Assembly (NCBI GenBank): GCA_024650005.2
Contig: CP122380.1
Coordinates: 384,001-448,000, forward strand
Direction of reading: 5' to 3'
DNA from: Candidatus Bathyarchaeum tardum
GTDB taxonomy: Archaea > Thermoproteota > Bathyarchaeia > Bathyarchaeales > Bathyarchaeaceae
DNA: 64,000 bases
Shown here: positions 1-64,000 of the stretch, in pieces
Layout: every line of letters starts with the position of its first letter
Numbering within the stretch: position 1 is the first letter of the stretch
Position numbers and translations under genes: made by a program
Notes under the pieces: model-generated
Told to the model about the DNA's origin: nothing
Databases searched by the model: none
What the model saw: the letters and a program-made list of their open reading frames with translations, nothing else

Positions 1-344
1 AATTTTTTGAGGTTCTCTTCAGAGACTCCGTCCATTTCCCTGAAGGCTCGAATCAAGGTTTCGTCACCGTTTTTTACGCGTTCACTTGCTCCGGCGATGG
101 TTTCTCCAGTCCAATGCCATGCCCAGGGGAACAAAACGTTGAAGCCTTTCATGCGTTTGTATCGGGCGATTGCGTCCACGCGGGTAGCAGTGAAACCGTG
201 TCCTACATGAAGAGGACCGTTCATGTACGAAAAAGGAAAAGTGATAAAATATTTTTCTTTATTCGAGTCTGGGTCTGCCTCGAATATTTTGGCGCCTTGC
301 CATTTTTTTTGCCACTTTTTTTCCATTTGACTAAGAGATGTCAT
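1..344 (-). CDS. leuS: Leucyl-tRNA synthetase, N-terminal part (runs off the window)
   Basis: Manual translation from ATG at 344: MTSLSQMEKKWQKKW...FITFPFSYMNGPLHVGH...RYKRMKGFNVLFPWAWHWTG. HIGH-type motif HVGH and archaeal LeuRS N-terminus. Absent from the ORF track. Confidence 0.93.
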   Translation of the reverse strand, partial: MTSLSQMEKKWQKKWQGAKIFEADPDSNKEKYFITFPFSYMNGPLHVGHGFTATRVDAIARYKRMKGFNVLFPWAWHWTGETIAGASERVKNGDETLIRAFREMDGVSEENLKK

Positions 345-1016
345 TAAACCATTTGGAGTGCCCAGAAAGTTAAAAGTGTTTTCAGTCACCCAAACAAACA
401 ATACAACAATTCGCTATTGTTTTACTATCATCTTTGTGAACTTGAAAACTAGTTGGGTGCTGCGCAGAAATGATTTCAAAAATAATGCCTTGGATTAATT
501 TAAACAAGCAATGGAACTCGCAGATTTTGTTCTTAAAAGGTCGAAGCAATATGAAATTCGCTCTGATTTAGACACTAACTATCCAGCGAAGGGAAAATTT
601 TAAACAAAAAACAGCAGATTGTAACAGTCATGCAACAATATAGTGTTACAATTCTACAATAAAACAATGTTTTTACACTTTCAATCCAAGCCATAAAATC
701 AGAAAAAACCAACCACTTTAACCTAGTAGTTGTTGTGAATTACCTGTACAAAAAACAACAACTTCTACCTGTGATTTTCTGAAGCTTTCTTTGGGCTTGT
801 AACCTAATTCTTCAAACTTTTTTGAAGCGACATTTTCTTCATCTTTCCAACTTTTGGGAATTAGTTTTTTAATTGTAGCTTTTCTTTTTGTATGTTTTAT
901 TATTGTTATTTTTACAAATCGTGTTGAGAACTTTATCCCGTTGTTCTATACTAGTGAAAAGTTTAGACCTTTTTGGTACAACGGTTTATTGTATTGTGGT
1001 AATTCTAGGTGCAGTT

Positions 1017-1038
1017 TAAACGGCAATAATGCCGTTTA
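1017..1038. terminator. Perfect 9-bp hairpin downstream of rpl40e
   Basis: TAAACGGCA-ATAA-TGCCGTTTA, about 15 nt after the rpl40e stop. Function as terminator or stabiliser is inferred. Confidence 0.4.
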
Positions 1039-1052
1039 GTTTTGCACTGGTT

Positions 1053-1214
1053 TTAGCGTACTACTTCTCGTTTCTTCCATCGCAGGTTTTTGCTTCTGCA
1101 TTTTCTGCATTTGACTGCAGCGGAAGAGTTTCTGCCTCCACATTCTCGACAAATTTTCATGTAGAGTCTGTGTTTTTGGGCAAGGGTTTTTTTGAAAGGG
1201 TCCATTATTGGCAA
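1053..1214 (-). CDS. rpl40e: 50S ribosomal protein L40e (53 aa)
   Basis: Manual translation from TTG: MPIMDPFKKTLAQKHRLYMKICRECGGRNSSAAVKCRKCRSKNLRWKKREVVR. CxxC...CxxC ribbon and NLR.K.. tail of L40e. Below the ORF-track size cutoff. Confidence 0.93.
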   Translation of the reverse strand: MPIMDPFKKTLAQKHRLYMKICRECGGRNSSAAVKCRKCRSKNLRWKKREVVR

Positions 1215-1473
1215 TTTTGTTATTTCTCCGTTAGTATAAGCTTAGTTACGATTCAAATCAGCCCTAACCTAAATATGTTTTCCTTTGCCTTGATGTTTTG
1301 CCTTGTTTTCTTCATTGAATAAATTTATTTTTTACTAGGATTTTTTGACGAAAAATTTCACAGTCTAGTGTTTTTGGTCTTGTTAACTTATACCACAATG
1401 TATTTATTGTGCTACAAAAATGCATAGAAAGTTCAAATGAACATAAAAACAAAGGAGCGAGGCGGTAAAACTG

Positions 1474-1749
1474 GTGGACGACAACTCTGTGTTGATTGGA
1501 CGAAAACCAGTAATGAATTATGTTTTGGCTTGCTTGTCCCTTTTCCATGCGGGAGCAACTGAAGTTTCCGTAAAGGCCAGAGGAAAAGCAATCAGCAGGG
1601 CTGTTGACGTTGCTGAAGTTACCAAACGACGGTTCATGCCCGACCTTAAAATCCAAAAGATTGGAATTGGCACCGAATTGTTGGATGTTGTTCAAGAAGG
1701 TAGTGCTCCATCAAATGTTAGCACTATCGAAATAGTCTTGGCGAAATAA
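1474..1749 (+). CDS. albA: DNA/RNA-binding protein Alba
   Basis: [39 protein letters not shown]. Confidence 0.96.
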
Positions 1750-1812
1750 AAAACGCAAGTTTAAAAGGTGCCGCCGCTACAACTCCCTTGTCTCATGGAG
1801 GATAAAGACGAC

Positions 1813-2319
1813 GTGAAAACGGAACTATGCAATTTCTGCCTGAAAAGCGGAATACTGTGCGCAAAGTGTCAAGGCAAACTTAAGTCAGGTGATGTCACTG
1901 ACGTAGATTTTACTGTAGCCCGTTTACTGTTGTCTATGGAAGAAGAATATTCTGCCCTTCAGGAAATACGTTTTCACAAAGCCGTAGAAGCCGACAGAAT
2001 ACTCGCAATCCTTGTAGGAAAAGGCGATGTTCCACGTCTGTTAAGCCATGGCGGAAAAGTCGTAAAAGCTATTGGCGAAAAGACCGGAAAAACTGTCAGA
2101 GTATTAGAATATGGCGTTCCTGAACGAAAATTCTTAGAAGACCTTTTTGTGCCCCTGAGTATTTTAACAATAAACAAGATTTGGTTACCCGATGGAACAA
2201 CAGAAACCCGTGTTATCCTCAACCGAGGAAGACGAAAACGTGTTCCTAACGTCAAAGCATCCAAAGAATTAGCAGAAAAAATCCGCGGAATGACCATCCG
2301 CGTCGAATTCGCAAAATAA
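1813..2319 (+). CDS. NusA-like KH-domain protein with N-terminal Zn ribbon
   Basis: CNFCLKSGILCAKC and a KH-like LLSHGGKVVKAI; lies between alba and aspS. GTG start chosen after GGAGG. Confidence 0.8.
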   Translation: MKTELCNFCLKSGILCAKCQGKLKSGDVTDVDFTVARLLLSMEEEYSALQEIRFHKAVEADRILAILVGKGDVPRLLSHGGKVVKAIGEKTGKTVRVLEYGVPERKFLEDLFVPLSILTINKIWLPDGTTETRVILNRGRRKRVPNVKASKELAEKIRGMTIRVEFAK

Positions 2320-3657
2320 ATGTGTGATGATTCCCAAATGGAACTAGACAAAATGGGCGATTGGAGAAGAACCCATTACGCAGCAGATGTTGGTCCTGAA
2401 ATTGACGGACAAGAAATCTCAGTTTTTGGATGGGTTCAAGAAATCCGTGACCTAGGCGGTTTACGTTTTGTTATCCTGCAAGACAAAACTGGTCAACTGC
2501 AGATTACTATTCATAAAAACAAAGTAGCTGCCGATGTAGTAGAGAAAGGGCGTTCTTTGCAAAAACAATACAGCATCGGAGTTAAAGGAACCGTCAAACA
2601 AATGAAAAACGCTCCCGGAGGAGCAGAAATCATTCCTACGGAACTTCGAATATTCAGTGTTTCTCAGCAGCCTTTGCCTTTGGACATAACTGGCAGAACA
2701 AAAGCTGAAATTGATGTCCGCCTTGATTCCCGTGTTTTGGATCTGCGGCGAGAAGAAAACCAAGCAATTTTTAGGGTTCAGCATGTTGCCTTACAAGCTG
2801 CTCGTAATTTCTTTTCAGAAAATGGTTTCATGGAAGTGTTCACTCCCAGAATTATTGTTTCTGCCACCGAAGGTGGTGCAGCACTGTTTCCAGTGGCTTA
2901 TTTTGATCGTGAAGCTTTCTTGGCTCAGAGTCCTCAGCTGTACAAAGAGCAGTTATGTTTAGATTTTGAGCAAGTCTTCGAAATTGGTCCATTCTTCCGA
3001 GCTGAAGAATCCCATACCCGCCGTCATGTAAGTGAATTCATTTCAGTTGACATCGAAAAAGCTTTTGCAAACGCCGAAGATGTCATGCAGGTTTTGGAAA
3101 ATCTGATTCATCACGTTTGTAAGTATGTGGCAGAAAACTGTAAACGGGAACTTGAACTCTTAGAGTACGAAATTGTAGTTCCTGAGGTTCCTTTCAAACG
3201 TTTGACTTATTCTGAAGTTTTAGAAGAACTTGAACAAAACAATGTTCACATCAACTGGGGAGAAGACATCCCAACGGTTGCCTACAGGGCTCTTGGAGAA
3301 CTGCATCCTTACTATTACTTCATTACTGACTGGCCAACTAAAGCTAAAGCTTTCTACATTAAACCCAAAGACGACAACCCTGAACTCAGCGAAGGTTTTG
3401 ATTTAATGTGGCACTGGATGGAATTATCCTCTGGTGGCGCACGAATCCACGACAAAGAACTGTTGATGAAACGTCTAGAAGAACAAGGTCTGAGCACTGA
3501 ATCTTTCAAAAGCCATTTGCAAAACTTCGACTATGGCATGCCCCCTCACGCTGGATGGGGACTGGGTCTAGCACGATTTGTGATGGTTTTAACTGGAGTC
3601 AAAAACATCCGCGAAGTAATATTATTCCCTCGTGACCAGCTTCGACTAACACCCTAA
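2320..3657 (+). CDS. aspS: Aspartyl-tRNA synthetase, archaeal type (possibly non-discriminating)
   Basis: GWVQEIRDLGG, LAQSPQLYK, FRAEESHTRRH, YGMPPHAGWGLG, LFPRD..RLTP. Confidence 0.95.
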   Translation: MCDDSQMELDKMGDWRRTHYAADVGPEIDGQEISVFGWVQEIRDLGGLRFVILQDKTGQLQITIHKNKVAADVVEKGRSLQKQYSIGVKGTVKQMKNAPGGAEIIPTELRIFSVSQQPLPLDITGRTKAEIDVRLDSRVLDLRREENQAIFRVQHVALQAARNFFSENGFMEVFTPRIIVSATEGGAALFPVAYFDREAFLAQSPQLYKEQLCLDFEQVFEIGPFFRAEESHTRRHVSEFISVDIEKAFANAEDVMQVLENLIHHVCKYVAENCKRELELLEYEIVVPEVPFKRLTYSEVLEELEQNNVHINWGEDIPTVAYRALGELHPYYYFITDWPTKAKAFYIKPKDDNPELSEGFDLMWHWMELSSGGARIHDKELLMKRLEEQGLSTESFKSHLQNFDYGMPPHAGWGLGLARFVMVLTGVKNIREVILFPRDQLRLTP

Positions 3658-3667
3658 ACTGTTACAA

Positions 3668-5032
3668 CTAGTAACCTGATGATATCACGTCTTGGGGCTT
3701 CATGAATTCTCGCAAAACTACAGTTGCGTAGCTGCCTCTGTTCAAATTAAAAGCAAGCTTCAGCGTCTGCTTTCCCTCGTTTTCTTTGTCTTCAGCAATT
3801 TCTTCTAAAACCAAATTCCAAACCGGATTCAAAACAGCCCGAACTTTTCCTTCAGCTGTTGCTTCAGGCATTAAGGCAATCTTAAAACAATCACGTGAAA
3901 CATCTTCGGCTTCCAAAATTACTTGTTCAAGTTCACCTTGCATCCCTTTTGAAGGTGGCTGATTTGGACCAACCAAGGGTATGGCGAGTGCCATTTTATC
4001 TTCTTTCATGAACTGTGTGACGAGTTTGATGTTAATTTTGTTCACTTGTTCATGTTTATCTGTTGGCAAGCCGTTTTTGTCAAGCCAAATCGCGTAATCT
4101 CCCATCTGGGGATCATCAAGGGGGATGCCTTGTCGTATGCGTTCGCTCAAAAATCTGTTAAACAGATACGACTGAAAGGCTTGAACAAACAGTTTACGAA
4201 GCCGCCGAGGCAATTCCCTGAATGCCCCAATAAAATCTGTGGGATTTTTTGTTAAGTACCGTAACATAAAGTGTTCATAGCGCAAAAATCTGGGGAACTT
4301 TTCTAGGGCTTCTTCAAAGTTCATAGTATCCTGTAACTGTTGTCGGGCTTCTCGGGCTTCAGCATGTTCATGAATGCTAGGCGTTGCAAGAAACTCAAGG
4401 GCTGCTTTTTTGGGCTCATTTCTTGTTAAGTATTTGCCGATTAGGTGTGTGTTTGGGCGAGTAGTTCCGAAGCGTTGGTGACCAAAAAAGTTAGGGACTC
4501 CCCCTATTTTTTCTATTTGTTTTGTAACTTTTGTTGTGGTTTTTTCAATAACTGAAACTGGCTGGTTAATTTCTCGTATTGTAATGTGGAACCTGTTGCC
4601 TTTGATTAGTTCAGAATACATTCTTTGGTGGGAAAAAAATCGAGGATAAACTGTAATGTCCCTGATTTGCAGACCCAAAACATGGTTTGGGGTCACGTTC
4701 TGTATACTGATATGCTGACCGGTTAAGGCATTGGTGTCTTTGATTCCGGCAAACCTGACTCTTTTTTGGTTAATGTGCATGCGGTCTGCCACTTCTCTGA
4801 CTGCTAAAAACGTGTCCCATCTGCGCTTAACTAATACACAGATAAGATTTTGTCCTTCACCCGTGGGGATCCATTCTTCAATGGGCGGATTCACTTCTGC
4901 TAGGGTGCCATCTGTTAACAGTTCTTCAACAACAAAATCATCTATTAGTTGCTTGATTTTTCCCCCAATTCCCTCTGATTGAGTGGCGTAAACTTCCATG
5001 CCCAAATCATGTTCTATTTGTGGAACCTGCAA
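3668..5032 (-). CDS. truD: tRNA pseudouridine(13) synthase TruD
   Basis: DFVVEE, FAGIKD, GNRFHI, PNFFGHQRFG, QAFQSYLFN, GSYATVVLRE. Confidence 0.95.
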   Translation of the reverse strand: MQVPQIEHDLGMEVYATQSEGIGGKIKQLIDDFVVEELLTDGTLAEVNPPIEEWIPTGEGQNLICVLVKRRWDTFLAVREVADRMHINQKRVRFAGIKDTNALTGQHISIQNVTPNHVLGLQIRDITVYPRFFSHQRMYSELIKGNRFHITIREINQPVSVIEKTTTKVTKQIEKIGGVPNFFGHQRFGTTRPNTHLIGKYLTRNEPKKAALEFLATPSIHEHAEAREARQQLQDTMNFEEALEKFPRFLRYEHFMLRYLTKNPTDFIGAFRELPRRLRKLFVQAFQSYLFNRFLSERIRQGIPLDDPQMGDYAIWLDKNGLPTDKHEQVNKINIKLVTQFMKEDKMALAIPLVGPNQPPSKGMQGELEQVILEAEDVSRDCFKIALMPEATAEGKVRAVLNPVWNLVLEEIAEDKENEGKQTLKLAFNLNRGSYATVVLREFMKPQDVISSGY

Positions 5033-5041
5033 CTTTTTTCC

Positions 5042-5443
5042 TCAAAGCAAACTCAATTTTCCAGTAATCGCGTCCACCTTACTGGCGGGACCAGGACCTA
5101 TTCCCAAACATGTAGTAGTGTTCGGTGGAATTTCAGTTAAACCTCGATCAACAATCAATGCAACTGGAAGTTTGGCGTTACGGGCTTGACGTTCTAGATT
5201 AATTATTTCGTCTTCAGATCTTGCTTTTACAGCAATTTTTCGTTGCCCTTCATTTATCCAAGGATTCCACCATTCGGGGCGGTTTTTTCGTGCATACTCG
5301 GACGCCGAAACTGCAGCATGACCCGCTTGAGCAGCAATTTTGCCCTTGCTCATTTTGATGTCTGTTCGTATTACTATTACCAGTTTGTACTCGAAAGCCG
5401 ACGAATCAACAGTTGTTCTTCCAGTCATCGTTTTTTGCCTCAC
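5042..5443 (-). CDS. pth2: Peptidyl-tRNA hydrolase Pth2
   Basis: KLVIVIRTDIKMSKGKIAAQAGHA, W..EGQRKI, DRGLTEIPP..TCLGIGP. Confidence 0.95.
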   Translation of the reverse strand: MRQKTMTGRTTVDSSAFEYKLVIVIRTDIKMSKGKIAAQAGHAAVSASEYARKNRPEWWNPWINEGQRKIAVKARSEDEIINLERQARNAKLPVALIVDRGLTEIPPNTTTCLGIGPGPASKVDAITGKLSLL

Positions 5444-5618
5444 CAGTAACTACAGTGATGTTTTCTTCCTCTAAAATACTTCCATCCCCAACTTTAATGG
5501 CGAGAATGCGAAGTCAACCACGACCAAACAAAATACCCAACCACGGTCAAAGTTCCGGGATAACGCATCATCGAAATAAGCGAACGACCCTGAAAATCCA
5601 CATCCCCAACTTTTTCCA
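5328..5618. repeat. Direct repeat, copy A (pth2 5' end and upstream region, plus variant GGR 3' end)
   Basis: 5328-5495 matches 7917-8084 with 2 mismatches; 5496-5618 is a diverged homologue of 8085-8202. Confidence 0.92.
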
Positions 5619-5619
5619 G
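5494..5619 (-). pseudogene. Orphan diverged copy of the geranylgeranyl reductase C-terminus (41 aa)
   Basis: Reads LEKVGDVDFQGRSLISMMRYPGTLTVVGYFVWSWLTSHSRH*; 33 of 41 residues identical to the C-terminus of the 8078-9295 gene. Confidence 0.85.
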
Positions 5620-5622
5620 CAA

Positions 5623-5754
5623 TTATCCGCCTGTTGCTTTGTCGTTGCCTATACAGCAGGTGCAACCATCAGTTTCACCACAGTATGGGCAAACACATTT
5701 ACAATCGTCGATAAAGTTTCTGCATTTCTCGCAACGGGGACGATCTTCTTCCAT
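5623..5754 (-). CDS. Small Cys-rich protein (43 aa, 9 Cys, CPYCG motif, C-terminal GG)
   Basis: MEEDRPRCEKCRNFIDDCKCVCPYCGETDGCTCCIGNDKATGG from ATG at 5754. Confidence 0.7.
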   Translation of the reverse strand: MEEDRPRCEKCRNFIDDCKCVCPYCGETDGCTCCIGNDKATGG

Positions 5755-6016
5755 CCACTTGCGCCTTCTACATTTAGAGCAGTGGTTTAAAACTATAATT
5801 AATGTTTCGGAACAACCACTTAAAGAAAAAACGGTAAAAAACTTGTTTACCAATCTATTAGGCTGCAAATAGCAGTTGTATACATATACCTATGGAGGTA
5901 GGTGCGTAATGACTTTTTTTAGCCTAACGCAGGTTTATGCCAGCAAAAGTGAACTGTTTTTTTGCATTTTAGTTTTCTACAAAACCGGAGGACATCAACT
6001 ATACAGATTATGCAGG

Positions 6017-7234
6017 TTACTTTTGGTAGTAAACGTCATTACCACTTTGATTGGCTGTGTTGCCAGAAACTTTGCCTCCAGACGAATTAAAACTGCCGTT
6101 TCCAACATAGACACCGCCGCCATAATTTGCCGTGTTACCAGAAATCACACCACCACTCATATTGAACTCATAATCACTGCACACACCGCCACCAAGATTA
6201 CCTGCTTTATTGTTAGAAATCACGCCTTCAGACATGTTAAAAGTGCTCCACATAAAATAGTTAAGCACACCACCACCCTTATCCCATGCAACATTATCCG
6301 AAATCACACCACCACTCATACTAACAGTACCATAAAAATTGTGCACACCACCACCAACGCTGGCTGTGTTGCCACAAATAACTCCACCATCTAAACTAAA
6401 TATACTCCACCTGTTAAACACGCCACCACCAGCCTCGGCTGTGTTACCAGAAATTTCACCACCACTCATACTAAAATTCAAAGCATTAAACACGCCACCA
6501 CCATAACCACAACCATAGAAACCACTAACGCTTTCCTCGCCACTACCAATACTTACTGTGTTACCAGAAATTTTGCCGCCAGTCATTTCAAACGTGCCAT
6601 AGTTAAGTACGCCGCCCCCACCAATGTAAGCTGTGTTGCTAGAGATTTCACCACCAATCATACTAAAAGTTCCTAAATTTACCACGCCACCACCCCACTC
6701 TCCATTAGGCGTCATATAATCCTTAGGCATAGTGTTATTACAAATCACACCACTATACAATATTAATGCACTACCAAAATCGGCAAATACCCCGCTACCA
6801 TAAACACCCTTTTCATGGGTCACAACAACACCATCAAGTCGCAACACACCATCAGTCTCAACAATGATAGCGCTCTGGTTATTTGCACCAATCAACTTGT
6901 AAAACCCATTTTCAATGTTACTGCTTGTTAGAGTGATCTCTTTACCTGCTGGAATGATAAGGGCTTCTGTAAGCTCAATATCACCATCAAGAGTAATAAC
7001 GGTAGGTCCTACAGCATTATTAACTGCCTCTTCAAGTTCAGCTTCAGAAGTTGTTGTTATGGAAGTTTCAGGAGTTTTTGTCATAAAAGGAAAAGCACCA
7101 TTAAAAACCAAAAATAAACAAGAAAAAACTAAGACTATAATGAACAGTAAAAAAACAAAAAGCAAAACCTTCCTTCTGCCACTACTATGAATAGTGTGCA
7201 AATTAAATTTGAACCCAACATTTTTCACACCCAC
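6017..7234 (-). CDS. Membrane-anchored adhesin-like beta-helix protein with GGGV-N repeats
   Basis: N-terminal hydrophobic segment, then repeats of F.MSGG.ISGNTA..GGGV.N (Pmp/pectin-lyase-like fold). Confidence 0.75.
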   Translation of the reverse strand: MGVKNVGFKFNLHTIHSSGRRKVLLFVFLLFIIVLVFSCLFLVFNGAFPFMTKTPETSITTTSEAELEEAVNNAVGPTVITLDGDIELTEALIIPAGKEITLTSSNIENGFYKLIGANNQSAIIVETDGVLRLDGVVVTHEKGVYGSGVFADFGSALILYSGVICNNTMPKDYMTPNGEWGGGVVNLGTFSMIGGEISSNTAYIGGGGVLNYGTFEMTGGKISGNTVSIGSGEESVSGFYGCGYGGGVFNALNFSMSGGEISGNTAEAGGGVFNRWSIFSLDGGVICGNTASVGGGVHNFYGTVSMSGGVISDNVAWDKGGGVLNYFMWSTFNMSEGVISNNKAGNLGGGVCSDYEFNMSGGVISGNTANYGGGVYVGNGSFNSSGGKVSGNTANQSGNDVYYQK

Positions 7235-7298
7235 ACAGATAACCTCTACAGAAACACATCAGCAAACTTGAAAAAAATTAACAAATAAAAAGAAATAT

Positions 7299-7724
7299 TT
7301 AGTCACCGATTTGGGTGCCAGCAGATCTTGACTCATTTAGCGCAGACGCTAAAATATGTTCGTATTCTCCAATTTGTACTATTAACGTCTCATTTATCTC
7401 AGATGGCGACATATTTTGGTACTCTTCAAGTGATACTACTACAGGAGGCTCTGATGCAATAGGGATGTCTACAGGAACACCTGTTGTCAATCCAGCTGAA
7501 ATCATCACTTTATTCATCCGTTCATACTCAGTAGCATCACCATTACTCACATACATAGCATACATTTGACAGAATTCTTCAAAACTTACTGGACGTTCTG
7601 AGTCATTTGAAGTAGCAGAAGCGCTCAGAATCGCTACATAACTGTTACAAACCATTGCAGCTACAAGAACAAAAAATATTGATAGCCACAATAATTTTAC
7701 ATTTGTTAATTTTTTATTCGGCAT
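7299..7724 (-). CDS. Hypothetical secreted protein
   Basis: 141-aa ORF with a basic-then-hydrophobic signal-like N-terminus and acidic body. Confidence 0.55.
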   Translation of the reverse strand: MPNKKLTNVKLLWLSIFFVLVAAMVCNSYVAILSASATSNDSERPVSFEEFCQMYAMYVSNGDATEYERMNKVMISAGLTTGVPVDIPIASEPPVVVSLEEYQNMSPSEINETLIVQIGEYEHILASALNESRSAGTQIGD

Positions 7725-7906
7725 TTTGTATCAACAGTTACTATTTAAAATAAATAGCCATATTTTACTCTCCTGGAAGAACAGTCTGTTCTTTCTAGAG
7801 AACAGTATCTTTCTTGTTGTTCTATAGCAAGACGATAAAAAGCGCTACTATACAAATTTTTGTTATGCTGTACAAACGAATTCTAAAATGATCTCACAAC
7901 GCTCAC

Positions 7907-8032
7907 TTATTTCGCCTGAGCAGCAATTTTGCCCTTGCTCATTTTGATGTCTGTTCGTATTACTATTACCAGTTTGTACTCGAAAGCCGACGAATCAACA
8001 GTTGTTCTTCCAGTCATCGTTTTTTGCCTCAA
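7907..8032 (-). pseudogene. Truncated duplicate of the pth2 5' end
   Basis: Same as pth2 up to ...KGKIAAQA, then K and stop; start codon is TTG instead of GTG. Confidence 0.85.
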
Positions 8033-8202
8033 CAGTAACTACAGTGATGTTTTCTTCCTCTAAAATACTTCCATCCCCTACTTTCGTAAAGACGAGGTCA
8101 AATACGAACAAACAAAATAACCAACAACCGCCAAGGTTCCGGGATAACGCATCATGGGAACAAGAGAACGCCCCTGAAAATCCACATCCCCAACTTTTTC
8201 CA
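7917..8202. repeat. Direct repeat, copy B
   Basis: Partner of 5328-5618. Confidence 0.92.
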
Positions 8203-9295
8203 AAACCTTGTCGACTCCTAGGCGGTTACACAAACCAATTAGATAATCTGTTCTAGAATCGGAAAGACTGTTAAGCATTCTGCGCAACTGAAGCATAACT
8301 TTCAACTCAAAATCAACGGCTTGTCTCCATTGAGTCTCATAACTGGATAAGAACTCCTCAGAAAAATTGTTGAACTGAACAGCCTTAGCTGCAACTTCTC
8401 CTGCGATTTTGGCACAAGTTACCCCAAACACCACACCACCCCCTGTTGTAGCTTTGACTTGGGATGCAGCATCACCAACAGTGAGAAATCCGTTACAATA
8501 GGTTTTCTGAATTGGACCTGCCAAAGGTATCGGATGAACCGCCAACCTAGTAATTTTGCTGTGTTTTAGTTTCTGGGAAGCCACGGGATGTTTTTTCATA
8601 ACCTTTTCCAGATACAATCTTGGATTGCCCTTAGAAGTTGCCAAACCAACCTTTGCTGAACCATCAGTTTTGGGGATTATCCATGCAAAAAAATCTGGAG
8701 CAACCTTTGAACCCAGATACAACTCTACCATGTCTGTATCTACATTTTCTACAGAATCAACTTCTGCTTGAATTCCCCGCACAACAGTTGAAGAACTCAA
8801 ACCAGAAAGCCCTGATTGTTTCAAAACAGATGACGAACAACCCTCAGCATCAATAATCATGTTTGATTTGATTTTTTCTCCGTTTTTTAGAACAACTCCC
8901 TTTGCATAACCAGATTCAAAGAGCAGGGATTTTACTCGTGAGTTAAAACGATATTGGGCTCCTGCATTCATGGCGAGTTCTGCGAGGTGTTTATCGAATT
9001 TTTCTCGGTCCAGAACGTATGTGACTGGGGATTTGCATCGTAAAACGAACTGGTTGCCGTTTGGGGAAAAAATTTTTGCGCCCATGATCTTGTTTTCAAG
9101 GATTTCTGAAGGAAACTTTATTCCTAATTTTTGTAGGCTGGATATGCTGAGGTGTCCGGCGCAGTGGTTGGGTTTTCCGACTTGGTTGTGTTCTTCGCAG
9201 ACTATAACGTTGGTGTCTAGTTTGGCGGCGGAGTATGCTGAAACTGAGCCGCAGGGTCCTGCTCCAACTACAACGATGTCGGGGTTGTTTTTCAC
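8078..9295 (-). CDS. Geranylgeranyl reductase family FAD-dependent oxidoreductase
   Basis: DIVVVGAGPCG, HCAG, LDREKFDKHL, FFAWIIP, VGDAASQVKATTGGG. GTG start at 9295 after GAGGAAG. Confidence 0.9.
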   Translation of the reverse strand: MKNNPDIVVVGAGPCGSVSAYSAAKLDTNVIVCEEHNQVGKPNHCAGHLSISSLQKLGIKFPSEILENKIMGAKIFSPNGNQFVLRCKSPVTYVLDREKFDKHLAELAMNAGAQYRFNSRVKSLLFESGYAKGVVLKNGEKIKSNMIIDAEGCSSSVLKQSGLSGLSSSTVVRGIQAEVDSVENVDTDMVELYLGSKVAPDFFAWIIPKTDGSAKVGLATSKGNPRLYLEKVMKKHPVASQKLKHSKITRLAVHPIPLAGPIQKTYCNGFLTVGDAASQVKATTGGGVVFGVTCAKIAGEVAAKAVQFNNFSEEFLSSYETQWRQAVDFELKVMLQLRRMLNSLSDSRTDYLIGLCNRLGVDKVLEKVGDVDFQGRSLVPMMRYPGTLAVVGYFVCSYLTSSLRK

Positions 9296-9397
9296 GTTTC
9301 TTCCTCGTTTGAATGCAGATATTATGGGTGGGGAAGTTTTAAAAGATAGCATATATAAGTGGGCAGTGTATTACTCAACTTTCCTTGAGGTGTTGCT

Positions 9398-9583
9398 GTG
9401 AGCGAAAAAATTAACATCGTTATGCCTAAATGCATGTCATGTAACCGAATTATCCCTCCGGGCGAAGACTCGACTAAAACTCTGTGCCCTGACTGTGGAG
9501 AAATCCTCATCTGGCGCTGCGCCAAATGCCGACAGTTCGGACGACACTACAAATGCCCAAAATGCGGATTCACTGGACCATAG
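9398..9583 (+). CDS. Zn-ribbon protein, DUF1610/HVO_2753 family
   Basis: CMSC...CPDCGE..IWRCAKCRQFG..YKCPKCGFTGP. Confidence 0.9.
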   Translation: MSEKINIVMPKCMSCNRIIPPGEDSTKTLCPDCGEILIWRCAKCRQFGRHYKCPKCGFTGP

Positions 9584-9902
9584 ACGGTTAGTGAACCTCC
9601 AAATTCCCTTTTCGGATTAACATGAACTTTTTGAACCCTAACCATTCATCGGCTTTTTAGCCAAACATCTGTTTGTTTTTAAAACATTTTTGAGGAATAA
9701 TGTTGATGCTTTTGTATCCAGCAACCGTTGAATGTTTGTTCAACTAAATTCAACAATTTTTTAGTCTGAATTTTTGTTTCTCAAAAAAATGCTGGTTAAA
9801 GTTGCATTTCTGGTTTGTATTGTTTTGTTTATTTAGCATTAACAATTTGGCAAGAAAAAGCTTTTATTATAAACGGTAGAAACTGAATTCGAAGGTGAAT
9901 AT

Positions 9903-10547
9903 TTGATGACACTTGAATCAAGTAAAACATTAGGCGGAGTAGGCTCATTACTGATGGTAATTTCGCCCCTTACAGGATACGTTGGAGGGGGCTTTGGTGG
10001 ACTATTGGGACTTGTTGGATTAATTCTTGTACTTATTTCAGTTAAAGGACTAGCAGATTACTACAATGATGGTAGCATATTCAACAACACACTTTACGGT
10101 GTAATTTTCACCATAATTGGTGGCGTTGCATCTTTTGCGGCAGTTATTGTCGGCGGTGTTGGACTATTATCTGCCCTGAATCTTGACATTTCCACTATTG
10201 GCTCAGATCCTTCAGCTATTTCAGCAATCGATTGGGACGGAGCATTAGACTTTGAACTTCTCATGAACTTTATTACAATCATCCTTGTTGCTGCAGTCAT
10301 ACTTTTTGCATTGCTTGTAATATCAGCAATATTCTACAGAAAATCATTGAACACGCTATCTGAAAAAACTGGTGTTGAACTTTTCGGCACAACTGGAATG
10401 CTCATATTAATCGGCGCAATACTAACGATAATTGTAATCGGTGCTCTGATTCTTTGGGTTGCATTAATCCTGCTTACTGTTGCGTTCTTTTCAATTAAAC
10501 CCGAACCTGCTACTGTAGTATCCCCGCCACCTCCCACAGAAACATAA
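9903..10547 (+). CDS. DUF996 family membrane protein
   Basis: LESSKTLGGVG..L, GLADYY....IFNN, LS.KTGV.LF.TTG, AFFSI. Confidence 0.85.
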   Translation: MMTLESSKTLGGVGSLLMVISPLTGYVGGGFGGLLGLVGLILVLISVKGLADYYNDGSIFNNTLYGVIFTIIGGVASFAAVIVGGVGLLSALNLDISTIGSDPSAISAIDWDGALDFELLMNFITIILVAAVILFALLVISAIFYRKSLNTLSEKTGVELFGTTGMLILIGAILTIIVIGALILWVALILLTVAFFSIKPEPATVVSPPPPTET

Positions 10548-10611
10548 AGCAACCTTAACGGCAATCAAAAAGCCTAAGTGTGGTTGAAAAACCCACTTTC
10601 TCTTTTTTTGT

Positions 10612-11229
10612 TTAACCTGAAATCAAATCAATACATTCTTTGATCGTTTCGACTTGTTCTTTAACTAATGAATACTTTATTGTCACTCCATCTGCTAATC
10701 CAGTGACTAGACCCTGCTGTTGCAGTTGTTTCATGTGCCATGTCAAAGCCTGAGAAGAAATATCCAACCGGTGAGCTAATTTTCCATGAGCTTCAGACTC
10801 TTCGTCGTGGAGTATGGTCAATATTTTTTCTACAGTTTCGTGCCTTAGGGCAGAAATTATTTTCATTTCTAACGGGGAAAACTTTCTGGATTTGAAGAAC
10901 CGTTTGTTTCGTCCATCTCTGCAATCAGAAATCAGATTTCCTTTGTCTAGGACTGTAAGGTGATACTGCACAACTCCAATTGGCAGGGCAAGGGCACTGC
11001 AGATTCCTCGAAAGTTGATTCCTGGGTTGTCAGTTATGAAATTGTAGATTTGAACACGGGTTGTTTGATTTAATACTGCTAAGCCGTTTCGTGGTACTTC
11101 TAAAAGGATTGATTGATAATTAAAAAGTGAGTTTTCTTGTTGGATGCTGCTTTTTGAGTATACTAAAACAATTAACGAGAAGAGCATGAGGGAAATCAGG
11201 AACAATGAAACTAGTTTAGGGCACTTCAA
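10612..11229 (-). CDS. Double winged-helix transcriptional regulator with N-terminal hydrophobic segment
   Basis: TRVQIYNFITDNPGINFRGI...L.IGVVQYHL..L and a second HTH, LAHRLDISSQALTWHMKQL. Confidence 0.8.
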   Translation of the reverse strand: MKCPKLVSLFLISLMLFSLIVLVYSKSSIQQENSLFNYQSILLEVPRNGLAVLNQTTRVQIYNFITDNPGINFRGICSALALPIGVVQYHLTVLDKGNLISDCRDGRNKRFFKSRKFSPLEMKIISALRHETVEKILTILHDEESEAHGKLAHRLDISSQALTWHMKQLQQQGLVTGLADGVTIKYSLVKEQVETIKECIDLISG

Positions 11230-11321
11230 TTCAGTTCCTCTAAAGAAAATCGGTTTTCATGTATTTATTATATTTTGTAAACAAATGTACTAGTTGTTAC
11301 TGCTTCTCGTTAAGCTAAATG

Positions 11322-11329
11322 TTTTTAAA
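11322..11329 (+). promoter_or_regulatory. Putative TATA box of the que operon
   Basis: TTTTTAAA about 24 nt before the GC-rich structured leader. Confidence 0.5.
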
Positions 11330-11351
11330 CGATTCCTGCAGCCATTTCTTT

Positions 11352-11410
11352 TGCGGGTAGGTGGTACCTCCCACCCGTTCCGCATTATAAACCCCGGTGT
11401 CGGGAGGTAA
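11352..11410 (+). ncRNA. Candidate 7-deazaguanine (preQ0/preQ1)-sensing riboswitch-like leader
   Basis: Stem GGUGG/CCACC whose loop sequence UACCUCCC is complementary to GGGAGGUA (contains the SD); linker GCAUUAUAAA; hairpin CCCG-GUGU-CGGG; directly upstream of queT. Confidence 0.55.
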
Positions 11411-11415
11411 AAATA

Positions 11416-11898
11416 TTGAAAATGAGTACAAAAGACCTTACGTTAGTAACTATGTTTGCTGCCCTTTACGCAGCCCTAGTTTATGTTTTTGCACCAATAT
11501 CTTTTATGGCTCTGCAATTTCGAGTCGCAGGAATAATCCGACCAGCAATATCAAAAAAATGGATCCTTGCTATCGGATACGCTATAGGCGTTGTTGTGGG
11601 AAATATTTTCAGCCCCTTTGCAGGTCCTTGGGACTTGTTATTTATGCCCATGATGAGCCTTCTTGCAGGATTGTTGGGTTACATCGTTTCAAAAAAGTTT
11701 GGCAACAACTATTTCATTTGTGGAATAATAGTAGCAACAGTGATTCCGATAAGTGTAGCTTTCATGCTTTTACAATTCGGTTCACCTTTTCTTGCAACTT
11801 TTCCATATCTATTAATTAGTGAACAAATAGTCTGTTTGATAGGTTCTGTTGTGTTCAAATTAATTGAAACCAGATACAAATGGTGGGAAACAAAATGA
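11416..11898 (+). CDS. queT: QueT family queuosine-precursor transporter
   Basis: AALYAALVYVFAPISF.ALQFRVA, G..IG.V.GNIFSPF.G.WD. Confidence 0.88.
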   Translation: MKMSTKDLTLVTMFAALYAALVYVFAPISFMALQFRVAGIIRPAISKKWILAIGYAIGVVVGNIFSPFAGPWDLLFMPMMSLLAGLLGYIVSKKFGNNYFICGIIVATVIPISVAFMLLQFGSPFLATFPYLLISEQIVCLIGSVVFKLIETRYKWWETK

Positions 11899-12551
11899 CC
11901 GAAAACCAAAAATGCGTAGTAGTATTAAGCGGCGGACCTGACTCGGTAACTACAGCTTATTGGGCAAAAAACCAAGGATACACCGTTCATGGATTAACTT
12001 GCAAGTATGGTCAAATAGCTTCAAAAGAAGTGGAACACGCTAAGCTGATTGCCGAAAAACTGGGTATAACATTGAAAGTAATTGACCTATCCTCGTTGCG
12101 GGAAATTTACATGGGTATAACTTCAGTTTGTGACGAAAACATTACCATGACAGGAGACTTTAGTCAACCAATTATTGTTCCCTTCCGGAATGCCATCTTT
12201 TTGTCTGTTGCAGTTGCTTATGCTTCTTCAGTTGGTGCAAACAAAATATTCTACGGGGCACAGGGCTCGGATGAACAATTTTATCCTGACTGCAGACCAC
12301 AATTCTATAAATCCTTTGAAGAAACCGCAAGACAGGGAACCGACGAAAACATAACAGTAGAAGCCCCTTTTAGTGGTGGACCAAAATCAGAAATAATCAA
12401 GCAAGGCACAGAACTTGGGGTACCCTTTGAACTAACTTGGTCGTGCTATTTTGGTAGGGAAAAACACTGTGGGACATGTGAGTCATGCATGAATCGTAAA
12501 CGGGCTTTTGAACAAGCTCAGATTCAAGATCCAACAGAATATGAAAAATAA
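11895..12551 (+). CDS. queC: 7-cyano-7-deazaguanine (preQ0) synthase
   Basis: LSGGPDS, YGQ, VPFRNAIFLS, YPDCRP, TWSCY...HCGTCESC..RK. ATG at 11895 overlaps the queT stop. Confidence 0.95.
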   Translation: MTENQKCVVVLSGGPDSVTTAYWAKNQGYTVHGLTCKYGQIASKEVEHAKLIAEKLGITLKVIDLSSLREIYMGITSVCDENITMTGDFSQPIIVPFRNAIFLSVAVAYASSVGANKIFYGAQGSDEQFYPDCRPQFYKSFEETARQGTDENITVEAPFSGGPKSEIIKQGTELGVPFELTWSCYFGREKHCGTCESCMNRKRAFEQAQIQDPTEYEK

Positions 12552-12569
12552 ATTGCAGGTAACAAACAA

Positions 12570-13100
12570 ATGAAAACAAGTGAAATAACGTTAACCATAG
12601 TTTTCACCAGTTTATACGCAGTTTTGCTCATACTCTTGGCTCCAATCTCCTTTGGACCCATACAATTACGAGTTGCAGACTGTCTAATTCCTTTAGCCGC
12701 TTTGTTTGGTTGGCCAGCAATCACCGGAGTAACTATGGGATGTTTGATAGGAAACGCATACTTTTGGCTAGGACCCCAAGACGTAATCTTTGGAACAATC
12801 GCAAACCTGATTGCAGCAACCATAGTATTCCTGTTCAGAAAACGCCAATTACTTGCATGCACGGCAGGAGCAATACCTATCGGAGTAATAGTAGGGGGTT
12901 ATCTTTGGTTATTCTTTGGATTTGAAGCAGACATCTTCGGATTACAACTGCCTGCAGTCGTTGGAATGATTACAAGCGTAACCCTTAGCACCATGATTGT
13001 CATGTCTGTACTCGGGTATGCTTTGCTCAAAGCTTTGAGCAGTTCCAGCGTAGTTCAAGCTTTGAAATCGTATGGGTTAAAAATTTATGCTACTGAATAG
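12570..13100 (+). CDS. queT: Second QueT family transporter
   Basis: LYAVL..LLAPISFGPIQLRVADCLIPL, GVTMGCLIGN, GPQDVIFG. Confidence 0.88.
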   Translation: MKTSEITLTIVFTSLYAVLLILLAPISFGPIQLRVADCLIPLAALFGWPAITGVTMGCLIGNAYFWLGPQDVIFGTIANLIAATIVFLFRKRQLLACTAGAIPIGVIVGGYLWLFFGFEADIFGLQLPAVVGMITSVTLSTMIVMSVLGYALLKALSSSSVVQALKSYGLKIYATE

Positions 13101-13185
13101 CATAAACTTGGTAACATCCAGACTGTAACAACTGAAAAAAGGATAAATTAAATTCTATCTTTTCTTTGTTGTAGTTGAAGAACTA

Positions 13186-13665
13186 ATGAACTACGAACAA
13201 GTTTTCCAGTTAGCCGAACCTTACCTTAAGAAAAACGATTTTGGTATGCCCCACACACGAAGAGTCTTTGAAATTGCAAAGAAAAACTTCGAAATCCCAA
13301 AAAACATCGAAGAACTTGTTTTTTGTTCCATAATCATGCACGATATCGGCGGAAGCACAATAGAAAAACAGTACAAGAACGGACCCGAAATAGCAACAAC
13401 TATTCTCAAAAACCTAGGATGCCCTGAAGCCTTTGTAAAACAAGTTTGTGAATTTGTGCGCACCCATCACGAACATCCAGATTCTCCCTCGTTGGCTTTC
13501 AAGATTTTGTACGACTCAGACAAACTAGTCATGTTTTCACCAGAAGAATATCCTTATTACACTTCTAATCCAAAATTTGACTGGAACCAAATTATTGCTT
13601 TAATATACCACGACCACGCCAAAGAATTAGCCAAACAACTGTTACAAAAACGCAGAAACAAATAA
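13186..13665 (+). CDS. HD-domain protein
   Basis: HT.RV...IMHDIG...THHE...LYDSDKL. Confidence 0.85.
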   Translation: MNYEQVFQLAEPYLKKNDFGMPHTRRVFEIAKKNFEIPKNIEELVFCSIIMHDIGGSTIEKQYKNGPEIATTILKNLGCPEAFVKQVCEFVRTHHEHPDSPSLAFKILYDSDKLVMFSPEEYPYYTSNPKFDWNQIIALIYHDHAKELAKQLLQKRRNK

Positions 13666-13763
13666 ACTATCTTTTCTTATGTTGCTCTTTTCTATTTTTG
13701 TGTAAAAATTTTTTGTGCCCATATGCTACAGAATTACTGACTTGTTTGAATAAGACAACAATA

Positions 13764-13973
13764 GTGCAAGAGACAACATTTTCTAAATTTTTGCCGATAA
13801 TGATTATTGTATCAACGGTCTTTACAGTTACTGTTTCTTCATCTTGTTCTATGGTCTTGGCTTAACCTGATGTTTATGATAACCTTCTTGTAGAATTTGA
13901 AACAATTAAAACTAAATGGTGTGCTCTAAAAACACGTGTAAATGCAACAAATATGATAATTGCTTTGACATAA
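13764..13973 (+). pseudogene. Possible remnant of a secreted protein gene
   Basis: GTG-MQETTFSKFLPIMIIVSTVFTVTVSSSCSMVLA, in-frame TAA, then 35 more open codons. Weak. Confidence 0.25.
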
Positions 13974-14147
13974 CCCCTTTTCAATCCAATTCCTAACCGT
14001 TTGGTTGTTGTTACAGTTGGTTTAGCTTAATAGTAGCAGTAACTTCAATCTAAGTAGTTGAATCAGTGAAACAGCTCAACTAGACGACAAACTTTTGAAA
14101 TAGTCCTTTAGCTTATATAGAACCGTTACAGTTCGAAATACAAAGAG

Positions 14148-15260
14148 ATGAGTTTCATGTCCAAAAAATATAACATCGTTGTTTTACTTGGCGATGGCAT
14201 AAGCAAAGAAGTAATTCCTGAAGCCGTCAAAGCCCTTGAAGCCACAAAAGACGTAGTAAATGGATTAGATTTTAAGTTTACCGAATACGAATGTGGATTT
14301 GAATATTTCCAAAAAACAGGCAAAGCATGGCCAGACGATGCATATCCTGCCTGTAAAGAATCTGATGCCATACTCTTTGGTGCCGTTGGAATGCCTGGAG
14401 TTGCAGGCTTTGAACACATAGTTTATGTTCACCGAATTTTACGACAAAAACTTGACCTATACGCTAACGTGCGCCCCAGCAAAGTACGCCCTAATATTCC
14501 TTGTCCTTTGTCTGGCAAAAAAGCTGGAGACATCGACCTAATTATCGTAAGGGAAGGAACTGAAGACCTTTATGCTCCTATTCGAGGTTCTCTTGAACGA
14601 TCAGAACAAACCGAAGTTGGGATCGACGTAAAAATTGTTACCCGTAAAGGTGCCGAACGCATAATTCGATACGCCTTTGAACTGTGCAAAGGAAAAACCA
14701 AAGGTGCACCCCTAGACGGAAAGAAACGAGTAACCTGTGTTGACAAAAGTACGGTTCTAAAAAGCTGTGCATTGTTCCGAGAAGTTTTTGATGAAATCGG
14801 AAAAGAATACCCAGACATCGAAAAAGACCCCGCCTTAATTGATGCGTGGGCTCAATGGATAATTAGACGACCCGAATATTACGACGTAATTGTTACCACA
14901 AACATGTTCGGTGACGTAATCTCTGACCTAACCTCAACTTTCCAAGGCGGGTTGGGCATCGCCCCAAGTGCAGAAGTCGGAGATCGATATGGAATGTTCC
15001 GACCCATCCACGGCAGCGCACCAAAATATTATGGCAAAAATGTTGCAAACCCAATGGCAACTATTTTGTCTGCAAAAATGATGCTTGACTGGCTAGCCCA
15101 ACAACACAACGATTCCGCAGCAAAAAAAGCTGCAGACCTAATCGACAAAGCAGTCGACGAAGTCATAACTGAAGCAAAAATTCTTACCTATGACCTCGGC
15201 GGCAACGCAAAAACCAGTGAAGTCGGTGACGAAATTGCCAAAAAAATTCGAAGCTATTAG
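14148..15260 (+). CDS. Isocitrate/isopropylmalate (beta-decarboxylating) dehydrogenase family protein
   Basis: [60 protein letters not shown]. Confidence 0.92.
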
Positions 15261-15432
15261 AAAGCTTCCTTTTTCTTCTCTTTTTTGATTTTTTTCTTTT
15301 TGGTTTAGACCCAAAATTAAGTAACTTTTTATTTGTCCATTAAACTTAGCTAATCAAAGACATATTAGCTGCGAGTTTAATCCAGATTTTATTTGGGTTT
15401 CAATTAAACTTCAACTATAAGGATAAAGAATA

Positions 15433-17652
15433 ATGTACAAAAAAGGACTCATCCTAATTTTAATGTTATTTTTAGCAGCTTCAACCCTTTCTGTCGTAGT
15501 TTCTGAATCCACAGAACTTACTGATTGGCCTATGTTTCAGCAAAACCCTGCTTTCACTGGTCAGTCTGCATCAACTGCTCCTCGTACAAATCAGACCTTG
15601 TGGAAGTTTAATACGGGGGGACCTGTAGATTCTCCTGTTATCAATGATGGTGTAGTTTATTTTGGGTCCTTAGACGACAATGTTTACGCTTTGGATGCAT
15701 TAACTGGGAAACGAATATGGAGTTTCACAACGGGAGGAAACGTTTTGTCACCTGCTGCAGTTGCTGAAGGAATGGTTTTTGTCGGGTCTGAAGACTTTTA
15801 CGTTTATGCACTGAATGTTTCTGATGGAACTTGCATTTGGAGTTTCAGAACAGGCTATTTTGTTGATTCAGCAATCGCTTACTCAAACGGAATCGTTTAT
15901 GTTGCTTCAGAAGACGCTAACGTTTACGCTTTGAACGCATCAAATGGAGACTTGATTTGGAGTTACACAACGGGTTGCATGATCATGCTGTCTTCTCCTG
16001 TTGTTTATTCGGGCATTGTTTATGTTGGTTCTTTAGATAGCAAGGTTTACGCTTTGAATGCTACAACAGGAGACTATGTCTGGGGTTACACAACAGGAGA
16101 CATTATAGTTTCCACGCCCACAGTGATGGATGACGTAGTTTACATTGGTTCCGTTGACAGTAACTTGTACGCTTTAGATGCCTTCACCGGTGATCTGTTA
16201 TGGAATTTCACTACCGGCGGTCCAGTGTTTTCTGGACCTGCAGCAGTTGATGATTCAGTTTACGTGGGTTCAACTGACGGAAAAATCTACGCCCTAGAAG
16301 CTTCTAACGGTGCAATGCTTTGGAGTTACACTACTGAAAACTCGGTCAGTTCCTCTCCTGCGGTTGTTGATGGTTTAGTATACGTGGGTTCAGACGACTA
16401 CAACATTTATGCTTTGAATTCTACAACCGGGGATTACGTTTGGAGCTACAAAACTGCAGAAAAAGTGATTTCTATGCCTGCCATTTCTAACGGTTTAGTG
16501 TATGTGGGGGGATGGGATGGTCGATTATATGTTTTGGATGCTTATTCTGGCGCATTGGTGTGGCAATACATTACGGGTGGTGTTGTGGATTCTTCGCCTG
16601 CGGTTGTAGACGGGAAAGTATATGTTGGCTCTTATACTGGTCACGTATATTGCCTGAGTGCAACGCTTGGTGCTGTTCCTTTTGACGAATTTTCCAGCGA
16701 AGAAATATGGAACTACCAAACCAATGACATGGTGATGCTTTCTGGTCCTGCAGTAGTTAAGGGGGTGGTTTATGTTGGCTCATACGATTCAAATGTGTAT
16801 GCTTTGAACGCTTCTGATGGTACACAAATCTGGAACTACACTACTGGGTATGCTGTGGTCTCTTCTCCTGTTGTTGTAAATGAAGTTGTGTATATTGCTT
16901 CAGAGGACTACAACGTTTATGCTTTGAATGCTCAAACTGGAGAATTAATTTGGAGCTTTACCACAGGCAGTTTCATTCATATGTCGTCAACTGCTGTAAA
17001 AGACGGATTGCTTTATGTGGGTTCAAATGACCACAAAATTTACTGCTTAAATGCTTCTGACGGCTCTGTTGTTTGGGAGTACACTACTGGTGGTTTTGTA
17101 ATTTCTTCCCCTGCCGTAGTTGACGGTACAGTTTTTACAGGATCATACGACGGCACGGTTTATGCTATTGATGCATATTCTGGCGAATTAGTCTGGACAT
17201 ACGTTACTGGGGATTCTGTAGCTTCATCTCCTGCAGTTGCCGAAAACATACTTTATGTGGGATCAAATGACAACAAAATCTACGCTCTATCTGCCCAAAC
17301 AGGTGAGTTAGTCTGGAGTTACCAAACTGAAGGGGATGTTGCTTCTTCTCCAGCAGTAGCTGACGGCATAGTGTTTGTTGGTTCCCATGACCATAACCTG
17401 TACGCCTTGGATGCCTATACAGGTGAACTGATATGGAAATACAAAACTTTAGAAAAAATAGTTTCTTCCCCTGCAGTAGCCAACGGAAATGTCTATTTTG
17501 GTTCCTATGACCATATGGTCTACGCTGTAGGTGAGGATTCTCCAGTTGATATTCCACAAACTACTGAATTTCCGGTTTTTGAAACTACAGTTGTTTTTGT
17601 GGTAGCTTTGATTATCCTGATACTGATTGTTTATTTTAGAAGAAAAATTTAA
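15433..17652 (+). CDS. PQQ-binding-like beta-propeller repeat surface protein
   Basis: Signal peptide, WPMFQ start, tandem ~40-aa repeats SSPAV.DG.VYVGS.D..VYAL.A.TG..W.Y.T, C-terminal TM anchor followed by RRK. Confidence 0.9.
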   Translation: MYKKGLILILMLFLAASTLSVVVSESTELTDWPMFQQNPAFTGQSASTAPRTNQTLWKFNTGGPVDSPVINDGVVYFGSLDDNVYALDALTGKRIWSFTTGGNVLSPAAVAEGMVFVGSEDFYVYALNVSDGTCIWSFRTGYFVDSAIAYSNGIVYVASEDANVYALNASNGDLIWSYTTGCMIMLSSPVVYSGIVYVGSLDSKVYALNATTGDYVWGYTTGDIIVSTPTVMDDVVYIGSVDSNLYALDAFTGDLLWNFTTGGPVFSGPAAVDDSVYVGSTDGKIYALEASNGAMLWSYTTENSVSSSPAVVDGLVYVGSDDYNIYALNSTTGDYVWSYKTAEKVISMPAISNGLVYVGGWDGRLYVLDAYSGALVWQYITGGVVDSSPAVVDGKVYVGSYTGHVYCLSATLGAVPFDEFSSEEIWNYQTNDMVMLSGPAVVKGVVYVGSYDSNVYALNASDGTQIWNYTTGYAVVSSPVVVNEVVYIASEDYNVYALNAQTGELIWSFTTGSFIHMSSTAVKDGLLYVGSNDHKIYCLNASDGSVVWEYTTGGFVISSPAVVDGTVFTGSYDGTVYAIDAYSGELVWTYVTGDSVASSPAVAENILYVGSNDNKIYALSAQTGELVWSYQTEGDVASSPAVADGIVFVGSHDHNLYALDAYTGELIWKYKTLEKIVSSPAVANGNVYFGSYDHMVYAVGEDSPVDIPQTTEFPVFETTVVFVVALIILILIVYFRRKI

Positions 17653-17665
17653 AAAAGTAGATGTA

Positions 17666-18016
17666 TTATTTGACGTAGAACATGTCCTTTTTTTGTGGCT
17701 TTTTAATCACGTCTTTTCGTAGTTTTTTTTCGATTTTCTGTTCTTGGGTTCCGGTGATTTTTGCATCATAGTCTACAAAGTCGCAGACTAAGTTGGCGAG
17801 ATTTTGGTTGATTTCTTTTAGTTCAGCTAACGAAAACTGTGCCATAATGTCTGGGTTATCTGCCCATTGCATCCATCCAGTTACGCTTCTTTGCAACGCA
17901 AGTATTGTAAACCTGATTGTTCGAACCATATCCAAACGGTCCTGTCCATCGGCCTTGGCAGAATTTTTAATTTCGTTTAAGATCCGTTGGCAGTCGTTAA
18001 CCCATCTTCCTTCCAT
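17666..18016 (-). CDS. DUF2153 family protein
   Basis: W...C..IL, DRLD.V, RSV.GW.QW..NP.IM..F...EL. Confidence 0.8.
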   Translation of the reverse strand: MEGRWVNDCQRILNEIKNSAKADGQDRLDMVRTIRFTILALQRSVTGWMQWADNPDIMAQFSLAELKEINQNLANLVCDFVDYDAKITGTQEQKIEKKLRKDVIKKPQKKDMFYVK

Positions 18017-18120
18017 GAGTTACACCACAGTTAAGGCTACCGACTCAAAGAATAAAAAGCTTGTTTATTTCAAGCGTTTTTCACAAAAGCATATAAGAAC
18101 CTGTAAAACTCCATTGGGTT

Positions 18121-19020
18121 ATGAGCTCAACCTGTAAGGAAAAAAAAGAACCATCCCTAGCTTTTGGTGGACAAGCTGTGATGGAGGGCATTATGATGCG
18201 CTCCAAAGACAACGTAGTAATTTGTGTTCGGCAACCTAACGACGAAATCGTAACCCAAAAACAAAAACTAAGCTCTGTTACCCAAAAATACAGTTTCTTG
18301 AACCTTCCTTTCATACGAGGGGTTGTAGCCCTAATTGAAACAATGTACACTGGAATCAAAGGCATATATTTCTCTGCAAACGCCGCCTTTGGGGACGATG
18401 AAGAAGTTAACCTTAGTTCAAAAGAAATCGCACTTATTGTTGGTGTGGCTATTTGTTTGTCGGTGCTGTTGTTTAGTGTTACCCCGTTTTTCTTAACTTC
18501 GTTGCTGGGTCTTGGAACTGGAGTAGTTTTCAATGTTGCCGAAGGAATAATACGTCTCAGTTTCCTTTTGGGTTATTTGTTCTTTGTTTCCCAGATAAAA
18601 GACTTCAAACGAATCCTACAATATCATGGAGCAGAGCACACAGCAATCAACGCTTACGAAGCCGGAGTAGAAATGAACGTAGAAAACGTTCGGAGTTACT
18701 CCCGTTTTCACGCTAGATGCGGAACTTCATTTCTTCTTATTGTTACAGTAATCAGCATTCTGTTCTTTTCACTTGTTTCCAGTCCAGACTATCTAACACG
18801 CCTTTCTTACCGGGTTATTCTGGTTCCTGTTATCAGTTCAGTTTCCTACGAAGTTTTGAGAATCAGTGACAGATACAAAAACTCTCCAATAGTAAAAGCC
18901 ATCGTGGCTCCGGGTTTGCTTCTTCAGCGGTTTACTACTAGGCAACCTGACGACAAGATGATTGAAGTTGCCATAACAGCTGTTAAAGAAGTTGAAACCA
19001 TGCAGCGAGCATGTGAATGA
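18121..19020 (+). CDS. DUF1385 family membrane protein
   Basis: FGGQAVMEGIMMR, PFIRGV, YHGAEH..IN.YE, SRFH.RCGTSF, LQRFTTRQPD. Confidence 0.9.
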   Translation: MSSTCKEKKEPSLAFGGQAVMEGIMMRSKDNVVICVRQPNDEIVTQKQKLSSVTQKYSFLNLPFIRGVVALIETMYTGIKGIYFSANAAFGDDEEVNLSSKEIALIVGVAICLSVLLFSVTPFFLTSLLGLGTGVVFNVAEGIIRLSFLLGYLFFVSQIKDFKRILQYHGAEHTAINAYEAGVEMNVENVRSYSRFHARCGTSFLLIVTVISILFFSLVSSPDYLTRLSYRVILVPVISSVSYEVLRISDRYKNSPIVKAIVAPGLLLQRFTTRQPDDKMIEVAITAVKEVETMQRACE

Positions 19021-19052
19021 GTTTTTGTTTCAAGTCTACTTATTAATGAGTA

Positions 19053-19784
19053 ATGACCCTTTTTGAGGTAGGCGAATCTAACGTGGATCACCTGAAACTG
19101 GATTTGAGTTCTTGGAAGTTTTTCTTTACTTTGTATAAGTTAGCAGATTTAGGTGCGTCCAGTCGAACTGTTAAGGTGTCCACAGAATATTTAGCAGAAA
19201 AAATTGGGGCATCCCAGCAGACTGCTTCTCGTCATCTTATTAACTTAGAAAAGATGGGATGGATTACCCGAACCGTGACTGTTGATGGTTGTTTAACTAA
19301 ACTTACTCCTCAAGGAGTTTCTGAGTTAAAGAAACTATATTCTGAACTGCGCTTAATTTTCGAGTCCGAGTATCCACCATCAATAACTTTGGAGGGTGTC
19401 TTATTCAGTGGTTTAGGAGAAGGAGCCTATTACGTAACTAAAGATGGATACCGGAACCAGTTTGTTGAAAAACTTGGGTTTGACCCTTATCCTGGAACCC
19501 TTAATGTCAAAATAACTACAGATTACGACTTGAAAGCCTTGTCTGAGCTTGAATCTTACCCTGCAATAGAACTTAAGGGCTTTAAAACTGAATCCCGAAC
19601 TTTTGGATCAGTAAAATGTTACCCTGCAATAATCAACAATAAAGTCAAAGGGGCAGTAATCTACGCCATGAGAAGCCATTACGGTTCATCTGTTTTAGAA
19701 ATTGTTGCACCAACATTTCTGAGACGACACCTAGACCTCAAAGACGGAAACAAAGTAAAAATCGAGATTCTAATAAATCCGTAA
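19053..19784 (+). CDS. ribK: CTP-dependent riboflavin kinase with N-terminal wHTH (RbkR-type)
   Basis: SQQTASRHL..LE..G.I.R, SGLGEGAYYV, LGFDPYPGTLN. Confidence 0.92.
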   Translation: MTLFEVGESNVDHLKLDLSSWKFFFTLYKLADLGASSRTVKVSTEYLAEKIGASQQTASRHLINLEKMGWITRTVTVDGCLTKLTPQGVSELKKLYSELRLIFESEYPPSITLEGVLFSGLGEGAYYVTKDGYRNQFVEKLGFDPYPGTLNVKITTDYDLKALSELESYPAIELKGFKTESRTFGSVKCYPAIINNKVKGAVIYAMRSHYGSSVLEIVAPTFLRRHLDLKDGNKVKIEILINP

Positions 19785-19790
19785 CCAACG

Positions 19791-20246
19791 CTACTTGTTT
19801 ACTGACTCGATGATTTTTCTTACAATCTTTGAAGAACTATTCAGTTCCCTTTTTCCAAACCGACCAATTTTGGCAACGTCAATTGTTACGCCTTTTTCTG
19901 TTATTGCTTTCAAAACTTCTTTTTCTGTTCCATATTGATCGTGACCAACTGCAATTATGTCTGGTTTAATTTTATCAATGACTTTTTCGATGCTAACATC
20001 TTCCCATCCTAGTATTGCTTCGTCCACGACTTTTAGGGACTCAACAAGGGCGCGTCGTTGGTCTTCGGGCATAACTGGGGTTTTTCCCTTTTGGGCTTCA
20101 ACGGTGCTGTCTCGGGCTACTATAACAACTAGTTTGGCGTTTTTACCTCCTGCTTTTTTTGCTTCTTCTAGGAACCGTACATGACCTAGGTGAAGCAAAT
20201 CAAAGGTTCCTGAGGCTAAAACAGTTTTTTTGTTTTTTGTTACCAT
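19791..20246 (-). CDS. ribL: FAD synthase (cytidylyltransferase family)
   Basis: VLASGTFDLLHLGHVRFLEEAK, VIVARD, KPDIIAVGHDQ, SSSKI. ATG start at 20246. Confidence 0.88.
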   Translation of the reverse strand: MVTKNKKTVLASGTFDLLHLGHVRFLEEAKKAGGKNAKLVVIVARDSTVEAQKGKTPVMPEDQRRALVESLKVVDEAILGWEDVSIEKVIDKIKPDIIAVGHDQYGTEKEVLKAITEKGVTIDVAKIGRFGKRELNSSSKIVRKIIESVNK

Positions 20247-20497
20247 GTGAACTCTACAGCTCCTAACAAGCGCAAGGCATCTAGTAGCCCTTCGCAGTAA
20301 GCAACGGAAGTAAGGCTTGTTTCCAGTTTTCCTTGCTCTTGGTAGTATTTGGCGTCTGACAAATAACGTTTCGCCCAATCAAAAACAGTTTTGGCCTCTT
20401 CACTGTTAAGTTGCACATCATCTGGAATATTTTCAATATCTTTGATAACCCGTTCAGCACCCCGAACATACTTTGTAATCAAATCATCAATCTTCAT
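20240..20497 (-). CDS. DUF357 family protein
   Basis: A.RYLSDAKYY...G....L.SVAY.EGLLDALR. Confidence 0.88.
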   Translation of the reverse strand: MKIDDLITKYVRGAERVIKDIENIPDDVQLNSEEAKTVFDWAKRYLSDAKYYQEQGKLETSLTSVAYCEGLLDALRLLGAVEFTW

Positions 20498-21297
20498 TAA
20501 GCCAACTCCAAAACCTGCTTAGGAGCATCCCCTAACGCAATAAGGGCTTCTGCCTCCATAAAATGAAGCCTTCCCGGGAAAATCAACGTATGAGGAGGCG
20601 CACCAAAATCAAAATCAACAACTTCTTGAATAAAACCTGCCTTAACCGTAGGTTCAGGAGAGCCAGCTCGGGCAACACCTACAACCAACGTTTTTGAGGT
20701 AACAACTTGCTCCTTTTTTTGTTTCTCAAGTTCCAAAAGCGTCTTTAGAGCCTCATTAACTGTCAAATATCTTTGCTCTGTTGCTTTGATATCCAAATAA
20801 CACATGCTATGCAGTCCCATTTTCTTGTTTTCCTGAATAACCTTGTAAGGAGTTTCAGGAACAATACCCCTGTCAGGGAATGGTATTGTAACTGATTTTC
20901 CAAACTTGTAATTTTGTAACCCCGATAGCCCCCTAACTGCAGAAGCAGCAGATGCATTATGTACCACACTGGTTTTTATTCCAAGTTTTTTTGCAGTAAT
21001 CCGCAAATCTACATGGGTTGTTGCAATCAGGGGGTCTCCTTGAACCAAAATTGCGGCTTTTCCTTTTTTTGCAGTTTCAAAAATTAGTTCCCCATCTTCT
21101 TCTTCTAAGACTCTTCGTGGGACAATCACGATTTGTTTTCCAATCATTTCTTCAAGTTTTTTAATGGACAGTCCTGGCATCAAGTTAGTGTAAGTTTCAG
21201 CAAAAACTGTATCAGCTTCTTTGAGTTCTTTAAGACCTCGCAATGAAATATCGTTTTCGTCGTATAATCCTAATCCGACAAACACAAGTTCCTTCAA
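20497..21297 (-). CDS. dph5: Diphthine synthase
   Basis: FVGLGL.DE.DISLRG, AETYT, GDPLIATTH, GLQNYKFGKSVTIPF, FGAPPHTLI.PG.LHFMEAE. TTG start at 21297. Confidence 0.95.
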   Translation of the reverse strand: MKELVFVGLGLYDENDISLRGLKELKEADTVFAETYTNLMPGLSIKKLEEMIGKQIVIVPRRVLEEEDGELIFETAKKGKAAILVQGDPLIATTHVDLRITAKKLGIKTSVVHNASAASAVRGLSGLQNYKFGKSVTIPFPDRGIVPETPYKVIQENKKMGLHSMCYLDIKATEQRYLTVNEALKTLLELEKQKKEQVVTSKTLVVGVARAGSPEPTVKAGFIQEVVDFDFGAPPHTLIFPGRLHFMEAEALIALGDAPKQVLELA

Positions 21298-21385
21298 CGC
21301 GTTTATTCTCCCTGTTACAATTACGTTCTGTAAGAACAAAAAATATATGGGTACCTGTTTCTCTGTAGTGAGAGTATGAGTTTAT

Positions 21386-21487
21386 GGGCCCGTAGCTCAG
21401 CAAGGCAGAGCGGCGGACTGGTCCTTTGAGACTAGGCTGAAACTCTTAATCCGTAGGTCAGGGGTTCAATTCCCCTCGGGCCCGCCA
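21386..21487 (+). tRNA. tRNA-Lys(CUU) with a 25-nt intron at position 30/31 (21417-21441) and encoded CCA
   Basis: Acceptor stem GGGCCCG/CGGGCCC; T arm AGGGG-TTCAATT-CCCCT. After splicing, the anticodon arm is GCGGA-CT-CTT-AA-TCCGT. Complete BHB: AGAG/CTCT, CGGC/GCTG, CTGGTC/GACTAG with two 3-nt bulges. Confidence 0.95.
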
Positions 21488-21569
21488 CTAATTTCATTTA
21501 AACTTTATTTTGTTACATTTTTGATACAATCCACCAAAAAGTGAATAAACACAAATTATCACCATTATC

Positions 21570-22556
21570 ATGTCCGCAATTGGTGACCAAATGTTAAAAG
21601 GTGAATCTAGGTTGTCAGTAATTGAAGTTGAAAATTTAACAAAAAAGTTCGGCTCCTTTGTAGCAGTTAATCACCTGAATTTTAGTATTGGCGAAGGGGA
21701 AGTTTTTGGTCTTTTAGGTCCAAACGGTGCAGGCAAAACGACAACAATTCGAATGCTTGCTGGACTGATTTCTTCCTCGGAAGGTTCAGCCAAAGTGAAA
21801 GGTTACGTGATTAACAATGACTCGTTGAAGGTGCGGGAAACTGTTGGCATTTTAACCGAGAACCCCAGCCTTTACGAGAAACTGACAGCTTACGAGAACC
21901 TGGACTTTTTTGCCCAAGCTTACGGGTTAACTGAAATTGTCCAGAAAACCCAAAGAATTCAGGAATTGCTTGAGTTTTTTGGATTATGGGAACGCAGAAA
22001 CGACAAAGTTGCAACCTTTTCCAAGGGAATGAAACAAAAACTAGCCCTTGCACGAGCATTAGTTCACAAGCCTTCAATTATTTTTTTGGATGAACCCACC
22101 TCTGGTTTAGATCCTGAATCTTCCAAAGAGGTTCGAGACCTCATAGCAAAACTGAGTTATCATGAGAAAAGCACGATTTTGTTGTGCACTCATCACCTTG
22201 AAGATGCAGAAAAACTGTGTAGCAGGGTGATGATAATCAACAAAGGCACAAGCGTCATCGTGGGAACCCCTGACGAGCTCAGAAACAAAATAAGCGGAAT
22301 TCCAACAGTTGAAGTTATTCTGGAAACAATCAGTCCCAAACTTGTTAAAGCAACAAAAAAGGTCAATGACGTAAAACAAGTAACCGTTGACGAAGAGTCA
22401 TGTAAACTCACAATAACTATGGAAAATGCCCAATCCGGGACTCCAAAAATCGTAAAAAACCTAGTTGAAGCTGAGGGTTTGATTCTAGGGGTGAAAGTTG
22501 TTCGTGCGTCATTGGAAGATGTTTATTTAAAGTTGATCAAGGAGGAACAAAAATGA
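21570..22556 (+). CDS. ABC-2 type transporter ATP-binding protein
   Basis: GPNGAGKTT, FSKGMKQK, IIFLDEPT. True start probably TTG at 21612. Confidence 0.93.
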   Translation: MSAIGDQMLKGESRLSVIEVENLTKKFGSFVAVNHLNFSIGEGEVFGLLGPNGAGKTTTIRMLAGLISSSEGSAKVKGYVINNDSLKVRETVGILTENPSLYEKLTAYENLDFFAQAYGLTEIVQKTQRIQELLEFFGLWERRNDKVATFSKGMKQKLALARALVHKPSIIFLDEPTSGLDPESSKEVRDLIAKLSYHEKSTILLCTHHLEDAEKLCSRVMIINKGTSVIVGTPDELRNKISGIPTVEVILETISPKLVKATKKVNDVKQVTVDEESCKLTITMENAQSGTPKIVKNLVEAEGLILGVKVVRASLEDVYLKLIKEEQK

Positions 22557-23377
22557 GGATGGAAAAGGCAAAACTGGTTTTTCGAAAAGATTGGCTCGAA
22601 ATCAAACGCAACTGGCAAGTAATTTTACCCATCATTATTGTTCCCCTCATGATTTCTGTGTTTATTCCCGTGATTTTAACCCTAATTCCTAGTGTTGTTT
22701 CTGGCTCCGAAGCAGATTTAGGCGGCTTTATTCCCTTAGTAGAAAATCTTCCCCCTTCTGTGCAGGATCAGCTTACGGGAATGACTGAACTTCAAGTCAT
22801 GATCTACGTGATGGCCCTTTATTTTTTTGCCCCGTTCTTCCTAATCATCCCGTTGATGGCGTCAAGCGTCATTGCATCAGACAGTTTCGCAGGAGAAAAA
22901 GAACGAAAAACCATCGAGGCACTCTTAGCTACTCCTATCTCAGACAGTGAACTGTTGTTCGGAAAAATGCTAGTATCCTTTATTCCATCAATGATTGTAA
23001 CAGTGATTTCCTTTATATTGTACACAACAATATTTGATGTGCTGTCTTTTAATCTGTTCAATGGCATGTTATTGCTGCCAAACCTTGACTGGATTTTACT
23101 AATCTTTGGATTAGCCCCAACCGTAGCTCTGGCAAGCATTGGATTAACCGTAATAATATCAGCAAAAGTCAAAGGATTCCGAGAAGCCCAACAAATCAGC
23201 GTAATCTTGTTACTTCCAATCCTAGGGTTAGTGTTCGGACAAATATCTGGCGCGTTAATCTTTGGACCCGCTGTTATCGCAATTCTCACAGCAATATTTG
23301 TTGCAATAGATTTTGTGGTTTTCAGGGTTGGAGTAAAAATGTTCAAGCGAGAAGAAATCTTGGCTCAACTAGCTTAG
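22553..23377 (+). CDS. ABC-2 type transporter permease
   Basis: Multi-TM protein with SDSFAGEKERKTIEALLATP. Confidence 0.9.
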   Translation: MRMEKAKLVFRKDWLEIKRNWQVILPIIIVPLMISVFIPVILTLIPSVVSGSEADLGGFIPLVENLPPSVQDQLTGMTELQVMIYVMALYFFAPFFLIIPLMASSVIASDSFAGEKERKTIEALLATPISDSELLFGKMLVSFIPSMIVTVISFILYTTIFDVLSFNLFNGMLLLPNLDWILLIFGLAPTVALASIGLTVIISAKVKGFREAQQISVILLLPILGLVFGQISGALIFGPAVIAILTAIFVAIDFVVFRVGVKMFKREEILAQLA

Positions 23378-23434
23378 AATTCTTGGTCACAAAATTCAAG
23401 TATACAATTACCCTAACTAATACTGGGATTTATT

Positions 23435-23911
23435 TTGGTTGTTTTTAAGTTACCTAAAATGACAAAACAAGAAATGTGGAAACTAATCCACAGACAACGT
23501 CTATGCAGAATCGCCTTCAAAGGAAACACTTACCCGTACATGGCACCTTTCCAATACGTAGTATTAGATGATGCATTGTATTTTCATTTCACTGATTACG
23601 GAAAAAAAATGAAACTCATCGAAAACGACAAACACGTATGTGTCGAAATCGAAGAATACCGCGAAGACCTTAGCGAATACAGCTTTATTGTGTTGCGTGG
23701 CACCCTAAAAGTAGTAACCGACCCAACAGAACGAATTAATGCAATCAATCAACTGGCAAAAGAAGGGGAACAAAAACTTTCGCCAAACTTTTTGCCTGCT
23801 CATGGCTTCACAAAAGAAGACGGATGGGACGCGTTAACTCCTGACAACAAATTGTTGGTTGCTGTAAAACTAGAACACATAACCCAAGAAATTGGACTAA
23901 AATCTCCTTGA
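23435..23911 (+). CDS. Pyridoxamine 5'-phosphate oxidase-like (NimA-type) FMN-binding protein
   Basis: LCRIAF....PY..P..Y.....LYFH....GKK...I..D..VCVEI. Confidence 0.85.
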   Translation: MVVFKLPKMTKQEMWKLIHRQRLCRIAFKGNTYPYMAPFQYVVLDDALYFHFTDYGKKMKLIENDKHVCVEIEEYREDLSEYSFIVLRGTLKVVTDPTERINAINQLAKEGEQKLSPNFLPAHGFTKEDGWDALTPDNKLLVAVKLEHITQEIGLKSP

Positions 23912-23965
23912 TGGTGATGTAACAAAAAAGGTGGTTTGCTTCAGTTTCCTGAAGCTATTGTTTTG

Positions 23966-24793
23966 TTAGAATGGTGCAAAGATCCCGATGAATACTAGCC
24001 ATGACAGGATTGTTTTTGCTACGAAACTGAGTATGATATAGAATCTTTCTCCGTATAGGTAGTCTTTCCATTTTCCAACGCCTTTGTATTGCAGGACCAT
24101 GTTGAGGGCGAAAATGTTGAACACAAAGAAGTAAATGAACAGTATCATGTAAACGAAAGTTGGTGGTTCTACACCCACGGAATTTATGGCAGCAATAAAG
24201 TAAGCATATAGCACAACCCATGGGGTAAATCCGGAGATGCTTCCGAGAATGAATGCGGACCAGCTTGTTTTTTCGGTTTTTTGGTTGATTACTTCCATCA
24301 AGTAACCGAACATTATCATCATGGCATTAAGGACAAAAATCATGACCAATGACCACAAGTCCCAGATTCCCAAGAAAAGTGAAATCAACGTAATCATTAT
24401 TGAACTGGAAAATGCATATTCATACCATCTGTAGGGATTCATGCCTTTTCGGAGATTCTCGTTGTAGCTTTTGTTTTTTGGATATGCTATTATGAAATGT
24501 GCAAGGGCAGAAATCAATGGAAACGAGGCAAGAATTGCTCCCAAATATCCTATATTTAATAGTATTTGTGGATCTGGCACTGCATTGAAAATTGGGGTTG
24601 AGCCTGTAGTTGTGATTTCTAGTTTCATGTAGAAAGTGTAGATGTCTCGGGACCATTCGAGTTGAAGTCCCAAGACCAGCATTATGATTCCTTGAATCAG
24701 ATGGAGGATGCCAGCAGCAGTGTTGAAGCGTTTGAGATACTTGAAAGAAATCGGTGATTTTGCAATAATCTTTTTTCTTTCTTCAGAATTCAT
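23966..24793 (-). CDS. Heliorhodopsin
   Basis: 7-TM protein with FN...G.LHL.QG, ISALAHF, NPYRWYEYAFSSSIM, MIMFGYLME, YLYGERFYIILSFVAK (SxxxK retinal-binding Lys). Confidence 0.95.
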   Translation of the reverse strand: MNSEERKKIIAKSPISFKYLKRFNTAAGILHLIQGIIMLVLGLQLEWSRDIYTFYMKLEITTTGSTPIFNAVPDPQILLNIGYLGAILASFPLISALAHFIIAYPKNKSYNENLRKGMNPYRWYEYAFSSSIMITLISLFLGIWDLWSLVMIFVLNAMMIMFGYLMEVINQKTEKTSWSAFILGSISGFTPWVVLYAYFIAAINSVGVEPPTFVYMILFIYFFVFNIFALNMVLQYKGVGKWKDYLYGERFYIILSFVAKTILSWLVFIGIFAPF

Positions 24794-25070
24794 GATTATT
24801 AATGCGCTGAATTCAATTTAAGATTTATCTATATTGTAACCCATTCATTATTGTTGAAAATTCAATAAAAAAGTAATAAAAAATCGCAAAAAAACTAGTT
24901 GATTAAACTGACAAGTTATCTATTAAGGCATCAAAACCAAATATATCGCATGAATTACAACGTTTATTGTTTTATATCTAAAAAACCAGAAATCTGGATT
25001 TTAACTTAACAAAACATTACTTTCAGTAACTGCACAGTCAACAGCGCTTGCTTTACCCTAGGTGTACATA

Positions 25071-25868
25071 ATGCCTGTGCCATTGATTGAAGTTTCTGAG
25101 CTAACAAAACAGTTCGGGGCAGTTCACGCATTGACTGGACTAAAATTCAATGTTGTACCTGGAGAAATCTACGGTCTTTTAGGTCCAAATGGTGCCGGCA
25201 AAACCACGACCATAAAAGCAATTATGGGATTAGTTGAGCCAAGTTCTGGATGGGTTAACGTTGAAGGCTACAATCCTGTAACAAACCCAATTGAAGTAAA
25301 ATCTCGAATCGGGTACGTAGCCGAAAAACTGATCCTGTATGAGTCCTTGTCTGCTCGTGACTTTTTTGAGTTTGTCGCATCTATACGAAAAATTGACCAA
25401 ACATCAGTCAACCGCATAATATCCCAGCTTGGCGACGCTTTTGACATGTCAAACTATTTTGATGCCCCTATCGCTACTCTGTCGATGGGAATGAAACAAA
25501 AAATAGCCCTGATTGCTGCTTTTGTTCATCAACCACCTGTTCTTTTGTTGGATGAGCCCTTGAGTGGTCTTGACGCCAAAACCAGCCGTATTGTAAAGGA
25601 TCTGCTGTTGTTGCACGCAAAAAGAGGCGGAGCGGTCTTGTTTAGCACCCACATCATGGAAGTTGCAGAAAACATCTGCACAAGAATCGGAATCATTTAT
25701 CAAGGAAAAATCGTTGCAGAAGGAACTATAGACCAATTAAAAACTCAAACAGGAAACCAAAGCGACACCCTTGAAGAAGTGTTTTTAAAATTAACAAACG
25801 AAGAAAATGAGATTGCCAACAAGACTCGGCTCTTAGGGGAGGCATTCTTCCAACATGAAACTGCTTGA
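25071..25868 (+). CDS. ABC transporter ATP-binding protein
   Basis: GPNGAGKTT, LSMGMKQK, LLLDEPLSGLD, FSTH. Confidence 0.93.
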   Translation: MPVPLIEVSELTKQFGAVHALTGLKFNVVPGEIYGLLGPNGAGKTTTIKAIMGLVEPSSGWVNVEGYNPVTNPIEVKSRIGYVAEKLILYESLSARDFFEFVASIRKIDQTSVNRIISQLGDAFDMSNYFDAPIATLSMGMKQKIALIAAFVHQPPVLLLDEPLSGLDAKTSRIVKDLLLLHAKRGGAVLFSTHIMEVAENICTRIGIIYQGKIVAEGTIDQLKTQTGNQSDTLEEVFLKLTNEENEIANKTRLLGEAFFQHETA

Positions 25869-27480
25869 AGCTTGGTGGCATAGTCGGTCCCCTTACAAAG
25901 AAGTTGTGTACCGTTCAATCGCTGAAGAAAAAGGTCGAATGTGGTGGGGTGGATTTGGAAAGGGGCAAGTTGCGGAAGATTTTCAAGATAATTTGGAAGT
26001 TACAAAAAAAGCGTTACGAATTGCAAAATGGGACAAATCCCTAGTTGCGGTTTTTAATATTTTAGCTGCAATTATGCCTTTTACTGCACAGTTTTTTGGC
26101 TCTCCGATTATGGGTTTAACAAGTGCGGTTTCGTTAAGTTTAGCTGTTACTTTTGGTTTTATGTCATTGTATGCAATTCAGACAATGTCGTCATTTGTTA
26201 GTGCAGAATCTTCGGTCTTGTTATCTGTTTTACCCTTGGAAAAAAACGATTTCTCATTAATTACATTGTTTTCGTTTATCCGTTCTGTAGACTACATTGT
26301 TCTTGGTTCAATACTGAGCCAAGTAATCATGGTAGCATGTTACACTGGTTCACCCCTAGCAGTTATTGTAATTCTTGTGGCTTCAGTAATGAATGCAATT
26401 TTCGCTGTAGCAGTTTCTTTATGGTTTTCACGAGTGTTCGCAAAAAACCTTTCCCGTGGCGGAAGATCAAAAAGCCGCACAATTTTGCGTTTAGTTTTCA
26501 TTTTGATGTGGGGTTGCCTGTTGATGGGAGTAAGCCTTCTGATTAGTTTACCATGGTACATCGTCCCTTCTTTGGAAACTATGTTGCTTAATCCCAACCA
26601 AATCTCAAACATATTGTTTTGTTTGCTGCCCCAATTTTCTGCTGGAGTAACTGTTGCTAGTGCCAGTAACGTGGTTGCTGCTCAGTCTATAACGTTAGTT
26701 GCTGCTTTATGTATGGTGGGGTATGTTGGATTTGCTGGGTTTGCAGTTAACTGGGTGTTAAAAACAGTTAACCGAATATCTACCGGAGCAGATGTTAACA
26801 TAACCCGCGTAACTGCAACAAATTTTTCCATTAAACTGCGAAGCCCACTGTTTGGTTATGTCTTAAAAGATTTGAAAAGTTGTTCAAGGAACCCTTCTAC
26901 TGCTTTCTTTTTTGCGTTGCCGGTTTTGGAAACTGTTATTGTGTCCTTAATGCTAGCAAGTTTTGAAGTTTTGCGGGCTTCAACTTTGATTGTTTCCACC
27001 CTTATGGGGGGAATCTTTGTTTTACTTATGCCCCTTGCCCTGTTAAATTCAGAAGGCAAAGGTCTCGAATACACTAAAACATTACCTTTAAGCCTTAACC
27101 GAATCGTAACCTCCAAGACCCTAATATCCACGTTAACCTTTGTTCCGGTTCCTCTAGTTTTGCTTGTTTTGGCATTTTTAAAATCGATAACTTCCCCTTT
27201 AGTGATACTCATTCCGTTCTTTTCCATATTGTCAATAGCTTCTGCAAGCATTTTTGAAATCCAACTGTTCTTGAGTATTGTAACCAAAGGCAAAATTTCA
27301 GCCTTAATTCACGATTTAAAAAAACTCGTCGTCGGAATCAGCACCTTAATTATTCCATTGCTAGTTTACACAATTGTTTATGTTGTTTTCTTGAGTCACT
27401 TTTTTGCAGTTTTATCCATGGGTGTTGTATCCATTTCAGAACTGGTATTAGCGTTTTATACCCTCAAGCGCACAAAATAA
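25855..27480 (+). CDS. Large ABC-2 type permease
   Basis: About 12-14 TM segments, overlaps the ATPase gene, two LP-containing cytoplasmic loop motifs. Confidence 0.75.
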   Translation: MKLLEAWWHSRSPYKEVVYRSIAEEKGRMWWGGFGKGQVAEDFQDNLEVTKKALRIAKWDKSLVAVFNILAAIMPFTAQFFGSPIMGLTSAVSLSLAVTFGFMSLYAIQTMSSFVSAESSVLLSVLPLEKNDFSLITLFSFIRSVDYIVLGSILSQVIMVACYTGSPLAVIVILVASVMNAIFAVAVSLWFSRVFAKNLSRGGRSKSRTILRLVFILMWGCLLMGVSLLISLPWYIVPSLETMLLNPNQISNILFCLLPQFSAGVTVASASNVVAAQSITLVAALCMVGYVGFAGFAVNWVLKTVNRISTGADVNITRVTATNFSIKLRSPLFGYVLKDLKSCSRNPSTAFFFALPVLETVIVSLMLASFEVLRASTLIVSTLMGGIFVLLMPLALLNSEGKGLEYTKTLPLSLNRIVTSKTLISTLTFVPVPLVLLVLAFLKSITSPLVILIPFFSILSIASASIFEIQLFLSIVTKGKISALIHDLKKLVVGISTLIIPLLVYTIVYVVFLSHFFAVLSMGVVSISELVLAFYTLKRTK

Positions 27481-27538
27481 CAACTTTGTTTTACTCTACG
27501 AATTTAAATGTCTCTAGTCTATTGTTTTGTGAACAAAA

Positions 27539-28606
27539 GTGCCTGAATCTGTATCCTTAGTGGTTCCAAAAAAGCTTGGAGAAAAAGCAATTCGTCTAGT
27601 TACTGAACTTGATCTGTTTAACCGTGAACTACAGATTCAACAAACAGAAAAATGCCTGCAAATACCTCTAATTTCTGAACCCTCACCTGCGGGTCTCAGG
27701 GAATTGAAAACTAAACTGGGCACCTTCAATGTTTCTGTTTGCGACTTTGAAAGAAAAAAACAACGTTTATTACCCCTTGATTTGCTGAAAAACAAACTGC
27801 CTCTTGACCTTTTGGAGTTGGTTCCTCATGCTATCGATTTTGTGGGCGATATCGCTATTGTTGAGATTCCTGAAGAGCTTGCAGAATATAAAACCCTGAT
27901 TGGAGAAGCTATACTAACAGCTCATAAACAGACAAACACGGTTTTAGCAAAAGCAGGAGCCATCAAAGGGATATACCGAATACGGGATCTTGAATTTTTA
28001 GCAGGAACCAATAAAACCTCTACCATTTACGTAGAATACGGCAATACTTTGCATGTTGATGTTGCTAAAGCATATTTTTCTCCAAGGCTTTCAAATGAAC
28101 ACAACAGAGTAGCTTCCCAAGTAACCCCTGGTGAAACTGTGGTTGATCTATTTGCTGGAGTTGGACCTTTTGTTATTCCAATTGCAAAAAACCAAAAGAA
28201 GGTGCACGTTTATGCTGTTGACGTTAATCCTGACGCGGTGTCGTTGCTGGAAAAAAATGTTAAGATTAATCGGGTACAAGAACAAATTGTGCCTCTTCTT
28301 GGAGATGCCAGAAAAGTTGTAAAAGAACAGCTGTACCAAAAAGCAGACCGAGTAATCATGAACCTGCCCGAAACTGCCGTAGAATTTGTTGACGTAGCTT
28401 GTGAAGCAATTAAACCTGACGGGGGAGTTGTTCACTATTACTGTTTTGTTTACGATTCTCCTAAACCTTTAGAAACAGCAAAAACAGAACTAGAACAAGC
28501 AGTGAAACAAAATAACCGCCAAGTAAGCAAGTACCTTTTTGCAAAAACCGTTCGAGAAGTTGCACCTTATGCTTGGCAGGTAGTTGTGGACGCACAAATT
28601 CAATAA
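27539..28606 (+). CDS. trm5: tRNA m1G37 methyltransferase, Trm5/Met-10+ family
   Basis: D.VGDIAI, YFSPRLSNEH.RV, VDLFAGVGPF, DVNPDA, DRVIMNLP. Confidence 0.85.
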   Translation: MPESVSLVVPKKLGEKAIRLVTELDLFNRELQIQQTEKCLQIPLISEPSPAGLRELKTKLGTFNVSVCDFERKKQRLLPLDLLKNKLPLDLLELVPHAIDFVGDIAIVEIPEELAEYKTLIGEAILTAHKQTNTVLAKAGAIKGIYRIRDLEFLAGTNKTSTIYVEYGNTLHVDVAKAYFSPRLSNEHNRVASQVTPGETVVDLFAGVGPFVIPIAKNQKKVHVYAVDVNPDAVSLLEKNVKINRVQEQIVPLLGDARKVVKEQLYQKADRVIMNLPETAVEFVDVACEAIKPDGGVVHYYCFVYDSPKPLETAKTELEQAVKQNNRQVSKYLFAKTVREVAPYAWQVVVDAQIQ

Positions 28607-29031
28607 TTTTCCACAGTCAGGGTAACTTTGACTTGCTGATTTGGGTTCTGGAGCTTTTCCACAAACTTTCTTGACAAATCAATTGAGGCCTTGTCTGCTC
28701 CAATGGCCAAGGTTCGACCACATACATAATCACTTTTTCGAACCACTAAATCTGTAAGATGTGTAAACTGTAACTGGGGGCTTCCTTTTGCGGTAATTGT
28801 CTCTTTTAGTTCATCAGCTTCAATTATTATTGTTATTTTTGATTTTTCTTTTTTGGCGGCTTCCTTGAATTCAAAAGGCAAATCAATTGCACCATTAGTT
28901 GAACCAACAGCCACGATACAGTTTCCCCGTTTTGAGAGTTCAGTTTCTTTTGTAACTTCAACTGTGGTTTGATGAGTAGAAATTACATTCTTGTGTCCAT
29001 GTGCAAAGAACGCGACAGTTACAGATTTCAT
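28600..29031 (-). CDS. DUF371 family protein
   Basis: AHGHKNV.STH.TT.EVTKE..LS.RGNCI, VVRKSDYVCGRT..I.ADKA. Confidence 0.9.
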   Translation of the reverse strand: MKSVTVAFFAHGHKNVISTHQTTVEVTKETELSKRGNCIVAVGSTNGAIDLPFEFKEAAKKEKSKITIIIEADELKETITAKGSPQLQFTHLTDLVVRKSDYVCGRTLAIGADKASIDLSRKFVEKLQNPNQQVKVTLTVENY

Positions 29032-29070
29032 GATACAAGAATATTACATCTCAAAGATAACAATTTTAGG

Positions 29071-30030
29071 TTATTCTAGAACCTCTATTGAGTCAACTTT
29101 ACCGTCGCCGTCAAGGTCAAAGCCTTGAATTACTGTTGCGAATTCTTGTTGGTCAAATTTTTTCAGGCATTTTTGCCAAAACTTGGTTAATGCAATTACG
29201 CAGGCTTTTGTTCCAACTGCTTTGTTGCCTGCGAGAATGATTACTGTTTTTTCTTTGTTGAACGGGTTGGGGATTTTTGCGATTAATCCCATTGTGTCAG
29301 CGGTGTAGACTTTTTTGGTTTTTTCTGAAACCAGTCCCCCTAAAACGAAGCCGTGGTCAGAGGGTATCATGTTGAAGTTTATGGGCAAAAATTTGTTGAA
29401 TTCTTGGGTGATCAGGTTGGTTCCTGGTCCACCAACTAAGAAGAGGTTGTTATCTTCTTCTTTTTCTGCTTTCACGTCTACATCCAGTTTTACCACAAAA
29501 TCTTCAGGCAAATCCACAAACTGACCCAAAAACAAAGTCAAATACGCCGCATAATGGCCATCCCGTGCTTTAGCCTTAAACGGACCGTGAGGATCAGGGC
29601 TTCCAACAACAATTTTTCCATCAAACATGTTATCAGTAATTAAAGGACACAAAAACTGTTTGATTTTTTCGTCTATGTTTCTTATGGGTAACTTTGCAAT
29701 TTTTTGATTACCAAAAGGCAGTTCAATTCCCATTGCTGGAAAGGAGGCTTTGTAATATTTTGCTACTGCCCCTTTCTTTTCTTCTTCTCTGACGACTTTT
29801 ATTACGCCAGCTTTCCACATTTTTCTGATGTGGTAGTACACCTTTTGCTCGTGGATTCCCAGTTTTTTGGCGACTTCCATAGGGTACATTTCTGTTTGGC
29901 TTAAAAGCTCCAAAATCTTCCAACTCAGCTTGTTTAGAACTGTTTTAAGTAGTTCGGGGTCTTCGAAAACGGCTATGTCTTTGGTGTTCATTTGATTTTT
30001 TTTGCCGCTTAGCAAAAGCTTTCTTTTCAT
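29071..30030 (-). CDS. ArsR-type wHTH protein with C-terminal alpha/beta domain
   Basis: MYPMEVAKKLGIHEQKVYYH; IVVGSPDPHGPFKA.ARDGHY, VGGPGTN, GFDLDGDG. Confidence 0.8.
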   Translation of the reverse strand: MKRKLLLSGKKNQMNTKDIAVFEDPELLKTVLNKLSWKILELLSQTEMYPMEVAKKLGIHEQKVYYHIRKMWKAGVIKVVREEEKKGAVAKYYKASFPAMGIELPFGNQKIAKLPIRNIDEKIKQFLCPLITDNMFDGKIVVGSPDPHGPFKAKARDGHYAAYLTLFLGQFVDLPEDFVVKLDVDVKAEKEEDNNLFLVGGPGTNLITQEFNKFLPINFNMIPSDHGFVLGGLVSEKTKKVYTADTMGLIAKIPNPFNKEKTVIILAGNKAVGTKACVIALTKFWQKCLKKFDQQEFATVIQGFDLDGDGKVDSIEVLE

Positions 30031-30312
30031 GCTTGCAACTTTCGCATGCCTTTATAAATATTTTTTTAATGGTTAATCTATTGTCTTTCTTAACCTTTTA
30101 TTTTCAAAAAAATACATGACAACAATTCTCTTATATTGTTCAGTTGGGTATCTTGAACGACAGATACATAAAAGCCTCTAATGTTTGCGATTTATGACTT
30201 AATGCGATTTTGATTAACTTATGAATTCATAACTTTAGAAAATCAATGATGTCTTACGTTTTAATTGTTGGTTAATTTTATTAGCTTCGTAAACCGTACA
30301 AACAACTAGATT

Positions 30313-30633
30313 GTGATGACCTCTACCCTTACGGAATCCTTGGCACCAATAGTTTTTCAGCTGGTTCTAGGTGGAGTAGGTGGATTTTTGATAGGTTATG
30401 CCATCAGAAAAGTTCTCAAAATCGCATTAATCGTTGGAGTTGTAGTTTTTTCATTAATATTGCTCGCTTCTGCAAACATAATCAACGTAGACTACACTGG
30501 ACTATCCGAAACAACAACAAACATACTAAACGCCATCAACCCTGCCCTGAGCCTAATAACCCCCCTTCTTGCACATGTTCCGTTCATCGCGAGTTTAGTT
30601 TTTGGTTTTATTCTGGGATTCAAAAGAAACTAA
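30313..30633 (+). CDS. FUN14 family membrane protein
   Basis: L.LGGVGGFLIGYAIRKVLK, IINVDY, FILGFK. Confidence 0.85.
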   Translation: MMTSTLTESLAPIVFQLVLGGVGGFLIGYAIRKVLKIALIVGVVVFSLILLASANIINVDYTGLSETTTNILNAINPALSLITPLLAHVPFIASLVFGFILGFKRN

Positions 30634-31001
30634 ACCGGACTGTCTCTTCTTGTATATTTTTGCATTTCCTGCCAGATTGCTTTAACATCGGAAACGTTTC
30701 CAACTATGGGGTCCATTTTTTTACTGTAAGTATCGATGCGCAAGACACCTTTTTTTCTTAAAACGCCAACTTCTGTGTATTGCATTGTGCTGATGTTTTC
30801 CAGTCTTTCAGAAATTATTCTGTCTTTTTTGAACATGACTCCCCGTCGCCTGTGTAGAAGAATTCGTTGATCCGTTATGTAGAAAAAGAAATTATCGTTA
30901 AGACTTTCAATTTTTCTGCTTTGGAACACTATTGTTTCGTCGGGGTAAAGGAAATCTGAAAGAACCAAGACGCTCGCCTCAATTCTGTTGATTTTTTGCA
31001 T
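30630..31001 (-). CDS. Bacterial-type PH domain protein
   Basis: L.PDE.IVF, YITDQRIL, G..L.KKG.L.I. Confidence 0.65.
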   Translation of the reverse strand: MQKINRIEASVLVLSDFLYPDETIVFQSRKIESLNDNFFFYITDQRILLHRRRGVMFKKDRIISERLENISTMQYTEVGVLRKKGVLRIDTYSKKMDPIVGNVSDVKAIWQEMQKYTRRDSPV

Positions 31002-31249
31002 TCATATTTCTTGTGGTAATTCCTTTTTTGAAAATGCTGTCCTTGAATCTAGCAAATACCTATATTTGAAGTTTGACGGTACTGGTAATGTACAAACGTT
31101 GTTTAAGAACCATTATAAATTCCGTTATAAGACTAAAATATGAATCCTAAAAATACTTATAGATGCTCCCGTGGTTTATCTAAATATAGCATAACTCGAT
31201 TACGTTACTGCATATTACTATAACTTATACAACAAATGTGGAATGAACT

Positions 31250-33073
31250 ATGTGTGGAATATTCGGATGCATCCTAAAAACAGGTGAAGCTGCTCCTTTA
31301 ATTCATGAAGGCTTAAAAAAATTAGAATACAGGGGCTACGACTCAGTTGGTATTGCAACCATTGATGACGGTAACCTATCAATAAAAAAAGACAGCGGAA
31401 AAATTGATGAAGTTCATCAATGGCACAACCTTGACTCTTTACCTGGACGACTTGGCGTAGGTCACACCCGATGGGCAACCCATGGAGCACCTTACAAAGA
31501 GAATGCTCATCCCCACACTGACTGTAAAAACCAAATTGCAGTAGTTCATAACGGAATTATCGAAAATTTTACGGAACTCAAACGTGAACTTGAAGAGAAA
31601 GGGCACACTTTCAGGTCAAAAACTGATACTGAAGTAATTGCGCACCTAGTTGAAGAAAAACTGAAAACGTCTTCATCTCTTGTCGAAGCAGTTCGAGAAG
31701 CAGTGAAAATGTTGGATGGCTCTTATGCGACTGCCATTATATCTACTATTGAGCCTGACAAGATTGTTTGTGCCCGAAAAGAAAGTCCCCTTGTTGTTGG
31801 AGTAGCCGATGACGGTCTTTATGTTGCATCGGATATCCCAGCTTTTCTTTCAAAAACTAACAAATCTTTGATTATTGAAGATGGAGAAATCGTTGTCTTA
31901 AGTGATAAAGGCTACGAAATCCACGTCATCGCAGATTGGAAACCAATAACCCGAAAACCTGAACTTATTGAATGGGAACCCGAAGCAGCCGAAAAACAAG
32001 GATATCCCCATTTTATGCTAAAAGAAATCCATGAACAGCCCCTCCGGTTGCGGGACACTCTTCGCTTACAGGACCAGTATTTGGAATTAATGACCACTTT
32101 TCTTGACCGCGCAGGAGAAGTCTTTTTGGTTGCCTGTGGAACATCATATCATGCTTGTTTGGCTGCCTCTTACTTATTCTCTAAACTGTCCTTTTTGGCG
32201 ACTCACCCTGTAATTGCCTCTGAGTTTGTTGAACAACACGGAAAATCAGTTAACATAGACAGCACTTTGCTGGTTGTTAGTCAATCTGGAGAAACTGCAG
32301 ACACCTTGGAAGCTGTTGAAACCGCAAGATTGCGTGCAGCTACAGTTTTGGGTCTGACAAACATTGTTGGATCTACCCTTACCCGGGTTTCTAGGGTGTA
32401 TATTGTTCAGCAATCTGGTCCAGAAATTGGGGTTGCAGCTACGAAAACCTTCACATCTCAGCTTTCTGTGCTTTCTCAATTGGCTATTCGTCTTGCCAAG
32501 AAGCGGGGAAAAGTTTCTCACACAGAAATAGAGGATCTAGAAGAAAGCCTTGAACGGATACCTGATATTGTTGAAGAAATAATTGTAACGGAAGAACAAA
32601 AAGTAAAACAGTTAGCCAAAAAATATGGAACCAAAAACTGCTTTTTCTTTTTGGGACGGGGCATGGGTTCCGCTGTTGCCCTTGAAGGTAAACTGAAATT
32701 AATGGAGATTTCGTATATTCCTTCTTTGGCTTATCCTGCTGGAGAAAGTAAACACGGACCAATCAGTTTGGTTGAGTCTGGATTTCCAATAGTTTTCATT
32801 TGTCCCCGAGATTCTACTCGTCGAAGCATAATTGGAAACATCATGGAAATGAAATCCCGTGGGGCTTTGATAATTGCAATCATCGAAAAAGGTGACGAAG
32901 AAATCAAAAAACTGGCTGACGATTACATTGAAATCGATACTAGATTGCCTGAAGTCTTGTCACCCATTCCTTTTGTTATTCCGTTGCAGCTTTTTGCGTA
33001 TTATATGTCCCTTGAACGAGGAAACGATCCTGATAAACCCCGGAACTTAGCCAAGTCTGTAACCGTGAAATAA
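31250..33073 (+). CDS. glmS: Glutamine--fructose-6-phosphate aminotransferase
   Basis: MCGIFG, LEYRGYDS, GHTRWATHG, SQSGETADT, VAATKTF, PRNLAKSVTV. Confidence 0.97.
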   Translation: MCGIFGCILKTGEAAPLIHEGLKKLEYRGYDSVGIATIDDGNLSIKKDSGKIDEVHQWHNLDSLPGRLGVGHTRWATHGAPYKENAHPHTDCKNQIAVVHNGIIENFTELKRELEEKGHTFRSKTDTEVIAHLVEEKLKTSSSLVEAVREAVKMLDGSYATAIISTIEPDKIVCARKESPLVVGVADDGLYVASDIPAFLSKTNKSLIIEDGEIVVLSDKGYEIHVIADWKPITRKPELIEWEPEAAEKQGYPHFMLKEIHEQPLRLRDTLRLQDQYLELMTTFLDRAGEVFLVACGTSYHACLAASYLFSKLSFLATHPVIASEFVEQHGKSVNIDSTLLVVSQSGETADTLEAVETARLRAATVLGLTNIVGSTLTRVSRVYIVQQSGPEIGVAATKTFTSQLSVLSQLAIRLAKKRGKVSHTEIEDLEESLERIPDIVEEIIVTEEQKVKQLAKKYGTKNCFFFLGRGMGSAVALEGKLKLMEISYIPSLAYPAGESKHGPISLVESGFPIVFICPRDSTRRSIIGNIMEMKSRGALIIAIIEKGDEEIKKLADDYIEIDTRLPEVLSPIPFVIPLQLFAYYMSLERGNDPDKPRNLAKSVTVK

Positions 33074-33146
33074 ACCAATCTTGTGGTAAAGAAAAAAGTT
33101 CTAAAGTCACAGGTTCATTCTACTTTTTTGGTCTGAAATTTACGGA

Positions 33147-34031
33147 ATGGCATCACTGATGGATAATAATTGCAGGCAACTTTGTCCCGCGCGGATAGTT
33201 TCTCTTTCTCCCAGCAACACCGAGATACTGTTTGCTGTTGGAGCTGGAAACAAAGTTGTTGGAGTGACAGACTACTGTGACCATCCTGCCCAGTTAGAGG
33301 CACAAATCAGAGCAAAAAAAACTTTCAGAGTTGGGGGTTACTGGAACCCTTCTGTGGAAAAGATTTTAGCTTTGGATCCTGATTTAGTTTTAGTTTCCAC
33401 TGCAAAATGTTCCAATAAAACAAACGACTGCAAAACCGAATGCAGCCGTAGTTGTGAAATAACAATAAAAACTGCAAAAGAACTGGAAAGTTTGGGAATT
33501 AATGTTTTGATGTTATCTCCTCACAGTTTGGATGATGTTTTTGATGACATTTTGTTAGTTGGTAACGCTACTGGAAAAAGTTCCCGTGCTCGCAAGATTG
33601 CGAAAGATTTGAGGCAACGGACAAACACAGTTATTGAAGCATCAAAAACAATTGCGGTCAAACCAAAAGTGTACTTTGAAGTTTGGAAAGACCCTTACAT
33701 CAGTGTCAATTCACAAACTTGGATTGGTAACCTGATTAGTTTAGCTGGTGGCGAAAACGTTTTTGGAGATGCCCTTACTGAATGGCCCCTGATTGGTCCA
33801 GATGATGTTGTTAAAGTTAATCCTGATGTGATGTTGTTTCCTGTTATTCCTGATGTTGTACCTTTTTGGGAAAGTTTTGAAGCAGTCCAGAATCGGAAGG
33901 GATGGAAAAATGTGTCTGCAATTAAAAATGAACGCCTTTCTACCGTTTTAAGAGATTGTGTTTCTCGCCCCGGACCTAGACTTGTAGAGTCGTTGGAACA
34001 ACTTTCAAAATTTTTTCATGAAATCTCTTAA
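33147..34031 (+). CDS. BtuF-like cobalamin-binding protein, no signal peptide, Cys-rich insertion
   Basis: RIVSLSPSNTEILFAVGAG..VVGVTDYCD.P, SRPGPRL; insertion KCSNKTNDCKTECSRSC. Confidence 0.85.
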   Translation: MASLMDNNCRQLCPARIVSLSPSNTEILFAVGAGNKVVGVTDYCDHPAQLEAQIRAKKTFRVGGYWNPSVEKILALDPDLVLVSTAKCSNKTNDCKTECSRSCEITIKTAKELESLGINVLMLSPHSLDDVFDDILLVGNATGKSSRARKIAKDLRQRTNTVIEASKTIAVKPKVYFEVWKDPYISVNSQTWIGNLISLAGGENVFGDALTEWPLIGPDDVVKVNPDVMLFPVIPDVVPFWESFEAVQNRKGWKNVSAIKNERLSTVLRDCVSRPGPRLVESLEQLSKFFHEIS

Positions 34032-34079
34032 ATAACTCGTGTTTGTTGTTTTGGGTGTTCATTCGGAGCTTATTTAACC

Positions 34080-34712
34080 TTGAAAGCTGCAGCATTGTTT
34101 TCTGGAGGAAAGGACTCCCTTTATTCTCTTTATATTGCTGAAAAACAAGGAATCAAAGTTGACCATCTAATCACGTTGATTACTACTCTTCCTATTCCTT
34201 CGCCTCATGCAGAAAACATTGAAGCATTAAAAACCATAGCAAAATCCATGGGTAAACAGTTAACAATAGTTGATTTTAAGCAAAAAAACGCTTTCATTGA
34301 AACTCTAAAAAACTTGAACATCGATGCATTAATTGCTGGTGATATCGATGGTGACGATCATTTTCAAGGGCTGAAAGATGTTTGTAGCAAAACTGGTCTA
34401 GAGTTGCTTGAACTAATCTACGGCAGGGATACCACTGAACTTTTTAATGAAATTTTTGGTTTAGGCTTTAAAGCCCTGATTACAGGTGTAGACCTGAACT
34501 ACTTGGGCAAAGAATGGCTTGGATTTGTTATCAGTAAAGAATCAGGTGCCCATTTTCTGGAAAAAATTGGAACTGCAGACCCCTTAGGAGAATATGGTGA
34601 GTTTCATACTTTAGTTCTTGAATGTCCCCTTTATGGAAAATCTTTCAAGGTTACTTCGACAGAAAATATGCTTGAAAATAATATTGCCTTCATTAAGGTT
34701 TCAGTTGAATAG
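34080..34712 (+). CDS. DUF71/Dph6-like ATP pyrophosphatase
   Basis: LFSGGKDS, GDID, DPLGEYGEFHTLV..CPL. Confidence 0.85.
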   Translation: MKAAALFSGGKDSLYSLYIAEKQGIKVDHLITLITTLPIPSPHAENIEALKTIAKSMGKQLTIVDFKQKNAFIETLKNLNIDALIAGDIDGDDHFQGLKDVCSKTGLELLELIYGRDTTELFNEIFGLGFKALITGVDLNYLGKEWLGFVISKESGAHFLEKIGTADPLGEYGEFHTLVLECPLYGKSFKVTSTENMLENNIAFIKVSVE

Positions 34713-34827
34713 CTATTTGTGTACGCTTTAGGTAATTTTTTTTATGTTTCATGTTATCTTTGTCCTTGTTTTTCGTAACTTTTATATACTTTAAGGTTGG
34801 ATTATCCATCCTAAAGGATGTGTAATA

Positions 34828-36012
34828 TTGGATAAAAATATCACATACATCATTGCGATTGTAGCTGTTATCTCATTAATCGTTTCAGCTTTCGGATACA
34901 TTACTTTTGAAGGTCAAATTAGTGACATAAAAACCTCCATAAGTGACCTTGAACTTGCTGTAACAAATAACGACATTTCATCTGTTGAAGACGATGTTAG
35001 CTCAATTCAAAGTCAACTTGCAGACATTCAACAAACAATCGACACTTATCAGAGTGCAATCACTGACTTGGAAACCCAAGTAGGCGAACAACAAGACAAA
35101 ATCGACGAATATCAGCAAACTATTGAAGATCAACAAGCACAACTTGATGAATACAAACAAGTAACTCTAGTTGACGGCTTAGGTAATGTAGTCACTTTAA
35201 CTGAACTCCCAGAACGAATTGTTTCTTTGTCACCTAGTAACACAGAAATCTTGTTTGCTGTGGGCGCGGGCGACAAAGTCGTGGGTGTAACCGATTTCTG
35301 TAACTATCCTTATGATTTCTCCTCTTGGGTTGAAGCAGGTAACATGACCAGTATTGGCAGTTATTATGGTCCTTCTATTGAACCAATTGTTGCATTGAAT
35401 CCTGACTTGGTTTTGGCAAGCACTGGGAGCCTAGATGCCGCAGATTCTTTGAAGAATCTTGGATACAATGTTCTAGTAATTGAAGGTTACACTATTGACG
35501 ATCTTCTTGGTGACATTCTACTAATAGGCAGAGCAGTTGACCAAAACACTGAAGCTGCTGCCCTAGTAAGTGACATGCGCGCAAGAATGGATTCAATTGC
35601 CACACAACTGTTAGCTGCAACTACGACTCCAACAGTTTACCATGAAGTCTGGAACGAACCTCTAATGAGCGTAGGTCCAAACACTTTCATTGATGAACTG
35701 ATCACTCTCGCTGGTGGAGAAAACATCTTCAGTGACGCAACTACTAGTTGGCCGACGGTAAGTTCTGAAGCAATTATTGTAAAGAATCCTGATGTAATGT
35801 TTTTCCCTGACATGTATATGGGGGTCGGAAACTTCTACGAAACCATCGAAGCTGTAGGTAGCCGTCCTGGCTGGGATTCAATCACTGCTGTGAAAAATGA
35901 TGCCTTATACGAAATCAATGCTGACATTATCTCCAGATCTGGTCCAAGACTAATTGACGCTTTAGAGCTTATAGCCAAGATGGTTCATCCCGAAATATTT
36001 GGCGAACTCTAA
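34828..36012 (+). CDS. btuF: Cobalamin ABC transporter substrate-binding protein (TM anchor and coiled-coil stalk)
   Basis: N-terminal TM, heptad-rich linker, PERIVSLSPSNTEILFAVG, SRSGPRL. Confidence 0.88.
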   Translation: MDKNITYIIAIVAVISLIVSAFGYITFEGQISDIKTSISDLELAVTNNDISSVEDDVSSIQSQLADIQQTIDTYQSAITDLETQVGEQQDKIDEYQQTIEDQQAQLDEYKQVTLVDGLGNVVTLTELPERIVSLSPSNTEILFAVGAGDKVVGVTDFCNYPYDFSSWVEAGNMTSIGSYYGPSIEPIVALNPDLVLASTGSLDAADSLKNLGYNVLVIEGYTIDDLLGDILLIGRAVDQNTEAAALVSDMRARMDSIATQLLAATTTPTVYHEVWNEPLMSVGPNTFIDELITLAGGENIFSDATTSWPTVSSEAIIVKNPDVMFFPDMYMGVGNFYETIEAVGSRPGWDSITAVKNDALYEINADIISRSGPRLIDALELIAKMVHPEIFGEL

Positions 36013-36067
36013 AATACCCCTTCTTCTCTTTCTTTTTTATCAAATAAAACATAACTTGTGATTCTTC

Positions 36068-37147
36068 ATGACCGCTGACGCTGAAACCAAGCGTTTACGC
36101 AATGTTTCTCGATGGAAACTATACCTTTTGATTCTGGTGGCTGTGTTTGCTGCTGTTTTCGTGTTATCCCTAAACTTAGGATATGCCCCCATTCCGTTCA
36201 GGGACATTTTGAACATACTAGGCAATCAAGTTCCCTTATTAAACACATTTATAGACGCATCAGGAGTCGACCCAACCTACGCAGTAATAATTAGCCAAAT
36301 TCGTCTTCCCCGAGTAATCTGCGGTGCCCTAGTTGGTGCCGCACTGGCAACTGCTGGAGTAACCTATCAAGGAATTTTCCGAAACCCCATGGCTGACCCG
36401 TACGTAATCGGAGCCTCAACAGGGGCTTCTGTGGGTTCTGCATTAGTATTCGTTTTTGGAATAAATATCGCAATTTTAGGTTTGAACACTCTTCCAGTTT
36501 TTGCTTTTGTTGGTTCTCTTGTAACAGTTCTTATTGTTTATACAATATCCAGAGTCGGTTCAAAGGTTCCAGTTACTACTTTACTTTTGACAGGTATTGC
36601 AATGAGTCTTTTCCAAAACGCCATAGTTACTTATCTGAAAACTGTTGCCGGCGACAGAATCCTTCACGGCCTAACCTTCTGGCTTATTGGTAGTCTTTCA
36701 TCTACTGAAAACTGGGATAAAGTGTATGCAATTCTGCCCTTTATAATCGTTGGATCTGTAATTTGTTACTTGTATTCCCGGGATTTAAACATCCTTGCCC
36801 TAGGAGAAGACCAAGCCCAACATTTGGGAGTTGAAATCGAAAAAGTAAAACGTATTTTACTTGTTGCAGGAGCATTGATGACTGCTGCTGCCGTTTCAAT
36901 TAGTGGTTTAATTGGATTTGTTGGATTGATAATACCTCATGTAACACGAGTGTTGATTGGTCCTGACCACCGTGTTCTTATTCCAACTTCTGCACTTGTA
37001 GGGGCTTCTTTTTTGATGATTTCAGATGCCATTTCCCGAGTAATAATGGGCTCGGGAGAAGCCCCTGTGGGGATAATAACTGCCTTTGCTGGGGCACCAT
37101 TCTTCATATACTTGCTTCGCAGAAAGAATAAAGGATACAAACTATAG
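36068..37147 (+). CDS. btuC: Cobalamin/FecCD ABC transporter permease
   Basis: IRLPRV, QGIFRNPMADPYVIG, LGEDQAQHLGV, GLIGFVGLIIPH. Confidence 0.9.
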   Translation: MTADAETKRLRNVSRWKLYLLILVAVFAAVFVLSLNLGYAPIPFRDILNILGNQVPLLNTFIDASGVDPTYAVIISQIRLPRVICGALVGAALATAGVTYQGIFRNPMADPYVIGASTGASVGSALVFVFGINIAILGLNTLPVFAFVGSLVTVLIVYTISRVGSKVPVTTLLLTGIAMSLFQNAIVTYLKTVAGDRILHGLTFWLIGSLSSTENWDKVYAILPFIIVGSVICYLYSRDLNILALGEDQAQHLGVEIEKVKRILLVAGALMTAAAVSISGLIGFVGLIIPHVTRVLIGPDHRVLIPTSALVGASFLMISDAISRVIMGSGEAPVGIITAFAGAPFFIYLLRRKNKGYKL

Positions 37148-37157
37148 GTGACAAAAC

Positions 37158-38435
37158 TTGGTGACACTGACAATAGACGGCATCGACTGCTCTTATGGAT
37201 CTGTTGAAATACTAAAAAACATTAACTTCAATGTTAAAAGCGGACAGTTTTTAGGAATTCTTGGTCCAAACGGCTCGGGAAAAACAACCCTACTAAAAAG
37301 CATCAGCAAAGTCCTCAAACCAAAAAATGGGGCAATCCTCATTGACGACCAAGACATCTACAAAATGAAAAGCCTCGACCTTGCAAAACAGATGGCAGTT
37401 GTTCCTCAGACTTCACCTGTTTCTTTTGATTTTACTTCCCTTGAAGTTGTTTTGATGGGACGGAACCCGCACATGACCCGATTCAAGATGGAAGGTAAAA
37501 GTGATTTGGACATAGCAAAAAACGCAATGAAACTTACTCGCACTTGGGAGTTTGCTGATCGTCCAATAACTGAACTCAGTGGTGGAGAACGTCAACGCGT
37601 CATTATTGCTCGTGCTCTTACTCAGGAGCCTCAGATTCTTTTGTTAGATGAACCAACGACTCATTTGGACATTAGTAATCAGCTGGAAATAATGGATTTA
37701 ATTAAACACTTAAGTGAAGAAAAAAACATGTTGGTTGTTGCGGTTTTTCATGATTTTAATTTGGCTGCCCGTTACTGTGACTCCATTATCTTGTTGAAAG
37801 CTGGAAAAATTGTAGCAGTTGGTAAAGCTGATGAAACTCTCACAGCTGAGAACGTAAAAGAAGTTTTCAGTGTGGACACATTAGTTAAAAAACATCCAAT
37901 TACTGGACAGCTTCATGTTATCCCCATTTCAAGACCAATAGTCCATAAACAAAAAAGCTCAATTGTTCATCTAATCTCTGGAAGCGGAACTGGAAGTCCA
38001 GTAATGAAAACATTGCTGGATGAAGGCTACCGTATAACTGCTGGAGTTTTGAATCTATTAGATACTGACCAAGAAACCGCCCAGTTATTGTCAATTCCAA
38101 CAACAAACGAAGCACCTTTTTCTCCGATAACCAAGGAAGCTCATGAAGCAAACCTAAAGATGATCACCAAAGCAAACGTTTTAGTGGTAACTCCAACCCA
38201 GTTTGGGGAAGGAAACCTGCGTAACCTTGATGCTGCTGATGTGGCTTTGAAAAAAGGGATACCTACTTTGCTTCTTGAAGATGGTCCTATCAGTGAACGG
38301 GACTTTACTAACGGTAAAGCAACAGAATACTTAGAAAAACTCAAAGCCAGTGGTGCCGTAACTGTGAAAAACGTCAAGGAACTGGTAAGATTTCTTGACA
38401 ACTTGGAAACAAAAAATATACCCTCAAAAGAATAA
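37158..38435 (+). CDS. btuD: Cobalamin ABC transporter ATPase with C-terminal extra domain
   Basis: GPNGSGKTT, LSGGERQR, LDEPTTHLD, HDFNLAARYCD; tail VHLISGSGTG...AGVLN..DTD. Confidence 0.88.
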   Translation: MVTLTIDGIDCSYGSVEILKNINFNVKSGQFLGILGPNGSGKTTLLKSISKVLKPKNGAILIDDQDIYKMKSLDLAKQMAVVPQTSPVSFDFTSLEVVLMGRNPHMTRFKMEGKSDLDIAKNAMKLTRTWEFADRPITELSGGERQRVIIARALTQEPQILLLDEPTTHLDISNQLEIMDLIKHLSEEKNMLVVAVFHDFNLAARYCDSIILLKAGKIVAVGKADETLTAENVKEVFSVDTLVKKHPITGQLHVIPISRPIVHKQKSSIVHLISGSGTGSPVMKTLLDEGYRITAGVLNLLDTDQETAQLLSIPTTNEAPFSPITKEAHEANLKMITKANVLVVTPTQFGEGNLRNLDAADVALKKGIPTLLLEDGPISERDFTNGKATEYLEKLKASGAVTVKNVKELVRFLDNLETKNIPSKE

Positions 38436-38504
38436 AATCCGTTAACGGTTTTCATGAAAATTGAATACTTTTTTATTTTCTCTTGAACCTTTTAGTTACA
38501 CACG

Positions 38505-39596
38505 ATGGTGACGATTTTGAAAGAAAAAGCACCTTTATTTATCCTTCCTTGGCGATGCACTTCTGCATGTACCAACAATTGTTTGCATTGTGGCTTCGCA
38601 AATACCCCTGAACCCCTTGATTCCTTAGGAACTGAAGAAACAAAATGCATCGTAGATAAAATACACGCATTTGGGGCAACATATTTTGGAATAAGTGGCG
38701 GAGAACCTCTTTTGCGAAAAGACCTTCCTGAAATAATTAGTTACGCCAAAGGCACTGGGATGAATGTGAGCATAATAACCAGCGGATATGGACTGGACAA
38801 CAAAATAATGGAAACCCTAGTCAAATATGGCGTTAGAGTTTCTATTAGTGTTGACGGTCCCGAAGAAATTAATGATGCCCTCCGTGGAAAGGGAGCATAC
38901 AAAACCGCCCTTGCAGCCATAGAAAAAATTTCCAAGGCAGGTCTTTTGGATTGTTTGGTTGCCACCTTGGCTAATGCTGATTCAACACATGACAACATCA
39001 GTTCTAATGCAATGGAACACGTCATCAAATTGGCTGAAAAATATGGCGCCCGTTGGGTAGTAATTCATGGTTTTATTCCTTTCAACAAAACAAAAAAACA
39101 TCTTGCACGTGCACCTTCTCCGGAGCAATATGAAAAAATCTGGAACGATGTTTATGACCTTCGCCTAAAATATAACGGAAAACCTGAAGTCAACGTTTAC
39201 TGTCCCTTTTTTGCCCGAATTGCAAAACAACGGGGATTGCCAGACTTTGACAACTGGCTGAACAAGTTTTTCTTGGGTAGATGCTCCATGGCTGGCAAAT
39301 ACATGAGTGTAATCGAAAACGGCGACGTTATTCCATGCAGTTTCAACGACCGCATTAGACTAGGAAACGTTCAAGATAAATCCTTATACCAAATCTGGGA
39401 TGAACTACAAACTTCAGAATTAACTGTGAAACTCAAAGACCGTAGCAACCTCAAAGGCAAATGTGGGGTTTGCGAATACCGCGAAATTTGTGGGGGATGC
39501 AGAACCCGAGCACAAATTTATACAGGGGACTATTTTGGTTCAGACCCTGCCTGTGCTTATGTTCCAAAAGTTTTGCAGGACAAGCAGCAAAAATGA
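38505..39596 (+). CDS. Radical SAM/SPASM protein (NirJ/Ahb/PqqE-like), paralogue 1
   Basis: CTNNCLHC, SGGEPL, PCSF, KCGVCEYREICGGCRTRA...DPAC. Confidence 0.9.
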   Translation: MVTILKEKAPLFILPWRCTSACTNNCLHCGFANTPEPLDSLGTEETKCIVDKIHAFGATYFGISGGEPLLRKDLPEIISYAKGTGMNVSIITSGYGLDNKIMETLVKYGVRVSISVDGPEEINDALRGKGAYKTALAAIEKISKAGLLDCLVATLANADSTHDNISSNAMEHVIKLAEKYGARWVVIHGFIPFNKTKKHLARAPSPEQYEKIWNDVYDLRLKYNGKPEVNVYCPFFARIAKQRGLPDFDNWLNKFFLGRCSMAGKYMSVIENGDVIPCSFNDRIRLGNVQDKSLYQIWDELQTSELTVKLKDRSNLKGKCGVCEYREICGGCRTRAQIYTGDYFGSDPACAYVPKVLQDKQQK

Positions 39597-39879
39597 GTTG
39601 GGATCTGACCTTTCCCTTTTTTTGTTTACTCAATATTTCTTGAGTAAACTGTTGTTAAACAGAGTCTTTTTTTGTCAAGAAATCTTAACAAAAATCCTTT
39701 TATCCATTTCTAATAATAACAATAAAAGCTGGCGCCCCATAATGAATGTTAGATTGTTCCAATCAATCAGCGTTTATTCCGTTTCTTTTTGCATTCCATC
39801 ACCAAGAATGCACGTTGAAACAAATTCAAAATGGGGCACCCTTTTTTTGACAAACTTAAATATATGTGAGGTGCTCTGA

Positions 39880-40950
39880 TTGGATGCGAGTGCACTAAAG
39901 ATGGAAGAACGACCCCTTCTTTACATGATGACTTGGCGCTGTACGCGTGCGTGCAACTATAACTGTTTGTATTGTAGTTTTGGTTCACAACCTTATCCAG
40001 TAAACGAAATCAACACCGAAGGCGGAAAAAAAATTGTTGATGAACTTTATGGGCTGGGCGCAAAATGGTTTGGACTTAGTGGCGGAGAACCCCTAGTACG
40101 CAAAGACATTTTTGAAATTATTGAACACGCAAAAAGCCTTGGAATGAACGTCAGCTTGATTACAAACGGGTATTTCGCCAAAGGTGATATCCTTGATAAA
40201 CTAATCCGAAACGAGGTCATGACTGCAGTAAGCCTTGACGGCACCGAACAAACAAACGACATGACCCGAGGAAAAGGCAGTTATAAAATTGCCGTAGACG
40301 CTATGAAAAACCTCTCTGATGGTGGAGTTTTTGATTGCATTGTTTCTACTCTTAACCGGCGAAACTGCTCAGAAGTTGACCATATTGCCGATTTAGGCTA
40401 CAAATACAATGCAACCCGTGTAGTTTACCATAATTATATACCAGTAGGCAGAGCCGAAGAACACCTTGACTTGGCTCCAACTCCCGAACAATATGAAGAA
40501 ACATGGAACAGGGTCTACGATTTGATGCGACAATACAATAACAAAATGAGCATCAACGTATATTGTCCCTTTTTTGCCCGAATAGCCAAAGAGCGAGGAA
40601 TGCCTGATTTTGATTACTGGTTTGAAAATGTTTTCTTGGGTCAATGTTTCATTGGTGGCAGATACATGGGTCTACTAGAAAACGGTGACATTCGACCGTG
40701 CGGATTCAATGAAGGCTACCGCACTGGTAACATCAAAAACAAGTCCATGAAAGAAATCTGGACAGACATGCAATGTTCAGACTTTACTCTGAAACTCAAA
40801 GACCGTAGCAACCTCAAAGGCAAATGTGGGGTATGTGAATACCGTGACATCTGTGGCGGATGCAGAACCCGCGCGGAAGTTTATACTGGTGATTTATTCG
40901 AATCTGATCCAGCATGCGCTTACATTCCGAAAGTGTTGCGTGAAGAATAA
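39880..40950 (+). CDS. Radical SAM/SPASM protein, paralogue 2
   Basis: CNYNCLYC, SGGEPL, KCGVCEYRDICGGCRTRA...DPAC. Confidence 0.9.
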   Translation: MDASALKMEERPLLYMMTWRCTRACNYNCLYCSFGSQPYPVNEINTEGGKKIVDELYGLGAKWFGLSGGEPLVRKDIFEIIEHAKSLGMNVSLITNGYFAKGDILDKLIRNEVMTAVSLDGTEQTNDMTRGKGSYKIAVDAMKNLSDGGVFDCIVSTLNRRNCSEVDHIADLGYKYNATRVVYHNYIPVGRAEEHLDLAPTPEQYEETWNRVYDLMRQYNNKMSINVYCPFFARIAKERGMPDFDYWFENVFLGQCFIGGRYMGLLENGDIRPCGFNEGYRTGNIKNKSMKEIWTDMQCSDFTLKLKDRSNLKGKCGVCEYRDICGGCRTRAEVYTGDLFESDPACAYIPKVLREE

Positions 40951-40970
40951 CCATTTTTTTTGGGGGTTTC

Positions 40971-41753
40971 TTGATGGGCGTAAAATTAATTGACATTACG
41001 TTGGATAATGTTTGTGAGTATGGTGTTTGTGGTTACAAGAACATCAAGAATAAAGGGCTTCAACGAAAAGTTGAGTGGCTTAAAGCCCGTTTTTCTGAAG
41101 GACTTAAAATCAAATCTATGCTTACAGAAAGCGATGGAACCCAAGGTTTGATTGAATACATTCCCGGAGAATACTGCTGGAGACCTGTTCAAGCAAAAGG
41201 TTACATGTTTATTCACTGCATTTTTTCAGGTTTTAAAAAAATGTACAAAGGCCAAGGCTATGGTTCACTGTTGATTGATGAATGCATAAAAGACGCAAAA
41301 CAGCAAAGAATGACTGGAGTTGCGGTGGTCACCCGTAAAAGTGGGTGGATGGCAGATAACAGAATATTTTTCAAAAAAGGCTTTAAAGTTGTGGACTCTG
41401 CGGCTCCTGATTATAATTTACTTGCCAAAAAATTCAATGCAGATGCACCTGATCCAAAATTTAATGGAACCTGGGAACAAAATTTGAATCGATATTCTGA
41501 AGGATTAACAATTATCTGGTCGGGGCAGTGTCCTTATCCTTCAAAATATGTGGAAGAGTTGGCTGAAACGGCTGAAAAGGAATTCAATATTTTTCCCAAT
41601 GTTGTTGAGTTAAAAACTTGTAAGGATGCTCAAAACAGTCCTTGTCCTTTTGGCGTTTTTTGTGTGACATATAATGGAAAAGTTGTCGCAGGCACTCCAA
41701 TCAGCAAACGCAGGTTAAGTAACATCCTGAAAAAAGAACTAAAACAGAAATAA
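40971..41753 (+). CDS. GNAT acetyltransferase with YoaP domain
   Basis: K..WLK.RF.EGL, IEYIPGEYCWRP, GQGYGSLL, QCPY, AQNSPCPFG. Confidence 0.85.
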   Translation: MMGVKLIDITLDNVCEYGVCGYKNIKNKGLQRKVEWLKARFSEGLKIKSMLTESDGTQGLIEYIPGEYCWRPVQAKGYMFIHCIFSGFKKMYKGQGYGSLLIDECIKDAKQQRMTGVAVVTRKSGWMADNRIFFKKGFKVVDSAAPDYNLLAKKFNADAPDPKFNGTWEQNLNRYSEGLTIIWSGQCPYPSKYVEELAETAEKEFNIFPNVVELKTCKDAQNSPCPFGVFCVTYNGKVVAGTPISKRRLSNILKKELKQK

Positions 41754-41786
41754 ACATCTAGTTACTTTGGTTTTGATATAATCCGG

Positions 41787-44087
41787 CTACTTTTTTGTTG
41801 TGTAAATTGAAGCTCCGTTGTTTGAGTAGATTTTGTCTAATGCTGGGGTCGCGGGAATTGTTGAGACTATTCTTTGGGTGTCTACTGCTACGAATCTGAT
41901 GTTGTTTTCTTCAATGTATGTGAGGAAATCTCGTGCATAAAGGGGAACTTCTGTTTGGTAATCAAACTTGTTTATGAGTTCTTGGAGGGACCACCTTTCA
42001 ATTTCCTCGTCTTGAAAAGCGTGAACAAGAATTGTGTATGATGCTTCTTTTATTTCGTTTTGTGTAATGTTTTCGTAGTAATAGGTGAGCCGCACGGCGT
42101 CGATGAATTTGTTTTCCAGAGCGCCTATATTGCACCAGTTTGGAGGCTGCTTGGTTATTTCAAAACCTGCAATTATGCCGTTTGTTGGGTCAAGAACCGC
42201 CAACCTATTTTCGCTTAGTATATCGGGACCTGCTATTAGTGCCCAGTTTTCTTCAGTGTCTCCAAACTCAGGAATATCCCATGGGTTTTCCCAGTCAATA
42301 ACGTTGGGAATAAACACTTCTTTAAAGTCAAGGGACAAATCAAAAAAGTGTGCAACAGCCAGTCTTGTTTTTGCAAAGTCTTGGTGAGTTAAAAAATCCC
42401 AGTGTACATCGATTAAAGTGTTGGTGCTTTGAACTGTAACTGTTTTTGTTATGGTAAACAGTTCATGGTTATATTCAGTGACTAATTGAGCTTTGTCTGT
42501 GGTGTTCAGGGTCCAATAAACTGATATTTGAGTTTCAGAAAACGGAATTGACACCCACTCTTGGGCATCATTTAAATACCTGAATTCTTCCTCGCTGTTA
42601 GGCATGCTCAGGACTCGTTTCCAAATGTTATAGTTTGAAACATGGATTTCTTGTCCAGAGCTGGGACTTACTATGTCATATTCTCGGGTTGAAGTAACTG
42701 TGTTTTCCATTTCATAGAAACTATACAATACCGATTCTGCAACGACCGACCTAGATGACATGGGATCAACTTCTTGGATCGTGGAAATATCCGTAAATGC
42801 ATAGAACCAACTTCCTGGGCTTCGTGATGTGACTGCTGTGCCTCCTAGTGAAACTGTATGTTCTTTTACCCACAGTCCAGCGCTGTAACTGGGGATGGAG
42901 GCTCGTTGATAATATTCTGGGTATGTATCAAGCCTTTCAACAAAAAGCATTCCTTGAACAACCAATAAAGAACAGATTGATATGATAACGATGATTTTTG
43001 TTATCTCGATTGTTTGTATGTTTTTTACAAATTTTGACAAGACAAACGATTCTAATAGTGTGGGGATTTTTGTGATAAGAAAATAGGTTGCTATTCCACA
43101 AAGAATGGCTATTGGTGTAGCGAAAAAGCTAACGAATCTGCCGTATGGCAGTTGTATTCCAATATGGAAAGATTGGGACCAAAAAACTGGAACTGCAAGC
43201 CAGAAAACTAACAGCACGGAATCTTTGAGGGTCTTTTTTTTCCAAAGTATATAAAACATAATGGGTATGCCAATTATTGCTAGGGGTATAGTTGTTCCAA
43301 AATTTTTGAGCAAGTTTTCAAGACCAACTAAAGGGATTTGGTAATAATTTTCAGTTGAAGAATAAAAAACATAATCGATTATAATGTCAGCGTAATCGAT
43401 TATGACTTGTGCATACCACGCCAGTAAGGCTAATCCGCCGCCAATAATCACTGCAAAAAAGGTGAAAAACCGTTTTTTGGAGCCTATGGAGTTAAGCAAG
43501 AAAACTGGGATAAACATAAAAACAAAAACGAAAGCAGTTAATTGATGGGCTAACCCTAGGGTGAAGGATCCTAAAAACAGCAAAAACAGTTTGGGTTTTG
43601 TTTTGATTTCTTTGGTCATTATATAAAAAATGAATGCAATGTATGCCAGTCCCATGAGGTTGGCGTAGCCTCCCCAAAAAACCATTTCAGACAGTGGAAC
43701 CGACAAAATTACAAAAAGTGATGCTACTACTGCAGTGCCTATTCCAAAAATTTTTCGTGCTAACAGATATACAGACAAGAGAGCCAATACATTGAATGTT
43801 GCGATTAATAGTTTTAGTATGAATGCTGCAACCATCACGTCCATGGTGCCTGCAAAAATTTGTAAAATTGCAAGTATTGTATGGAAGAATGGTGGATACC
43901 ATGCGACTTCGCTGTAGCTGATTTTTTCATCTAATATGATTTGTTTTGATTTTGCTAGGTGCACAGCGGGGTCATTTCCGGGTAGGACTCCAGTTGTGGA
44001 TAGTTCATATACTGTGACCGTGAACAGTGTGGTGACTGCGATAAGAACGAAAACCATTTCGATGGTAGAAAATTTTGGTTTTTTCAT
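41787..44087 (-). CDS. Polytopic membrane protein, GT-C-like glycosyltransferase family
   Basis: PGNDPAVH, WYPPFFH, WGGYANL, about 12 TM segments and a large C-terminal soluble domain. Confidence 0.65.
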   Translation of the reverse strand: MKKPKFSTIEMVFVLIAVTTLFTVTVYELSTTGVLPGNDPAVHLAKSKQIILDEKISYSEVAWYPPFFHTILAILQIFAGTMDVMVAAFILKLLIATFNVLALLSVYLLARKIFGIGTAVVASLFVILSVPLSEMVFWGGYANLMGLAYIAFIFYIMTKEIKTKPKLFLLFLGSFTLGLAHQLTAFVFVFMFIPVFLLNSIGSKKRFFTFFAVIIGGGLALLAWYAQVIIDYADIIIDYVFYSSTENYYQIPLVGLENLLKNFGTTIPLAIIGIPIMFYILWKKKTLKDSVLLVFWLAVPVFWSQSFHIGIQLPYGRFVSFFATPIAILCGIATYFLITKIPTLLESFVLSKFVKNIQTIEITKIIVIISICSLLVVQGMLFVERLDTYPEYYQRASIPSYSAGLWVKEHTVSLGGTAVTSRSPGSWFYAFTDISTIQEVDPMSSRSVVAESVLYSFYEMENTVTSTREYDIVSPSSGQEIHVSNYNIWKRVLSMPNSEEEFRYLNDAQEWVSIPFSETQISVYWTLNTTDKAQLVTEYNHELFTITKTVTVQSTNTLIDVHWDFLTHQDFAKTRLAVAHFFDLSLDFKEVFIPNVIDWENPWDIPEFGDTEENWALIAGPDILSENRLAVLDPTNGIIAGFEITKQPPNWCNIGALENKFIDAVRLTYYYENITQNEIKEASYTILVHAFQDEEIERWSLQELINKFDYQTEVPLYARDFLTYIEENNIRFVAVDTQRIVSTIPATPALDKIYSNNGASIYTTKK

Positions 44088-44290
44088 TAATTATCCTCCA
44101 CAACATGTCGTGATGATTATGTGTAAGTGAATTTAGAATATAAAAACATCCAATCATTGGGAAGATGCATTTTGGATGTTTTATTTGGGAATATATCGGT
44201 TTACGTAAATAATTCAGATTTTCTAATAGTAAGTTCCTAGAAACTTTGCTTTTTAATGCTTCTTGTCTCTTTAGAGTTGAGGTTAAAGTC

Positions 44291-44500
44291 ATGAATCATC
44301 TGTTTTGTGATTGTTGTGGAGATGCCGTTACAGCGGTCTACCCCTGTAAGTTTGAGTTTCATGACAAATTAACCTGCGATTTTAACATTTGCCTCGATTG
44401 TATGGACAATGGAATATTAAGAATTAATCTCAAACGTAAAAGGCTTGTTTCCCAAATCAAGTTTAAGCTTGCAAAACGCAACAAAAAAGCCAGTCAATAA
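44291..44500 (+). CDS. Small putative Zn-finger protein with basic tail
   Basis: GAGG SD, then MNHLFCDCCG...ICLDC...KRKR. Confidence 0.55.
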   Translation: MNHLFCDCCGDAVTAVYPCKFEFHDKLTCDFNICLDCMDNGILRINLKRKRLVSQIKFKLAKRNKKASQ

Positions 44501-44595
44501 AATTTGACTAGATGTTCAGGATGCAGAACAAAGTGTTCTAATCCATGGAACTAAATCTAGCGTAGATACAGTATAACTGGAATGGGGTGCATGTG

Positions 44596-44688
44596 ATGCT
44601 GTGTTCGATAAAACATGTGAGCATAAACGAACTGGATGAACTAGTTGAAACTATTGCTCGCACAAATCTTAAATCTGCTAGGAGTTAA
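44596..44688 (+). CDS. Possible 30-aa small protein
   Basis: MLCSIKHVSINELDELVETIARTNLKSARS after GGGGTG. Confidence 0.25.
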   Translation: MLCSIKHVSINELDELVETIARTNLKSARS

Positions 44689-44695
44689 AGCCGTT

Positions 44696-46894
44696 TCATT
44701 TTGTTACTTCGAAAACAGCCACATGCCCACAATTCAACACTAATCTGTAACGGGAATCTTGGGCAAACTTCATGTACAACGATTCATCCCTACATGCCAC
44801 ATAAGAAACATCAAACTCTTCAAGCATGTCTGAGTATTTCCAAACAGTAACTGGCTCTTCGTAATCTTCTGACACTCCTAACAGATCAGTTTCATGGTCA
44901 TCTAAATAGTTTGAAAAGTGGTGATAGACTGTATTTTTTAGGTCAAAAACGCTGACAAATATTTTTGCTGTTATACTTGAGTTTTGTGTGCTGTATTCTA
45001 GATAGCATGTTTTGTCGCTCATTTCACTTGCTTGAACTGCTAAATCCAAAACCACTTGTCCCCCTACTTGTTCATATCCATTGAAAACCCCAATTCTCTT
45101 TTTTGAAGTTTCTGTTATATTCATGAATATTGGCTCATCTGATGTCGTATTCATGGTAAGACCTAAACCAAAAACGTCAATTTCATCGCTTTGAACATCA
45201 TATTTTAGTTCTGCAAATTTTGCACCTTTTTCCAGTTTAACAGTTTTTGTTACAGTAAACTCCTCGTTTTCGTAGATTGTTGTTAGAACTGCCAAGTTTT
45301 CATCGTATTCAATTGTGTTTTGGTCAATTTGCATTTCTGTTAGGCTTATGTTTTGATGGTTAGATTGGATTACTATTCGGTTGTTTTCAAAAAATATCAA
45401 CTCAACAGATTCTCCTGCCCATTTTTCATAAATGAATACCGGGTTGTGGCGGGACTGGTATGGTCCATCTTCGTTAATTTGAATGAACCCGTTGTTGATT
45501 TGATAGTTCGTATTGAGTATCAGATAGGCGACTTTTGCTATTTCCAGTTCGTGGGAGTATATCAAAAATTCTAAACCTGCTGCACTCAGGGTTGGGCGTT
45601 GGCTGATTCCTGAAAGCCACCATCCCATGAAGTGATCTGCTACCATGACTGAGCCTTCGGGTGTGTTAAGGGCAATCCAGTGCAGTGTTGTTACTTCGGG
45701 TTGTTTTATTGCTGTGTAATAGTCTGCTGTACTCTTTGTATCCTTTGGGTATATGGACCACGATGAAGCTGTTATGAAAACAAAAATTGCTACAACAAAG
45801 GTTACTGTTGGAAGAATTTTTTTAATTTTTTTCCATCGAATTTTTGGGCACCAGTTTATGGCGAGGGTGGTGCATCTGTTCAGGTACATCAGTCCTGCAG
45901 AGATGATGATTATTCCTGGAAAGTCGATAAAATACGTGAACCGTGAGTAGTCGGTGTAGATTCCAAACAAGTGTCCTTGAGTCATAACTATGGGTACCAA
46001 GAACCATGCAAACAGTAGCAGGCTGGATTTATCTATCCACCGATTTCTGCTGTATTTTAACATTAACAGTGCCGGAATTAAAACAATAATTAACAGCAAG
46101 ATTATTGGCTCTATTGTGTGGTTTGCTATGATTATGCTTTTGTTTTCTAGTCCTCCTGTTAATGCGCCTTCAGTGGATGCACTCAAGTAAAAGTTGATAA
46201 CTCGCATTATCCATGGTGAAACTAAAACAATTCCTGCCCCTAGGGTAATCATAAAAAATTTTAGCATGTTTTGGATTTGCATTTTTTCTAGTTTACACAG
46301 TTTTCCTACTATCAAGAAAATTAGGTAAACTACCAAGATTGGTATAAACACGGACAAACTGAAGGTGTGAGTTAGTATCAAAACTCCTGATAATATTCCG
46401 CCGATTATCAGGTGTTTGTTTGTAGGGTTGTCGTTTTCTCTGAGGAACACGTAAAAAATGATTATTATTAGCGAAAGAGAAATTATGTTTGTGTATCCTC
46501 CCCAGCTTATCATTTCAAAGCTTAAGGTAGAAATGGATGCGAAAAAGGCTGCGATGTACCCAGCGTTGGGGGTTTTCCACATTCGTTTTGCTACACAGTA
46601 TGCTGGAAAAACTATGATGGCGCTAAAAAATATGGCAGTAACAATCTCTGCAAGTATTACTGGCATTCCTGAAAACAGCATTAACGTGGAAACAAAAAAA
46701 TGAAAACCCACCGGAGTCGCCAAAGGCTGGCCTCCCATGTGGTACGAGTTCCATTCGGGCAATGTTCCATTTTCCAGAATCAAGTTGATTATGCTACCAT
46801 GAAACCCAATATCTGAACTTGGCGGATACTCATTATGAAAAATTGCTGCTGCCCTAAAAGCCAAAGAGAAACAAAAAATCGTAAACAACAGCAA
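44696..46894 (-). CDS. Polytopic membrane protein, GT-C-like; paralogue of 41787-44087
   Basis: PSSDIGFH, PVGFH, WGGYTNI; same architecture. Start codon uncertain. Confidence 0.65.
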   Translation of the reverse strand: MLLFTIFCFSLAFRAAAIFHNEYPPSSDIGFHGSIINLILENGTLPEWNSYHMGGQPLATPVGFHFFVSTLMLFSGMPVILAEIVTAIFFSAIIVFPAYCVAKRMWKTPNAGYIAAFFASISTLSFEMISWGGYTNIISLSLIIIIFYVFLRENDNPTNKHLIIGGILSGVLILTHTFSLSVFIPILVVYLIFLIVGKLCKLEKMQIQNMLKFFMITLGAGIVLVSPWIMRVINFYLSASTEGALTGGLENKSIIIANHTIEPIILLLIIVLIPALLMLKYSRNRWIDKSSLLLFAWFLVPIVMTQGHLFGIYTDYSRFTYFIDFPGIIIISAGLMYLNRCTTLAINWCPKIRWKKIKKILPTVTFVVAIFVFITASSWSIYPKDTKSTADYYTAIKQPEVTTLHWIALNTPEGSVMVADHFMGWWLSGISQRPTLSAAGLEFLIYSHELEIAKVAYLILNTNYQINNGFIQINEDGPYQSRHNPVFIYEKWAGESVELIFFENNRIVIQSNHQNISLTEMQIDQNTIEYDENLAVLTTIYENEEFTVTKTVKLEKGAKFAELKYDVQSDEIDVFGLGLTMNTTSDEPIFMNITETSKKRIGVFNGYEQVGGQVVLDLAVQASEMSDKTCYLEYSTQNSSITAKIFVSVFDLKNTVYHHFSNYLDDHETDLLGVSEDYEEPVTVWKYSDMLEEFDVSYVACRDESLYMKFAQDSRYRLVLNCGHVAVFEVTK

Positions 46895-47037
46895 AAGACC
46901 CTTATGCTTCGTATTAAACCACCAACGTAACTACTGAATACCCATTATTTAGCATATTTTTAAATAATGACGTTTTCCACCAAGTCTGCCTGAGGCTCCT
47001 TTAAGTTTGAAGGATACTGCACAACTCGGTTGATAAC

Positions 47038-47778
47038 CTATAACATAACAGCAAGCAACATAATCAGCACAACAACCCTTGTAATTTCATGGGTTGCCCC
47101 CATCACATCACCTGTAACACTTTCCAAGGTTTTGTTAGAGAATGTTGTCAAAACCCCCACAGAGATTCCCATGGCAGCAATGACCACAGCAAACCAAATT
47201 CCAACCAAAACAAACCCAACAACTGAACACAAAAACACCGAAGCAAGAGCTTTAGCGTGCTTGTTTTCCATTGCCTCGACCACGTAATAGCCTGAACCCT
47301 TGTAATCAGGTTTTTTGCCTAAGTAAGCCATTAAAACCATGCTTTCTTTTGCTAAAGTTTCTGCGACTATGGCAACTTTTAGAATATTCAAACCCGAAAA
47401 ACTACCAAAGGACAATCCCGCCAAAATCACAACAATGACCCCTGAGGTTACTGCTGCTGCTCCTGTAAACATGTCATGCATAATTTCTAACCGTTTCTTG
47501 GTGTCTCCTCGCGCCATGGCTGCGTCACTGAAATCTAACAGTCCGTCCATGTGATGAAAACCTGTTAGCAACTCTAGAATAACTAACACAAAAAAACCGC
47601 AAATCATTTGGGGCAAAAACATGTTTGCCAAATAACCAAAGCCTCCCGCAATGGCTCCAAGAACTAGACCTACTATGGGCGCCAAAAAAAAATACTTAGA
47701 CAGGGCTTCCATGGACTCCATTCCTATGGGTAAAATTGTCAAAAAACCAAATAATCCTTTTAACCCTTTGATTATCAA
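47038..47778 (-). CDS. cobS: Adenosylcobinamide-GDP ribazoletransferase (cobalamin synthase)
   Basis: FLTILP, LTGFHHMDGLLDFSDA, RLEIMHD, TGDVMGA. Confidence 0.93.
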   Translation of the reverse strand: MIIKGLKGLFGFLTILPIGMESMEALSKYFFLAPIVGLVLGAIAGGFGYLANMFLPQMICGFFVLVILELLTGFHHMDGLLDFSDAAMARGDTKKRLEIMHDMFTGAAAVTSGVIVVILAGLSFGSFSGLNILKVAIVAETLAKESMVLMAYLGKKPDYKGSGYYVVEAMENKHAKALASVFLCSVVGFVLVGIWFAVVIAAMGISVGVLTTFSNKTLESVTGDVMGATHEITRVVVLIMLLAVML

Positions 47779-47955
47779 AAGCTTAACTCCTTTGATGCAT
47801 ACGGTTTGGTGAAAAGAATCTATTCAACAGTTCTCTTTTAATGTTGCCCAACAAAACACCATAATTTTTATTATAATAATGACATTTCGACAAAAAGCTT
47901 ATACGCGTGTCTATCCATAAAGCCCTCGTTATTCAACCAAAAGGATGGAAATCTT

Positions 47956-48384
47956 ATGTCTTGGTTAAAATCTATGATGGAAAAAGAACCGGCAGAATCT
48001 GAAAACCCAATTGGAATTGTAGTAATCGGCACACTAGACCCCGACGTGCACTTAACCCCTAAAGAAATGGTAAGAAAATCACTCACCAAAGCCGAATTCA
48101 AATGTTACGACGTAGGCAAAAAAGCACCTGCAGCTGACTTTGTAAGCAAAGCAAAAGAAGTCAACGCAGACATCATTGCAGTATCAATCAATACTGCACC
48201 AGCAAAAAACAACCTACCTGACTTAATGTCACAAATTGAAGCCGCAGGTCTCAAAGGCAAAGTTATAATTATGATTGGCGGCGCAGCAGTAGACGAAGAC
48301 GACGCAGAAGAAATCGGTGCACTATTCGGTGAAACTCGAGAAGAAGCCGTAGCCATCGCCAAAAAAGCAATGGCATCCAAATAA
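47956..48384 (+). CDS. Stand-alone B12-binding (corrinoid) domain protein with atypical motif
   Basis: VVIGTLDPDVHLTPKEMV (compare GTVxGDxHDIGKNLV), YDVG, ADIIAVS, IMIGGAAV; no N-terminal cap domain. Confidence 0.8.
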   Translation: MSWLKSMMEKEPAESENPIGIVVIGTLDPDVHLTPKEMVRKSLTKAEFKCYDVGKKAPAADFVSKAKEVNADIIAVSINTAPAKNNLPDLMSQIEAAGLKGKVIIMIGGAAVDEDDAEEIGALFGETREEAVAIAKKAMASK

Positions 48385-48385
48385 G

Positions 48386-48406
48386 CTCGACGGAAACTTC
48401 GTCGAG
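48386..48406 (+). other. Intercistronic GC-rich hairpin
   Basis: CTCGACG-GAAACTT-CGTCGAG between the corrinoid-protein stop and the mtrH-like start. Confidence 0.6.
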
Positions 48407-48415
48407 TAAACTAAA

Positions 48416-49345
48416 GTGAGCAAGAAAATGTTCAGATTCGAAAGAACACAAAAAATTGTTGAAGCTGGCGGTATCAAACTCGGTGGACAGCCCGGAGAAT
48501 GTCCAACTGTTCTCACTGCTTCAATCTTTTACATTGGACAAAAAATAGTAACAGACAAAAAGCTAGGAACTTTCGACAAAGCCAAAGCTGAAGCACTCAT
48601 CAATAGGCTTGATGTGCTCTCTGATATGACAACCAACCCATTCATTGTGGACGTTGTCGGAACTTCAGTTGAATCTTTCCAAAGATACATTGAATTTGTT
48701 GCAAAAGTAACTGATGCTCCAATCCAAATTGACGCAATCAGCCCAAAACTCCGAATGGAAGCAATCAAATGGGCTGCAGAAGTTGGATTATCTCCACGAC
48801 TCATTAACAACTCTATCTACAAAGGCGTTAAAGACAAAGAACTCGAAAACCTAAAAGAATGTGGCGTAAAAGCTTCAATTGTCTTGTGTGACAACCCAAC
48901 AGATGATACTGTTGAAGGAAAGCTATCTGCACTGGAAGCGGCATTGCCTCTGGCTGAACAAGCTGGAATCGAAGGAATGCTCATTGACACATCCATGTCC
49001 GCATGGGGCATTGGTGTAGGTGCAGGTCTTCAAGCAATTAAAGTCATCAAAGAAAAATATGGTGACATCGGAGCCGTAGGAACTGGAATCGGAAACGTTT
49101 CCGACACACTCGGATGGGTTAAAGGGAATTTCTCAAAAGAAGTTAAGAAAGCAACTGACGCAGCACAAAACGCAATTCTGCCAATGATTGGTGCAGACTG
49201 GATTATGTTTGGTCCAATCGAATTCGCAGAATATGTATTTCCTGCTGTAGCTGTAATTGATACCTACATTCTAACTGCAACCGCAGACCTAGGAACACGG
49301 CCCCACGAAGAAGGCAAACACCCACTATTCAAACTAGTCGGTTAA
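48416..49345 (+). CDS. mtrH: MtrH-like corrinoid:tetrahydromethanopterin/folate methyltransferase
   Basis: MFRFE..QK...GG.K.GGQPGE.PTVL..SIFY, G.FDK..AE.LIN, GAD...FGPIE, HPLFKL. Confidence 0.88.
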   Translation: MSKKMFRFERTQKIVEAGGIKLGGQPGECPTVLTASIFYIGQKIVTDKKLGTFDKAKAEALINRLDVLSDMTTNPFIVDVVGTSVESFQRYIEFVAKVTDAPIQIDAISPKLRMEAIKWAAEVGLSPRLINNSIYKGVKDKELENLKECGVKASIVLCDNPTDDTVEGKLSALEAALPLAEQAGIEGMLIDTSMSAWGIGVGAGLQAIKVIKEKYGDIGAVGTGIGNVSDTLGWVKGNFSKEVKKATDAAQNAILPMIGADWIMFGPIEFAEYVFPAVAVIDTYILTATADLGTRPHEEGKHPLFKLVG

Positions 49346-49365
49346 GCCTAAACCAAAAATCTTCC

Positions 49366-49395
49366 AATGGGCTATTGCCCATTTTTTATTTTTTT
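49366..49395 (+). terminator. Hairpin plus U-tract terminator
   Basis: AATGGGC-TATT-GCCCATT followed by TTTTATTTTTT. Confidence 0.7.
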
Positions 49396-49511
49396 AATAT
49401 AATTTTAGTTAATACTTTGGTCGTTTTCTCATGAATATTTTTTGAGTTTTTATTCTTTAGAAGAACTACTTTTTTATGTAAACTCGATGATAAGGAAAGG
49501 CTGGTGAACAA

Positions 49512-50081
49512 ATGACGCTACTGGAATCAGTAATCTTAGACGTTTTGGAAACCGATCAACCAGAAAACGTGGAACAGTTAGTTCGTATTGTTCAAAATCA
49601 AGTCGACGCGAGTCTAGATGAAATTAAAGCCGAAATCAAAAGACTCCACAAAAAAGGAATGGTTTCCCTCGAAGAGCCAAAAACGCCCAAACAAAACTTT
49701 GTACAATTTCTTTTTGCAAAAGATAATTACTGGTTCTGGATTATCATGGTTACCTCCATATTGACGTTTGCTTCTATTGTTTTGATTCCTGAAAACCAAG
49801 GTTTAGTATCTTACATACGATACGTGTTTGCTTTTGTTCTGGTAGCTTTCTTGCCTGGATACTGTTTAACAAAAACTTTGTTCCCCAAAAAAACAACATT
49901 GGACCCAATCGAAATAATCGTTTTTTCTATCGGACTAAGCTTTGCCCTTACAACATTAATGGGGCTCTTTTTGAGTTTTAGTTCAATTGGGTTAACTCTA
50001 GCAACAACCCTTCCTACTTTAACGGTTATTGTGGTTGTTTTGGCTATGTTGGCTTTACTAAGAACTTACAAAAAACAGTAA
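49512..50081 (+). CDS. DUF1616-like membrane protein with N-terminal soluble domain
   Basis: IRYVF....V.FLPGY.L...LFP, LD.IE.I..SIGLS.A. Confidence 0.75.
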   Translation: MTLLESVILDVLETDQPENVEQLVRIVQNQVDASLDEIKAEIKRLHKKGMVSLEEPKTPKQNFVQFLFAKDNYWFWIIMVTSILTFASIVLIPENQGLVSYIRYVFAFVLVAFLPGYCLTKTLFPKKTTLDPIEIIVFSIGLSFALTTLMGLFLSFSSIGLTLATTLPTLTVIVVVLAMLALLRTYKKQ

Positions 50082-50132
50082 CCAAGATTTCATTTTTACG
50101 AAATCTACAAAGTATCCTATTAGATTTAAAAT

Positions 50133-50160
50133 AAAAAAAATAAAAGAAAGGCCGAAGCCT
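50133..50160 (-). terminator. UUCG-tetraloop hairpin plus U-tract
   Basis: Minus strand reads AGGC-TTCG-GCCT-TTCTTTTATTTTTTTT, downstream of the 50186-51094 gene. Confidence 0.7.
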
Positions 50161-50185
50161 CTGGTTAAAACACTTGGTTGTTTAC

Positions 50186-51094
50186 TTAGAACAAACTGTC
50201 CCATCTGTTAAACAGATCGAGAGCTGGTTGTCCACCGTAGTCACTTAGCGAGTCTCTATATTCGCCTTTTTCTGTTACTGCTTTCTGGAATTTGACCATG
50301 TTATCTGCAACGTCTGCAAGATAGATGATGCCGTCAATTCCAGTTCGCATTACACGAACAGAAAGTCTGATCAAGTGTTCGGTTGTTGGACAGTTGTTTG
50401 GATCGTCGCCTGGGCCACATACGTAAACGTTAGAATATACTGGTTTTTCTGGGAAGATTCTCCTGAAAGCGCGTGCAAGCATTTCCCAATACCATGAAGT
50501 TGCATAGTTCTGAGAGAACATTACAATGTTGAATGCGTCACAGATTTTGTATAGTTCTTTAAAGTCCATACCAAAGCGTTGGTCTGCGTTTGCTGGGTCA
50601 GGTAGAACTGCTAGTACTAGTTTGGTTTTTACACGTTCTTTTACGTCTTTGATGAATTCTGTGATTGTTTGGTTGCGCCATTCGAACCATTCAAGTCCGC
50701 TTTCTTTCCAGAGTTTGTTGCATCGTTCACAGGTGCAGTGTCCGTGGTCAGCAAAGTGCCAGCTGTTCAAGAAGATTGGCTGGTTTGTTGCTTCTACTGT
50801 TTTCTGTATGTAGTCTAGTTGTTCTTCTCTAAATTCTGGAACTGTGGGGCACAAAACGTCCCAGTGTAGGTTATATTGATTGTTTCCTCGTACTCCTCGT
50901 CCACGTGCTGATTCAGAAACCCATTCTGGGTGAGCACGACCAGTTACGTTGTCGCCGAAAACTGCAATGTTGTTCCACATGTCATTTTGTGGGGTTCCGC
51001 GTCGTCCTGTTTCTGGTTTCAGTCGGTACACATCAAAGTCGAATCCTTCAACCTTCTTTGGTTCATAAAGGTAATTGCCGAATTCCATCCTCAT
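50186..51094 (-). CDS. Uncharacterised TIM-barrel-like protein with H...CxCxxC motif, paralogue A
   Basis: YEP..VEGFD..VY, HPEWV, WDVLCP, HFADHGHCTCERC, SGLEWFEWRNQTITEF, PDP....RFGMDF. Confidence 0.8.
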   Translation of the reverse strand: MRMEFGNYLYEPKKVEGFDFDVYRLKPETGRRGTPQNDMWNNIAVFGDNVTGRAHPEWVSESARGRGVRGNNQYNLHWDVLCPTVPEFREEQLDYIQKTVEATNQPIFLNSWHFADHGHCTCERCNKLWKESGLEWFEWRNQTITEFIKDVKERVKTKLVLAVLPDPANADQRFGMDFKELYKICDAFNIVMFSQNYATSWYWEMLARAFRRIFPEKPVYSNVYVCGPGDDPNNCPTTEHLIRLSVRVMRTGIDGIIYLADVADNMVKFQKAVTEKGEYRDSLSDYGGQPALDLFNRWDSLF

Positions 51095-51317
51095 TCCTCG
51101 TTTTAAAACTGCAAAATACTTCGATGCAGATTATATAAGCTTTGCTTCATTACCCAAAAACTTTGCAACATCAAAGTTCTAGAACTAAACTAGGCATGTT
51201 TTCCTATTATCGATGTAAATGTCAAAAAATTAACTACCTTTTCAGTGTTGCAGTCTAGAGAATTGATTTTTTTTAAAAAAATATTGCAAGTGTGCAAAAA
51301 ATGTGCACACTACAGTT

Positions 51318-52220
51318 TTAGTCGAGTATGGTTTCCCATTTGTCAACCAGATCTAAGACTGGTTTGCCGCCATAGCCATCCAAAAATTCGCGAAGTTTTA
51401 CGTCTTCGACGCATTTTCTTTGGAAGTTTTTCATGATTTGAGCGTTTGCGGCTAGGAAGATGAGTCCGTCTACGCCAGTTCGGGCAATACGACAAGCTGT
51501 TTTGAGTAGTTGGGTGTGGTTTTCAAGTTCGTTAGGGTCGTCGCCTGGACCTTGAATGTACAGACCTGGATATACTGGTTTTTTAAGTAATTTCTTGAAT
51601 GAACGAGCCATTGTTTCAAAATACCAGGGGCTTGCATAGGTCTTTGACCAGTGTGGAACAACAAAGGCTGTTGCAAATTCTGCTAGGGCGTCAAAGTCTA
51701 GGCCGAAGCGTTCATAGCAGTTAACTGGGTCAGGAAGTAATCCAACATAGAATGGTTTGTTTTTCACTCGTTCTTTAGCTGCACCGATGAAATCTGTTAC
51801 TGTTTGTGCTCTCCATTCAAGCAAGTCCATGCCGCTTTTGGCGTGGGCTGCTTTGCATCTTGGGCATATGCAGAATCCGTGGTCCGCTACGTGCATGCTG
51901 CTGACGGTGATTCCTTTGGTGTATTCTGCGGTTTTTTCGATTAGGTCAAGCATGTAATCAATCATTTGTTTTTCTTGGTTGCAGACGATGTCCCAACGTA
52001 GGTTGTAGTATTTGTTCGTTCGCAGTGCAGGTCCGTGGGCAGATTGGGCAACCCAATCGGGGTGTTGTTCTGCCATGTTGTTGTCGCCGAAACATGCAAT
52101 GTTGGTTGTCATTTCAGGATTTGGAGTTCCAACAATTCCTCGTTCTGATTTAAGACGGTATACTTGTAGATCGAATCCTTCAACAGGAGTAGGTTCATAA
52201 ATGAACATTCCAAACTTCAA
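51318..52220 (-). CDS. Uncharacterised TIM-barrel-like protein, paralogue B
   Basis: YEPTPVEGFDLQVY, HPDWV, WDIVC, HVADHGFCICPRC, EWRAQTVTDF, PDP...ERFGLDF. Confidence 0.8.
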   Translation of the reverse strand: MKFGMFIYEPTPVEGFDLQVYRLKSERGIVGTPNPEMTTNIACFGDNNMAEQHPDWVAQSAHGPALRTNKYYNLRWDIVCNQEKQMIDYMLDLIEKTAEYTKGITVSSMHVADHGFCICPRCKAAHAKSGMDLLEWRAQTVTDFIGAAKERVKNKPFYVGLLPDPVNCYERFGLDFDALAEFATAFVVPHWSKTYASPWYFETMARSFKKLLKKPVYPGLYIQGPGDDPNELENHTQLLKTACRIARTGVDGLIFLAANAQIMKNFQRKCVEDVKLREFLDGYGGKPVLDLVDKWETILD

Positions 52221-52327
52221 AGCTGATTCCTCTTCAGAATCGAGAACTTACTTAAAGTAAGCTATAAGGATTGCGACATAATCAGACAAAAGCCAACAAG
52301 CGCATTATTAATGCCCAATCGCTGTTT

Positions 52328-53476
52328 TCAGTCTTTTTGTTTTTCTAAAGTATTCAAATAAACACAATGCATAACTGCAGAAAGAACACTTCTGGTAAAC
52401 CAGCCCATTTCATCAGAAAAGGTTGAACTCAAATAATCTGGTCTAACAAATTTGAACTCTGCTTCTTGTTTTGACAAGTAATCTGTTACTGCCTTTTGCA
52501 GAATCTTATGAAGAACAAAATCATCCGTTTCTTCGTTATTTTTGCCTTCAGGAATCAAGTTAGTTTTCACATCTTCATCCAACCGCAATGCAGCAATGAC
52601 TAAAGCTGCGATGTTTTGGTCAGCTAACACTTGTTTGAATTCTTTAATGAACTGTTCACGTTTTTCTAGATTGTTTCGAAGAATTGGACGAATCTGTGAG
52701 AATAAAATTGTCAAGTTTTCAACGGTTACTCCCCTTTCTTCTAACCTTCTTGTTAGAGACCGGTTGGAGTACATGTTTTCTTGCTTGAAAATAGCTGATT
52801 TCAGGGCAACCTTGACTGATTTACCAATCAACTCTCCTATTATTGTGCCGCTGCCTGCATACTTTATGGTGTTCCCATGTTTTGTGCATGCAATTACTAC
52901 GCTGTCTGTTACTGTTCCGGTGGCTACTTCCCCGGAAAAACGGCTTCTAACGTCAAGCTCTCTTAGTGCAGCTGCTTTTGCTTCAGTTGCTGAAACAATT
53001 GCGTTAACCATGCAGCTCTCCGTAAGATTACCATCGACTACAATAATCGTGTTTATGGTGCCCCATTTCTTTGGAGGAAACGCAACCTGCTTTGAAGCTA
53101 TTTCATCTCCTGGTGTGGCCGCAAAATATGCCCCTGCAGTAACAAAGGTTGTTAACGTGAGGTCCTGAAACTTTTCTGAAACTACTTCAACATTTGTCAT
53201 TCGCGCAGCAGTCATTATCGCTACTACATTATCTTGAGGAATGCCTGCTTTAGTTATTTCATCTAACAAAAAGTCTCGGGCATCCCTGTGAACCTTGTCA
53301 TCAACATCACTACCCGTGTCTTCTGATACCTGCACATTAATTATGCAGTTTGCCTTTTGTGTACCCCCATTCAAAACCGCTGAACTCAATATTTTCAAAG
53401 GAAATTTTGATTTCAAAATCAGTTTGTTTTCTTGTATTTCAGCTTCAAAAGAGTCAATGTTGGTTTCGAGTTTCAT
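52328..53476 (-). CDS. cbiZ: Adenosylcobinamide amidohydrolase CbiZ fused to a CobZ/PgpA-like domain
   Basis: LSSAVLNGG, MTAA, FVTAG, GTINTI, TEAKAAAL, ATGTVTDSV; tail RRLEERGV...LADQNI..L..AALRLDED. Confidence 0.85.
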   Translation of the reverse strand: MKLETNIDSFEAEIQENKLILKSKFPLKILSSAVLNGGTQKANCIINVQVSEDTGSDVDDKVHRDARDFLLDEITKAGIPQDNVVAIMTAARMTNVEVVSEKFQDLTLTTFVTAGAYFAATPGDEIASKQVAFPPKKWGTINTIIVVDGNLTESCMVNAIVSATEAKAAALRELDVRSRFSGEVATGTVTDSVVIACTKHGNTIKYAGSGTIIGELIGKSVKVALKSAIFKQENMYSNRSLTRRLEERGVTVENLTILFSQIRPILRNNLEKREQFIKEFKQVLADQNIAALVIAALRLDEDVKTNLIPEGKNNEETDDFVLHKILQKAVTDYLSKQEAEFKFVRPDYLSSTFSDEMGWFTRSVLSAVMHCVYLNTLEKQKD

Positions 53477-53630
53477 CAGTTATTTTCCTTCTTTATTTTT
53501 GTTAGAAATGATAGCCAATCATTGTTTGGGTTAGTTCATTTCTATTTTCAGGGTGATTTCTACTGTGGAACTCCCTTTTGTTATTTATGCCATAAACGAA
53601 ATTTACACTTTACAAAAACACAAAAATTGT

Positions 53631-53819
53631 TTAGCTTCTGTCTAGTGTTATTGCCTTTTTTTGGCATAGGTCTTCGCAGATTCCACAAAGTGTGCAGGAG
53701 TCTATGTCAACTATGACTGGTTTGTTGTCTTCTATGTTGAAAACTGCCATCGCACAACAGTCAACACAAGTGTAAATGTCACATTCTTTGCATTTGACGT
53801 AATCAATTTTTATGTTCAT
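53631..53819 (-). CDS. 2x[4Fe-4S]-type ferredoxin
   Basis: CKECDIYTCVDCC and CTLCGICEDLC. Confidence 0.88.
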   Translation of the reverse strand: MNIKIDYVKCKECDIYTCVDCCAMAVFNIEDNKPVIVDIDSCTLCGICEDLCQKKAITLDRS

Positions 53820-53918
53820 ATGATGCACCAAGTGGGGTTTAACGTAAAAATAATTATTGTCATCGGATTTAAACTTAAAGATGATTGCGATTTGCTTTTG
53901 TAACCTAGAATTCTTGTG

Positions 53919-54119
53919 GTGGCAAGGTAATATGGTGTGCGTGCTTCTAGACCATAAGGATAGCTGAGTTCGGTGTTAAGAGGATTTACACGCTACCTCT
54001 CTGTTTCAGTTAGGTGTGCTAGCCAATTTTATTCAGGTTCAGTTAGCCAAAACCAACTGGTCTGGTTGACAAAGCAGCTAACTATACTTCCGTTACGAGA
54101 GCTATTTGTCCCCTGCCAC
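53919..54119 (-). ncRNA. Candidate ~200-nt structured RNA (strand tentative)
   Basis: Closing stem GUGGCAGGG/CCUUGCCAC plus at least five internal stems; mismatches become G-U pairs on the minus strand. Confidence 0.45.
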
Positions 54120-54334
54120 ACTAAATTCTTTGCTCGTTTCTTGCATAAATGCCTTGTTGACCAAAAAATTTTCAAAATTCTACAAAAAATTAGGGTGTTC
54201 ATTTAAATACTCATATTAAAAAATCGTAAGACATCGGTTTTCTGGTCTATGGTTCCTCATTTTTCAGAACCAAATTAAAATAGTTCTATTAGGTTTTTAA
54301 TTAAAGACATTATCCGACAAAGAGGTTAACCGAA

Positions 54335-55225
54335 TTGAAGATTGGAACCGTAATTTATGAGCCTACAATCGTTAAAGGCTATGACATTTCAGTTTATTAC
54401 TCAAAACGTGTCGACGGCGTGTTAGGAAAACCCGCAAAAGGCATGTACAATGATATCACCTGTTTTGTTGACGCAAAAACCCTACGAAGACGACCCGAAC
54501 TGGTGGCTCTTTCTCCGTTTGGTCCTGCAACCCGAGCAAACAAGGCACTTACTCTTCCTTGGGATTTTGTTTGTCCAACAAACGAAGAATACCAAAACCA
54601 CGTTCTAGACTTCATCAAAGAAACTGCCCACGAAGAGGTAGAAGGCGTAACCCTTTGTTTGTATCATTTTCCTGAGGAAAAATTTTGCACCTGTGGTGGA
54701 TGCTCTAAAAAACAAAAAGAAAGTGGACTTGACTGGTTAGAATGGCGCGCCCAAACAGTAACTGATTTTGTCCGAAGGGCAAAAGAACTAGTTTCTCAAC
54801 CTTTTGGAGTAGAAATCTGGCCCGACCCCATTTTGGCTAAAGAACGCTTCGGTCTAGACTTTAATGCGATTGCAGAATATGTAGATTATTTCCATGTTCC
54901 CTTATCTTCCAGTAGTTACGTGACAATGTACTGGGTAGACACCTTAACCCGAGACTTTTTGAAGATTCTCAAAAAACCAATGTTTGTCGAGTTAAGCGCA
55001 GAAATTCCTCGACCCATAGAAACTAAGGCTCTTCTTAGAACGGTTGCGTATCTTTCAAACTACAACCTAGAAGCTATTCTGCTTTTGGTCCATGATGCAG
55101 AACGAGCCAAAGATATTTGTCGAACCGCAATAAACGATACCAACTACCGAAACTGGGTAGACAAATTCGGTTTCGAAAACATGAGCAAAATCATCGAAAA
55201 ATGGGAAAAAATCTACGGACTATAA
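54335..55225 (+). CDS. Uncharacterised TIM-barrel-like protein, paralogue C
   Basis: YEPTIVKGYDISVY, WDFVCP, HFPEEKFCTCGGC, SGLDWLEWRAQTVTDF, PDP...ERFGLDF. Confidence 0.8.
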   Translation: MKIGTVIYEPTIVKGYDISVYYSKRVDGVLGKPAKGMYNDITCFVDAKTLRRRPELVALSPFGPATRANKALTLPWDFVCPTNEEYQNHVLDFIKETAHEEVEGVTLCLYHFPEEKFCTCGGCSKKQKESGLDWLEWRAQTVTDFVRRAKELVSQPFGVEIWPDPILAKERFGLDFNAIAEYVDYFHVPLSSSSYVTMYWVDTLTRDFLKILKKPMFVELSAEIPRPIETKALLRTVAYLSNYNLEAILLLVHDAERAKDICRTAINDTNYRNWVDKFGFENMSKIIEKWEKIYGL

Positions 55226-55249
55226 CCTGCTTGTAGCTTGATTTACTGT

Positions 55250-55996
55250 TTATTTTGCTGTTGCACGTTTGAATTTTCGCAGTTTGGTTATGTTCAAATC
55301 TGCAGAAACAATTTTTGTGTTTATTTCATCTTTTGCATGGCTGAGTAGTCCCCATGGAGAAATTATTGCACTGTTTCCACCTTTAGAACGGGATCTGGTG
55401 TTCCCGTTTTTCAGGATAAACACCTTGTTGTCTTCTGCTCTTTTTGTGGTAAGGGGATGCCCTTTCACGTGGGGGTGCGTTCTTGATGCCGAAACAGGCA
55501 AGAAAATAACTTCAGCGCCTCGAGATGCCAAACTTTTCACTGTCCGTGGATAAAACACGTCTGCACATATCAAAATTCCAACTTTGCAATATTCTGTTTC
55601 AAAAACTTTGAAAGTGCTACCAACATGCAATCCAACTCGTTTTTCCCAGTCCGTGAGATGCATTTTGTGAAATTTTCCCAGAATCTTTCCATTTTTCAAA
55701 AACAAACAAGTGTTGTAGTAGTTGCCTCTGAATTTTTCAAAAACTGTTCCTCCAACGATGTAAGCATCAACATCTTTAGAAACTCGTTTCAACATATTAA
55801 CTGCTGGTCCGTGGGTCTGTTCTGATATTGATTCAATCCGTGTTCTGTCCTCAACACTTGCAGGAAAAGGAAAATACTCGGGCAAACAAATGAATTTTGA
55901 GTCTTCATCCGCTGCTTTGTACAACATTTTTTCTGCGGTTTTCAAGTTCTCTTCAGGAGATTCGCTGATTTGCATATGAATCAAACTAACTTTCAT
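55250..55996 (-). CDS. Carbon-nitrogen hydrolase (nitrilase superfamily)
   Basis: Catalytic triad in LPEY, FHKMHL and ICAD; GNSAIISPWG. Confidence 0.9.
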   Translation of the reverse strand: MKVSLIHMQISESPEENLKTAEKMLYKAADEDSKFICLPEYFPFPASVEDRTRIESISEQTHGPAVNMLKRVSKDVDAYIVGGTVFEKFRGNYYNTCLFLKNGKILGKFHKMHLTDWEKRVGLHVGSTFKVFETEYCKVGILICADVFYPRTVKSLASRGAEVIFLPVSASRTHPHVKGHPLTTKRAEDNKVFILKNGNTRSRSKGGNSAIISPWGLLSHAKDEINTKIVSADLNITKLRKFKRATAK

Positions 55997-56150
55997 AAGG
56001 TCACGAACCCTTTTGCCATATTGGGCTATCAAAGCTGCTAATAAAGATTCAATCGCATTTTGATGATTGAAACATCATTGGTTTGATTTTAATACTTAAT
56101 CCTGACAAAGAACTGCATAAGAAAACCTTCTAAACTAAGGGGCACAATAC

Positions 56151-57344
56151 ATGGAAAACAAGTTGAAACTAGCTGTCTTCAATACCCAGCCGCCTCACCT
56201 TTACTTTGGAGGCGTTGAACGCCGAATACTTGAAACAGCGAAACAGTTGTCAGATAAAGTTGACACCAACGTGTACAGTGGAACAAAAAACGGCTTCAAG
56301 AAAACCACTTCCGTTAACGGTATACGTATTGTTCCCTGCAAGTCAACGGACAAAGTTTTTCCCTTAGACAACTGGGTTTTCAACCGTTGTTTATCTAAAA
56401 TGGTCAACAAAATAGATGCCGAGGTTTACGAAGCCCATGCCGTTAGTGGTTACGGGTTCTTGAATGCTTTAAAAAAACACAAAATCAGTAAACCTTTCAT
56501 ACAAACCGTTCACGGCGTTTTGGCAGACGAATACATTCAATCGTCAAAAGTATTTTCGCCGTCCTTGAAAACTAAACTTTCGAATTTTTTCATGAAGCAC
56601 CTTGGAAACATCGAAAAAGAAGCAGCCCAAAAAGCAACCTTAGTGGTTACTATAAGCAATTATTCTTTCAAAAAAATTGTTGATTTATACGGAATTGATC
56701 CGAAAAAAATCCGTATAGTTCCCAACGGCGTAGACCTACAACGGTTCAAACCAGACAATGAATACCAAGAAGCCAAAAAACTAGTTGGTGATACTCCTGA
56801 GCATGTTGTATTATTTGTGGGTAATCTAATTCCCCGAAAAGGTTTACATTTTCTTGTTGACGCCGCAAAATATGTAATCAAAGAAAACAAAAATACAAAG
56901 TTTGTAGTGGTTGGAGACGGGCCCCTCAAAGACAACCTGATTTCTTATTCTCACCAGCAAGGGGTCTTTGATAATTTTGCTTTTTTGGGCAGGGTTTCAG
57001 ATTCAATATTGCCTCAACTTTACAATTATGCTGACCTTTTTGTCTCTCCGTCTGTTCAAGAAGGCCAAGGAATAACATTTCTGGAAGCACAAGCTTCTGC
57101 AAAACCTGTTGTTGCTTTCAATGTTTCTGCAATAGCGGAGGTAGTAAAACACAAACAAACCGGATATCTCGTTGAACCTAATAACCAACAACTAGGCAAC
57201 GCAATTTCAGACCTTCTAGCCAACGACAATTTACGCGAAAAAATGGGAAAACGTGGACGTGAATTTGTTAGTAATATGTTTTCTTGGAATGTTACTTCCC
57301 AGAAACTGTTTCAAGTTTATTCTGAAGTTACCCAAACACCGTAG
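56151..57344 (+). CDS. Glycosyltransferase family 4
   Basis: GGVERR, VPNGVD, RKGLHFL, PSVQEGQG..FLEA.A. Confidence 0.92.
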   Translation: MENKLKLAVFNTQPPHLYFGGVERRILETAKQLSDKVDTNVYSGTKNGFKKTTSVNGIRIVPCKSTDKVFPLDNWVFNRCLSKMVNKIDAEVYEAHAVSGYGFLNALKKHKISKPFIQTVHGVLADEYIQSSKVFSPSLKTKLSNFFMKHLGNIEKEAAQKATLVVTISNYSFKKIVDLYGIDPKKIRIVPNGVDLQRFKPDNEYQEAKKLVGDTPEHVVLFVGNLIPRKGLHFLVDAAKYVIKENKNTKFVVVGDGPLKDNLISYSHQQGVFDNFAFLGRVSDSILPQLYNYADLFVSPSVQEGQGITFLEAQASAKPVVAFNVSAIAEVVKHKQTGYLVEPNNQQLGNAISDLLANDNLREKMGKRGREFVSNMFSWNVTSQKLFQVYSEVTQTP

Positions 57345-57347
57345 TTG

Positions 57348-60227
57348 TTATCCCATAATAGCAACAGGCGAACCTTTCTTTCTTTTTCTAACAAACATGT
57401 AACCAATTATTATTGCTACGGCTGCCACAATTATTATTCCTGCTATTAATGTAATATTGTCTAGGGGCATAATTGAATCCTGTGACTGGGATGTCTGGTC
57501 TTGTTGCTCTTCAGGCGTTGAAGGTTGTTCTGTTTCTATTGTTTCTTGTTCATCTGTAACAGTAAAGGCTCGTTCCTCAGTTTGCATGATGTATGTTGGT
57601 CCTGAACATCGAATAGTGGCTGTCCATTCTCCGTTAATGTCTGGTTTGCACTCAAAACTGAATGTTCCATCATTTTGGGCAATAATTTCCATAGTTTGTG
57701 TGTCGCCATTTGGGTTGGTGACCGTAACCTTTACTGGAGTGTATGCAATTGCTGGCTCAAGTTGACCACAAGCAGTAAGTGTATTGCCCTTTTCTACCGT
57801 GTTTTTGTCAAATTCGACATAAATCTGACCAAGTATGGTTGTTTTGCCGTCAACACAGTAAACTTTGCCGTCGTTGCATCCAAAGTATACTTGTCCTTCG
57901 TAAACTGAAGGAGCTGACCAACTGTTAGAATTAGTATCAAAAAATCCTAGCCTGTATCCATCTGTGGCGTTAAGAACGTAAACAAATCGCCTATCTGTGG
58001 TAACGTAGATGTTTCCACCTCCATAAGTTGGCGTGGTGTAAAGTTCGGTTCCTATCCAGCTCTTCCAGATAACTTCACCGTTATTGGCGTCAAGAGCGGT
58101 AATGAAAAACATGTCAACAACATACACTTGACCCTCATAATATGCTGGAGATGCAATCAAGTACCCTCCAATGCCTTCAGTGCCTTCAGTGGTAACATAT
58201 GTCCATTCTATCTCTCCAGTTTCCACGTTTATACCGTAATAATTCTGCTTGTTTGCAGCAACAAACACCAATCCATCCCCCACAGTTGGAGAAGCATGCA
58301 TGTCAGTGCCTCTGTCTTGGACTACCACATAGGGAATATCACATTTCCAAACTAGAGAACCATCATCAGCGTCTATCTTGTACAATGCACCGCTGCTTGA
58401 CTCCATAGAAGTGATATAAATTGCTCCCTTTGAAGCTGCAGGTGAAGCAGTAATGTACCCTCCAGTTTCATAAGCCCAAACAACATCACCATTATCAGCA
58501 TTAAAACAATACAAGTTAGCGTCTAACGAACCAACGTACACTCTATTCCCTAATACTATTGGTGAAGAACGAATTCCCGTAACCGCCTTGAAGGCGGCTT
58601 CAACAAATCCACCAGCATAAGTTTTCCAGATTAGCCTACCTGATATTGCATCCAAACAGTAAACGTATCCATCATCAGGACCAACATACACTTTTCCATT
58701 AGATACCGCCAGTGACGACTTAATTCTAGCTTCTGTTGCAAAACTCCAGTAGAATCTGCCGTCGTTGGCGTCAACACAATAAACATTTTTGTCTTGAGAA
58801 CCAAAATAAACTCGATCATCAGCAATTACTGGAGTAGAACCGACTCCTCCATTGGTTTCAAAACTCCATCTCAAATTTAGTTCTGAAGGTCCTAACTCGC
58901 TTGCTCCAGTGTTTTCTGAATCGTTACGCCACATGGACCATGATTCACTGGTGCCTCCAATAGCCCAAACTTGGTTGTATGTTTCGTATTGGTCCATTGT
59001 CATTTCTTTGATAAATCCTGGAATTATGTACAAGTTACCATATGCAACTGCAATAGAGTCTCGTGGACAATGGGTTTCAATATCCATTTCCCAAATTACT
59101 TCTCCAGTGAAAGCGTCCAAACAAACAAACTCAGATTTGCTGTACTCTAACGTGTAAGGGTCATAGGATGCTCGTTGTCCTGTTGTAGCGTAGACTTTGC
59201 CATCTGCAACCACTGGCCATCCTGGCCAAAACAGGTAACCTGGTCCCTCATATTTCCATACAAGTTGACCTGTGTTAACATCCAAAGCGTAAAGATTCCC
59301 ATCCTTGTTAAGTTCATAAACAATGTCGTAGGCTACTGCACTGCCGCTAATCCAGTATCCCAGATGGCTTCCAGGATTGTATTTCCACAAAATTTGTCCA
59401 GTTTCAGCATCAAAACAGTAGAACGTGTTGTCTTGTTCCCCTGCTTTGAGGAGTTTTCCTTCATAGTATGAGCCTGAAAAACTCATTGCACTGTTTGTTT
59501 CTGTTTCCCACAAAACATCACCAGTTCTGGCGTTAAGGGCAATTTGGTAAGTTTCAAAAGTTCCTGGGAAGACTTTTCCATCTCCATATTGTATTCCTGT
59601 TCCAGACGATGTGCTGCCTGAAATATATGTTTCCCATGCTAATGTTGGAGGTTCTGATGGATTTGAGAAGTCCCATGCTTCAACTACCGAGTCCCCATGA
59701 ACATAAAACATCTTTTCTTCTGGACTGTAAACACTTTCCGACCAATAGGAGACTTTTGCAGAAAACTTGTCACTGGTCCATAATATTTCTCCAGTTTCGG
59801 TTTGAACACAATATGGTCCCACAACAAGACGTTCATCATCAATTTTGAAAACTGCGGGCCACCTTTGACTATTCGGAAAGGTGGTGTTCCAAATTATGGT
59901 GCCTGTGTCCTTGTCTAGGGCAATAACACTGGTTGTTGTTGTAACTAAAACTTTACCATTAAATGCTGTGATGTAACTTTGGATTCCTTCTATGGTTGTT
60001 TTCCATAATATCTGTGTTGTTTCTGGGGCTGTGCCTTCTGAGAATCTAGTAAATGCTGAATCACCATGAATTTGTGGCCATTCATACTGCAAAAAATCAT
60101 CATTTGTGCTATTGCTAGTGACGGAACTATCTGCAGGGAATACAGCAACAGATTCCACAACCAGTAACGTAACTAAAAGGAGCAACCCTATCAGGTAGGA
60201 GTAATTTGTTTTTTTCATAAATTTCAC
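57348..60227 (-). CDS. PQQ-binding-like beta-propeller surface protein with Ig-like domain and C-terminal anchor
   Basis: Signal peptide, YEWPQ.HGD, two propeller blocks, Ig-like segment, TM followed by RKRKK. Confidence 0.88.
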   Translation of the reverse strand: MKFMKKTNYSYLIGLLLLVTLLVVESVAVFPADSSVTSNSTNDDFLQYEWPQIHGDSAFTRFSEGTAPETTQILWKTTIEGIQSYITAFNGKVLVTTTTSVIALDKDTGTIIWNTTFPNSQRWPAVFKIDDERLVVGPYCVQTETGEILWTSDKFSAKVSYWSESVYSPEEKMFYVHGDSVVEAWDFSNPSEPPTLAWETYISGSTSSGTGIQYGDGKVFPGTFETYQIALNARTGDVLWETETNSAMSFSGSYYEGKLLKAGEQDNTFYCFDAETGQILWKYNPGSHLGYWISGSAVAYDIVYELNKDGNLYALDVNTGQLVWKYEGPGYLFWPGWPVVADGKVYATTGQRASYDPYTLEYSKSEFVCLDAFTGEVIWEMDIETHCPRDSIAVAYGNLYIIPGFIKEMTMDQYETYNQVWAIGGTSESWSMWRNDSENTGASELGPSELNLRWSFETNGGVGSTPVIADDRVYFGSQDKNVYCVDANDGRFYWSFATEARIKSSLAVSNGKVYVGPDDGYVYCLDAISGRLIWKTYAGGFVEAAFKAVTGIRSSPIVLGNRVYVGSLDANLYCFNADNGDVVWAYETGGYITASPAASKGAIYITSMESSSGALYKIDADDGSLVWKCDIPYVVVQDRGTDMHASPTVGDGLVFVAANKQNYYGINVETGEIEWTYVTTEGTEGIGGYLIASPAYYEGQVYVVDMFFITALDANNGEVIWKSWIGTELYTTPTYGGGNIYVTTDRRFVYVLNATDGYRLGFFDTNSNSWSAPSVYEGQVYFGCNDGKVYCVDGKTTILGQIYVEFDKNTVEKGNTLTACGQLEPAIAYTPVKVTVTNPNGDTQTMEIIAQNDGTFSFECKPDINGEWTATIRCSGPTYIMQTEERAFTVTDEQETIETEQPSTPEEQQDQTSQSQDSIMPLDNITLIAGIIIVAAVAIIIGYMFVRKRKKGSPVAIMG

Positions 60228-60600
60228 GTCAATAAACTATTTGTGCAGTAAAGATTTTTTATCCTGGTTTCATCATCCACTTGTTTTTTGTTGTAAATTC
60301 TGAATTAAAGGTTTCTGCAAATAACAGTTCAACAAATGTTTCTTCATCTCTGGAAAAAGGTGACCACTTTTTGATTATAATTTAGCTTTTTTTGGTGTTT
60401 GGTTTTTTGTTGTTTATAATTAACGCATTTTATTAATCTTTTAGGAAGATTTTTTCCTTTTTTATATTATATCTTATGTAATACTACAATTTTTTATTTA
60501 TTACGGAGGTTTTAGTAAAAAACTTAAGTTAGTATCGATATTAAACGGAAAAGTTAAATACAGTTTATCAAGTTTCTACATAATTCCGGATGGTTATTTT

Positions 60601-61662
60601 ATGGCACAAACCGCAATGAACCGACCACAACTATATATGATGACTTGGAGATGTACAAGGGCCTGCAACTACAACTGTTTACACTGCAGTTTTGCTTCAA
60701 ATCCTTATGCGATCAATGAAATTGACACTGAAGGCGGAAAACGCATAGTTGATCAACTTCATGCAATGGGTACAAAATGGTTCGGACTAAGCGGTGGAGA
60801 ACCCCTAGTAAGGAAAGACATTTTTGAAATTATTGAACATGCAAAAAGCCTTGGAATGAACGTGAGTGTCATTACAAATGGTTATTTTGTTAAAGGCGAA
60901 ATTCTAGATAACCTAATAAAAAATGAGGTCATGACTGCTATAAGCCTAGAAGGCACCGAAAAAACAAATGACATGACCCGCGGAAAAGGCACTTACAAAA
61001 CAGCCATCCATGCAATGAAGAATTTGTCTGAAGTTGGGCTTTTTGATTGCATTGTGTCTACTTTAAACAAGAATAACTGTTCAGAGGTTGATCACATTGC
61101 TGAGTTGGGATATAAATATCACGCCACTCGGGTAGTTTATCACAATTATATTCCTGTTGGCAGAGCACAAGAACACCTAGAGTTAGCTCCCACTCCTGAA
61201 CAATATGAAGTAACTTTGAATCGAATCTATGACTTAATGCAAGAATACAAAAATAAACTTAGCATCAACGTTTACTGCCCATTCTTTGCCCGAATAGCCA
61301 AAGAACGCGGAATGCCTGATTTTGATTACTGGTTTAACAACGTTTTTCTTGGTCAGTGTTTCATCGGCGGCAGATACATGGGTCTGCTAGAAAACGGTGA
61401 CATTCGTCCCTGTGGATTTAATGAAGGCTACCGAATGGGAAATATCAAAAACAAATCCATGACCGAACTTTGGAACGAAATGCAAGACACAGAATTCACC
61501 AAGAAACTTCGAGACCGCCGAAACCTGAAAGGCAAATGTGGAGTTTGTGAATACCGCGAAATCTGTGGTGGCTGCAGAACCCGAGCAGAAATTTACACTG
61601 GCGATCTGTTCGAATCTGACCCAGCTTGCGCTTATATTCCAAAACTGCTAAGAGAAAAATAG
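60601..61662 (+). CDS. Radical SAM/SPASM protein, paralogue 3 (close to paralogue 2)
   Basis: CNYNCLHC, SPASM cysteines; long stretches identical to 39880-40950. Confidence 0.9.
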   Translation: MAQTAMNRPQLYMMTWRCTRACNYNCLHCSFASNPYAINEIDTEGGKRIVDQLHAMGTKWFGLSGGEPLVRKDIFEIIEHAKSLGMNVSVITNGYFVKGEILDNLIKNEVMTAISLEGTEKTNDMTRGKGTYKTAIHAMKNLSEVGLFDCIVSTLNKNNCSEVDHIAELGYKYHATRVVYHNYIPVGRAQEHLELAPTPEQYEVTLNRIYDLMQEYKNKLSINVYCPFFARIAKERGMPDFDYWFNNVFLGQCFIGGRYMGLLENGDIRPCGFNEGYRMGNIKNKSMTELWNEMQDTEFTKKLRDRRNLKGKCGVCEYREICGGCRTRAEIYTGDLFESDPACAYIPKLLREK

Positions 61663-61670
61663 AAAAAATT

Positions 61671-62993
61671 TTATTTTTCTGCGAATTCCCACGCGATGTT
61701 AGCTTTCCACAGGTCTCCGAGTTCTGTGAGTTTAATCTCTTCGTCGTTGATTTCGATTAGACCTTTCTTTTGTAGTCGTTTTAGTTGCTCGGGGTAAACA
61801 TCTTCAGGAATTTTTTCAAACTTTTCTTGGAACTCCGCTTTGATTACTGGCAAACGCAGGTAAAGTTTTGTCATTACTTTGCGCATCATTTCTTTTTCTG
61901 TAGACTCCGAAAGCCTAGCAATTGGGAATCTTCCTGCGTTTACTGCGGCGACGTATTCTTGTGCATTTTCAATGTTGGAATACGAAAATCTTTGCAGATA
62001 ACCCATGAAACATCCTGCACCAGTTGTTAAGATGCCTGCCCATGGCCATCCGTTAAGACAGTTCTCTTTAGCGTGCCATATATCTCGTGAGTATCTGTCG
62101 TGCCCGATGGGAGTGTATCCGGCTTCTTTGAACAACTCGTAGGCTGCGACGTACATTTCTTTTTCCAGTTCTTTATCGCCCTGAGGTGGAACTTTTCCTT
62201 CTTTGATTTGTTTATCAAGAACGGTTCCCGGACTTACTTCAAGGCAGTATGCGTCTACTTCTGCGTCTAACTCGATTGCCTTCTTTACTGAATCAACCCA
62301 GCTTTCCAAAGTTTGACCCGGAATGTTATACATAATGTCAATACAAACACACATTCCAAGTTTGCGTGCTAGTTTAACTTCTTCTGCAACATGTTCAGCG
62401 CTGTCAGGTAAGTTGAGCATTCTTCTAAGTTTGTCGTCAAACGTTTGTGCACCCATGTCGACTTGGTAAACTCCGTAGTCTGCGGCTGCAACTAATTTTT
62501 CTTTGGAGAAACTCCTTGAAGAACCAGTAATTTTAATGAAATAGTCGTCGACTGTGTTGAAGTTGTCCTCACAGAATTTGATTAAACCAAACATTTGCTC
62601 AATATTCATGAGGCTTGGAGTTCCACCACCCAAAACAATTTCATCAAACTCGCTGGTTTGAACATATTTTGTTTTGGCGTACATCATCAATTCTTTCTTC
62701 AGAGCCTCAAGGTACGGCTCCATCATGCTACTTGAATAAGGATTGTTGGGATAATAACAAAACGTACACCGAGAATCACAGAAAGAAATCCATGGCTGAA
62801 GTTCCATTACTTTGTTGGATGTGTTTTCGGTAGACAAAAACTCCATGAAAGCTTCGTAGGTTTCTGGAGCAATATCTGCACAATCTCGATAAGTGTAGGG
62901 GGGCCAACTCTCTCGGGAGTCGTAACTGTTTTCTTTTTCTGTTTCTGGGCTAGACTTTTTCATAATGGGTTTCCCCAGATAGTATCCTATCAA
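61671..62993 (-). CDS. HemN-like (class C) radical SAM protein
   Basis: FCDSRCTFCYY, GGGTPS, MGAQTFDD, IDIMYNIPGQT. Start may be ATG at 62963. Confidence 0.88.
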   Translation of the reverse strand: MIGYYLGKPIMKKSSPETEKENSYDSRESWPPYTYRDCADIAPETYEAFMEFLSTENTSNKVMELQPWISFCDSRCTFCYYPNNPYSSSMMEPYLEALKKELMMYAKTKYVQTSEFDEIVLGGGTPSLMNIEQMFGLIKFCEDNFNTVDDYFIKITGSSRSFSKEKLVAAADYGVYQVDMGAQTFDDKLRRMLNLPDSAEHVAEEVKLARKLGMCVCIDIMYNIPGQTLESWVDSVKKAIELDAEVDAYCLEVSPGTVLDKQIKEGKVPPQGDKELEKEMYVAAYELFKEAGYTPIGHDRYSRDIWHAKENCLNGWPWAGILTTGAGCFMGYLQRFSYSNIENAQEYVAAVNAGRFPIARLSESTEKEMMRKVMTKLYLRLPVIKAEFQEKFEKIPEDVYPEQLKRLQKKGLIEINDEEIKLTELGDLWKANIAWEFAEK

Positions 62994-63038
62994 CTACTTA
63001 CCGCTAATATAAACTTGCGTTTTTAAAACCTGTCACAC

Positions 63039-63638
63039 TTACCACATTTTCGGAGCCGTAATTGTTTCCGGATGCTCAGATTCTCCCCGAATAACCACAA
63101 TTTTTCGGAACCTATCCACAATAAAAGATAAAAACAACGCTACATACGATGTCGCCTGCAACGGCAAACGGATTCCTTTCAGAATCGGCATAATAAAAGG
63201 CATGTATGTGCGGTCTTCGGCCAAAAAATCGTAAAACTTTTTGGTGCTTCGTTTTGCTTCTTTGTAAGCTTGTTTTCGGTCTTCAGGTTTTATAATAACT
63301 GAAGTGTCCGCCATGAAGGCAGTGTCAAAAACATTTTCTCGGAAAGGAAGAGCCAAAATTGACGCCAATACTACATGTTTTCCTGTGGTTTTTGCTCGTT
63401 TGAGCATTTCTTTACTGAAGTCCACGCCCACATCTGCGTAATCCAAGAATCTGCCGTTGCCGCATCCTAGGTCTAGGATTTTGCCTTTTTGTTTTTTGAG
63501 AAAGTTTCTCAGTTTGTTATCGTTTAAGTTAAAATAAAACCCGAACAGAAAAGGCAGCGTCTGAAAATAGATGGGAGAAAAGTTGCTCCAGTATTTTGGT
63601 TTGTCGTATTCAGAAAGCCACTCATATTCGGGTTTCAT
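63039..63638 (-). CDS. Class I SAM-dependent methyltransferase
   Basis: ILDLGCGNG, GVDFS..ML, LPF....FD. Confidence 0.85.
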   Translation of the reverse strand: MKPEYEWLSEYDKPKYWSNFSPIYFQTLPFLFGFYFNLNDNKLRNFLKKQKGKILDLGCGNGRFLDYADVGVDFSKEMLKRAKTTGKHVVLASILALPFRENVFDTAFMADTSVIIKPEDRKQAYKEAKRSTKKFYDFLAEDRTYMPFIMPILKGIRLPLQATSYVALFLSFIVDRFRKIVVIRGESEHPETITAPKMW

Positions 63639-63707
63639 GCTGGAAACGTCTCCTAGTGACTTTTAGAAGTGAATACACTATTTTAAGTAAATTGTTATAA
63701 ACTAAGC

Positions 63708-64000
63708 CTATTTGTGGTGATACTTTTCGGCTAGGTTCACAAAATTTTCCGCAATTTTTGTGTCAAAGGCAAAATAAACAAGCCCAACCATCGCCAAAAG
63801 GTTGCTTACCATTATTCCCTCGTTCGTGCCATTGATTCCCTTTCCTATTCTCATCTTGAATGCAAACTTTGTATCCTTGGGAATGTCTATAATCTTGAAA
63901 AACCGAAAATCATTTCCCTGAATAATTGACCCTTTCCGAGTCAACAAATTATCCTTTATCGTTTCCATCCGCGAAGAATCCAAAGCCTGCATCTTCCACC
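63708..64000 (-). CDS. Hypothetical protein, C-terminal part (may begin outside the window)
   Basis: Open frame of at least 94 aa near the window edge. Confidence 0.5.
   Translation of the reverse strand, partial: WKMQALDSSRMETIKDNLLTRKGSIIQGNDFRFFKIIDIPKDTKFAFKMRIGKGINGTNEGIMVSNLLAMVGLVYFAFDTKIAENFVNLAEKYHHK

Follow-up and report, generated by a model that had tools for sequence, protein, structure and literature searches.

The corrinoid-linked span at positions 33147-62993 (~30 kb) of the window, the whole 64,000-nucleotide stretch of DNA analysed here, is a mosaic of modules belonging to more than one pathway, and it probably covers the left-hand two thirds of an island for the supply and use of cobamides that is conserved in Bathyarchaeia and built of separable modules. 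One stretch of a sediment archaeon would thus unite the import and rebuilding of a B12-type cofactor, B12-dependent demethylation of aromatics and lineage-specific radical enzymes. The identities of the genes, their conserved clustering and their co-occurrence across genomes are established by the results below. Housekeeping genes lie to the left of 33147, at the left edge of the island, while beyond the window the island takes in the second CbiA and CbiB, a fourth SPASM paralogue and six B12-radical SAM genes. For comparison we used 37 Bathyarchaeia loci at the level of the genus and 21 loci of a second family at about 55% identity; these genomes are kin within one order, so that common gene order is partly inheritance.

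All of the genes listed in an earlier note on this DNA were recovered from ORF calls and by Pfam and NCBIfam (Table 1). Its reading of the 30 kb as a corrinoid neighbourhood is weakened by the surface and glycosylation genes in the mosaic. Genes that the note left unmentioned take up about 40% of the span, namely those for the GNAT-YoaP protein, two large membrane proteins (one of them DUF6541), MtrH, DUF1616, three ~300-aa paralogues, the GT4 glycosyltransferase and the 959-aa PQQ-repeat beta-propeller. The GT-C-like membrane proteins, the GT4 enzyme and the propeller would be bystanders to cobamide metabolism. The 766-aa membrane protein is possibly a GT-C type glycosyltransferase, since the atlas connects it at 0.90-0.91 with clusters that bear PMT_2/STT3; both families keep its gene next to the mtgC/mtgA-like pair. 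The propeller has N-terminal signal-like and C-terminal membrane segments. The GNAT-YoaP gene was found in 0/37 related loci and at its position is apparently specific to the genome studied.

Table 1. Features of the proposed cobamide island within the window, with the match or other evidence for each.
Feature	Position	Strand	Evidence
BtuF1, BtuF-like binding protein	33147..34031	+	Peripla_BP_2, 102.9 bits
DUF71-B12 type PP-loop ATP pyrophosphatase	34080..34712	+	NF052346 (PAB0415 family), 189.9 bits
BtuF2, membrane-anchored binding protein on coiled-coil stalk	34828..36012	+	Peripla_BP_2, 129.1 bits
BtuC permease	36068..37147	+	FecCD, 315 bits
BtuD ATPase	37158..38435	+	NF007082 (corrinoid ABC ATPase), 336.7 bits
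rSAM_A, AhbD/NirJ-like radical SAM/SPASM, orthogroup A	38505..39596	+	Radical_SAM and SPASM
Promoter-operator module: 22-bp palindrome, half-site, TATA-like box	39626..39705	+	Aligned intergenic regions
rSAM_B, radical SAM/SPASM, orthogroup B/C	39901..40950	+	Radical_SAM and SPASM
GNAT-YoaP protein	40971..41753	+	YoaP, 38 bits
766-aa polytopic membrane protein	41787..44087	-	No Pfam match
732-aa DUF6541 membrane protein	44696..46894	-	PF20176, 75 bits
CobS, cobamide (5'-phosphate) synthase	47038..47778	-	TIGR00317, 140.7 bits (above cut-off 110)
Corrinoid protein (MtgC-like), 142 aa	47956..48384	+	PF02310, 53.8 bits
MtrH-family methyltransferase (MtgA-like MT2)	48416..49345	+	TIGR01114, 279.5 bits (above cut-off 271.4)
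DUF1616 membrane protein, downstream of mtrH	49512..50081	+	PF07760, 60.5 bits
X300a, ~300-aa paralogue, putative Bathyarchaeia MtgB-type MT1	50186..51094	-	Weak DUF4838 match
X300b paralogue	51318..52220	-	45.5% identical to X300a
CbiZ-CobZ fusion (CbiS type)	52328..53476	-	PF01955, 180 bits
66-aa ferredoxin, upstream of CbiZ fusion	53631..53831	-	Fer4, 24.4 bits
X300c paralogue	54335..55225	+	38% identical to X300b
Nitrilase-superfamily C-N hydrolase (CN_hydrolase)	55250..56032	-	PF00795, 115.9 bits
GT4 glycosyltransferase	56151..57344	+	Glycos_transf_1, 143 bits
959-aa PQQ-repeat beta-propeller protein	57348..60227	-	Pfam; sequence
rSAM_C, radical SAM/SPASM, orthogroup B/C	60601..61662	+	Radical_SAM and SPASM
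ChuW/HemN-like class C-type radical SAM enzyme	61671..62993	-	Radical_SAM and HemN_C
Class I SAM methyltransferase	63039..63638	-	Methyltransf_11, 50.6 bits
CbiA2, C-terminal part in window	63708..64000	-	TIGR00379, 384.5 bits (above cut-off 261)

Predicted import, rebuilding and use of cobamides

BtuF2, BtuC and BtuD would make up a corrinoid ABC importer, with a signal-less BtuF paralogue (BtuF1) and the DUF71-B12 PP-loop ATPase placed within the same operon. The translation of BtuF2 has an N-terminal hydrophobic segment, and its Peripla_BP_2 domain spans residues 131-365. BtuF1 carries a Cys-rich insert, has neither signal nor membrane segment at the N-terminus of its translation and is kept in some relatives only. 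The top NCBIfam match of BtuC is the Halobacterium-type BtuC NF007081 (328 bits, cut-off 461), and NF007082 (cut-off 537) covers residues 2-351 of BtuD, which has a ~170-aa C-terminal extension. The DUF71 ATPase scores higher on its own family (cut-off 250) than on Dph6 (97 bits) and gives 74 bits with PDB 3rjz; DUF71-B12 genes adjoin Btu genes in 75/102 cases in the part of the published survey drawn on here (PMC3541065). As none of the transporter, DUF71 and CbiS equivalog cut-offs was reached in the NCBIfam search, corrinoid specificity is judged from the rank of the best hits and from context. The earlier assignment of BtuFCD, DUF71, the CbiZ fusion and CobS to salvage and remodelling agrees with the Pfam and NCBIfam matches and is retained.

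The CbiZ-CobZ fusion is predicted to be an adenosylcobinamide amidohydrolase joined to an alpha-ribazole phosphatase-like domain (CbiZ, residues 25-224; CobZ-like, 244-375; NF038002 165.4 bits, cut-off 250), and it may cut the aminopropanol arm or a foreign lower ligand from imported corrinoids. The linker would be re-attached by CbiB2, encoded directly right of the window, the nucleotide loop joined by CobS and the phosphate removed by the CobZ domain, while DUF71 and CbiA2 plausibly put amides back on the carboxylate side chains of salvaged corrinoids. The gene for the 66-aa ferredoxin and that for the fusion are kept together in relatives. CbiA2, a second a,c-diamide-synthase-type amidotransferase of 490 aa, is the last ORF and runs off the window end; the window is free of de novo ring-building genes, as had been claimed, but not of a CbiA-type a,c-diamide synthase. 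CbiA2 is found in only 6/26 rSAM-bearing genomes and is present in three ALAD-less genomes of the genus. A complete de novo hem/cbi cluster with a separate CbiA (NF004921, 510 bits) lies at about 1.475-1.51 Mb, about 1.09 Mb from the island, so that de novo synthesis of corrinoids is also open to the organism, which weakens the earlier reading. The class I SAM methyltransferase gene follows the HemN-like gene in three loci (L013, L017, L020). The nitrilase-superfamily hydrolase reached no NCBIfam equivalog; its place beside the CbiZ cluster is kept in 9/37 close loci but in only 1/21 distant ones.

The use of the cofactor would fall to a methoxy-aromatic O-demethylase comprising the corrinoid protein, the MtrH-like enzyme, the ~300-aa paralogues and DUF1616, likened by description to MtgC, MtgA, MtgB and a putative transporter. 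The corrinoid protein consists of a B12-binding domain only, with DVHLTP at the usual position of the His-on motif, and the DUF1616 and MtrH genes are kept together in both families. The corrinoid protein, MtrH-like enzyme and three paralogues match the description of the Bathyarchaeia O-demethylase in the portion of PMC10989822 used here, where two ~300-aa MtgB proteins are 44.85% similar to each other. An enzyme system of this kind removes methyl groups from lignin-derived aromatics. The paralogues are, by this description, putatively the published MtgB. What had been called the local methyl carrier fits, by description, an enzyme system that is already published.

Orphan radical SAM enzymes and their conservation

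Embedded in the island would be a further module of orphans, made of lineage-specific AhbD/NirJ-like orthogroups A, B/C and D with a ChuW/HemN-like enzyme and joined elsewhere in the island by class B enzymes and a fusion of RnfD with ferredoxin. Orthogroups A and B/C were assigned from a tree. The rSAM_A gene begins 69 nt past btuD, rSAM_B and rSAM_C are 83.5% identical and the HemN-like gene is convergent with rSAM_C. The mechanical ORF start of rSAM_B is 39880. The nearest curated families are AhbD, NirJ and ChuW, and all cut-offs are missed by wide margins. The SPASM paralogues reach 195-198 bits on their top models AhbD, AhbC and NirJ (195.4 for rSAM_A on AhbD; cut-off 500) and the HemN-like enzyme 198.7 on ChuW/HutW (cut-off 400), 144.9 on HemW, 131.6 on HemN and 75 with PDB 1olt.

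By comparing gene orders we found the series btuD, rSAM_A, rSAM_B/C in nine of the 37 loci and a convergent pair of rSAM_C and HemN-like genes in 12; in L013 and L017, MT199, CbiA2 and B12-rSAM come after the HemN-like gene, and the series goes on to CbiB2. The second family has gene orders that differ from that in the window. There an RnfD-like gene adjoins a B/C-type rSAM in 16 of 21 loci, and in 12 loci the HemN-like gene is no more than 6 kb away; BtuFCD, DUF71, CobS, the CbiZ fusion or CbiB2 share the locus in 12, and the corrinoid protein and MtrH in 10. The expected synteny of radical SAM and HemN-like genes with btu/cob/mtg genes is thus borne out in both families, but the pairing of rSAM_A with btu genes is not, since its second-family orthologues lie away from them and adjoin either housekeeping genes or one for a HAD hydrolase. 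In L085 a NosD-like operon includes one B/C-type paralogue, and other radical SAM paralogues stand in unrelated contexts.

Across 201 genomes of the class, close rSAM homologues (E<1e-100) and the HemN-like gene occur in the same 26. CbiZ is present in 26/26 of these and in 49/201 overall, and the 23 CbiZ-bearing genomes without the rSAM set indicate that the set is no general part of salvage. The ~300-aa paralogues occur in 22/26 carriers and in five genomes without the radical set. CbiD was not found in 8/26 carriers nor ALAD in seven of these eight, at 92-100% completeness; two CbiD-positive control genomes have ALAD. The studied genome, closed and 97.9% complete, gave no AhbA/B domain above cut-off in a search that detected it in control genomes known to have it. 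It follows that the radical enzymes are very probably not heme-synthesis enzymes. Ordinary alternative heme biosynthesis (AhbC, AhbD and HemN), although suggested by the top-scoring models, is contradicted by the scores, by AhbA/B absence and by the seven carriers lacking both ALAD and CbiD, and is hardly credible. The set would lie outside endogenous heme or corrin synthesis, so any tetrapyrrole substrate must be imported. Our leading guess, a tentative one, is that orthogroup B/C and the HemN-like enzyme act on such an imported tetrapyrrole; its tailoring into a non-standard cobamide specifically seems doubtful, and no result shows corrinoid tailoring.

Possible substrates of the radical enzymes

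The region upstream of rSAM_B holds a promoter-operator of its own, common to surface-protein genes. This module is kept in 11/11 aligned intergenic regions; the genome has 25 occurrences of the palindrome pattern, where 20 shuffles give a mean of 0.2, and 15/23 sites lie 24-45 nt ahead of an ORF start. Eight of the other 20 examined targets are NosD/beta-helix surface proteins and nine are unknowns, the remainder being NrdD, a DtxR-like repressor and an ICMT-like methyltransferase; none is a cobamide gene.

This operator weighs against the earlier proposal that the radical SAM, HemN-like, nitrilase, DUF71 and CbiZ proteins form one pathway in which imported corrinoids would be turned, through exchange of side-chain amides, radical decarboxylation or methylation, into a non-standard cobamide for the local corrinoid protein. 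We consider that proposal rather unlikely, despite the clustering with btu/cob/mtg genes across two families, the carriers without ALAD or CbiD, the nearest curated radical families acting on tetrapyrrole side chains and the gathering in one island of amide-forming or -cleaving proteins (DUF71, CbiA2, CbiB2, CbiZ, the nitrilase and a 526-aa amidohydrolase). Against it also stand the low SPASM and HemN-like scores, the radical SAM paralogues in unrelated contexts, the near absence of the nitrilase from the cluster in second-family loci and the published MtgC, which worked in vitro with ordinary cobalamin (PMC10989822, in the portion used). The importer might instead take up heme, which the ChuW/HemW-like and AhbD-like enzymes would degrade or handle, giving tetrapyrrole auxotrophs a means of acquiring iron or of chaperoning heme. 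ChuW/HutW is the top model for the HemN-like protein, heme and corrinoid importers belong to the same families, seven carriers lack ALAD and the DtxR-like iron repressor gene has the rSAM_B operator. However, BtuC and BtuD give 328 and 336.7 bits on corrinoid models against 256.6 on the heme ATPase model, DUF71-B12, CobS and CbiZ lie within or beside the importer operon, the HemN-like score is about half of the ChuW cut-off and no ChuX/ChuY-like partner was noticed, making heme uptake very improbable.

Alternatively, the SPASM paralogues could mature peptides or proteins that are secreted or lie at the surface (NosD-like beta-helix or PQQ-repeat proteins), and neighbour cobamide genes incidentally. 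Peptides are the usual substrates of SPASM enzymes, and among solved structures the closest are those of two peptide maturases, PqqE and SkfB; the recurrence of the operator, the paralogue in the NosD-like operon and the propeller, a neighbour of rSAM_C within the genus and of rSAM_D orthologues within the second family, agree with this. Yet the CX3CX2C motif begins at residues 22-25 and so leaves no space for an N-terminal recognition domain, the rSAM_A/rSAM_B gap has no frame-conserved small ORF, and neither the 26/26 co-occurrence with the HemN-like enzyme nor the recurrent cob/mtg adjacency in a second gene order would be explained; we regard such maturation as unlikely. A similarly low probability is given to the radical SAM set, fed with electrons by the RnfD-ferredoxin fusion, processing lignin-derived aromatics or another methoxydotrophic small molecule, for example the propionate or acetate side chain of an aromatic ring, and clustering with the O-demethylase for that reason. 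This chemistry is proposed by analogy, the island showed no aromatic-ring enzymes, and four carriers lack the ~300-aa paralogues while five paralogue genomes lack the radical set. In its favour, most carriers do have these MT1-like paralogues, radical SAM enzymes have been proposed as candidates in lignin metabolism (PMC11697101, in the part drawn on) and a B/C-type gene stands directly beside the mtgC/mtgA-like module in 10/21 second-family loci.

Cobamide genes in the island and in the rest of the genome

All of the gene classes that the earlier note had listed for this stretch were recovered in the ORF listing and the Pfam/NCBIfam scans, and its left boundary at 33147 is right, since the genes to the left of it are housekeeping genes. 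Reading on from there, the plus-strand genes encode successively a BtuF-like protein lacking a signal, a DUF71 PP-loop ATPase, a membrane-anchored BtuF, BtuC and BtuD. The first radical SAM/SPASM paralogue, rSAM_A, begins 69 nt past btuD and is followed by a 304-nt gap and then by rSAM_B. No GNAT-YoaP gene was found at the rSAM_B position in the 37 related loci examined. For the large membrane protein other than DUF6541, Protein Atlas leads to PMT_2/STT3-type glycosyltransferases. Beyond the window, the next 20 kb encode six radical SAM enzymes of class B (B12-binding), the fourth SPASM paralogue rSAM_D, an RnfD-ferredoxin fusion and an aldo-keto reductase that carries a ferredoxin tail, besides a methyltransferase, a second CbiB and an amidohydrolase of 526 aa. 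An Rfam scan of 28000-64000 at E<=1 for riboswitches and other known RNAs returned just three weak, irrelevant matches. The table also includes two observations from left of the island, a heliorhodopsin gene and a queuosine-related gene group.

Features of the island, its surroundings and related loci; positions refer to the window unless another sequence is named
Feature	Position	Strand	Remarks
QueT-QueC-QueT	11416-13100		QueC between two queuosine-precursor transporter genes
Heliorhodopsin gene	23966-24793	-	PF18761, 300 bits
BtuF1	33147-34031	+	Signal-less BtuF-like protein
rSAM_A	38505-39596	+	Radical SAM/SPASM paralogue
Promoter-operator module	39626-39705		Ahead of rSAM_B; 22-bp palindrome, half-site, TATA-like box
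Palindrome, symmetric variant	39626-39647
Counterpart of the ~165-nt non-coding stretch	39704-39900
rSAM_B	39901-40950	+	Radical SAM/SPASM paralogue
GNAT-YoaP gene	40971-41753		20 nt past rSAM_B, in this genome only
Two large membrane proteins			Within span; one is DUF6541
142-aa B12-binding-domain protein, MtrH-family enzyme, DUF1616 membrane protein			In span; MtrH-family enzyme above cut-off
Three ~300-aa paralogues (X300a, X300b, X300c)			In span; no real Pfam family
CbiZ-CobZ fusion with small ferredoxin			In span
Nitrilase-superfamily hydrolase			In span
GT4 glycosyltransferase			In span
959-aa PQQ-repeat propeller			In span
rSAM_C	60601-61662	+	Right end of span
ChuW/HemN-like radical SAM gene	61671-62993	-	Right end of span; convergent with rSAM_C
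Methyltransferase			Right end of span
CbiA2	63708 onward		Last ORF of the window
Region right of the window (L052)	genome 447001-467000		Very rich in radical SAM genes
849-aa ORF	L053:8976-11525 (genome 1482976-1485525)		GlutR, CbiX and CbiC domains
996-aa protein	L054:1607-4597 (genome 1495607-1498597)		Three Peripla_BP_2 stretches
~165-nt non-coding stretch in relatives	L003:9798-9959; L011:9776-9950		Also at 10 other loci

Genes for a binding protein (Peripla_BP_2), a permease (FecCD) and an ABC ATPase lie in one operon. All three score below the equivalog cut-offs (BtuC 328 bits against 461, BtuD 336.7 against 537 and BtuF 106.5 against 234), with Halobacterium-type corrinoid transporter models (NF007081, NF007082) as the top NCBIfam matches of BtuC and BtuD. 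BtuD bears a C-terminal extension and BtuF2 has a membrane anchor with a coiled-coil stalk. Because DUF71-B12, CobS and CbiZ lie within the operon or next to it, we infer that the importer handles corrinoids. The best model of the DUF71 protein, whose gene lies between the two btuF genes, is the B12-type PAB0415 family NF052346 (189.9 bits, below the cut-off of 250), as against 97 bits for Dph6. Passages of de Crecy-Lagard et al. 2012 (PMC3541065) report that 75 of 102 genes of the DUF71-B12 subgroup adjoin B12 transporter genes, and propose a role in pseudo-B12 salvage. The protein resembles that subgroup as a PP-loop ATPase within a btu operon; our own proposal is that it might re-amidate corrinoids. 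BtuF1 has no signal peptide and no membrane anchor, carries a Cys-rich insert (KCSNKTNDCKTECSRSC) and is found in some relatives only; it may be a cytoplasmic corrinoid-binding protein.

Archaeal corrinoid salvage runs from BtuFCD through CbiZ, CbiB, CobY, CobS and CobZ, and CbiS of Methanopyrus kandleri is a CbiZ-CobZ fusion; NF038002 (CbiS), NF007081 and NF007082 (BtuC and BtuD) are NCBIfam models named for this pathway. The island shares these families and has a CbiS built of the same two domains, with CbiZ at residues 25-224 and the CobZ model at residues 244-375. It differs in that BtuC, BtuD, BtuF and CbiS score under their equivalog cut-offs (the fusion reaches 165.4 bits with NF038002, cut-off 250), and in its extra signal-less BtuF, second CbiA, second CbiB and embedded orphan radical SAM genes. 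CobS passes its cut-off (TIGR00317, 140.7 bits over 110), as does CbiA2 (TIGR00379, 384.5 bits over 261.4). No PduO-type adenosyltransferase turned up, and CobT is matched only weakly.

The absence of de novo corrin genes, noted earlier, is true of the window but not of the genome, in whose closed sequence (2.15 Mb, rated 97.9% complete) the window occupies positions 384001-448000. The genome does not encode salvage alone: about 1.09 Mb away, a complete de novo cluster encodes HemA, HemL, HemB, HemC, HemD, SUMT and SirC, together with CbiX, CbiC, CbiD, CbiG, several corrin methylases, CbiB and its own NF004921-type CbiA, and also another CbiZ, a second FecCD-type transporter and a CobN-type chelatase. 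The CbiA and CbiB of the island are therefore second copies, CbiA2 standing beside the NF004921-type CbiA of this cluster. There are three CbiZ copies in the genome. Genome-wide only two strong CobB/CobQ-type amidotransferases were seen, both scoring as a,c-diamide synthases, and no clear cobyric acid synthase (CobQ/CbiP). Passages of PMC11697101 describe both BtuFCD and CbiZ salvage and the de novo pathway in Bathyarchaeia. In the 849-aa ORF the GlutR (HemA), CbiX and CbiC domains share one uninterrupted frame and may form a real fusion; its true start is probably further downstream, because the ORF start overlaps the neighbouring CbiA gene. The 996-aa protein adjoins the second FecCD permease, the stand-alone CbiZ and a CobN/ChlID-type chelatase.

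The island also contains a likely consumer of the cofactor. An MtrH-family MT2 (TIGR01114, 279.5 bits; cut-off 271.4) adjoins the B12-binding corrinoid protein (PF02310, 53.8 bits). Yu et al. 2023 (PMC10989822) describe a methoxy-aromatic O-demethylase of Bathyarchaeia, MtgA/MtgB/MtgC, and, as in their description, one cluster here joins the corrinoid protein and the MT2 to ~300-aa paralogues and a membrane protein, with no activating enzyme gene evident. The paralogues, as candidate MtgB proteins, fit the description in size, copy number, mutual identity (~45% between two of them) and position; they differ from it, by the same description, in being three rather than two and in flanking the CbiZ fusion. 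The cluster thus fits the published O-demethylase type by description, and a locus search with X300b returned 16 loci, all from close relatives. Both the salvage modules and this consumer module are ordinary and well explained.

The radical SAM/SPASM paralogues and the HemN-like enzyme

AhbD, AhbC and NirJ, which belong to the radical SAM/SPASM enzymes, serve the synthesis of heme from siroheme and of heme d1. Their models (TIGR04545, TIGR04546 and TIGR04051/54/55) are the top-scoring curated models of the paralogues, which share with them a size of ~340 aa, a CX3CX2C motif near the N-terminus (residues 22-25) and a SPASM domain. The paralogues differ in scoring 136-198 bits against cut-offs of 500-650, in occurring as three to six copies per genome and in falling into four orthogroups that are found in just two families, both from one order. 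With the AhbD model TIGR04545 (cut-off 500) rSAM_A and rSAM_B each give 195.4 bits, rSAM_C 197.7 and rSAM_D 234.6, and the NirJ, AhbC and TIGR04053 cut-offs are missed by similar margins. The nearest solved structure is PqqE (69.5 bits), with no solved AhbD or NirJ among the sequence matches, and a Protein Atlas search with rSAM_B gave generic radical SAM/SPASM clusters only.

A word-index search found 1823 homologues at E<=1e-20; the source-named entries among the best 120 of these are called ‘radical SAM protein’ or something like it, save for one ‘AdoMet-dependent heme synthase’. Distant bacterial loci with tandem radical SAM genes (L038, L042, L045) were rejected as parallels, the cob/btu context being absent. 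In a maximum-likelihood tree of 38 sequences the family separates from matches of 33-37% identity elsewhere in the class at 100/100 support, and divides into orthogroup A, orthogroup B/C, with a clade for each family, and orthogroup D. Next to orthogroup D the 526-aa amidohydrolase is retained in both families, in many cases along with a PQQ-repeat propeller. In three genomes the B and C copies cluster by genome (90/81 for the pair studied here, 100/98 and 86/76 for the two others), which suggests repeated duplication or gene conversion of pairs that in the window lie ~20 kb apart. In the literature searched, no paper was found that gives these enzymes a function. Passages of PMC11697101 mention COG0535-type radical SAM genes generically only, and COG0535, AhbD, SPASM and ‘heme synthase’ do not occur in the portion of its supplementary text that was searched.

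The HemN-like protein has a Radical_SAM core with HemN_C. Its best model is ChuW/HutW (TIGR04107, 198.7 bits; cut-off 400), followed by HemW (144.9; 205) and HemN (TIGR00538, 131.6; 324.95), so that every cut-off is missed, and its nearest solved structure is HemN (1olt, 75 bits). Among the Pfam matches of the island, none was noticed for the ChuX/ChuY-type partners of a heme-uptake locus. HemN has a motif with a fourth cluster Cys; here a Tyr stands two residues past the third cluster Cys instead.

Conservation of the radical SAM set and its possible roles

A locus search with rSAM_B gave 51 loci, 37 of them from Bathyarchaeia at 55-87% identity, and the window proteins were mapped onto these 37. 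The order btuD, rSAM_A, rSAM_B/C recurs in nine, usually behind GlmS-(BtuF1)-DUF71-BtuF2-BtuC, and rSAM_C is convergent with the HemN-like gene in 12; in L011 and L012 the HemN-like gene comes straight after btuD-rSAM_A-rSAM_C. The run of X300a, X300b, CbiZ fusion and ferredoxin, followed by X300c, nitrilase, GT4 and PQQ propeller, recurs in many of them. Synteny within the genus says little by itself, because these genomes are close kin. The comparison was therefore extended to a second family in the same order, with 20 loci, and to L033, all at ~55% identity. In 16 of these 21 loci the B/C-type gene adjoins an RnfD-like gene, the other five being other paralogues, and the HemN-like gene is at most 6 kb away in 12. 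The opposite flank has one of two arrangements: CobS-DUF71-BtuD-BtuC-BtuF, or a membrane-protein pair, then corrinoid protein, MtrH and DUF1616, and last CbiB2, a ~300-aa paralogue or the CbiZ fusion. The locus includes cobamide genes in 12/21 cases, and corrinoid protein with MtrH in 10/21. The proposed association thus holds in two families of Bathyarchaeia, with radical SAM and HemN-like genes near btu, cob and mtg genes; since the modules stay together in differing order, this speaks for linkage more strongly than common descent by itself would, though the two families are still kin.

Across the class, 201 genomes were surveyed, and 26 of them have close rSAM homologues (E<1e-100): 6/6 of the window's genus (this genome counted), 0/2 of the sister genus and 20/27 of the second family. 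The HemN-like gene occurs at comparable strength in the same 26, with two weak matches elsewhere. The ~300-aa paralogues are in 27 genomes (22 of them carriers), CbiZ in 49 (including all 26 carriers) and CbiD in 20 (18 carriers); kinship among the genomes means that these counts cannot be taken as independent. To produce the pattern, no fewer than two or three gains or losses are required. Of the eight CbiD-less carriers, seven (92-100% complete) also lack ALAD, which is present in both CbiD-positive controls. CbiA2 is found in three ALAD-less genomes of the genus and in 6/26 carriers overall.

These absences bear directly on what the radical SAM set may do. In this genome the siroheme decarboxylase AhbA/B gives at best 23.3 bits with PF17805, below the cut-off of 27, a model that gives signal in all of the controls (Haloferax, Sulfolobus and Methanosarcina). 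With no AhbA/B above cut-off here and seven carriers without ALAD and CbiD, the canonical Ahb heme pathway was rejected: neither the radical SAM set nor the HemN-like protein can be the heme-synthesis enzymes that they resemble, and canonical heme synthesis is extremely improbable in spite of the likeness. Two sharp negatives follow, that these are not AhbC, AhbD or HemN of heme synthesis and that automatic names like ‘heme synthase’ are wrong. Heme uptake and handling, a reading to be set beside the ChuW/HutW likeness with its missed cut-off, is quite improbable. As seven carriers lack both ALAD and CbiD, a tetrapyrrole substrate, if there is one, would be imported, and many carriers appear unable to make any tetrapyrrole. 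That the set acts on an imported tetrapyrrole is possible and, though held tentatively, ranks first among the readings. Corrinoid tailoring or repair, as one part of that reading, is rather unlikely; orthogroup A adjoins btuD in the window's genus only and has a HAD hydrolase or housekeeping genes as neighbours in the second family. Maturation of surface proteins or peptides is unlikely too, and here a second-family B/C-type paralogue (L085) shares an operon with a NosD-like protein. Similarly unlikely is a role in methoxydotrophy through chemistry on aromatics or other small molecules. The remaining probability goes to something else.

The most specific form of the corrinoid reading, which we regard as improbable, is that the B/C-type radical SAM enzymes, the HemN-like enzyme, the RnfD-ferredoxin fusion, DUF71 and CbiA2 repair or re-tailor the periphery of scavenged corrinoids in tetrapyrrole-auxotrophic Bathyarchaeia. 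Hydrolysed side chains would be re-amidated and acetate or propionate arms decarboxylated or methylated by radical chemistry, with the RnfD-ferredoxin fusion as electron feeder. Radical SAM enzymes would then be seen for the first time to act on corrin side chains, and the lignin O-demethylase would perhaps receive a non-standard cobamide. Because amide-making and amide-breaking enzymes gather in the island (DUF71, CbiA2, CbiB2, CbiZ, the nitrilase and the amidohydrolase), an attractive sub-hypothesis is that corrinoids degraded in the environment might be re-amidated. Bathyarchaeia rank with the most abundant archaea of sediments and need cobamides to metabolise lignin methoxy groups; the island packages import, rebuilding and use of the cofactor together, and embedded in it is a radical SAM set that is conserved, confined to one lineage and uncharacterised. 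If this set acts on imported corrinoids it would represent a new branch of B12 chemistry, and could also explain how degraded environmental corrinoids become usable. If it acts on surface proteins or aromatics instead, it would still mark an enzyme family not described before, in a group of global importance.

Regulatory sequences ahead of rSAM_A and rSAM_B

The 69 nt between btuD and rSAM_A contain a hairpin, a T-run and a TATA-like box, so that co-transcription of rSAM_A with the importer is not assured. The 304-nt gap before rSAM_B is kept in 11/11 aligned relatives. The palindrome of its promoter-operator module, which reads TTAGTCAA-N6-TTGACTAA in relatives and is a symmetric variant in the window, has a pattern with 25 copies in the genome, where 20 shuffles gave a mean of 0.2. 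The sites lie 24-45 nt ahead of an ORF start in 15 cases of 23, and most copies stand ~35-45 nt ahead of NosD/beta-helix surface-protein genes, with NrdD and a DtxR-like repressor also preceded by one. Among 20 target ORFs scanned, eight are NosD/beta-helix proteins and nine have no family, the others being an NrdD, a DtxR-like repressor and an ICMT-like methyltransferase. No site precedes any other island gene.

Three further candidates for the gap were rejected. A RiPP precursor is not supported by the small ORFs seen in some relatives, as start, frame and stop are not conserved. For a structured leader RNA, RNAalifold gave one 8-bp long-range helix only, with 1/8 pairs double-changed, in a single sequence, and a covariation term of +0.18; an nhmmer profile of the leader found its building sequences and one duplicate, and had no match in this genome or the second family. 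Nor is a MITE supported, as the genome gave no multi-copy family. Between the promoter module and rSAM_B/C the relatives have a conserved non-coding stretch of ~165 nt with no conserved frame, no covariation and no copies elsewhere. It is bounded by an inverted repeat, TGTTGGAG ... CTCCAACA, and its counterpart in the window is a shortened, diverged version.
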